Shown here: positions 1-17,195 of the stretch, piece by piece | Layout: the number at the start of each line of letters is the position of its first letter | How positions within the stretch are numbered: position 1 is the stretch's first letter | Source of the DNA: Thermoproteaceae archaeon | GTDB taxonomy: Archaea; Thermoproteota; Thermoprotei; Thermoproteales; Thermoproteaceae | DNA length: 17,195 nucleotides | NCBI GenBank assembly: GCA_020833025.1 | Contig: JAJHRB010000033.1 | Location: 1 to 17,195 of the forward strand | Direction: 5' to 3' | Notes under the pieces: model-generated | Databases searched by the model: none | What the model was told of the DNA's origin: nothing | Seen by the model: only the letters and a program-made list of their open reading frames with translations | Translations under genes and position numbers: made by a program

Positions 1-5
1 AGGTC

Positions 6-773
6 GTGGCGGGGGGCGTGAAGTACGCCGTCAGGGCCGTCACGCTCCTTGACGCCGCGGGCAGGCCCGTGGCGCGCGTGAGCGAGGCGCCGGCGTACGC
101 GAGGGTGCACTACGAGGTCTACCGCGCACTGTCGTGGCGCGTGCTCGAAAACGCCTCGACCGCGTGGCTGAGGCCCGGCGAGCGCGCGCTCCTGAGGGCG
201 CCGCCGCTCGCCGACCTCGGCAACGGCACGAGGCTGGCCTTCCGCGCGTGGAGCACGGGCGAGAGGCAGCCCGAGGTGCTGGCGGGCCCCGGGCACTACG
301 AGGCGCTCTACGACGTCTACTACGCGGTGTCCTGGAGCGCGACGAACTTCAGCCTCGTGCAGTGGGCCCCGCGCGGGGCGCCGGTCAGGCCGCCGCCGGT
401 CTCCAGGGTCTACGACGACGGAATGACGAGAGTCTACGTGGCGGGCTGGCGGCTGGAGGGCGCCGAGGTGCAGTTCCCCGTCGCGGCAGACAGGCCGCTG
501 AACTTCACGGCGGCCGAGCGGCGGGAGTTCCGCGTGGTCCTCGTGGACTGGAACGATAGGAGGGAGGCGTGGATGGCAGAGGGCGCCGAGCTGGACCAGA
601 CGCCGAGGAGGAAGTGGTTCCTCTGGTACTTCTCGCACTGGGAGCCAATGCCGCTCGTGGCCGGCCCCGGCACCTACACGGCGGTGTACCGCCTCGACGC
701 AGGGACGGTCGCCGCGCTGGCCGCGGCGGCGGCGGCAGCGCTCGCCGTCCACGCAATACTGAGGAGGAGGTAG
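6..773 (+). CDS. Cell-surface/secreted protein, C-terminal part (probably 5'-partial), with C-terminal membrane anchor
   Basis: The frame is open to the window edge. It carries a 'LGNGTRLAFRAW' repeat-like motif of the kind seen in crenarchaeal surface proteins, N-glycosylation sequons (NAS, NGT, NFS, NFT), and ends in a hydrophobic helix plus RRR. Confidence 0.65.
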   Translation: MAGGVKYAVRAVTLLDAAGRPVARVSEAPAYARVHYEVYRALSWRVLENASTAWLRPGERALLRAPPLADLGNGTRLAFRAWSTGERQPEVLAGPGHYEALYDVYYAVSWSATNFSLVQWAPRGAPVRPPPVSRVYDDGMTRVYVAGWRLEGAEVQFPVAADRPLNFTAAERREFRVVLVDWNDRREAWMAEGAELDQTPRRKWFLWYFSHWEPMPLVAGPGTYTAVYRLDAGTVAALAAAAAAALAVHAILRRR

Positions 774-774
774 C

Positions 775-807
775 GGTTCGCAATAACCCACCCCCTTTTT
801 CCCGGCC
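775..807 (+). promoter_or_regulatory. GGTT(-33) leaderless-type promoter motif for pilin 1
   Basis: GGTT at 775, CC|GTG at 808; member of the recurrent motif. Confidence 0.55.
791..800 (+). terminator. C-rich/oligo-T terminator-like tract
   Basis: CCCCCTTTTT 18 nt after the stop at 773; the motif recurs after stops. Confidence 0.45.
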
Positions 808-1212
808 GTGCGGGGCCTATCGACTGCGGCCTCCGCGGCGCTGATGCTGGCGCTGTCGGTGGCGATAGCGGTGGCGCTGTGGTGGGTGGCAGGGGGCATA
901 GTCGCCAGCACGCCGGCGCCGAGGGTGCAGCTCGACGCGTACAACAGCAAGGTCTTCGGCACGACGGCCAGGGTCGTGCTGAAGTTCGGCGAGAACGTCA
1001 AGTCCATCGACCAGATGCAGATACTGGACCAGACCGGCGCCGCGCTGGCGTCGTGCACCGCGTCGGGCGGCCCGTTCCAGGCGGGCTACAGCTACGAGTT
1101 CACGTGCAGCGGCCAGAGCGTGATCGGCGGCACGAGGCTGGTCGTGCGCGTCGCCTACACGGCGGCAGACGGCTCCAAGAAGGTCGCGAACCTGGAGTGG
1201 GCGCTGGGCTAG
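808..1212 (+). CDS. Archaeal type IV pilin (class III signal peptide), paralog 1
   Basis: MRG|LSTAASAALMLALSVAIAVALWWV: basic-Gly cleavage site followed by a hydrophobic helix. Globular beta-rich domain with a Cys pair; clearly paralogous to 1274-1696. Confidence 0.8.
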   Translation: MRGLSTAASAALMLALSVAIAVALWWVAGGIVASTPAPRVQLDAYNSKVFGTTARVVLKFGENVKSIDQMQILDQTGAALASCTASGGPFQAGYSYEFTCSGQSVIGGTRLVVRVAYTAADGSKKVANLEWALG

Positions 1213-1230
1213 CCTAGCCTAGGGAAAAAT

Positions 1231-1241
1231 CCCCCCTTTTT
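1231..1241 (+). terminator. C6T5 terminator-like tract abutting next promoter
   Basis: CCCCCCTTTTT directly followed by GGTT; the same 15-mer occurs at 9450-9464. Confidence 0.45.
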
Positions 1242-1273
1242 GGTTCCCCTTCTCGCCCGCCTCCCTTCCGGGC
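1242..1273 (+). promoter_or_regulatory. GGTT(-32) promoter motif for pilin 2
   Basis: GGTT at 1242, GTG at 1274. Confidence 0.55.
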
Positions 1274-1696
1274 GTGCGGGGCATCTCCCAGGCCGCCAGC
1301 GCGGCGCTCCTCCTCGCCCTCGCGGCGGCAGTCGCCATGGCGCTGTACCTCGCGCTCAGCGGCATGATAGCGTCCGCGCCCGTCCCGAGGGTGCAGCTCG
1401 ACCCCTACAACACCTACGTGGTGGGAAGCAAGATGTACGTCACCGTTAAGTTCGGCGCCGCCGTGGAGTCAATTGACCTCTCCGGCGTGGCCGTGCTGAA
1501 AAGCGACGGCGCCAACGTCGCGAGGAGCTGCACTTACGCCAACGGGTCGAGGCAGCCGCCCTTCATGCCCGGCGACTCCACCACGCTGGAGTGCTCGCTC
1601 TCCGGCGACCCCGGCCACCGCGTCGTCGTGAGGCTGCCCGTCATAATGCCGCGGGGCGCCAGGGCCGTCGCGCTGCTGGAGTACGTCAGGGGCTGA
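1274..1696 (+). CDS. Archaeal type IV pilin (class III signal peptide), paralog 2
   Basis: MRG|ISQAASAALLLALAAAVAMALYL; shares PRVQLDxYNxxVxG...KFGxxVxSID with pilin 1; Cys pair. Confidence 0.8.
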   Translation: MRGISQAASAALLLALAAAVAMALYLALSGMIASAPVPRVQLDPYNTYVVGSKMYVTVKFGAAVESIDLSGVAVLKSDGANVARSCTYANGSRQPPFMPGDSTTLECSLSGDPGHRVVVRLPVIMPRGARAVALLEYVRG

Positions 1697-1728
1697 TTCC
1701 AAAAGCGCACCCCCCTTTTCGGGCGCCC
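1695..1728 (+). promoter_or_regulatory. Variant (GATT, -34) promoter motif with embedded C6T4 tract
   Basis: GATTCCAAAA at 1695, CC|GTG at 1729. Confidence 0.4.
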
Positions 1729-2724
1729 GTGGTGCTCGACGCGGTCGCGCTGATAGTCCACTACCGCACCTCCAGCACCGAGGCCGCGCTCAAGGCGCTG
1801 GGGAGCCCCGAGGCGAGAAGGACGGCGGTCGCGCTGCGGCTGCGGCGCAGGAGGGGCACGCTCCTCTACCGCATCGCCGAGAGGGCGCTCTTCATGGAGG
1901 CAATGGGCGTGGACAGGAGGGTGGCGACGGAGCTCCTGGCAAGCGAGCTCAGGCTGAGGCTGGAGGACGAGCTCAGGAGGGCGAGGGAGCTCTACAACTT
2001 CGCGGTCTTCGCCGCGTCGATGGCGGTCTTCACCGCGCTGGTAGTCGGCGTGTTCCTCGCGCCGCTCTCGCCCGAGGCCGCCAGCCTGGCGTCCCTCGTG
2101 GCGGCGCTGGAGGCGGTGCCGCTGGCCGCGGTCGAGCGCCTCTGCCCGCCCGCGCGGCGGTGGAACTACGGGCTGGCGGCGGCGGCCATGGCGCCTGCCG
2201 CCCTCTCCCTCGCCGAGCCCTGGCTCTCGCTCCTGACCGTGCCGGCGGCCGCCCTCTACGGCGTCTACTACGCCCGCAGGCTGAGGGAGGCTGGGGAGGA
2301 GCTGGCGATGGCCATGAGGGGGCAGCTGACGCACGCCGAGACGGACACGGCCAGGCAGGCCGCCGAGATAATGAGGGCGGTGAGGACCTCCGGCGCCTAC
2401 GACCTGATGGCCGCCGCGGAGTACATGATGAGGGTGGCCGAGGCCCACATGAGCTCGCTGAGGAGGGAGGGGCTGATGAGGGCGCTCGTGATAGTCTCGC
2501 TGGTAATAATCGCCGCGGCGGCCGCCGCGTCGTTCTGGCCGCAGCTGGCGTACATGGCCGAGCAGGTCAAGGGGGGCCCGCTCAAGCTCTACGTCGTCAG
2601 CGTGAGGCCCGCGATCGGGGCGCTGGCGCTTGTATCAGCCGCCGTCGCCGGCAGGCTGACGGAGTCCTACGCCGCGGCGCCGCTCTACTCGCCGCTGGCG
2701 ATCGCCCAGCTCTTCGTGCCGTGA
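1729..2724 (+). CDS. Polytopic membrane protein, TadC/FlaJ (T2SS F)-like pilus platform; 331 aa
   Basis: Start reassigned from 1591 to GTG 1729 (removes the overlap with pilin 2 and fits the promoter motif). Two helical soluble segments are each followed by TM helices. It lies among pilins and upstream of the assembly ATPase. Confidence 0.55.
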   Translation: MVLDAVALIVHYRTSSTEAALKALGSPEARRTAVALRLRRRRGTLLYRIAERALFMEAMGVDRRVATELLASELRLRLEDELRRARELYNFAVFAASMAVFTALVVGVFLAPLSPEAASLASLVAALEAVPLAAVERLCPPARRWNYGLAAAAMAPAALSLAEPWLSLLTVPAAALYGVYYARRLREAGEELAMAMRGQLTHAETDTARQAAEIMRAVRTSGAYDLMAAAEYMMRVAEAHMSSLRREGLMRALVIVSLVIIAAAAAASFWPQLAYMAEQVKGGPLKLYVVSVRPAIGALALVSAAVAGRLTESYAAAPLYSPLAIAQLFVP

Positions 2725-2942
2725 ACGCGATAGTCCTCGCCCTGCTCCTCGCGGCGCTGGCCGTGGCGCTGGCGTACTACTACTTCGCGTCTGCCGTCGA
2801 GGCCGCGTCGAGGCCGCCGCAGGAGCCGTCGGTCCTCTGCGCCGTGGCGGCGGCCAGGGGCCTCTGGACGCCGAACGCGACCGGCCCGTGCGTCCTCGAC
2901 AACGAGACGGGCGCGGTGATCTACCTCTCCCCGAGCCGCTAG
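2721..2942 (+). CDS. Small single-TM protein, putative minor pilin-like; 73 aa
   Basis: GTGA overlap with the upstream stop; MNAIVLALLLAALAVALAYYYF helix; Cys pair; NAT/NET sequons. It is the 3' part of track ORF 2160..2942. Confidence 0.6.
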   Translation: MNAIVLALLLAALAVALAYYYFASAVEAASRPPQEPSVLCAVAAARGLWTPNATGPCVLDNETGAVIYLSPSR

Positions 2943-2955
2943 AGCCGCCAGCCCC

Positions 2956-2987
2956 GGTTTAACGTCGCCTTTTTCGCGCCCCCGCCC
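2956..2987 (+). promoter_or_regulatory. GGTT(-32) promoter motif
   Basis: GGTTTAAC at 2956, CC|GTG at 2988; CCTTTTT embedded at 2968-2974. Confidence 0.55.
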
Positions 2988-3278
2988 GTGCGGGGGATAG
3001 CGACGCTTCCCGTCGCGCTCGCAGTGGTGATAATCGCCGCCGCCGCGGCCTACCTGGCCTACCAGTGGCACTACGCGCAGCAGAAGGCGGCGGAGAGGGC
3101 CGCGCTCCTCGCCGCGAAGCTGAACGAGGAGCAGCAGCGCTGCCTCTCTGCGGTTGTCTCCGTCGCGGGGAACGCCACGGTCGTGGCGGTGGGAGGGGAG
3201 GCGCACGCCGGCAACTACACGGGCCTCGGCTGCTACGTTGACAGGGACGTCGTCATTCTGGTGCAATGGAGGAGGTAA
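2988..3278 (+). CDS. Putative minor type IV pilin (class III signal peptide)
   Basis: MRG|IATLPVALAVVIIAAAAAYLAY; Cys pair; NAT/NYT sequons. Confidence 0.7.
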   Translation: MRGIATLPVALAVVIIAAAAAYLAYQWHYAQQKAAERAALLAAKLNEEQQRCLSAVVSVAGNATVVAVGGEAHAGNYTGLGCYVDRDVVILVQWRR

Positions 3279-3715
3279 TAATCCTCGCGCTCTCGCTCCC
3301 GCTGGCGCTTGCCGTCATCGCGGTCGTGGGCCACGCCGTGCTGCCGGCGCTGGCCGGCGCGGCCGCCACGGCGGCCGAGTACGCGGAGCTGCGCGACGCG
3401 CCCGTGGTGCTGGTGTCCCTGGGCGGGAGGTCCGTCGCCGTCTGCGTGAACTCCACCGCGCCCAGGGCGGCTCTCGTCCACGACTGCCACGGCGGGCTCT
3501 GCCACGCGCGCGAGGCGAGGCGCGGCTGCCGCGTCAACCCCGGCGGGCTCTGCGCCGAGGGGGAGCCCGGGGGCAGGGCCGAGGGGCGGCGCGGCTGGCC
3601 CTACTGCGAGTGGTACCTCGGGCGCTACAGGGTGGGAGACGTCGTGGCGTTCGAGCTGCGGGGGGAGAGGGCCAGGGTCTTCAAGAACTACACCGTCAGG
3701 GAGCTGAGGCGCTAG
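3266..3715 (+). CDS. Single-TM, Cys-rich exported protein, putative minor pilin/accessory
   Basis: N-terminal hydrophobic helix, six Cys, overlaps the upstream gene, located in the pilus cluster. Confidence 0.55.
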   Translation: MEEVIILALSLPLALAVIAVVGHAVLPALAGAAATAAEYAELRDAPVVLVSLGGRSVAVCVNSTAPRAALVHDCHGGLCHAREARRGCRVNPGGLCAEGEPGGRAEGRRGWPYCEWYLGRYRVGDVVAFELRGERARVFKNYTVRELRR

Positions 3716-3717
3716 CC

Positions 3718-3752
3718 CGTTCCAAAACCAAAAGCGCCCCTTTTTCCCTCCC
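3718..3752 (+). promoter_or_regulatory. Variant (CGTT, -35) promoter motif
   Basis: CGTTCCAAAA at 3718, CC|GTG at 3753. Confidence 0.4.
3737..3745 (+). terminator. C4T5 terminator-like tract
   Basis: CCCCTTTTT 22 nt after the stop at 3715. Confidence 0.4.
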
Positions 3753-5165
3753 GTGAGGCTTCTGGCCGAGCTCCTCGGGCTGGGCCCCGCGAGGAGGCCG
3801 CGCGGCACTGCCTCCAGCAGGCTGTTCCTCTCCGCCGGCACGCCCACGGCGGAGTACGTTGACGTGGAGGAGGTCGAGTGGCTGGGCGTCAAGACGTCAA
3901 TTTACGTCACGGCGATGAGGACGGTCTACGTCATCGACGAGGTCGAGCTGCCCAGGGAGGCGCTGGAGGGGCTGGACGACAGGACCGCGTACTCCGCGCT
4001 CTCGCGCGCAGAGGCCGAGATGGCCAGGAGGGGCGTGGATCCCTACGCGAGCCCCAAGGAGGCCGTCGCGATAATCGAGGGGAAGCTGAGGGGGAGGCTC
4101 AGGGAGCGCGCGGGCGCGGCCGCCGCGCTCCTCTACCGCTGGTACTACGCCTACGGCACGATAACGCCGCTGCTGCTGAGCCGCCGGCTGGGCATAACCG
4201 ACGTGCTGGTGACGCTGGCGGGCAACTACGTCGAGGTGGAGTCGCACAGATACGGCGCGGGCCTGGCGACGAACCTGGAGCTCGCGGACGGGGACAGGGA
4301 GCACCTCCGCGACGTGATCTCCAGGCGCGTGGTCCCGCTCTCCGCCGCCAGGCCCTTCGCGTCCCGCTACGACGAGCAGCTCCAGGTGCGCGTCACGGCG
4401 ATAGTGCCGGACGTGGCGCCCCGGCCGGCCTACGCCTTCCGCGTGATGAACGTGACGTGGACGGCGCCGCTGTTTGTCGCGATGGGCGGCGCGGAGCCGT
4501 GGCAGATGGCCTACCTCTGCGCCCAGTGGAGGAGGTACAGGCACGTGCTGGCAGTGGGCACGCCCGGCAGCGGGAAGACCTCGCTGATAAACGCCGTGCT
4601 CTCGTGCACGCAGACGAAGAGGCGCCTGGCGATAATACAGTCCGTGCCGGAGCTGAGGGTGCCGCAGGCCTCCTTCATCGCCACCGAGCGCCACGCCTTC
4701 GGCGCGGGGATATCGGAGGTGCTGATGGCAGACCTCGTGCAGAAGTTCGGGCTGCGCGCAAACTCCGACGTGGGGATAAACGAGCTGCTGACAGAGGCGG
4801 ACACCAGGGCGTTCGTCACTGTTGCCTTCGCGGGCTTCGGCGCCGCGGCCACGCTGCACGCGACCGACGTGCAGGAGGTCCTGCTGAGGCTCAGGAGGCT
4901 CGGGGTGAGCGAGGCGGAGCTGGAGGCGCTGCTCCCCAGGCTCTACATACCCGTGATGAGGAGGGAGGTGACCGAGAGGGGGGTGAGGCGCCGCGTCGCG
5001 GCCATATACGCGCCGAGGGACGGCAGGCACGAGCCCGTGACGGAGGGGGAGGCGCTGGAGGACCCCGAGGTGAGGGAGTGGGCGAGAATAATCGCCGAGG
5101 CGGCGAGGTCGCCGGCGCTCTGGAGCCCCGAGGCGTGGGTCTCGTACCTCAGGCAGTTCGACTAG
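3753..5165 (+). CDS. Type II/IV secretion ATPase (TadA/VirB11/FlaI-like), pilus assembly ATPase
   Basis: Walker A GTPGSGKT; Asp-box-like IIQSVPEL; LRANSDVGINE (Walker B region); TLHA His-box; preceding N-domain 'DVLVTLAGNYVEVE...' typical of this family. Confidence 0.8.
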   Translation: MRLLAELLGLGPARRPRGTASSRLFLSAGTPTAEYVDVEEVEWLGVKTSIYVTAMRTVYVIDEVELPREALEGLDDRTAYSALSRAEAEMARRGVDPYASPKEAVAIIEGKLRGRLRERAGAAAALLYRWYYAYGTITPLLLSRRLGITDVLVTLAGNYVEVESHRYGAGLATNLELADGDREHLRDVISRRVVPLSAARPFASRYDEQLQVRVTAIVPDVAPRPAYAFRVMNVTWTAPLFVAMGGAEPWQMAYLCAQWRRYRHVLAVGTPGSGKTSLINAVLSCTQTKRRLAIIQSVPELRVPQASFIATERHAFGAGISEVLMADLVQKFGLRANSDVGINELLTEADTRAFVTVAFAGFGAAATLHATDVQEVLLRLRRLGVSEAELEALLPRLYIPVMRREVTERGVRRRVAAIYAPRDGRHEPVTEGEALEDPEVREWARIIAEAARSPALWSPEAWVSYLRQFD

Positions 5166-5166
5166 C

Positions 5167-5198
5167 CGTTGCTAATCTCTCCCCGCGCGCCGGCCTCC
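5167..5198 (+). promoter_or_regulatory. Variant (CGTT, -32) promoter motif
   Basis: CGTTGCTAAT at 5167, CC|ATG at 5199. Confidence 0.5.
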
Positions 5199-5480
5199 AT
5201 GCCCAGGCAGCTGGTCCCCGGCCAGGCGCAGAGGGAGGAGGCGCCAGCGCAGCAGCCCCAGCGCCCGCCGGCGCCGGCCGTCCTCGACCTCGAGCCCTAC
5301 CTGAGGGTCTACGCGGAGTGCAAGAGGCGCTCCTACGACTGCAAGCCCGTCGTCCAGCTGATCGCGGACCAGATACGCGACCACGTGAGGGCGGCGGTGA
5401 TGCTGGAGCTGCAGCGCCTCGGCCTCGACAAGTCAATCATCCAGGACCTCAAGCAGATATGCATAGACCTGGAGGCGTGA
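5199..5480 (+). CDS. Hypothetical protein, 93 aa (Gln/Pro-rich N-terminus, helical C-terminus)
   Basis: ATG 5199 fits the promoter motif; the stop overlaps the next GTG. Confidence 0.6.
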   Translation: MPRQLVPGQAQREEAPAQQPQRPPAPAVLDLEPYLRVYAECKRRSYDCKPVVQLIADQIRDHVRAAVMLELQRLGLDKSIIQDLKQICIDLEA

Positions 5481-5737
5481 AGATCGAGAGGGAGCTGAAG
5501 AGGCGCGGGGAGGACGTAGAGCCCGAAAAGCGCCGCCTCCCAAAGACGAGGAAGGCCTTCGAGAGGCTGCTCAAGTCGCTGGCTAAGAAGTACGGCCAGC
5601 CGTACTACGTCGTGAGGAACACGGTGCAGCAGTACGGCATAACGTACACGCTGAGGGCGCTTGAGGTGACCCCGCCGCGCGAGTCAACGCTCTCCAGGCT
5701 CCTCAAGAGGCTGAGGGGGGCATGGTCTCGAAGGTAA
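5477..5737 (+). CDS. Small basic hypothetical protein, 86 aa, possibly DNA-binding
   Basis: GTGA overlap with the upstream stop, GGAGG upstream; K/R-rich (MKIERELKRRGEDVEPEKRRLPKTRK...). It is the 3' end of track ORF 3878..5737. Confidence 0.6.
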   Translation: MKIERELKRRGEDVEPEKRRLPKTRKAFERLLKSLAKKYGQPYYVVRNTVQQYGITYTLRALEVTPPRESTLSRLLKRLRGAWSRR

Positions 5738-6444
5738 TAGCCGCCGTCAGCAACAAGGGGGGCGTCGGGAAGACCACCGTGCTGGCGAGCATTGCCTTCG
5801 CGCTCGCCAAGGAAACCAGGTTCCGCGCCGTCTTTGTCGACGTGACGCCGGACGCCGCCGGCTCGGCGATGCTGGCGCCCGGCTGCCACGTCCGCTTCGG
5901 CACGTACGCGTACCTCTCCGGCGTTGACGCGATAGAGATGTGCACGCAGGAGGCAGACGGCGCCCTCGCCGACACCCTGCCCCCGGGCCCCGCGCCGCCG
6001 GGCGCCAGGCTGAGGGGAGACAGGCTGGTGAGCCTGCTGGAGATGCTGAGGGCGGAGTACAACATCGCGCTCGTGGACCTCCCCGGCGCCGACGAGGCCC
6101 ACAGCGACGTCATCGCCGCGGCCGTGAGAGCGGCGGACATGTACCTCCTCGTCGCGGAGCCCGCCAGCGTGAACGTGGCCCACGGCCTCAGGCAGAGACT
6201 GCCGCAGGACAGGCCCGTCGTCGCCGTCCTCAACAAGTTCGTTGACGGCGCGCCGGGAAAGCACGAGATAGAGGCGATGGGAACCAGCAAGTTCGGCAAG
6301 TTCGCCTACGTGATACCCTTCGAGGGCCCCGTCCACAACGCCGTCGTGCAGAGAAAGCTGCCAGTCCTGGTCAAGGGGGCCAGGCTCGTGGAGGTCGTGG
6401 ACCGCATTGCGGCAGACCTCCAGCGCCTAATACTCCACGTCTAG
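5722..6444 (+). CDS. parA: ParA/MinD-family ATPase
   Basis: Deviant Walker A KGGVGKTT near the N-terminus; VFVDVTPD; IALVDLPG; VVAVLNK; C-terminal IPFE...AVVQRKLP. Confidence 0.8.
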   Translation: MVSKVIAAVSNKGGVGKTTVLASIAFALAKETRFRAVFVDVTPDAAGSAMLAPGCHVRFGTYAYLSGVDAIEMCTQEADGALADTLPPGPAPPGARLRGDRLVSLLEMLRAEYNIALVDLPGADEAHSDVIAAAVRAADMYLLVAEPASVNVAHGLRQRLPQDRPVVAVLNKFVDGAPGKHEIEAMGTSKFGKFAYVIPFEGPVHNAVVQRKLPVLVKGARLVEVVDRIAADLQRLILHV

Positions 6445-6446
6445 GC

Positions 6447-6478
6447 GGTTTCCCAGGGCCCTCCCCGCGGCGCCGGCC
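6447..6478 (+). promoter_or_regulatory. GGTT(-32) promoter motif
   Basis: GGTT at 6447, CC|GTG at 6479. Confidence 0.55.
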
Positions 6479-8728
6479 GTGGCCTCCCGGGAGGAGGTCG
6501 CCAGGCTCGAGAGGTTCAGGCAGGGCATAGAGGAGTTCAGGCGGCGGTACCGCGACGCGCTGCCGCCGGAGGAGCTCGAGGAGTGCGTCAAGGAGGCGGC
6601 GCGGCACAATTTCACGCTGCTGAGGGCCTATGCGTGCGCGGCCGAGAGGCTCGCGAGGATGGAGAGGAAGGGACAAGTAAAGGAGAGGGAGAGAGAGGAG
6701 GGAGTAAAGGCAAGAAAGGCAGAAGAGAGGGAGACAAAGAGGGAGGAGGGGGCCGCGCGGCCCGCGCCCGGCCTCCGCGACCTGCTCGGCGCGCTCAAGC
6801 GCCTGGAGTGGCAGGGGCACGCCGCCCTCGCGTCCCTCGCCCTCTGCGCGGCGCACCCGCTCCTCTGCCTCGCCTCCCTGCCGGCGGCAGCTTTACTTTA
6901 CGCCTACCGGAAGAACACAGTGCCGATGTGGACGGACGGGGGCGCGCTGGTCTGGCGCGGGAGGCGGTACCGCTTCCACCGCGTGGAGCGCGTCTTCCGC
7001 GACGTCGTCGGGATGGGGCCGCACGAGTTCAGAAACGTGCTGCTGGCAACGACGCACGAGTACAACGGCGTGTACTACCGCGAGGGCAGGGCGTGGGTCC
7101 TGATCGCCGAGGGCAGGCCGGTCGAGGAGGCGAGGGCCGTGCTCAGGCGATTCGGCGTTGTCGTCGAGCCGCGGCCGGAGGGGCGCGCGCCGGTCGAGCT
7201 GCCGAGAGAGCGCCTCAGGCGCTACCTCCACTGGGCCCTCCTCCCGCTCGCGGCCGGCGCCGTCTCCCCGCTCGCGCTGCCGGCGGCGGCCCTCGCGTCA
7301 ATTGTGATCTACCTCCTCACCGCGAGGGACCTCGGGCACAGGCCGCGCCGGCTGAGGGCAATTAGCCGCAACGCGAGCTACTACTCGGTCCCGGACGTGG
7401 AGAGCGTGCACGCCGTCGCGCTCGCCGCGCAGCCCCTCCTGCGCGAGGCGCTCGTGGTGTGGGAGCACGACCCCGAGCACGTCATCAGGCTGGAGCGCAG
7501 GGGCGCCTGGACCGAGAGGCTCGCCTGGTGGTTCCAGTCGAAGTGGCGCCTCCAGAGGCTGGACGTGATCCAGGTGGCGAGGCAGCGCGCGATGAACCTC
7601 CACGAGCGGGGCTTCTTCGCGTGCGGCCTCGTTGACGGCAGGCCGGCCGCCTTCACGCTGGGCCGCCCGGCGGACGCCGTCCCGGCCTTCACGCTGGACC
7701 TGGCCGAGCTCACGCCCTACGCGCTCCTGCTCTCCCCGGCGGAGTGCGGGGAGGGCAGCGTGAGGCTGGGCGTTGACGACGCCGGGCGCGAGGTCTGCTT
7801 CAGGCCGGAGGACCTCCAGACTCCGCACGCCTTCCTCGTGGGCAAGACCGGCTCCGGCAAGACCACGCTGGGGATGCTCGTCGCGGCGCAGCTGGCGAGG
7901 CGCGGCGTGGTGCCCGTGGCGGTGGACCCGCACGGCCACTGGGCCCGCATCGAGAGGTGGGTCCCAGGGGTGCAGCTGGTGGACGCCAGGCGCCTCGCGC
8001 CCCCGCTCCAGCTTAGGGACCCCGGCGACGTGGACCTCCTCCTGGACGCGCTGAGGGCGGCCGGCGTTCAGGTGTTCGACGCGCACTTCACCGTGCTGCT
8101 GAGGGCGCTGGACCGCTGCGGCGCCCCGCTCCCGCTGGCCAAGCTGCCGGACTGCCTGCTCGCCGCTCGCGACCTGGCGAGCGCGTGGGCAGTGGACGCG
8201 ATCTACGGCCGCGTGCTCAGCCTGGCCAGGATGGAGGCCGCGCGCGTTGACCCCGGCAGGCCGATCGTGGTCCACACCGCCGGCAGCACCGAGCCCGACG
8301 CCCGCATGAAGCTGATACTGTGGACCGCCTGGCTGGTGAGCGAGGCGAAGGCGACGTGCCCCGAGCCGCCGTGCGGGCTGCGCTGGCTGCTCTTCATAGA
8401 CGAGGCGCACGCGCTCATGCGCGACGTCAGCCACATAGCGAGCGTCTGGCGCGAGCTGCGCAAGTTCGGCGTCGAGGCCGTGCTGGCGACGCAGAGCGTT
8501 CTCGACATACCGCAGCCGCTAATAGAGAACTCCGGCCTCAAGGCGGTCCTCGCCGTGGAGCCCGAGGCCGTGCCGGTGATCGCCCAGCGGCTCTACATAG
8601 AGCAGTCGAGGCTGCAGAGGGTCGCCTACGAGTCCCTGCCGGAGGAGCGAGTCGCCGTGATACGCGTCGAGGGCAGGTCGCCGGTTTACGCCCGCCTCCA
8701 CAGCCCGGACTCGCTGCTGGCGCGCTAG
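6479..8728 (+). CDS. Membrane-anchored HerA/FtsK-superfamily ATPase (VirB4/VirD4/CedB-like)
   Basis: HAFLVGKTGSGKTT Walker A; VAVDPHGHW; LFIDEAH Walker B; RELRKFG..LATQS motif; two hydrophobic segments in the N-terminal half. Confidence 0.8.
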   Translation: MASREEVARLERFRQGIEEFRRRYRDALPPEELEECVKEAARHNFTLLRAYACAAERLARMERKGQVKEREREEGVKARKAEERETKREEGAARPAPGLRDLLGALKRLEWQGHAALASLALCAAHPLLCLASLPAAALLYAYRKNTVPMWTDGGALVWRGRRYRFHRVERVFRDVVGMGPHEFRNVLLATTHEYNGVYYREGRAWVLIAEGRPVEEARAVLRRFGVVVEPRPEGRAPVELPRERLRRYLHWALLPLAAGAVSPLALPAAALASIVIYLLTARDLGHRPRRLRAISRNASYYSVPDVESVHAVALAAQPLLREALVVWEHDPEHVIRLERRGAWTERLAWWFQSKWRLQRLDVIQVARQRAMNLHERGFFACGLVDGRPAAFTLGRPADAVPAFTLDLAELTPYALLLSPAECGEGSVRLGVDDAGREVCFRPEDLQTPHAFLVGKTGSGKTTLGMLVAAQLARRGVVPVAVDPHGHWARIERWVPGVQLVDARRLAPPLQLRDPGDVDLLLDALRAAGVQVFDAHFTVLLRALDRCGAPLPLAKLPDCLLAARDLASAWAVDAIYGRVLSLARMEAARVDPGRPIVVHTAGSTEPDARMKLILWTAWLVSEAKATCPEPPCGLRWLLFIDEAHALMRDVSHIASVWRELRKFGVEAVLATQSVLDIPQPLIENSGLKAVLAVEPEAVPVIAQRLYIEQSRLQRVAYESLPEERVAVIRVEGRSPVYARLHSPDSLLAR

Positions 8729-8738
8729 CCCTCCCCCT

Positions 8739-8840
8739 CAGGGCCCTACTCGCAGGGGTCTGAGGCAGGGGTCTTCAGCGCAGGGGTGATTACCCCTGCG
8801 GTGAATTCCCCTGCGCCAGGCCCCTGATGCAGGGCCCCTG
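8739..8840. repeat. Palindromic array A: four CAGGG(G) boxes facing four (C)CCCTG boxes
   Basis: Forward boxes start at 8739, 8753, 8766, 8781; reverse boxes end at 8798, 8813, 8826, 8840. Every pair sums to 17579, giving exact dyad symmetry at 8789/8790. Confidence 0.9.
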
Positions 8841-8860
8841 AGAGGGCGCGGGCCGGGGCC

Positions 8861-8892
8861 GGTTGAACGCGCCCGCTGGCGCTCCCGCCGCC
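8861..8892 (+). promoter_or_regulatory. GGTT(-32) promoter motif for wHTH gene
   Basis: GGTTGAAC at 8861, CC|ATG at 8893. Confidence 0.55.
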
Positions 8893-9423
8893 ATGGGTGA
8901 GGAGGTGCGCGAGAGGGCGCGCAGGGCGTTAGAGCTGCTGTCGCGCGGCTGCCTCACGAGCGGGGCGCTGGCGCAGATGCTCGGCGTTTCCGACTCCCGG
9001 GCGGAGTACGCGCTGAAGAGGCTGTGGCTGGAGGGCATCGCTAAGCGCTACGCGCTCGGCAGGATCGACGCGTGGTGTCTCGGGCCGCCCAGTGCCATCG
9101 GCATTCTCTGCGACGGGCGCGTGATTTACATCTCGGCGCGCCGGCTCGCACACACCGTGCTTGAGCTGCTCCGGAGCACGAAAGTGCTAAAGCCCGTCAC
9201 GCTCACGCGGCGCCTCTCTTCTCTCTCTTCAGAGGCGCCGTGCGCCGCATTCCTGAGCGCGGCTCGCGGCATTCTGCGCCTCATGCTCGACGGCTGCGCC
9301 GTTGAGGACCGGCGCAGCGGGCGCCACGTGCTGCTCATCACGGACCCGCGCTGCGCAGCCGAGCGCCTCCAGCGCCTCGCCGAGAGCGGCGCCCTGCCGC
9401 TCGACCCGATCCAGCCCCCGTAG
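8893..9423 (+). CDS. Winged helix-turn-helix DNA-binding protein, possibly tandem wHTH; 176 aa
   Basis: ALELLSRGCLTSGALAQMLGVSDSRAEYALKRLWLEGIAKR fits the wHTH pattern; start reassigned to ATG 8893 by the promoter motif. Confidence 0.7.
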   Translation: MGEEVRERARRALELLSRGCLTSGALAQMLGVSDSRAEYALKRLWLEGIAKRYALGRIDAWCLGPPSAIGILCDGRVIYISARRLAHTVLELLRSTKVLKPVTLTRRLSSLSSEAPCAAFLSAARGILRLMLDGCAVEDRRSGRHVLLITDPRCAAERLQRLAESGALPLDPIQPP

Positions 9424-9449
9424 CCCGCGCCCTCCCTCCCGCAATTCCT

Positions 9450-9460
9450 CCCCCCTTTTT
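9450..9460 (+). terminator. C6T5 terminator-like tract abutting next promoter
   Basis: CCCCCCTTTTT then GGTT; identical to 1231-1245. Confidence 0.45.
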
Positions 9461-9492
9461 GGTTGCTCGCCCGCCCTCACCCCGGGCCCGCC
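9461..9492 (+). promoter_or_regulatory. GGTT(-32) promoter motif for HerA
   Basis: GGTT at 9461, CC|ATG at 9493. Confidence 0.55.
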
Positions 9493-10824
9493 ATGGAGGG
9501 CTTCGTGATAGGCGTGCACGGCAGAGTAGCGCGCATCGCCGGCTTCTACCGCCCCGGCGCGCTGCTGGAGAGCGAATCCGGCGCGAGGATGCTGGTCGTG
9601 GGGAGGCGCAAGGCGCTCCACCCGCATTTCATGGAGGCCCTGAGATTGGCAAGAGACGGCGAGCCGGTCCCTGCCGAGCACGAGGTCGTCAGCGTCTCCA
9701 GGGCGCTGATTGTGAGCGAGCAGGTGCCGGAGCCCGGCGAGCGGGTGCGCGAGGTCGAGTGGCGCGCCGAGAGGCCCGGCGTCTACGGCCCCGAGGGCGA
9801 GGTGAACCTCTTGAAGCACGAGGGCATTCCGCACGTTACTATCATTGCGTCAACCGGAATGGGCAAGACCACGCTGGTCAAGATGCTGTTAAGGCAGGCA
9901 GCCAGCGCCGGCTTCCGGCACATCATCGTGCTGGACATGCACGACGAGTACGGCGACGTCGTGAGGGAGCTGGGCGGCGAGGCCGCGCCGCCGGTCCTGC
10001 CGCTCTGCGACCTCACGGACCACGAGCTCCTGGCCGCGACGGGCCTCCTGCGCGTAGCCACGTCGCCGATCAGGATGATGCGGTACTTGCGCTACTTCGT
10101 TCGCGCGTTCTGCAGGCTGGCGGAGAAAACCGAGATAGAGAATCTCAGGGCCGCGCTCGAGAGGGCAGGCGACGCGATGCTGCTACTTGATGTAATCAGC
10201 CCGGACGCAAAGGCGCTTGACGAGAGAGAGACCCTGACGCGCGAGTTCATAAGGGCATTGAGGGACGAGCTCGGCCCGACCGCGTTCAACGCGCTGCGCG
10301 AGGTGGTGCGCAAGGACGAAGAGAGAATGGCCGCGACGATGATGTACCTGATGTGGGCCGTGGAGCACGCCCCGCGCGTCGAGCTGCACTGGGAGCTCCC
10401 CGACATCGTTGCAATTCAGCTCCTCGAGTTCCGCAGCATCTTTGCCATGAGCGACATAGCGCTCGCCGTGATGTCGTATATATTCCGCCGCCTAATGGAG
10501 CTCAAGGAGCCGGCGCTCGTGGTGATAGAGGAGGCGCCGAGACTGCTGCAGGACGAGACGGCGCGACGCAACCTGGAGCTGTTTCTCTCGCAGGCGCGCA
10601 AGTTCGGGGTGACGGCAGTTCTGGTCAGCCAGACGCCCCACGACCTCGTGCAGAACACGAGACTCGTGCTCGGCCGCGTGCAGAACGTGGCGTGGGCGAG
10701 GAAGCTGGCAGAGCTCGCCCCGCAGATGCCCGGGGAGCTGGCAAGGCTGCTGCCGCAGCTCGGCCGCGGGGAGTTCGCGCACCTTGACGGGCAGCGCGTC
10801 GTGCCGCTGCGGGTGATCGTATGA
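9493..10824 (+). CDS. herA: HerA-family helicase/DNA translocase; 443 aa
   Basis: N-terminal beta-rich HAS-barrel-like region; HVTIIASTGMGKTT Walker A; IVLDMHDEY; VVIEEA Walker B; ARKFG..LVSQTP motif. It is a paralog rather than necessarily the core repair HerA. Confidence 0.8.
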   Translation: MEGFVIGVHGRVARIAGFYRPGALLESESGARMLVVGRRKALHPHFMEALRLARDGEPVPAEHEVVSVSRALIVSEQVPEPGERVREVEWRAERPGVYGPEGEVNLLKHEGIPHVTIIASTGMGKTTLVKMLLRQAASAGFRHIIVLDMHDEYGDVVRELGGEAAPPVLPLCDLTDHELLAATGLLRVATSPIRMMRYLRYFVRAFCRLAEKTEIENLRAALERAGDAMLLLDVISPDAKALDERETLTREFIRALRDELGPTAFNALREVVRKDEERMAATMMYLMWAVEHAPRVELHWELPDIVAIQLLEFRSIFAMSDIALAVMSYIFRRLMELKEPALVVIEEAPRLLQDETARRNLELFLSQARKFGVTAVLVSQTPHDLVQNTRLVLGRVQNVAWARKLAELAPQMPGELARLLPQLGRGEFAHLDGQRVVPLRVIV

Positions 10825-11312
10825 TTACCGCCGCGGACGCTGGCGTGCGCATCGCCAGGTGCTACTCGCTCGAGACGCGCCGCGTCGAGACCGTGGGCGT
10901 CGCGGCCATAGCCGCCGTGACGTCTTCTGGCGCTGTTGACGTGATACACTTCAGCGTCACGTCGCCGGAGACCCGCGACTTTGAGTTAGAGGTGTTGCGC
11001 CACTACAGCCGCACGGCAGAGATTTGCGTCGTTGACGGGCCGCCCGCGGCAGTCTGCAGGAAGAACGTGGGCATCATAAAGTCCGGAAACCCCGCCGCCG
11101 GCTGGCGCTGCGTTGCGCTCGGGCCGTACGCTGTCTGCGCCGACTTCGAGCTTAGCGTCGACATCGCGAGACTGGCAATCAGGCTAAACGCGCTGGCGCA
11201 CAGAGTGGCGCACGAGGCGGCAAGGACGCTGTTCCGCCGCGAGCTGCTGAGGCGCCGCTGCGTGCTGGCAGAGGGCGCCCACGTCGTGCCGGAGCTGTCG
11301 TACTACCATTAA
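10821..11312 (+). CDS. Miniature NurA-like (RNase H fold) nuclease; 163 aa
   Basis: ITAADAG, FELEVL, ICVVDGP and LAHRVAHEAA match the order of NurA catalytic motifs; ATGA overlap with herA; GGGTGA SD. Confidence 0.55.
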   Translation: MITAADAGVRIARCYSLETRRVETVGVAAIAAVTSSGAVDVIHFSVTSPETRDFELEVLRHYSRTAEICVVDGPPAAVCRKNVGIIKSGNPAAGWRCVALGPYAVCADFELSVDIARLAIRLNALAHRVAHEAARTLFRRELLRRRCVLAEGAHVVPELSYYH

Positions 11313-11316
11313 TCCT

Positions 11317-11324
11317 CCTTTTTT
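11317..11324 (+). terminator. Oligo-T terminator-like tract
   Basis: CCTTTTTT 5 nt after the stop at 11312, in a pyrimidine-rich run. Confidence 0.5.
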
Positions 11325-11346
11325 CCCTCCCCCTCTTTCTGCGCTT

Positions 11347-11447
11347 CAGGCCCCTGTAGCAGAGGTCTGGGACAGGGGTCTTCATCGCAGGGGTAACTAC
11401 CCCTGGGACGAAAGCCCCTGCCCCAGGGCCCTGCCCTCAGACCCCTG
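11347..11447. repeat. Palindromic array B, homologous to array A
   Basis: Forward boxes at 11347, 11360, 11373, 11388; reverse boxes end at 11405, 11420, 11433, 11447 (pair sums 22793, outermost 22794). The core 11373-11405 is 30/33 identical to 8766-8798. Confidence 0.9.
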
Positions 11448-11480
11448 TACCTGTGTCAGGGGGTTACTTTCAGCCCACAG

Positions 11481-11492
11481 AAAGGCTTTTAT
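11481..11492 (+). promoter_or_regulatory. Canonical-looking archaeal BRE-TATA (AAAGGC TTTTAT)
   Basis: Purine run followed by TTTTAT; the only such element I found upstream of a gene here. Confidence 0.5.
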
Positions 11493-11561
11493 GGTCTCGC
11501 AATGTCGGGCTTCGTGGCGCAGGGAACCGTCCAGACACAGGTCCAGGAGGTGCCGGTCTCG

Positions 11562-12506
11562 ATGGCGCTGAGGGAGGTCGAGGAGGTCCTCAAGAAAATG
11601 GGCTACGGCACGAAGCCCCTCTTCGAGAGCCCCTACGAGGTGAGGCGCAGGTGCGCCCGGCTGGAGGGCCGCACGCGCTGGAGGAGGACGCCCGACCTCG
11701 AGCGCGTGATGCGCCTGGTGGGCGCGTCCAACATTGCCGCCGTCCGCCTCCTCGCGCCGCACCTCGCCGAGCCCGTCTGCGTCCCGCCGCCGGAGTTCCT
11801 GCCCGCCGCCGCGGGCCTCGTGCCGGTCTACGAGGTCAGGTGCGAGGAGCCGCGGAAGTGCGCTGACGTCGCCGAGGCCGCGGCCGCCGCGCTCGGCATC
11901 GAGCTGCCGGAGATGGTCAGGCGGATGCTCCTGGGCGCCCCCGAGGAGGCGGGGCCCGCCGAGGCGCCCCCGCCACCTCCCAAGGCGGAGGCCGCCCCGG
12001 CAGCGCCGGCCCCCGAGACAGGGGCGGAGGCTCCCGAGACGGAGAGAAGGCCGGAGCCGGCCGCCCCGGAGGGCGCGTGGATAGAGCTGGTCGCCGACGT
12101 CGCCCGGCAGAGGCCGGAGGCCGTCGAGGCGGCGCTCAGGGCGGCCGGCTTCGAGTGGCTCGCGCCCGCCATCAGGGACGCCACCACGAGGAGGGCGGTG
12201 CAGGAGCTGCTCTCCGACCCCGAGCTCGCGAGGACCCTCGCCGAGGGAGGCAAGGCAATCAAGGAGCTGCTGAGGGCACCGCCGCCGGCGGCCGGGCCGG
12301 CGCCCCAGCACTGGCCTAAGAGAGACGCCGAGCTCCTAGCGAGGGAGCTCCCGCGCTCGCGCGACGCCGCGGACCTCGCCGCGAGGCTCTTCGCCGCGCT
12401 CAGCGGCTGCGACCTGGACGCCGCGAGGTCCGTCATCGACGCGCTGGCGTCGGCGCCCTGCGACCAGCTGAGGCAGCTCGGCAGGCTGCTCTCGAGGGCG
12501 CGCTGA
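11562..12506 (+). CDS. Hypothetical multi-domain protein with Pro/Ala/Glu linkers; 314 aa (alternative starts 11502, 11514)
   Basis: GGAGGTG SD at 11546-11552, 9 nt before ATG 11562; in frame with track ORF 11502..12506; the stop overlaps the next ATG. Confidence 0.65.
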   Translation: MALREVEEVLKKMGYGTKPLFESPYEVRRRCARLEGRTRWRRTPDLERVMRLVGASNIAAVRLLAPHLAEPVCVPPPEFLPAAAGLVPVYEVRCEEPRKCADVAEAAAAALGIELPEMVRRMLLGAPEEAGPAEAPPPPPKAEAAPAAPAPETGAEAPETERRPEPAAPEGAWIELVADVARQRPEAVEAALRAAGFEWLAPAIRDATTRRAVQELLSDPELARTLAEGGKAIKELLRAPPPAAGPAPQHWPKRDAELLARELPRSRDAADLAARLFAALSGCDLDAARSVIDALASAPCDQLRQLGRLLSRAR

Positions 12507-12913
12507 TGTCCTGCCGCCACTTCTACGCGCTGCTGCTGCTCGGCGGAAAGCGGTCCGGCGGCCCGCCCGTGCCGTGGGGCGCCGTGGCCGAGTCGCTGCG
12601 GAGGGTCGTCTCGTGGTACGTGGAGAGCAGGGTCCCGCCGGAGAGCTACTACGTCACGCTGTCGCCGCCGCTCGTGCGGCGCGCGGTCTACGAGTACGCG
12701 TCCGAGCATAAGTGCAGGTACGCCGAGATGTGGAAAGAGCGCCTCAGGGACGGCACGAGGACCGTCATGCGCGTGTTAATGCACGAGGCGCGGTGCTGGG
12801 CGAGGCGCTGCCCCGAGCCGCGCCCTGAGGTCCTCACCGTGCCCCGCGCCTGGCTGCTGGAGTACCTAAGGCGCCTGGGCGGCCCCTGCTCGCGGGGGCC
12901 TAACAGCTTCTAG
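12506..12913 (+). CDS. Hypothetical protein, 135 aa
   Basis: TGATG stop/start overlap; normal amino-acid composition; followed by a T-tract. Confidence 0.65.
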   Translation: MSCRHFYALLLLGGKRSGGPPVPWGAVAESLRRVVSWYVESRVPPESYYVTLSPPLVRRAVYEYASEHKCRYAEMWKERLRDGTRTVMRVLMHEARCWARRCPEPRPEVLTVPRAWLLEYLRRLGGPCSRGPNSF

Positions 12914-12921
12914 CCTTTTTT
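12914..12921 (+). terminator. Oligo-T terminator-like tract
   Basis: CCTTTTTT immediately after the stop at 12913. Confidence 0.5.
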
Positions 12922-12942
12922 CTAATTTTCTAATTTTTCTGA
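12918..12942 (+). repeat. AT-rich TTTTCT(A/G)A tandem repeat x3
   Basis: TTTTCTAA at 12918 and 12926, TTTTCTGA at 12935. Confidence 0.7.
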
Positions 12943-12949
12943 TCCTCCC

Positions 12950-13606
12950 GTGCTCCTCTACACGAGACGCAGGGTCGAGGAAATTGCCAGGCAGTACGAG
13001 GAGAGAATCAGGAGGCTGGAGGGGGAGCTCGAGAGGCTGAGGGCCGAGGCCGAGTTCTGGCGGCGGCGCGCGGAGTTCCTTGAGCGATCCTACCGCGAGG
13101 AGGTGGTGGAGCTGAGGGCCTACGCGAGGCGGCTGGAGGAGTCGTGCGCCTCAAGCCCCCCGGCCCCGCCGCTCGCGGACGAGGAGAGACTCGCGATGGC
13201 AGTGGAGATAGACCACCTGCGGAGGACCGTCTCCGGGCTGCAGAGGAGGCTGGCCGAGTGCGAGAGGCGGGCGGAGAAGTGGCTCGACAGCTGGCACGAG
13301 CTCTTCATGCGCTACACGCCGCTGGAGCGCGAGCGCGTGCAGTGGGCAGCGGCGCACGCGGGCCACGTCGTCATACGCGTCGAGCCCTTCGAGGAGCTCC
13401 GCGTTATTCTCAACGCGCGGGGGCAGCGGCTGGAGCTGTTAAGGCGGCGGGACGGGAAGTACATCACGCACTACATCCCGCTCCCGCCCGGCGCTGGCCC
13501 CCTCGCGGCGGTCCCAGAGCTGGGGATAGCCGCGTGGAGGCCCGCCCGCCCCGACGCGATAAGGCGGCTGGCCGAGGACCTCGCGCGCAGAATGGCCTCG
13601 CTGTAG
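12950..13606 (+). CDS. Hypothetical coiled-coil protein, 218 aa
   Basis: E/R/L heptad-rich N-terminal two-thirds with a small beta-rich C-terminal domain; CC|GTG start. Confidence 0.65.
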   Translation: MLLYTRRRVEEIARQYEERIRRLEGELERLRAEAEFWRRRAEFLERSYREEVVELRAYARRLEESCASSPPAPPLADEERLAMAVEIDHLRRTVSGLQRRLAECERRAEKWLDSWHELFMRYTPLERERVQWAAAHAGHVVIRVEPFEELRVILNARGQRLELLRRRDGKYITHYIPLPPGAGPLAAVPELGIAAWRPARPDAIRRLAEDLARRMASL

Positions 13607-13607
13607 C

Positions 13608-13640
13608 GGTTGCAAATCGCGCTGCGGCGCGCCGCGCGCC
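13608..13640 (+). promoter_or_regulatory. GGTT(-33) promoter motif
   Basis: GGTTGCAAAT at 13608, CC|GTG at 13641. Confidence 0.55.
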
Positions 13641-14573
13641 GTGAGCCGCGCGTCGTTCCACCACGTCCTGAGCCCCCACGGGTGGGCGGCCTGGCGCTTC
13701 CCGGCCCCCGCGGACCAGCAGGCGGTCGAGGAGGCATTCGCCGCGCGCGGCGAGATACCGAGGGCGCGCCCCGAGCCCCCCAGGCCCTGGCTCTGCGTCT
13801 ACCTCTGGCCGGCCCTGGAGCTGCCGCGTTGGAGGACGATGGACGTAGGCCACCACGCCAAGGCCATCACGCCGTCAGTGACGTCCGCGTGCCTCGCGCA
13901 TGGCGAGCCCCCGAGGTCGGGGGCCGTCAGGTGGGCGGAGCTCAAGCTGGGGGGCAGGCACTACCGCGTCACGCTCGTCCCGGACGCTGCAATGGCCGCG
14001 CCGCCGGGAGGATTTGCCCACAGGCTCTACATACTGTGCAAGGCCAGCGAGTGCGACCTCTCGCCTCTCTTCGCCCTCGCCGGCCCCCGCGACTTCCCCG
14101 AGCTCGCCGCGGCCGTGACGCGGGCCTACTACGTCGGGCCGGAGCCGCACCTGCGGTGGGTTCCCGGCTGCGAGTACGTTGACTGCGGCAACGTCAGGGG
14201 GATCAGGGAGGGAGAGGAGGCCCTCGCGAAGACGGCGCTCGACATCCTGGCCGACGAGCGAAGGCTGAGGGCGCTCATAAGGCTCACGCACGACCTCTCG
14301 CCGGACGCGCGCGCCGAGGGCTTCGAGCTGGGCCTCTGGACCGTCAGCCCGCGGGAGGCGCCGGGCGCTGACGGCCTGTGGAGGGTGCTGGAGGCGCACG
14401 TCCAGAGGCGGGACCTGGCCGCCGTCGAGGACGCCATCGCGACGCTGAGGAGGCTGCTGGCTGGCGAGAGAGTGGAGGGCGAGTTCACCACGGCGGCCAG
14501 CCTGGCGCTGATGTACATAGCGCACATGGTGCCGTTCCCGCGCATCACGGACAGGCTGAGGCTCCCGGCGTGA
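13641..14573 (+). CDS. Hypothetical protein, 310 aa
   Basis: Long ORF with normal composition, preceded by the promoter motif; no family recognised. Confidence 0.65.
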   Translation: MSRASFHHVLSPHGWAAWRFPAPADQQAVEEAFAARGEIPRARPEPPRPWLCVYLWPALELPRWRTMDVGHHAKAITPSVTSACLAHGEPPRSGAVRWAELKLGGRHYRVTLVPDAAMAAPPGGFAHRLYILCKASECDLSPLFALAGPRDFPELAAAVTRAYYVGPEPHLRWVPGCEYVDCGNVRGIREGEEALAKTALDILADERRLRALIRLTHDLSPDARAEGFELGLWTVSPREAPGADGLWRVLEAHVQRRDLAAVEDAIATLRRLLAGERVEGEFTTAASLALMYIAHMVPFPRITDRLRLPA

Positions 14574-15151
14574 GGTACCTGCTCCTCGCGCTCTCGGAGA
14601 TATCGCGCAGGCGCTACCGCGCCGACCTCGCGGCGCCCCTCTGGCTCTCGCGCCTCCTCGGCATTCCCCCGCGCGCGGCCCTGGCGCTGGGCCTTGAGCC
14701 GCACCTCTGGCCGCTGGCCCTCTGGCGGTCCGAGCCGGAGTGCAGCGCGCCGCCCTGGCCCGACCCCTACACGGGCGCGATACTGACGGCCGTGAGGGGC
14801 GGCTGCGAGGAGGTCAGGGCGAGCCTGCAGGGCGGGCTCACGGAGAGCGAGGAGGAGAGGCACCTCGTGCTGACCGCGGCGTCGCTCGACGGGGTCAGGG
14901 TGCTCCATCCGGAGGGCGGGGCGAGGTGGCGCGTCATGCCGCTGGACGAGATACGCGGGGAGGCCGCCCGCTGGCTGGGGGACAGGCTGGCGGAGCTCTG
15001 CGCGCCGATGATAAGCCCGAAGCTCGTGGCGGAGGCGCGCGAGTACGCGGCGCTGGCGGCGCTGGGAGCGCTGAGGGCGGCCCCCGGCGGGTACTACGCG
15101 CCATCGCCGCAGCTCCTGCTCCTCGCCTGCGTTTGTTTCAACCCTTCTTGA
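14570..15151 (+). CDS. Hypothetical protein, 193 aa
   Basis: GTGA overlap with the upstream stop; start reassigned from 14378 to 14570. Confidence 0.6.
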   Translation: MRYLLLALSEISRRRYRADLAAPLWLSRLLGIPPRAALALGLEPHLWPLALWRSEPECSAPPWPDPYTGAILTAVRGGCEEVRASLQGGLTESEEERHLVLTAASLDGVRVLHPEGGARWRVMPLDEIRGEAARWLGDRLAELCAPMISPKLVAEAREYAALAALGALRAAPGGYYAPSPQLLLLACVCFNPS

Positions 15152-15197
15152 GGTTCAGCGCCGGGAGCCCCCAGCGCCCCCGGCACCTCTCCCCTAG

Positions 15198-15207
15198 CCC
15201 CCTTTTT
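15198..15207 (+). terminator. C5T5 terminator-like tract
   Basis: CCCCCTTTTT three nt before the GGTT of the next promoter. Confidence 0.45.
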
Positions 15208-15210
15208 ATC

Positions 15211-15243
15211 GGTTTTACAAGCGGGGCGCGGTCCCGGCGCGCC
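15211..15243 (+). promoter_or_regulatory. GGTT(-33) promoter motif
   Basis: GGTTTTACAA at 15211, CC|GTG at 15244. Confidence 0.55.
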
Positions 15244-15978
15244 GTGACGAAGGCCTCCAAAGAGGGGAGGGCCAGCGTGGCGGCCGTCCTCGCGGAGCTG
15301 GGCCTCTACAGCCCGGCGGGATCGGGCATCTACGTCATTTACGGCGAGCCCGCGACGGGCAAGACCACGCTCGCCGCCAGGCTGCTGGAGGAGGCCTCCC
15401 GCGAGGGCGCGCCGGCCGTCTACATCGCGACCGAGCCAAACGTGCGGCTCTACGGGCAGTGGCAGAAGATCAAGTCGCTCCTGCCGGCGAGGGTGAAGTG
15501 CGACGGCGTGGAGGTGGACGCGGTGCAGTACCACGACAGCTACACGACGCTGATGTACGCCGCGCTCAAGGCCCTGCAGTGCAAGAGTCTCGTCATGGCG
15601 ATCGACAGCGTCACGGCGCTGGCGCTCCACGAGCAGGCCCGCCGCATGGCGGAGACCGGGAGGCTGGAGATACTGCCGATAATACGCGAGGTCAGCGCGT
15701 TCGCGAACGCGTTCGCGCAGCTGATAGCAAGCCGCCTTGCCTCCGAGGAGGGGAGGCAGGCCCAGGTCTACCTCGTGGCCCAGGCGAGGGCGGCCATAGG
15801 GCAGCCCTGGCACGGCGAGCCCCTCGCGCCGAGCTTTGCCTTGCGCGCGCAGCACAACGTGGGCGCGTGCGCCCGGCTCATCGTCCTCAACAGCGGCGAG
15901 AGATTGCTCAAGGTGGTCTGGCACAGGGACGCGAGGTACGCAGGCAAGGCGGCTAAGATACGCCTGGAGCCGCTCTAG
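15244..15978 (+). CDS. RecA-superfamily ATPase (RadB/aRadC/KaiC-like single domain); 244 aa
   Basis: IYVIYGEPATGKTT Walker A; VYIATE; MAIDSVTAL Walker B; VYLVAQAR motif; no RadA N-terminal HhH domain. Confidence 0.75.
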   Translation: MTKASKEGRASVAAVLAELGLYSPAGSGIYVIYGEPATGKTTLAARLLEEASREGAPAVYIATEPNVRLYGQWQKIKSLLPARVKCDGVEVDAVQYHDSYTTLMYAALKALQCKSLVMAIDSVTALALHEQARRMAETGRLEILPIIREVSAFANAFAQLIASRLASEEGRQAQVYLVAQARAAIGQPWHGEPLAPSFALRAQHNVGACARLIVLNSGERLLKVVWHRDARYAGKAAKIRLEPL

Positions 15979-15983
15979 GGGGC

Positions 15984-15993
15984 AAAAAAGAGG
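15984..15993 (-). terminator. Terminator-like tract for the convergent minus-strand gene
   Basis: Reads CCTCTTTTTT on the - strand just after the TAG at 16002-16000. Confidence 0.5.
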
Positions 15994-15999
15994 CGGGGG

Positions 16000-16793
16000 C
16001 TAGGGCCCGCCGGCGAGCCGCTGAATCTCCTCGAAGGGCACCTCGTTGAGCTTTCTGCTCCAAATTACAACGTATCTGTTTCTGGAACAGAAGCGATATA
16101 GCGGCGTCTCGCACGGCGAAACAACAATTGGCTCGAAGGCCAAGAGCTCTCTCGTTTCGAGGTAGCGATTGACGCTAATGATATAAGGTCTCATCATGGC
16201 GGACCACGCCTCGCCGTAGCGCTCGTTCAGCACGAACGCCAGCGCATCATCAAGCATAATAGGACTAATTATGTAAGGCCGCAGAACGTACAGCAGCCCG
16301 ACCACAAGGCGGCGGATGCCCTCGTCGTAACGCTTGAGGCACAGCGGAATGCCAATCTTGCTGCCGTCAACAAACCGCTGAAGCATTCGCAATCTTAGCT
16401 TGGCCCATCTACTCACGTCTGGTGGGTAGTTTCTCTCGCTCCACTCGATCAGATCGCTCAGGGTATTCGCCGAGGCCTCCTGCAGCAAATCTAGGCTCAC
16501 CCTAAAGCCGCGCTCCACCGTGAAGTGCAAGACGCTGCTAATGTGTGACACGAGGTACCTCTCGGCGCCCTCCGGTACCCCGACTTCTAACACCTCCCCC
16601 TCCTCGCAGTCCTTGACCCTCACGAACAGCGTGTTTAGACCCTCGCGCCGCGAGACGTTATACAGCGCTCTCAAAAACGTCGTTTTCCCCGACCCCGGCC
16701 GGCCGGTTAGTGGGCCCCGCGCGGGTCTGCCCCGGCCCACCGGGGCCAGGCCGCTATTAGCTGTCTCAGTATCTTCTCGGCCCTCCCTCCCAT
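16000..16793 (-). pseudogene. P-loop NTPase split by a -1 frameshift near 16715 (pseudogene or sequencing error); about 264 aa if repaired
   Basis: ATG 16793 (GGTT at -32, CC|ATG) reads MGGRAEKILRQLIAAWPRWAGADPRGAH* (stop 16709-16707). The adjacent frame continues LTGRPGSGKTT...IMLDDA to TAG at 16000. Confidence 0.55.
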
Positions 16794-16856
16794 GGCCCGG
16801 CCAGCGCGGGCGTCCACACTGAACCGGTTCAACCAGCCCCTCCGGGCCGGCGCCCC
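16794..16856. promoter_or_regulatory. Bidirectional promoter centred on the perfect palindrome TGAACCGGTTCA (16820-16831)
   Basis: The palindrome supplies GGTT on both strands, 32 nt from ATG 16793 (-) and 31 nt from GTG 16857 (+). Confidence 0.6.
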
Positions 16857-17195
16857 GTGTACCTACACTCGCTCCCCGCGAGCTCGCCCGAGGAGTTCGC
16901 CGAGGCGGTGATCTCGCTGAGGCGCCTGGTCGGCCTGGACGCCGCAAGGGGCTACGTCCTCTCGCCGTCTCCCCTCCCGCCGCCCTTCGTCGTGGAGGGC
17001 AGGGAGGAGAGGCCGGCCAGGCTCTGCGAGGGGAGGCCCCCGCTGCCGGCGGCCGCGTACTGGGCCCAGAGGAGACTCCCCCGCGCCGCCGCCTCCTCGA
17101 CGGCGCCGCGCGGCGTCACGTGGCTGAGGCCCCTGGGGCTCTTCAGGGTGGGCCGCGAGTGGCAGGTCGCGACGTCCTGCGTCGCGAGGCCGCCG
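16857..17195 (+). CDS. Hypothetical protein, 3'-truncated by the window edge (MYLHSLPASSPEEFAEAVISLRRLVGLDAARGY...)
   Basis: 113 open codons from CC|GTG 16857 with the promoter motif; absent from the ORF track because no stop falls in the window. Confidence 0.6.
   Translation, partial: MYLHSLPASSPEEFAEAVISLRRLVGLDAARGYVLSPSPLPPPFVVEGREERPARLCEGRPPLPAAAYWAQRRLPRAAASSTAPRGVTWLRPLGLFRVGREWQVATSCVARPP

Follow-up and report, generated by a model that had tools for sequence, protein, structure and literature searches.

Archaeal transcription initiation is taught as dependent on the TATA box and the BRE. For Pyrobaculum aerophilum, the summary given in PMC2151090 lists ten 5' ends that were mapped and lack a 5' UTR. 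Bernick et al. (2012, PMC3388794) noted two TFB paralogues in Pyrobaculum and suggested that one of them may act on only part of the genes. In Sulfolobus acidocaldarius, the ups genes have UV-inducible ANTTTC promoters (Le et al., 2017, PMC5817253). According to Beltran et al. (2023, PMC9905601), transcription factor B3 coregulates the Ups, Ced and HerA operons.

The stretch of DNA analyzed here (the window, 17,195 nt) is one whole contig of a metagenome-assembled Pyrobaculum genome (62.6% GC), to which it is assigned by binning only. It represents a mobile element of 70% G+C, a syntenic member of a family of pilus/VirB4-like mobile elements. No terminal repeats were found in the window, and tRNA and Rfam scans of it returned no matches. 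A single-protein query with the VirB4-like protein had no match in genome_contigs, nor did a query with its alignment in viral_contigs, nor did the winged helix-turn-helix (wHTH) protein at 8893 among phage and virus records. Pfam, PHROGs and the protein atlas offered no function for the products of 13641-14573, 11502-12506, 12506-12913 and 5477-5737.

A first-pass annotation had reported exact GGTT 31-33 nt upstream of ten starts in this window, and both a count of positions and a k-mer-by-offset test agree. GGTT lies at -32 +/-1 of 10 of the 22 starts where 0.073 would be expected (binomial p about 1e-19), the best result of 13,312 unbiased tests covering all 4-mers at all offsets. The promoter sites are as follows, with distances counted from the first base of the box (in GGTT, the first G) to the start codon.

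775 to 778, + strand: GGTT box, 33 nt before GTG 808 of a pilin-like gene (VRGLS...); upstream TAG stop at 771-773
1242 to 1245, + strand: GGTT box, 32 nt before GTG 1274 of a pilin-like gene; adjoins a C6T5 terminator-like run
1695 to 1698, + strand: GATT variant, 34 nt before GTG 1729; GA shared with the upstream TGA stop
2956 to 2959, + strand: GGTT box (CCGGTTTAAC), 32 nt before GTG 2988 of a pilin-like gene
3718 to 3721, + strand: CGTT variant, 35 nt before GTG 3753 of a T2SSE/FlaI-like ATPase gene
5167 to 5170, + strand: CGTT variant, 32 nt before ATG 5199, heading the operon 5199 - 5477 - 5722 (ParA)
6447 to 6450, + strand: GGTT box, 32 nt before GTG 6479 of a HerA/VirB4/VirD4-like ATPase gene
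8861 to 8864, + strand: GGTT box (CCGGTTGAAC), 32 nt before ATG 8893 of the wHTH gene
9461 to 9464, + strand: GGTT box, 32 nt before ATG 9493 of a DUF87/HerA-like gene; adjoins C6T5
11481 to 11493, + strand: host-type BRE/TATA (AAAGGCTTTTATG), an ordinary AAAGGCTTTTATGG promoter, of the '11562' gene; T-run from 27 nt before GTG 11514
12916 to 12926, + strand: T-rich promoter (TTTTTTCTAAT) before GTG 12950, an A/T-rich form of the box
13608 to 13611, + strand: GGTT box (TAGCGGTTGCAAAT), 33 nt before GTG 13641
15211 to 15214, + strand: GGTT box, 33 nt before GTG 15244 of a KaiC/RecA-like ATPase gene
16820 to 16831, no single strand: palindrome TGAACCGGTTCA, two boxes back to back for the divergent starts 16857 and 16793
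16826 to 16829, + strand: GGTT of the palindrome, 31 nt before GTG 16857
16825 to 16822, - strand: GGTT of the palindrome, 32 nt before ATG 16793
16000 to 16793, - strand: AAA ATPase gene; the reading frame opened by the promoter-positioned ATG is only 28 codons long, with the P-loop ORF in the -1 frame

The near-variants earlier proposed at 1729, 3753, 5199 and 12950 are real, but looser than the exact boxes (GATT at 34 nt, CGTT at 35 and at 32 nt, and a T-run, respectively). CC directly precedes the start codon in 13 of these 14 cases, just as had been stated, the exception being 1274 with GC; C occupies -1 in all 14, and +1 is a purine. Only 19 copies of GGTT occur on the + strand, nine of them promoter-positioned, and since about 10 others stand away from starts, the box alone cannot specify a promoter. 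CGGTT is not over-represented in the window overall (22 expected from shuffles), and 8 of its 16 copies on the two strands are at promoter sites. Nine contigs of 70-72% G+C in the same assembled genome carry 26 more sites of the form CCGGTT-N26-C-RTG; the base before GGTT is C in 92% of the 26 sites of this type, compared with 20% at other copies of GGTT. Only 4-5 conserved bases are left in the box of the window, and a recognizable TATA box is absent from most of its promoters. At -27 to -21, A/T makes up 45%, as against 72% in relatives, and several promoters have no A/T-rich tract there at all (e.g., CTCGCCC, CCCAGGG). This lack of a TATA box runs counter to the standard model of archaeal initiation.

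The genes without a box are, as first described, the overlap-coupled ones (2721, 3266, 5477, 5722, 10821, 12506 and 14570) and the '11562' gene, whose start is probably GTG 11514 or the in-frame ATG 11502. A Shine-Dalgarno-like match precedes six of the seven overlap-coupled internal genes but only 1 of the 14 first genes of a unit. The box also picks out real starts, including 16793 on the - strand, which ORF calling had missed: its N-terminal peptide recurs among the homologues whose 5' sequence was compared. The box marks true starts and the boundaries of transcription units in G+C-rich elements that are hard to annotate. At the divergent pair 16857/16793 the two boxes share a central AACCGGTT, which recurs with starts 63-64 nt apart at two unrelated gene pairs (contigs C109 and C23), for a total of three unrelated divergent pairs with exactly this center and spacing. 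A dimeric regulator with GGTTSAACC as its operator was considered and rejected, as the palindrome forms only at promoters arranged back to back and its left half is missing from unidirectional promoters. The 10-mer is depleted across the genus.

The relatives of the element provide a view of the box in a less G+C-rich setting. Across 42 metagenomic relatives, RRTTC is found 138 times at exactly 32 nt from a start and 47 times at 33 nt, versus about 20 at other distances, and it is followed by a T-run from -27. Two Pyrobaculum strains (G005, G012) carry integrated relatives. For six genes, the orthologous promoters have the form RRTTC(WW)TTTTT. Specifically, orthologues of the 1729 promoter have AATTC and then a T-run, at 33 nt; those of 2988 have AATTCGTTAAA or AATTCGTTTTTTT; those of 13641 have AATTCAATTTTTTCCCC; and most of the 26 orthologous promoters of 6479 with a called start have xRTTC and T-rich sequence about 32-34 nt upstream. 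The box persists between diverged flanks in relatives whose proteins are about 40-60% identical. In relatives RR often coincides with the second and third base of the upstream stop codon (TGA, TAA or TAG), and coding may therefore account for part of the purine constraint on RR. On the comparison of orthologous promoters, GGTT is best read as a G+C-shifted RRTTC, in which RR has changed to GG and the T-run has eroded.

Host promoters look different. Their consensus is AAAnC-TTTTAAA, with the TATA box starting most often at -27 (TTTT at -27, TTTA at -26), A at -32/-31 and C at -1, the last in 63% of TATA-supported starts. That GGTT might simply be the genome-wide consensus of this organism, a possibility raised with the first description of the motif, is not what we find: it occurs at -33 to -31 of 14 of 1,194 host starts, with 6.5 expected. 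RRTT[C/G/T] directly precedes the TATA box in only 3 of 310 host promoters, so that about 1% resemble the family-type box; in 18 genomes of the genus the strict motif is only rarely present, and the low-G+C form of the box with its T-run is not enriched in this host's own contigs. The promoters of Pyrobaculum spherical virus are of the canonical AAAA-TTTAAAAA type. As the box is common to the whole element family and not to host genes, the element probably has a promoter flavor of its own, one that is almost TATA-less. The TT had also been thought to sit where an archaeal TATA box would begin; this placement fails, as TT lies at -30/-29 whereas the modal TATA start of the host is -27. Since relatives carry RRTTC before a T-run from -27, the box lines up with the BRE slot and its junction with TATA, 2-3 nt before the TATA start assumed earlier. 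A bacterial -35 box (of Thermus or an actinomycete) was rejected as well: the genome carries a 16S rRNA gene of archaeal type along with TBP and TFB genes, and the relatives are Pyrobaculum.

Spacing, enrichment, host specificity and conservation among orthologues are all observed, and we take the motif to be genuine and probably a variant archaeal core promoter peculiar to this family. Its role in promoting transcription, and the identity of the protein that recognizes it, we infer. The explanation we favor, and consider fairly probable, is that GGTT represents the G+C-shifted RRTTC core-promoter box of Pyrobaculum pilus/VirB4-like elements and positions the pre-initiation complex of the host. 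RRTTC at -32 to -28 would occupy the slot of the host's A-rich BRE together with the base before TATA, and in relatives of lower G+C the T-run from -27 would correspond to the host TATA position. In an element of 70% G+C, the purines would have become GG and the T-run would have largely eroded, leaving (C)CGGTT as nearly the sole visible signal. The box, C at -1 and the purine at +1 would most likely position TBP, a TFB and RNA polymerase, such that transcription would start at or next to the start codon and yield a leaderless mRNA for the first gene of a unit, with downstream, overlap-coupled genes presumably using Shine-Dalgarno sites.

Which factor might recognize the box is where other explanations diverge. 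An alternative TBP, as suggested in the first-pass annotation, is spoken against by the single TBP gene of the genome, with none on the element. Only two TFB genes were found in the genome, and the two differ in the helix that reads the BRE: the TFB on contig C62 has the canonical VTEVTVRNRY, and the TFB2-like paralogue on contig C54 has STEGSLRELL at the aligned place, with a glycine aligned to a valine of human TFIIB that we take to be a BRE-contacting residue. The box might be a variant BRE read by this second paralogue, making the element family a TFB-selected regulon in the manner of a sigma factor. This we regard as unlikely, with evidence of both kinds. The box occupies the BRE slot with a sequence unlike the host AAA, every one of the 17 Pyrobaculum and 5 sister-genus genomes searched has a conserved C54 type, and a paralogue serving a gene subset had been suggested (Bernick et al., 2012, PMC3388794); on the other hand, RR at -32/-31 and C at -28 are also compatible with an ordinary host BRE context, and a paralogue universal in the genus is set against elements that are sporadic. 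A bolder form, which we find more doubtful still, holds that RRTTC/GGTT in the BRE slot lets crenarchaeal promoters work without TATA when read by this second, universal Thermoproteaceae TFB paralogue. If true, mobile elements, and perhaps DNA-transfer genes, would have a private transcription channel resembling that of a sigma factor.

A protein encoded by the element could instead bind GGTT at every promoter, either as an activator or as a global repressor overlapping the BRE/TATA region. The box is indeed private to the family, and the window encodes the wHTH as well as a basic protein of 86 aa (5477-5737), the latter conserved across 14 loci. The wHTH and the 11502/11562 protein, once proposed as dedicated activators, belong to a variable module and are present in 0 of 46 related loci, all of which keep the box, so neither is a family-wide factor; the 86-aa protein is encoded directly before ParA, a position typical of partition adaptors. 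Moreover, an asymmetric site of 4-5 bp at a fixed -32 is unlike known dimeric operators, the high-G+C contigs carry no TFB or TBP gene, and host contigs bear a TnpB-only insertion sequence with CCGGTTCCCC at 32 nt, which suggests that factors of the host are enough. We consider such a protein quite improbable. Finally, GGTT might be no transcription signal at all but a junction, a recombination remnant or a terminator-linked remnant inherited with gene cassettes, given that in several cases it adjoins stop codons or C-run/T5 terminator-like tracts. This is very hard to credit when the spacing is fixed to the downstream start (31-33 nt) and not to the upstream stop (0-20 nt away), when back-to-back copies are symmetric for divergent starts, when overlap-coupled genes go without a box, and when the box outlasts its diverged flanks at the protein identities given above.

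The core-promoter reading of GGTT has implications beyond this element. In a mobile element that is intact and densely coding, a box of 5 bases has kept its fixed place while the TATA tract went over to G+C, and the 40-odd relatives of the element show intermediate states that amount to a natural mutation series, revealing which promoter positions are protected by selection. The element also bears on whether the two Pyrobaculum TFB paralogues differ in promoter specificity, a question standing since Bernick et al. (2012, PMC3388794).

With the canonical BRE/TATA promoters of leaderless genes, as in P. aerophilum and in the host, those of the window have in common a signal fixed about 30 nt from the start codon and purines at -32/-31, along with C at -1, a purine at +1 and first genes of a unit that lack a Shine-Dalgarno site. 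The lower-G+C relatives also share the A/T-rich tract that begins at -27. They differ from canonical host promoters in having TTC at -30 to -28 in place of A-n-C, and in a TATA slot that is a pure T-run in relatives and mostly G+C in the window, unlike TTTTAAA. The AAGGTTTTTCCCC promoters of chromosomal pilus-like/DNA-transfer-like clusters of Pyrobaculum (G012, G008) are likewise position-locked and cluster-specific, and share GGTT and the T-run/C-run flavor of the window, with GGTT and then T-run-CC before pilus, ParA and VirB4-like genes. In these AAGGTTTTTCCCC/GGTTTTTCC promoters, however, GGTT is 29-31 nt from the start, as opposed to 32-33 nt with TTC in the window and its relatives; in AAGGTTTTTCCCC promoters GG falls at -30/-29, the T-run begins at -28, and the upstream AA matches the host BRE. 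Their flavor is related to that of the window box, but the register differs. The ANTTTC box of Sulfolobus resembles ours as a short, non-palindromic box at promoters of crenarchaeal pilus and DNA-transfer genes, for which a TFB paralogue is implicated. Its place is ahead of the core promoter, at about -46 to -39, whereas the window box lies at -34 to -28 in the BRE slot, and the Sulfolobus factor is a truncated TFB3, whereas both TFB genes found in the genome of the window have full-length open frames.

The window is a whole contig (C94; 17,195 bp, 70.0% G+C) of a 1.56-Mb, 126-contig metagenome-assembled genome (overall 62.6% G+C) in which an archaeal 16S rRNA gene is present, and public records of the genome's relatives carry the name Pyrobaculum. 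The contig is linked to this host by binning and by homologous elements in Pyrobaculum genomes. Coding is dense and nearly all on one strand, with the following genes, named by start position, recognized on Pfam evidence:

808, 1274 and 2988, plus strand: three pilin-like genes, start V-R-G-(L/I)
3753, plus strand: T2SSE/FlaI-like ATPase
5722, plus strand: ParA
6479, plus strand: HerA/VirB4/VirD4-like ATPase
8893, plus strand: wHTH protein
9493, plus strand: DUF87/HerA-like protein
15244, plus strand: KaiC/RecA-like ATPase
16793 (start), minus strand: AAA ATPase

Their order is shared with L020, a metagenomic contig of 24 kb, and with other relatives; a variable module separates the VirB4-like gene from 13641. 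We class the window as a mobile element on the grounds that complete Pyrobaculum chromosomes contain relatives of its VirB4-like gene, within G+C-rich segments that have host-like DNA on both flanks. An A/T bias relative to the host is usual for mobile elements; the element contigs of this genome (C4, C23, C49, C52, C53, C94, C105, C107 and C109) have 70-72% G+C, 8-10 points above the host, and relatives range from 57 to 67%.

The first-pass annotation had reported exact GGTT 31-33 nt upstream of ten starts (distances run from the first box base to the start codon), and all ten are confirmed. No other 4-mer at any offset gives as strong a signal as GGTT at -32 +/- 1 (10/22 starts against 0.073 expected, p 1e-19), and 9 of the 19 plus-strand GGTT copies are these promoter sites. 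The box alone carries little information: CGGTT shows no overall excess in the window (16 found, 22 expected), with half of its copies at promoters. The proposed near-variants are present, if looser (CGTT at 32 nt for 5199, GATT at 34 for 1729, CGTT at 35 for 3753, and a T-run for 12950). CC directly precedes 13 of the 14 starts, as had been noted, and the box-free genes are indeed the overlap-coupled ones, together with the "11562" gene, which has an ordinary AAAGGCTTTTATGG promoter with a T-run that begins 27 nt upstream of GTG 11514, in frame with the gene. Among the overlap-coupled genes are two small ones, unseen in a plain ORF list, with GTG starts and GTGA overlaps: 2721-2942, for a membrane protein of 73 aa with conservation in 10 loci, and 5477-5737, whose basic product of 86 aa is conserved in 14 loci and, encoded immediately ahead of ParA, is probably a partition adaptor. 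A Shine-Dalgarno-like match precedes 6 of 7 internal genes versus 1 of 14 first genes of units, the pattern that would be expected of leaderless first genes.

Two features of individual promoters accompany the box. The 12950 promoter (12916-12949) contains a tandem TTTTCTAA-TTTTCTAA-TTTTTCT repeat, and no other intergenic stretch of the window is strongly A/T-rich. Between the box and the start of the pilin-like genes, of 1729 and of the ATPase gene (790-807, 1712-1728, 3735-3752, 2968-2987), a C-run/T5-7 tract at about -21 to -9, kept in orthologous promoters (L020 and the related locus L027), could be an A/T-rich promoter-proximal element of strong promoters.

The observation extends far beyond the window. 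Across nine contigs of the assembled genome with 70-72% G+C, CCGGTT-N26-C-RTG occurs at 26 sites, where C precedes GGTT in 92% of cases versus 20% at other GGTT, and the stretch from box to start is rich in C and nearly A-free. At three divergent gene pairs unrelated to each other (C94, C109 and C23), the two starts are separated by 63-64 nt and AACCGGTT sits at the exact midpoint, which is two directional boxes back to back. Moreover, in 42 related loci recovered by scanning metagenomes with a VirB4-like protein alignment, RRTTC precedes ORF starts at a distance of exactly 32 nt in 138 cases and of 33 nt in 47, against a background of about 20 at other distances. Orthologous promoters of six genes, with starts picked by protein homology alone, share this box (e.g., ctGATTCTTTTTTTC, ctAATTCAATTTTTTCCCC and GGTTCTATATTTTCC). 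In relatives the upstream stop codon (TGA, TAA or TAG) frequently supplies the RR pair as its final two bases, so that their promoters begin on the stop codon; the usual window arrangement is TAG-C-GGTT.

Whether GGTT might simply be the host's genome-wide consensus can be judged from the sequence upstream of about 1,200 long ORFs called on contigs of host-like G+C. Here TTTT peaks at -27, TTTA at -26, and TTAA and TAAA at -25, and there is an excess of A at -32/-31 and of C at -1. Alignment on the TATA box gives A-A-A-n-C-TTTTAAA as the host promoter. The C at -1 is host-wide (63% of TATA-supported starts). GGTT at -33 to -31 precedes 14 of 1,194 host starts (6.5 expected), and RRTT[C/G/T] immediately precedes the TATA box in 3 of 310 cases. 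GGTT is not the host consensus, and the earlier proposal of a private promoter class is right. The strict relative-type motif RRTTCWWTTTTTY shows no excess over its reversed control in 18 genus genomes, both being equally rare. The Pyrobaculum spherical virus has canonical AAAA-TTTAAAAA at the same distance, so mobile elements of the genus do not use the box in general. As a separate observation, most of the 18 genomes contain several-fold fewer copies of CGGTTSAACC than of its reversed control, and this palindrome appears to be avoided.

The same comparison corrects the register, since the TT had been placed at the start of a TATA box. The host TATA starts at -27, as does the T-run of the relatives, and RRTTC fills -32 to -28, that is, the BRE slot and the base preceding the TATA box. 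The window is the G+C-rich extreme of the RRTTC series, with RR become GG and TT retained at -30/-29; A/T content at -27 to -21 is 45% versus 72% in relatives, and remnants of AA persist at -27/-26 (GGTTCAAC, GGTTGAAC, GGTTGCAAAT). We interpret the box as a new archaeal core promoter variant, its TATA tract almost wholly lost in G+C-rich members.

What reads the box is a matter of inference. A single TBP gene and two TFB genes are present in the genome, all outside the G+C-rich contigs; an alternative TBP or TFB, as first suggested, or an element-encoded one is therefore not supported. The wHTH protein (8893) and the 11502 protein (the "11562" gene), named as candidate factors in the first-pass annotation, lie in the variable module, and none of 46 related loci retaining the box has a homologue of either, which excludes them as the family's promoter factor. 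On host contigs, CCGGTTCCCC stands 32 nt ahead of the ATG of the TnpB/Cas12f-like gene in a TnpB-only insertion sequence (C89:55546-56805, minus strand, with copies on C47 and C122), tentatively suggesting that host factors suffice. Host basal factors are most likely the readers. Specific reading by the TFB2-like protein on C54 would be an attractive minority case: this TFB has STEGSLRELL, with Gly aligned to the human TFIIB valine, against VTEVTVRNRY in the C62 TFB, a difference we take to fall at the BRE-reading place of TFIIB-type factors known from TFIIB/TFB-DNA structures. Conservation of the C54 type extends to all 17 Pyrobaculum genomes searched and to five genomes of a sister genus, and the idea that one TFB paralogue serves a subset of genes has been raised (Bernick et al., 2012; PMC3388794).

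Two observations concern other parts of the element. Paralogous hairpin repeats of about 100 nt (8739-8837 and 11349-11447), rich in CAGGGG/CCCCTG, 80% identical and with fold z-scores of -6.9 and -4.3, occupy the window's only long intergenic gaps. Copies lie on at least 14 other contigs of the genome, often near contig ends, with none in the metagenomic relatives; the family looks MITE-like or oriT-like and probably fragments the assembly. For the AAA ATPase (16700-16793, minus strand), the promoter-positioned ATG gives an N-terminal peptide (roughly ..WPRWAGADPRG) recurring in several of the homologues compared (L013, L020, L029, L035, L038, L039 and L054). In each of the eight copies for which a promoter-positioned start was found, the P-loop ORF has a different frame from that start (+1 in six, -1 in two). 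The switch occurs in G+C-rich sequence immediately ahead of the P-loop, where most copies have C/G runs, and may reflect frameshifting, either programmed or by slippage, or else a phase-variable tract.

Across Pyrobaculum, copies of RGGTTTTTCCC far outnumber those of the reversed control in nearly every genome. They occur in clusters, with six copies in 9 kb in one genome (G012) and pairs near VirB4/HerA-like genes in two others (G006 and G008). At these sites GGTT is 29-31 nt from the start, the T-run starts at -28 and AA occupies the BRE slot, a related flavour in a different register that is distinct from the window box. In gene content the window is similar to the Ted DNA-transfer loci of Thermoproteales, where VirB4-like, ParA/VirC1-like and HerA-like genes occur together (PMC9905601).

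Follow-up and report, generated by a model that had tools for sequence, protein, structure and literature searches.

What kind of machine is encoded where genes for an archaeal pilus and several ATPases of DNA-motor type share one locus? The window analyzed here is a whole 17.2-kb contig (C94) of a metagenome-assembled genome (MAG) of an archaeon that its database homologs place in Pyrobaculum. We favor, with slightly better than even confidence, an interpretation in which the contig forms the core of a Pyrobaculum island of at least 35 kb, accessory and probably mobile, that encodes a pilus-linked relative of the conjugation-like DNA transfer systems of the Ted/Ced class. The island seems to be a pilus-linked relative of Ted that has not been described before, and not an entirely new type of machine. 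Its nearest known counterparts are Ted and the type IV filament subsystem 4G.

The contig has a GC content of 70%, compared to 62.6% for the MAG. Third-position GC shows a single coding strand over positions 3-15978, with all genes on the plus strand, and minus-strand coding in 16000-16731 only, so the block is co-oriented, as had been read from the sequence alone. The motif [CG]GTT is situated 30-37 nt upstream of 12 of the 21 starts and can be summarized as a promoter-position motif at -32. At random positions (2000 trials) the mean was 0.58 and the maximum 4, showing that the shared motif claimed earlier is real. Relatives have an AT-rich version (AATTC-A/T-rich) with the same spacing from the starts. 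The common motif argues for co-regulation of the genes. Six complete P-loop NTPases are present, plus one truncated at the contig end. The sequence-only reading had also counted six, but the frameshifted one it included was not found: all ATPase reading frames are intact and agree with the genes called in a contig of 98% identity. Where frames overlap, at 5166-5737 and 14378-15978, they represent separate genes, each kept in relatives.

Features of the 17.2-kb contig, with the evidence for each assignment
Position	Strand	Feature	Evidence or remark
3..773	+	Surface protein C-terminus, 256 aa of ~704 aa	Secreted, C-terminal TM anchor, adhesin or S-layer-like
808..1212	+	Pilin 1	Class III signal (M-R-G↓L-S) before a hydrophobic helix; two Cys
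1274..1696	+	Pilin 2, paralog of pilin 1	Sequence; conserved in relatives
1729..2724	+	Polytopic membrane protein, probable TadC/T2SSF-type platform	ESM-Atlas features; position kept in relatives
2721..2942	+	73-aa protein, minor-pilin-like	N-terminal TM, two Cys
2988..3278	+	Minor pilin	Two Cys; signal M-R-G↓I-A/S (start here M-R-G-I-A)
3266..3715	+	149-aa Cys-rich protein, minor-pilin-like	N-terminal TM
3753..5165	+	g07, type IV pilus assembly ATPase (PilB/FlaI/TadA family)	Pfam T2SSE
5199..5737	+	Two small cytoplasmic proteins: 93 aa (5199-5480), 86 aa (5477-5737)	No TM segment
5722..6444	+	MinD/ParA-family ATPase	Pfam CbiA 1.4e-9, AAA_31
6479..8728	+	g10, membrane-anchored VirB4/TedB-like ATPase	Coiled-coil N-terminus, two TM helices, FtsK-HerA-type ATPase
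8753..8840	.	Repeat copy a, ~100-bp palindrome	3x CAGGGG, then 3x CCCCTG
8893..9423	+	Winged-helix (wHTH) DNA-binding protein, probable regulator	Pfam HTH_24 2.5e-4
9493..10824	+	g12, HerA-family ATPase	DUF87 5e-13
10821..11312	+	g13, 163-aa RNase-H-fold nuclease candidate, EndoV/NurA/PIWI group	Predicted structure
11351..11462	.	Repeat copy b, palindromic	Same repeat as copy a
11502..13606	+	Three cytoplasmic proteins: 334 aa, 135 aa, 218-aa coiled coil	Variant-specific
13641..14573	+	g17, conserved 310-aa protein	In relatives directly 5' of RadA paralog
14570..15151	+	193-aa protein	Homolog L028 18666-19229
15244..15978	+	RecA-superfamily ATPase (RadA paralog / KaiC-like)	Weak Pfam KaiC, AAA_16
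16000..16731	-	243-aa P-loop NTPase, divergently transcribed	Walker A; only weak AAA_30
16857..17195	+	FtsK/HerA-like ATPase, first 113 of 440 aa	Rest on contig C105

The pilus gene set, consisting of host-type pilins, a probable TadC, a FlaI/PilB-type ATPase, an anchored surface protein, MinD and a pair of small proteins, has the make-up of subsystem 4G. For the pilus described earlier as "Tad-like", archaeal type IV pilus of the 4G kind known from Thermoproteales is the better name. The surface protein, whose N-terminus is on contig C107, is 97% identical to its counterpart in a relative (L021 396-2510) and has its TM segment at residues 231-249; homologs occur in all relatives, in genome G004 and in P. 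arsenaticum. Three pilins on the contig have a class III signal. Pilins 1 and 2 both begin with M-R-G-[LI]-S, after which comes a hydrophobic helix. The signal of pilin 1 matches that of the host chromosomal pilin on contig C72, and its homolog in relatives has a longer leader (...R-A-R-G↓I-E).

The polytopic protein is probably a TadC-type platform, an assignment of moderate confidence. Of its 30 ESM-Atlas feature matches, 26 are Thermoproteota clusters, partly annotated as T2SSF (score 0.91, 179-180 shared features). Its Pfam search gave no match, hhalign comparison with two TadC-like proteins was not significant, and the AF2 model is poor (pLDDT 55). The pilus ATPase matches Pfam T2SSE at 2.2e-8 (33.6 bits, cut-off 24.9) and NCBIfam TadA at 1.3e-15, and its closest solved structures are A. 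fulgidus GspE (2oap, 7e-10) and FlaI. It is an accessory paralog that shares at most 33% identity with the other ATPases of the order. The two small cytoplasmic proteins are encoded by separate genes in all relatives.

The ParA noted earlier in the block is confirmed: its closest solved structure is archaeal MinD (1hyq), and it is homologous to the ParA of the Ted locus (4.8e-7). The membrane-anchored ATPase of VirB4/VirD4/HerA type was likewise correctly recognized. This protein, g10, matches Pfam TrwB_AAD_bind and DUF87 and has TM segments at residues 114-140 and 253-273. It is 25% identical over 457 aa to a TedB-family protein of Vulcanisaeta (4e-16). Its match to P. calidifontis TedB is confined to the P-loop and Walker B segments; this kinship is distant, which counts against the Ted reading.

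Downstream of g10 is a cassette bounded by the two repeats. As DNA, copy a folds with -39.5 kcal/mol (z -7.45), and metagenomes show a local depth peak and contig breaks there. The wHTH protein matches phrog_25408 (4e-11) and has paralogs on contigs C49 and C79. The solved structures closest to g12 are the HerA proteins 8ziq, 8xau and 4d2i. The AF2 model of g13 (pLDDT 90.4) gives VIA-align Z values of 10.1 for 2qh9, 9.4 for EndoV and 9.1 for NurA (2ygk), and Foldseek matches to EndoV, UvrC-C and NurA; residues D6, E55, D72, H127 and H154 are invariant. Pfam NurA is not matched. Hence, of the HerA with a NurA-like nuclease proposed earlier, the HerA stands, and the likeness to NurA extends to the fold and not beyond it. 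Genes of the g13 type are always located 3' of a HerA-like gene, and the two form a conserved two-gene unit. The unit is not a fixed component of the locus: it sits elsewhere in L028 and is missing from the g12-g13 position in the other relatives.

Among the right-hand genes, the three variant-specific proteins have homologs in L021 only, and family searches with them gave just coiled-coil noise. No match to g17 was found in PDB, Atlas or Pfam. The RecA paralog, also predicted earlier, is Sak4-like in PHROG, is closest among solved structures to RecA, PH0186 and SSO2452, and is conserved in relatives. The divergent P-loop NTPase is kept in relatives and in genome G010. The FtsK-like gene continues across a 127-bp overlap between C94 and C105. 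Its counterpart (L021 18613-19935) has a weak FtsK_SpoIIIE match, and it is homologous to an ATPase of the P. calidifontis and Vulcanisaeta Ted loci.

The same order, namely pilus genes, MinD, VirB4/TedB-like ATPase, g17, RadA paralog, P-loop NTPase and FtsK-like ATPase, recurs on six or more metagenome contigs, which come from several hot-spring studies (L021, L022/L028, L024/L030, L026, L027 and L031; identities about 55% and 98%). The last four genes lie 3' of the pilus-VirB4 genes in all five contigs extending far enough. Pilus and DNA-motor genes are thus co-conserved elsewhere, a check that the sequence-only reading had proposed.

Immediately after VirB4 the relatives encode two membrane proteins: one of 117 aa, carrying a signal peptide and two TM helices, and a polytopic one of 1538 aa. 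In topology they resemble VirB2/TedC and VirB6/TedA, respectively; in sequence, comparisons revealed no similarity to TedC or TedA. The earlier statement that the window lacks VirB2-like and VirB6-like genes is right, and no candidate channel or conjugative pilin was found in it. However, a system devoid of type IV secretion parts is contradicted by these proteins of the relatives. In the contig the wHTH, HerA and nuclease genes occupy their place. Because the membrane genes are replaced in this variant, the contig's copy may rely on channel components provided in trans, for instance by the separate MinD-TedB locus that the host has on contig C15, or may be transfer-defective.

Two Vulcanisaeta chromosomes carry pilins, a TadC-like protein, T2SSE, MinD, a VirB4-like protein, a large polytopic protein and an FtsK-like ATPase. 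Their VirB4-like protein, a member of the TedB family, scores 7e-42 against TedB of P. calidifontis. Because the skeleton is shared with these loci, the family is considered a pilus-linked relative of Ted. The more distant VirB4 relatives are found without pilus genes, which counts against this.

Strong homologs of g10 were found in only 4 of 17 congeners and in one sister-genus MAG; those of g07 occur in two genomes of the same survey. Decayed remnants of the block are present in P. aerophilum, P. arsenaticum, G003 and G004, and the element is richer in GC than its flanks in three genomes. The patchy occurrence in Pyrobaculum, the GC content above that of the surroundings and the decay in the two named species mark the block as an accessory island that is probably mobile. 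A relaxase, integrase, replication gene, att site and tRNA were looked for and none was found, as the earlier note had in part anticipated, so that we infer mobility from distribution and composition only. No plasmid or phage record matches the block.

If the island transfers DNA, the pilus would establish cell-to-cell or surface contact, as Ups pili do for Ced. MinD might position the apparatus in a role like that of VirC1. The membrane VirB4-like ATPase would drive DNA across the membrane, with the FtsK-like ATPase perhaps an analog of a coupling protein, and the RadA paralog would act on the transferred single strand. In the cassette, which also encodes the wHTH regulator, HerA and the minimal nuclease of RNase-H fold would together resect DNA ends in a HerA-NurA-like manner.

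It is unlikely that the locus is a surface-filament machine only, with the left half, including MinD and the VirB4-like protein, building and positioning a complex adhesive pilus or another surface structure and the right-hand DNA genes being unrelated cargo. In its published descriptions, subsystem 4G is a complex pilus that comes with MinD, adhesin-like large proteins and many minor pilins, and no DNA role was proposed for it (PMC4858521, PMC13705601). In L025 the block ends at the MinD-VirB4 pair, which adjoins housekeeping genes with no DNA genes downstream; this also counts against the transfer reading. G004, which has kept pilus genes, lacks the VirB4-like gene. However, ATPases of the VirB4/TedB/CedB type are motors of DNA-transfer systems (PMC9905601), the four right-hand genes follow the pilus-VirB4 genes wherever the contigs reach that far, and homologs of the FtsK-like ATPase are located in bona fide Ted loci.

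The HerA-nuclease cassette, and perhaps other ATPases, might instead be antiviral defense cargo of a mosaic accessory island, lying outside any transfer pathway; this we consider improbable. g12 matches PADLOC HerA models and defense HerA proteins are among its closest solved structures, but the PADLOC matches represent generic ATPase similarity, g13 matches no PADLOC model, and HerA is common in Ted loci themselves (PMC9905601). The cassette's own regulator, its bounding repeats, its varying position and a short-sided contig joint that may bypass it all fit cargo, which would nevertheless account for 2.6 kb only and leave the conserved skeleton of pilus, VirB4 and RadA paralog unexplained. 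A provirus or virus-like element, with HerA/FtsK-type ATPases packaging the genome and the surface proteins being virion or receptor-binding parts, is very improbable. The near-unidirectional gene order, the numerous ORFans and the PHROG "terminase large subunit" matches of g10 and g12 (2e-10) are in its favor, but these matches span ATPase motifs only, neither a capsid nor another viral hallmark was found, phage records and IMG/VR gave no match, and virions are not known to carry a full pilus kit whose prepilin signal is of host type.

Ted of Thermoproteales consists of TedA, TedB and TedC, with ParA, HerA and Rad50 in the loci, and its single-stranded DNA was proposed to come from HerA-NurA (Beltran et al. 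2023, PMC9905601). As in the Ted locus, which pairs ParA with TedB, the MinD/ParA gene here directly precedes a two-TM VirB4-like ATPase. The homolog of the Ted-locus FtsK-like ATPase and a nearby HerA are further likenesses, as are the small signal-peptide protein and the large polytopic protein after VirB4 in the relatives. The differences are the great distance of g10 from P. calidifontis TedB, the window's lack of TedC- and TedA-like genes, and the upstream type IV pilus kit, which the Ted paper does not mention. Moreover, the block is patchy and island-like, whereas Ted is described as a "domesticated" chromosomal locus.

Subsystem 4G, known from Pyrobaculum, Thermoproteus and Vulcanisaeta (Makarova et al. 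2016, PMC4858521; PMC13705601), resembles the contig in that its ATPase and platform are diverged and in having pilins of the PilA type, several small minor pilins with Cys residues, a C-terminally anchored large surface protein and MinD/FleN; its "two small intracellular proteins" fit the 93-aa and 86-aa pair (PMC4858521). An adjoining VirB4/HerA-type ATPase and a link to DNA transfer are absent from the texts of both papers, and the pilus ATPase here is the accessory paralog. The connection between Ted and 4G is not made in PMC9905601, PMC4858521 or PMC13705601.

The Ups and Ced systems of Sulfolobales combine a type IV pilus for contact, a VirB4-like membrane ATPase for DNA and a tie to recombination (PMC9905601), the arrangement proposed here; however, they are separate chromosomal loci without detectable sequence similarity to the contig genes. 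Integrative-conjugative elements of Thaumarchaeota are archaeal mobile elements that likewise unite VirB4-type motors with pilus genes, having VirB4- and VirD4-type ATPases with TadC, a FlaI-type ATPase and pilins (Krupovic et al. 2019, PMC6563490). Integrases, TFIIB, ParB and a prepilin peptidase are further components of these elements, and none of the four was found on the contig. The elements come from another phylum and showed no sequence match to the contig. In transjugation of Thermus thermophilus, DNA uptake by the recipient's competence system is pilus-dependent. DNA donation there involves a HerA/FtsK-type ATPase, TdtA, on the mobile element ICETh1 (PMC5365140); this system is bacterial, with separately encoded donor and uptake functions.

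Like HerA-NurA, the cassette has a HerA-family gene overlapping a gene for an RNase-H-fold nuclease with D-E-D-H-type invariants. However, g13 is about half the size of NurA, and EndoV and 2qh9 score as well as NurA does. Elsewhere, the MAG genome has three ordinary NurA genes and one HerA.

The 17,195-bp window is contig C94 in full, one of the 126 contigs of the source MAG (1.56 Mb, 93.9% complete), an archaeon that database homologs assign to Pyrobaculum. Its GC content is 70.0%, compared with 62.6% for the genome, which places it near the top of the contig distribution. Third-position GC assigns all coding between positions 3 and 15978 to the plus strand and only 16000-16731 to the minus strand. 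The co-oriented block described earlier from the sequence alone thus holds up to 15978 and does not include 16000-16731. The gene boundaries agree with independent gene calls on L021, a metagenome contig that is 98% identical. One of the NTPases had been taken to be frameshifted. This was not borne out: every ATPase gene is intact, and the overlapping frames are separate genes, each conserved in relatives. Contigs C94 and C105 overlap by 127 bp. Scans of the window for tRNAs and Rfam families were empty, and g17, a conserved 310-aa protein, has no match in the PDB, Atlas or Pfam. The pilus ATPase g07 and the small gene that follows share a reading frame, with one TAG and 33 nt between them (5163-5198). 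The arrangement recurs in the relative L022 but not in L024, and so looks coincidental rather than a case of readthrough.

Features of the window and of related loci
Feature	Position	Strand	Remarks
Surface protein, ~704 aa	left end		C-terminal anchor; only the C-terminus in the window
Pair of paralogous pilins, plus one small protein	starts 808, 1274, 2988		M-R-G-[LI]-[SA], then hydrophobic helix
Two more small proteins			N-terminal TM segment and Cys residues
Polytopic membrane protein, 331 aa			
Pilus ATPase g07, 470 aa			passes Pfam T2SSE; closest solved structures A. fulgidus GspE and FlaI
Two small cytoplasmic proteins	between g07 and MinD/ParA		
MinD/ParA protein g09			closest to archaeal MinD
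g10, 749 aa			coiled-coil N-terminus, two TM helices, VirB4/HerA/TrwB-type ATPase
Winged-helix (wHTH) protein	between g10 and HerA		
HerA-family ATPase g12			stop overlaps start of the 163-aa g13
Unknown proteins	right of the wHTH-HerA-nuclease cassette		three restricted to the window's variant, two conserved
RecA-superfamily ATPase			closest: RecA, PH0186, RadA paralog SSO2452
P-loop gene, divergent	16000-16731	minus	
FtsK-like ATPase, 440 aa			first 113 residues in the window, rest on contig C105
Palindromic repeat, copies a and b	8753-8840; 11351-11462		
Three membrane proteins of relatives	L024 12425-18245; L028 2849-8741; L026 7815-13767		after the VirB4-like gene

The left half of the window carries a gene set for a type IV pilus. 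The g07 sequence scores 33.6 bits against the Pfam T2SSE profile, for which the cut-off is 24.9. Class III signals, defined as [KR]-G with a small residue next and then a hydrophobic helix, were located by inspection: M-R-G/L-S (808), M-R-G/I-S (1274) and M-R-G/I-A (2988), with R-A-R-G/I-E in relatives. A chromosomal pilin of the host on contig C72 has the same type of signal, M-R-G-L-T, which makes it plausible that the host machinery could process the window pilins. A PF01478 search of the 93.9%-complete MAG found no prepilin peptidase of the A24 family. The 331-aa membrane protein is a probable TadC-type platform. It has no match in Pfam, although no other gene of the genome reaches the PF00482 cut-off either. 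Its ESM-Atlas features (score 0.91) match Thermoproteota clusters, partly annotated T2SSF, in 26 of 30 cases. Its AF2 model is poor (pLDDT 55) and unfit for a structure search, and hhalign of the 331-aa family against the C72 TadC and against a TadC-like protein of Vulcanisaeta gave nothing significant. An alignment-based homolog search returned only close, unannotated relatives.

The sequence [CG]GTT precedes 12 of the 21 start codons at a distance of 30-37 nt, whereas 2000 trials at random positions gave a mean of 0.58 and a maximum of 4, confirming the shared promoter motif that had been noticed from the sequence alone. This is the BRE/TATA position for leaderless mRNAs. Relatives of lower GC content have AATTC and an A/T-rich run at the same distance from the start, which argues that the motif is a conserved promoter element of the island family, shifted toward G and C in the window. 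A genome-wide scan for GGTT at -32 was swamped by false starts, which mask any specificity of the motif for the island.

The order of these genes is conserved. The g10 protein has 49 database cluster relatives, most of them from hot-spring metagenomes; all the named ones are Pyrobaculum or Thermoproteus. The related contigs L021, L022/L028, L024/L030, L026, L027, L031 and L023 keep one left-hand order. Large surface proteins come first, then pilin and platform, a membrane protein of 133 aa, three small proteins resembling pilins, the ATPase, two more small proteins and lastly MinD and the VirB4-like ATPase. In all five contigs that extend 10 kb further downstream, this block is followed by a right-hand set consisting of a conserved 315-aa protein, a RadA paralog, the divergent P-loop gene and the FtsK-like ATPase. 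The pilus and DNA-motor genes, whose physical coupling was the core of the sequence-only reading, are thus co-conserved. A more distant VirB4-like relative (45% identity; L063 7565-13467) is accompanied by an FtsK/HerA-like ATPase and a 196-aa Rad51-family protein and has no pilus genes; the link between VirB4-like and RecA-type genes extends beyond the pilus-bearing clade.

Between the VirB4-like gene and the right-hand set, the relatives encode three membrane proteins. One has 260-295 residues and 4-5 TM segments. Another, of 117-124 residues, combines a signal peptide and a basic loop with two hydrophobic helices, and ends in a conserved C-P-F-L-Y-C-P. The largest, of 1538 residues, has six TM segments at the N-terminus, then a Cys-rich part outside the cell, three further TM segments and a long cytoplasmic tail. 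By their topology, the 117-124-aa and ~1540-aa proteins are candidates for VirB2/TedC- and VirB6/TedA-like parts. The 117-aa family showed no sequence similarity to the PDB or TedC, nor did the 1538-aa N-terminus to TedA; according to the authors of the Ted study, Ced and Ted likewise lack sequence similarity to each other (PMC9905601). In the window and in L021, the place of these membrane genes is taken by the wHTH-HerA-nuclease genes and three unknown genes, and no homologs of the three membrane proteins were found in this MAG. Most accessory genes of the relatives have no Pfam match.

Among the closest described systems is the Ted DNA-exchange machinery of Thermoproteales. The P. calidifontis Ted locus encodes ParA, TedB (685 aa, with two TM segments), a 300-aa homolog of the window's FtsK-like ATPase family, TedC, the seven-TM TedA and a giant protein; TedC carries the AVA/QA signal described for it (PMC9905601). 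The ParA/VirC1-like g09 lies directly upstream of g10, as ParA does in that locus. The membrane-anchored g10 has the architecture of TedB and matches a TedB-family protein of Vulcanisaeta at 4e-16, but g10 and P. calidifontis TedB share motif-level matches only. The window has no candidate for TedC, the VirB2-like pilin, or for TedA, the VirB6-like seven-TM channel protein, in agreement with the sequence-only reading, which recognised neither; relatives do carry proteins of such topology. T4P, VirB11 and TadC are all absent from the text of the Ted paper (PMC9905601). Two Vulcanisaeta chromosomes have both sets of genes in a single operon-like run. It starts with three pilin-like genes and a TadC-like gene and goes on with a T2SSE ATPase (9e-23 against g07), MinD, a VirB4-like protein of 701 aa, a polytopic protein of 1444 aa and an FtsK-like ATPase of 445 aa. 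The 701-aa protein is related both to g10 (phmmer 2.5e-15; BLASTP 4e-16 over 457 residues) and to P. calidifontis TedB (7e-42). The run is the skeleton of the window's island family.

The left half of the window also fits the published description of the 4G type IV filament subsystem, which comprises an ATPase and a TadC that have diverged, pilins of PilA type, minor pilins with Cys residues, a large anchored protein, MinD and two small proteins inside the cell (PMC4858521). The window has MinD and the two small cytoplasmic proteins in the same locus as a large surface protein with an anchor and the Cys-bearing minor pilins. In 4G the ATPase, platform and MinD belong to arCOG05609, arCOG05611 and arCOG05608; the match here is one of gene content. 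Neither type IV filament paper mentions VirB4, HerA or conjugation (PMC4858521, PMC13705601).

The g12 protein scores 50 bits against DUF87 (cut-off 23.2) and has HerA matches in the PDB. Its partner g13 belongs to a tiny family, for which an exhaustive HMMER search found six representative clusters. Residues D6, E55, D72-G73, N123, H127 and H154 are invariant. Distant members of the family also stand behind a HerA-like gene, with stop/start overlap. The AF2 model of g13 (pLDDT 90) has an RNase-H-like fold, with VIA-align Z scores of 10.1 for 2qh9, 9.4 for endonuclease V and 9.1 for Sulfolobus NurA; the Foldseek matches are EndoV, UvrC-C, TM1739 and NurA. The protein has no Pfam match, and a genome-wide PF09376 search with E up to 10 misses it. 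Thus "NurA-like", as g13 had been called, is apt as an analogy and for the fold but not for family membership. The MAG holds three ordinary NurA genes (PF09376) and another HerA elsewhere. A predicted complex of g12 and g13 scored 0.00, which speaks neither for nor against pairing.

Each of the long intergenic regions flanking the wHTH-HerA-nuclease genes contains a palindrome of about 100 bp, in which three CAGGGG are followed by three CCCCTG at a spacing of about 13 nt. As single-stranded DNA, copy a folds with a z of -7.45 against shuffles. The copies align with each other, and changes in the arms preserve the symmetry. Twelve such arrays are present in the MAG, eight on seven contigs of 70-72% GC and four on C80, C108, C121 and C122. 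Genome-wide, the motif has a frequency of 0.77 per kb. Besides C94, the repeat is found on C4, C23, C52, C80, C105, C107, C108, C109, C121 and C122, often at the contig end, and metagenome contigs break and pile up at the two window copies. Three Logan contigs, which stem from two hot-spring runs within a single study, connect 8786 with 11398 and so link the centres of copies a and b. The shorter side of the joint is only 27-30 nt, lies inside the repeat and may be another repeat copy; a form without the wHTH-HerA-nuclease cassette is for this reason no more than possible. The repeats may serve the wHTH protein as operators, act as sites of recombination or do both, and could also be origin-like. 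A 142-aa protein without a Pfam match is encoded in multiple copies in the MAG (C80, C108, C122, C54, C89) and also at L028 18082-18510. Its gene adjoins the repeat in three copies (C80, C108 and C122, not C121) and is present in a TedB-family locus of the congener G008 (L059 16743-17165).

The island is accessory, and probably mobile to judge from its distribution and composition. Strong homologs of g10 are found in four of 17 congeners (G010, G005, G003, G012) and one sister-genus MAG, and strong homologs of g07 in two of the 17 (G010, G004). G004 has pilus genes without VirB4; G003 has the platform and minor pilins fused to VirB4, without the ATPase or MinD. On L025 a MinD-VirB4 pair of 64-66% GC abuts housekeeping genes of 49-54% GC. 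P. arsenaticum and P. aerophilum have only fragments of the block. In the latter, a model strain, an 8-kb island of 63-69% GC in a 41-53% background (L016 12000-20000; G012:C1 about 2,116,000-2,124,000) encodes a truncated VirB4-like homolog and several secreted proteins, and has the look of a decayed remnant of this family of elements. In this MAG the element is split over contigs of 70-72% GC: C107, C94, C105 or C4, C53, and perhaps C23 and C109. The last two (71-72% GC; L032 1809-2954, L035 577-2301 and 1739-2770) encode a methyltransferase and a DEAD/ResIII helicase, together with a g17 paralog and a 382-aa protein of the Rad51/RadA family (7.9e-19), and may be further pieces of the island or a sister element.

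With VirB4-type g10, a second ATPase of FtsK/VirD4 type (the 440-aa FtsK-like protein) and HerA, the window resembles conjugative elements. Against a classical ICE or plasmid, searches of the element as far as assembled turned up neither an integrase nor a relaxase, no gene for replication, no tRNA and no overlap that would close a circle. As the sequence-only reading had it, no integrase or relaxase is recognised: a tyrosine integrase (PF00589) was found neither on C94, which holds only part of the element, nor near the element, nor in the remnant-bearing P. arsenaticum and P. aerophilum, and neither a relaxase nor a replication gene was found on the incompletely assembled element. No tRNA lies near any related locus. 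The possibility that the contig ends are one gene split by a circle was rejected, since the genes at the two ends have unrelated homologs and the ends themselves do not overlap.

The best-supported explanation sees in the window an accessory island with a Ted-like system for DNA transfer that is linked to a pilus. The parts are identified, and their linkage is conserved. By analogy with Ups/Ced, Ted, VirC1 and HerA-NurA, the pilus would make cell contact, MinD would position the apparatus, the VirB4-like and FtsK-like ATPases would pump DNA, HerA and the nuclease would process ends, and the RadA paralog would handle strands.

A pure surface-filament machine is a rival explanation. The HerA cassette might instead be defence cargo. 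It sits between repeats in the place of other genes, and L028 has the HerA-nuclease pair at a site 5 kb farther downstream. A provirus is a third, unlikely rival. Phage records and IMG/VR returned nothing, and plasmid records only a P-loop match to TraD.

Under the DNA-transfer explanation, the window variant has to be reconciled with its having neither candidate channel nor conjugative-pilin genes. It may rely on the MinD-TedB locus of the host on contig C15, or it may be defective. That the variant without VirB2/VirB6-type genes is a working machine, in which the pilus apparatus itself is the DNA conduit for uptake or export and is driven by a conjugation-type motor, is improbable and the least likely of the three options. 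If true, it would be a hybrid of natural competence and conjugation without known description in any domain.

To our knowledge, Ups is absent from Thermoproteales, and the means of bringing their cells together is therefore still open. Here one patchily distributed island, read as co-regulated, combines a type IV pilus of its own with a TedB-like motor and with ATPases of recombination type. This suggests that Ted-like systems may use the enigmatic 4G pili as their contact organelle, and that HerA and a minimal RNase-H nuclease may form an exchangeable DNA-processing module. Archaeal conjugation-like exchange by Ced and Ted is presented as domesticated, chromosomal machinery, and we know of no mobile relatives of either in Thermoproteales; the island suggests that mobile or recently mobile Ted-like versions may exist in Pyrobaculum.

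Contig C15 of the same MAG (L050 7633-10647) carries a second pair, consisting of MinD (198 aa) and a membrane VirB4-like protein (668 aa) of the TedB family, which matches P. calidifontis TedB at 4e-70. Secreted proteins and small proteins with an N-terminal TM segment precede the pair. This family is patchy, being found in six of 15 congeners, and multi-copy, with five copies in G006 and three in G008, an odd fit with a purely "domesticated" system.

Follow-up and report, generated by a model that had tools for sequence, protein, structure and literature searches.

Two palindromic arrays flank three genes in the contig analyzed here (17,195 nt at its full length; hereafter, the window), which raises the question of whether they are sites that serve the genes between them or copies of something more widespread. 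The original prediction of two eight-box palindromes could be reproduced directly from the sequence, including the boxes, their spacings, and the identity of the cores. Array A (8739-8840) has a CAGGGC box starting at 8739 and CAGGGG boxes at 8753, 8766, and 8781, opposed by CCCCTG boxes at 8793, 8808, 8821, and 8835; the spacing is 14-13-15 on one side of the center and 15-13-14 on the other. In array B (11347-11447), the first four boxes start at 11347, 11360, 11373, and 11388 and the last four at 11400, 11415, 11428, and 11442, giving spacings of 13-13-15 and 15-13-14. The cores (8766-8798 in A, 11373-11405 in B) differ at three of 33 positions and are thus 30/33 identical. In a repeat search of the window, A and B emerged as a direct repeat of 85 nt with 80% identity, and A also as an inverted repeat whose 55-nt arms are 75% complementary. 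The window contains 24 CAGGGG sites (17.6 expected overall); 13 of the 24 fall inside the two arrays, where ~0.2 would be expected by chance.

The arrays lie where they had been placed, but an extent of ~100 bp proved slightly short, as comparison across the copies described below gives the approximate limits listed in Table 1. Copy A begins directly at the end of a TAG stop codon (8726-8728) and retains at its left end the CAGGGCCCTACTCG junction module, which is elsewhere found between tandem units. Copy B begins 23 nt downstream of a TAA stop codon (11310-11312) and, across 100 aligned columns, is 77% identical to copy A. The two differ in hairpin potential, B being the weaker: the folding energy of its single-stranded DNA is -29.6 kcal/mol (z -3.1), compared with -50 kcal/mol (z -7.7) for A.

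Table 1. Repeat copies and neighboring features in the window
Feature	Position	Strand	Description
ParA gene	5722-6444		Separated from copy A by 2.3 kb that include another gene
749-aa ATPase	6479..8728	+	Resembles TraD/VirD4/CedB-type coupling protein; stop abuts copy A
Repeat copy A	8728..8851	.	Subtype-1 unit; four CAGGGG-type boxes facing four CCCCTG-type boxes; loop TGATTA
Winged-helix (wHTH) protein	8893..9423	+	Relative of Pyrobaculum spherical virus (PSV) gp04 (PDB 2vxz, E 6.8e-5; PHROG 25408)
453-aa FtsK/HerA-superfamily ATPase	9463..10824	+	Top family matches CedD, VirB4, TrbE; 'HerA' of the original prediction
163-aa ORF	10821..11312	+	Function unassigned; 'NurA' of the original prediction
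Repeat copy B	11335..11458	.	Architecture as copy A; outer right arm degraded
TTTTAT box	11487-11492		Ahead of the 334-aa ORF
334-aa ORF	11502..12506	+	First gene past copy B; function unassigned

The genes between the arrays had been read as a wHTH-HerA-NurA cassette. By family scores, however, the 453-aa ATPase is VirB4/CedD-like: its best scores were obtained against CedD/VirB4/TrbE-type transfer ATPases, yet all were far under the curated cut-offs, while the HerA equivalog models yielded 25-30 bits against cut-offs of 800-970 bits. The closest solved structures are HerA chains. The 163-aa ORF matched no family and no PDB entry, leaving the 'NurA' label without a basis, and neither the HerA equivalog nor the NurA nuclease of a HerA-NurA repair module was found between A and B. 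Relatives of the 453-aa ATPase at 99%, 87%, and 57-58% identity are encoded on metagenome contigs of 21.6 kb, 10 kb, and ~13 kb; there were none in IMG/VR, in phage records, or among 61 genomes from the order and 400 from the phylum, and plasmid records contained only distant VirB4 matches. The 749-aa coupling-type ATPase lies outside the repeat and is noted as context; a 94%-identical relative in run X4 likewise has a repeat copy directly downstream of this gene.

The host genome is a 1.56-Mb metagenome-assembled genome (MAG), 93.9% complete, from which BLAST and nhmmer together recovered at least 22 copies of the repeat, at 16 loci on 15 contigs. A pattern scan of the metagenome's unbinned contigs added six further copies, and in public data from two studies multiple contigs stack on A and B. 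Because several copies sit on short contigs that are possibly strain variants of one locus, the count of independent loci could be slightly too high. As members of this dispersed family, A and B are not specific to the intervening genes, and the idea of a dedicated pair for the cassette is not supported. The same dispersal speaks against their suggested roles as origin, centromere, or oriT, as an iteron origin or centromere would be present at one or a few sites per replicon beside rep or par genes, not at 16 loci.

The copies are unevenly distributed. Thirteen of the 22 lie on 44.8 kb of contigs with 70-72% GC and nine in the remaining 1.51 Mb, so that copy density is ~50-fold higher on the former. 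These ~45 kb resemble a conjugative element, with conjugation-type ATPases present; since relatives of their genes were absent from the genomes searched, the contigs could be an episome that was binned with the MAG. On a GC3-based gene map, each mapped copy is intergenic, the distance to a stop or start codon often being 0-45 nt; relative to genes, both orientations are found, neither of them consistently. Some copies have unrelated neighbors, namely a thermopsin gene, TnpB genes, and members of a 500-aa paralogue family, and one copy-bearing contig, of 31.8 kb, carries housekeeping genes. No match to the family was found in 40 related genomes, including 17 congeners, or in IMG/VR; the GTDB representative genomes yielded only a dissimilar hairpin, and a literature search returned no description of this repeat. 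Matches in a Promineifilum MAG and on one further contig (L072) are to a different GC-rich hairpin, and those on L064 and L071 lie within a 1015-aa ORF; all were treated as chance. A permissive genome-wide scan for the terminal motif gave only noise.

Across copies, the unit is ~124 bp long when alone and recurs every 77-78 bp in tandem arrays, which include dimers and one trimer. Measured from center to center, six tandem steps, distributed over five arrays, span 78 nt and one further step spans 77 nt; units in the strict 78-nt arrays have their outer boxes in common. At six loci, dimer forms of ~200 nt have inverted GGCGCC-YYTT-CAGG termini. Among 28 aligned copies, conservation was 94.6% in boxes, 74.8% in spacers, and 58.9% in the loop, in agreement with the earlier claim that box positions are kept while spacers drift. 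In contrast, the long imperfect hairpin that had also been envisaged showed no compensatory covariation in its arms: 76.5% of cells were paired, compared with 78.5% in shuffles, and covariation, too, was below that of the shuffles; the RNAalifold covariation term was -0.31. G-T cells (138) and A-C cells (127) were about equally frequent, so neither strand is favored. Rfam returned only miRNA-hairpin look-alikes, far below threshold; thus, of the two marks of a structured RNA, compensatory base pairs and a curated-family match, neither was found. This pattern of conservation, with boxes retained and arms that do not covary, supports recognition of the boxes by a putative protein over a selected RNA or DNA hairpin. 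One copy contains GGGGTCTGACGC, which we take to resemble a Tn3 IR.

Comparison of related contigs revealed variation at the repeats themselves. Between contigs C4 and C105, which are identical at 96.6%, the arrays differ by a single 78-nt unit. Where C121 has a full copy, C89 has a remnant of 2-3 boxes, and opposite the full copy on C122, C54 retains a single CAGGGGCCTG; in both pairs, the right flank alone is in common, and with homology resuming on one side only, neither provides a clean filled/empty insertion site. A further contig, L076, joins the C121 flank to the C122 flank across one copy. In run X2, window positions 15979-16023 are substituted by a stretch of 111 nt, which could be a family copy. 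For A and B in particular, excision or inversion of the intervening genes had been proposed, and an apparent deletion joint is indeed present in public runs; however, it reflects other family copies mapping there. This joint (8786 to 11398) has sides of 27-30 nt, and its GTGA insert yields the loop of those other copies; a joint at 8747/11435 was also set aside as evidence of excision or inversion, given its short sides. A role in recombination is possible for the family as a whole.

We also searched for an agent of spread. The original prediction had named scattered copies with target-site duplications as the finding that would overturn it; the copies are indeed dispersed, which largely overturns it, although the flanks of 21 aligned arrays contained no direct repeats past the element. 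Searching the whole MAG, which is incomplete, with an nhmmer profile of the family returned family members only and no partner insertion sequence; nor did the MAG contain dense box clusters elsewhere. The Y1/RAYT transposase family (PF01797) had no match in the MAG while scoring in control genomes, although absence from a MAG of this completeness is not proof. Two tyrosine recombinase genes are present, on C12 and C17, and both contigs are without copies. With regard to TnpB genes, a full copy lies 40 nt upstream of one on L062 and a remnant ~240 nt upstream of another on C89. The other TnpB loci of the MAG have no box cluster nearby, and the copies were not read as an IS605 end.

We conclude, with a probability of about 0.72, that A and B are members of a lineage-restricted, REP/BIME- or MITE-like, recombination-prone family of non-coding dispersed palindromic repeats. 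The observations behind this conclusion are (i) the copy number, intergenic placement, tandem register, and box conservation without arm covariation, and (ii) the variation in unit number between near-identical contigs and the location of repeats at homology breakpoints. The family would have expanded within the mobile DNA of a single hot-spring population that is Pyrobaculum-like; its copies are densest on the 70%-GC contigs and are found at several other loci too. The boxes may be kept because a trans-acting, sequence-specific DNA-binding or recombination protein recognizes them; the 70%-GC element would probably encode such a protein, one candidate being the wHTH protein, whose gene starts ~40 nt past copy A. 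The arrays may be hot spots at which slippage and recombination reshuffle gene modules, and any effect on neighboring genes would be secondary.

We weighed this family reading against four others. If the element's wHTH protein bound the CAGGGG boxes cooperatively, in arrays lying between gene modules, and thereby controlled or insulated transcription in a plasmid regulon, the arrays would be multi-site operators or insulators, and the scattered copies regulon sites instead of selfish repeats. Box conservation without covariation, the position of copies at module boundaries near start and stop codons, and the ~50-fold density on 70%-GC contigs would all fit, as would the positions of two wHTH genes, one beside copy A and the other, a weak paralogue on C43, starting ~100 nt past a copy. 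Yet just two of five wHTH paralogues have a copy just upstream (for the one on C49, the upstream region runs off the contig), and also against it are copies beside thermopsin, TnpB, and 500-aa paralogue-family genes, variable unit number in near-identical contigs, remnants of 1-3 boxes, and the lack of a consistent orientation; we consider this explanation unlikely. Quite improbable, in our estimate, is that the arrays are site-specific recombination sites comparable to integron attC or dif, at which modules such as the wHTH-ATPase-ORF163 block are excised, inverted, or exchanged. Copies do bracket small co-directional gene blocks, both in the window and on L074, homology between related loci ends at repeats, and the palindrome has strong hairpin potential; but the sole A-to-B joint is the mapping artefact described above, no copy adjoins a recombinase gene, the attC core motifs RYYYAAC and GTTRRRY are missing from the consensus, and arm pairing is not kept.

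The layout of four boxes facing four, the inverted termini of the ~200-nt dimers at six loci, and the multiple copies on separate contigs could also describe a MITE made of two back-to-back transposon ends of the multi-site type (Tn7- or Mu-like), with four transposase boxes each and a transposase that the MAG did not capture. This we regard as very unlikely, as there are no target-site duplications, no partner element with the same ends, and no clean empty site, and simple insertion does not predict 78-nt arrays with common outer boxes. Least credible of all is a structured non-coding RNA or a long hairpin at the transcript level, for example an intercistronic stabilizer or terminator: against the strong folding potential of copy A and the location of copies between co-directional genes stand the weak fold of copy B, arms without compensatory changes and wobble pairs without strand bias, Rfam look-alikes far below threshold, and copies in both orientations relative to genes.

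The family is closest in kind to the intergenic repeats of bacteria, whether REP/BIME, ERIC, or MITE-like. Proteins of the host, IHF and gyrase among them, bind to BIMEs. Common to REP/BIME and the present family are intergenic palindromes in tens of copies restricted to a lineage, with tandem arrays in fixed register and subtypes; here, too, intergenic copies are many (22) and some are tandem. The REP/BIME unit is a short palindrome of 20-40 bp with a GTAG or CGTC head (PMC3733652). The unit described here is instead 124 bp (78 bp in arrays), comprises eight hexamer boxes, and has no such terminal head, GTAG occurring only within variant TAGGGG boxes of some copies; moreover, the search of the MAG found no RAYT/Y1 transposase, its host is archaeal, with copies concentrated in the DNA of mobile elements. 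Imperfect palindromes of ~100-150 bp are also found in bacteria as ERIC/IRU and Correia-type elements. These elements are similar to the present family in size, in being palindromic over their full length, in their intergenic location, and in having shortened forms, but they are unrelated in sequence and lack the internal periodic boxes and the 78-nt tandem register, while the TA-type target duplication is not seen here.

Archaeal parallels are also partial. Pyrobaculum calidifontis is reported to have MITE-like C/D-box sRNA repeats. A MITE is carried by the Sulfolobus plasmid pTC1 (PMC4390865). Like such elements, the present repeats are short, non-coding, multi-copy, and tied to the mobile DNA of hyperthermophilic Thermoproteota; unlike them, they have no target-site duplications, partner IS, or C/D boxes, and are palindromic throughout and not in terminal inverted repeats alone. 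A short palindromic motif reportedly borders the variable regions of Sulfolobus conjugative plasmids, a finding ascribed to Greve et al. in 2004. The two cases have in common repeats at variable-module borders on an archaeal element with TraG- and TrbE-like ATPases. These plasmids also have a 'section B', a putative origin with characteristic sequence repeats (PMC4390865). Copies here, in contrast, are many and dispersed, including on chromosomal contigs, and are unrelated in sequence and architecture. Integron attC sites, for their part, are similar as imperfect palindromes (~60-140 bp) located after ORFs and between gene cassettes, but they differ in their cores, adjacent integrase, attI site, and excision, of which no counterpart was found here.

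A more specific proposal, which we view as a long shot, is that the CAGGGG arrays are the sites of a dedicated DNA-binding or recombination protein encoded by undescribed Thermoproteales conjugative elements of ~70% GC, and that they serve module exchange or insulation in the manner of an archaeal integron or of a BIME with its own binder. That family of conjugative elements is known here from metagenome contigs only, and the PSV-gp04-like wHTH protein could be one candidate binder.

Considered as members of a dispersed repeat family, A and B should not be taken as an origin, centromere, or oriT serving the intervening genes. Repeats of this dispersed palindromic kind have been studied extensively in bacteria but are poorly catalogued in hyperthermophilic archaea, and the present family is unusually regular in design, with its eight boxes and 78-nt tandem register; the conservation of the boxes implies a putative binding protein. 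Because of the repeat family, the assembly is broken into many short contigs. The family has its highest copy density on an unusual element of high GC content that encodes conjugation-type ATPases; for the VirB4-like ATPase of this element, relatives were found in metagenome contigs only. The repeats also mark sites at which gene modules have been reshuffled.

The two box arrays flanking the wHTH-ATPase gene block, A (a repeat copy at about 8728-8851) and B (about 11335-11458), exist as originally described, with box positions, spacings and the 30/33 identity of their cores all confirmed. A repeat finder paired A with B as a direct repeat of 85 nt (80% identity) and detected A itself as an inverted repeat whose arms measure 55 nt. 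CAGGGG shows no overall enrichment across the window (24 sites vs. 17.6 expected), and 13 of the 24 sites lie inside the arrays. As single-stranded DNA, B folds far more weakly (-29.6 kcal/mol, z -3.1) than A (-50 kcal/mol, z -7.7).

Array boxes and principal genes of the window
Feature	Position	Description
Array A, CAGGGC/CAGGGG boxes	starts 8739, 8753, 8766, 8781	
Array A, CCCCTG boxes	starts 8793, 8808, 8821, 8835	
Array B boxes, left half	starts 11347, 11360, 11373, 11388	
Array B boxes, right half	starts 11400, 11415, 11428, 11442	
ParA-like ATPase	5722-6444	
TraD/VirD4/CedB-like ATPase	6479-8728	749 aa
wHTH protein	8893-9423	
ATPase	9463-10824	453 aa; best family matches CedD, VirB4, TrbE

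Rather than forming a dedicated pair, A and B are two of 22 copies of a dispersed palindromic repeat, which BLAST, pattern matching and nhmmer profile searching placed at 16 loci across 15 contigs of the MAG (1.56 Mb, 126 contigs, 62.6% GC); a scan of the MAG for further dense box clusters returned only family copies. Many copies are found close to contig ends or on short contigs of 2.5-4.3 kb, and several MAG contigs can be joined via exact 127-nt overlaps, indicating that the repeat is one cause of assembly fragmentation. The window contig, C94, runs on into contig C105, with a third copy approximately 2.9 kb beyond the window end, and the chain of contigs C52, C109 and C23 holds five copies. 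When 241 million metagenome records were scanned by pattern, the family was detected in the source metagenome only, where six additional copies lie on unbinned contigs; the few matches in other records were a different GC-rich hairpin or fell within an ORF, and were rejected. The family was absent from IMG/VR and from 40 related genomes, 17 of them congeneric. Contigs from public hot-spring runs of two studies cover A and B several-fold, so the family is multi-copy there as well.

An alignment of 28 copies, centred on their dyads, is nearly gap-free. The consensus consists of a left arm (YTT-CAGGSCCCTG-nnn-CAGGGGTCTG-arG-CAGGGG-yywTCakCg-CAGGGG), a 6-nt loop and a right arm (CCCCTG-sGayGAarG-CCCCTG-csC-CAGGSCCCTG-nnn-CAGGGSCCTG-AAR), with ends that extend to GGCGCC in some copies. 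Tandem units share their outer boxes, and their centres lie 78 nt apart in six cases and 77 nt apart in one. Two subtypes of unit can be distinguished, and a directional junction module, CCCCTACTC-CAGGSCCCTACTCG, joins a subtype-2 to a subtype-1 unit in dimers on C4, C107, C108, C52 and the sequence L061; contig C83 has a similar junction. Copy A belongs to subtype 1 and retains part of this module, directly abutting the upstream gene's stop codon, and copy B is a lone unit whose outer right arm is degraded.

Either a conserved set of protein-recognised boxes or a selected hairpin could account for such symmetry. In pairwise comparison, copies are on average 76% identical, and conservation by column is 94.6% in the boxes, 84.6% in the outer 10-mers, 74.8% in the spacers and 58.9% in the loop. 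When a full-length hairpin was imposed, 76.5% of cells were paired, compared with 78.5% after shuffling, and 499 of 500 shuffles reached the observed value; the covariation score was likewise lower than in shuffles (0.124 vs. 0.140), so the suggested covariation check gave nothing in favor of RNA structure. The RNAalifold covariation term was just -0.31. G-T and A-C cells are balanced (138 vs. 127), so neither strand is favored as RNA, and an Rfam search returned only miRNA-hairpin look-alikes far under threshold. Because the boxes are conserved and neither pairing nor covariation is in excess, the dyad symmetry is attributed to inverted conserved boxes, not to selected pairing; this argues against a structured RNA and supports the original proposal of protein recognition, in which the boxes would be the putative binding sites.

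All mapped copies are intergenic, often 0-45 nt from a start or stop codon, and their orientation relative to genes is inconsistent. Thirteen of the 22 occur on eight contigs with 70-72% GC (C4, C23, C49, C52, C94, C105, C107 and C109) totaling 44.8 kb, a density of about one per 3.4 kb, vs. one per approximately 170 kb elsewhere. These contigs carry VirB4-, TraD- and ParA-like genes, plus thermopsin and helicase genes, and probably represent an undescribed family of plasmids or integrative conjugative elements. Within the window, the N-terminal domain of the wHTH protein matches gp04 of Pyrobaculum spherical virus, whose structure is solved (PDB 2vxz, E 6.8e-5), and the protein also matches PHROG 25408. 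It has paralogs on C49 (58%), C79 (43%), C43 and C89; a repeat copy lies just upstream of two of the five paralogs, and the upstream region of a third is not covered. The 163-aa ORF previously taken for NurA is without any match, as are many other window ORFs. Relatives of the 453-aa ATPase (50-99% identity) occur on metagenome contigs only, and searches of 61 genomes from the order and 400 Thermoproteota genomes yielded none; from this distribution, the best interpretation of the window is a segment of a conjugative-plasmid-like or integrated element that is poorly sampled. Separately, positions 15140-15210, within the 412-aa ORF at 14740-15978, look intergenic (a T-run and a TTTTAT box) and are exchanged for 43 other letters in public run X2; the true start of this gene may lie after about 15210.

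The contigs with the nine remaining copies have 61-66% GC. Several of these copies precede, by 200-760 bp, a member of a 480-510-aa paralog family with at least seven copies here (C108, L047:1728-3266; C122, L050:1279-2733; C7, L051; C1, C54, C32 and C6). This family is without a match in Pfam, NCBIfam or PHROG, and a protein atlas gave just a weak LAGLIDADG-like lead (score 0.85). Across Thermoproteales it is multi-copy and patchy, with stop-containing fragments, a distribution typical of a selfish gene. A TnpB gene on L062 has a repeat copy 40 nt upstream of it, and a second TnpB gene, on C89, has a remnant approximately 240 nt upstream. A motif, GGGG(C)-A6-7-G-(A)GGCGGGGG, with its T-run on the opposite strand, occurs at window 15976-16003 and also flanks copies on C105, C107 and L074; it recurs beside stop codons and several repeat copies, and is likely an oligo-T terminator module. 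On C43, a DUF763 gene (L040:1607-2458) aligns to just positions 1-153 of the 319-position profile, and its reading frame terminates within the repeat copy at L040 1518-1642, where it may be truncated; C6 has a piece of this gene, 96% identical.

The envisaged excision or inversion of the block between A and B was examined by aligning contigs of four public runs to the window, and the apparent joints were traced to other or divergent family copies. A joint from 8786 to 11398, seen in two runs, has sides of just 27-30 nt, and one loop insert (GTGA) produces the loop GTGATA of copies C107b, C108a and C109; it thus reflects other family members rather than a deletion. In run X4, an "opposite strands" joint was rejected as an inversion, being a divergent copy that matches reversed B better than A. 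A 94%-identical relative in X4 retains a copy directly after the TraD-like gene, and 111 letters replacing 15979-16023 in X2 may be an extra copy.

C4 and C105 are 96.6% identical and hold two units vs. one, which fits slippage or unequal exchange in a 78-nt register. A full copy on C121 corresponds to only GCGCCCCTTCAGGGGCCTGCCGTAGGGCCCTGACAGGGGG on C89, with a common right flank and unrelated left flanks; a full copy on C122 corresponds to a single CAGGGGCCTG at the paralogous C54 locus, again with only the right flank in common; and one copy on L076 bridges a C121-type and a C122-type flank. Copies therefore coincide with homology breakpoints. L076 (1-4200), an unbinned contig of the source metagenome, is itself 30-49% GC over 4.2 kb before switching abruptly to GC-rich DNA containing the C121/C89-type flank, the repeat copy and the C122-type flank, and could reflect either chimeric assembly or an island of low GC.

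No target-site duplications were seen around copies, neither a partner element nor a RAYT gene was found in the MAG, and both of its tyrosine recombinase genes sit on contigs that lack repeat copies. Judged by the defining features of each class, the family does not qualify as a RAYT-REP, a classical MITE, an attC site, an iteron or centromere, or a structured RNA. The original interpretation is partly supported: recognition of the boxes by a protein is plausible, and a dedicated origin, centromere, oriT or excision pair for the cassette is not. The best explanation is that A and B belong to a lineage-restricted, recombination-prone family of palindromic repeats of the REP/BIME/MITE kind, multiplied mainly on mobile DNA.
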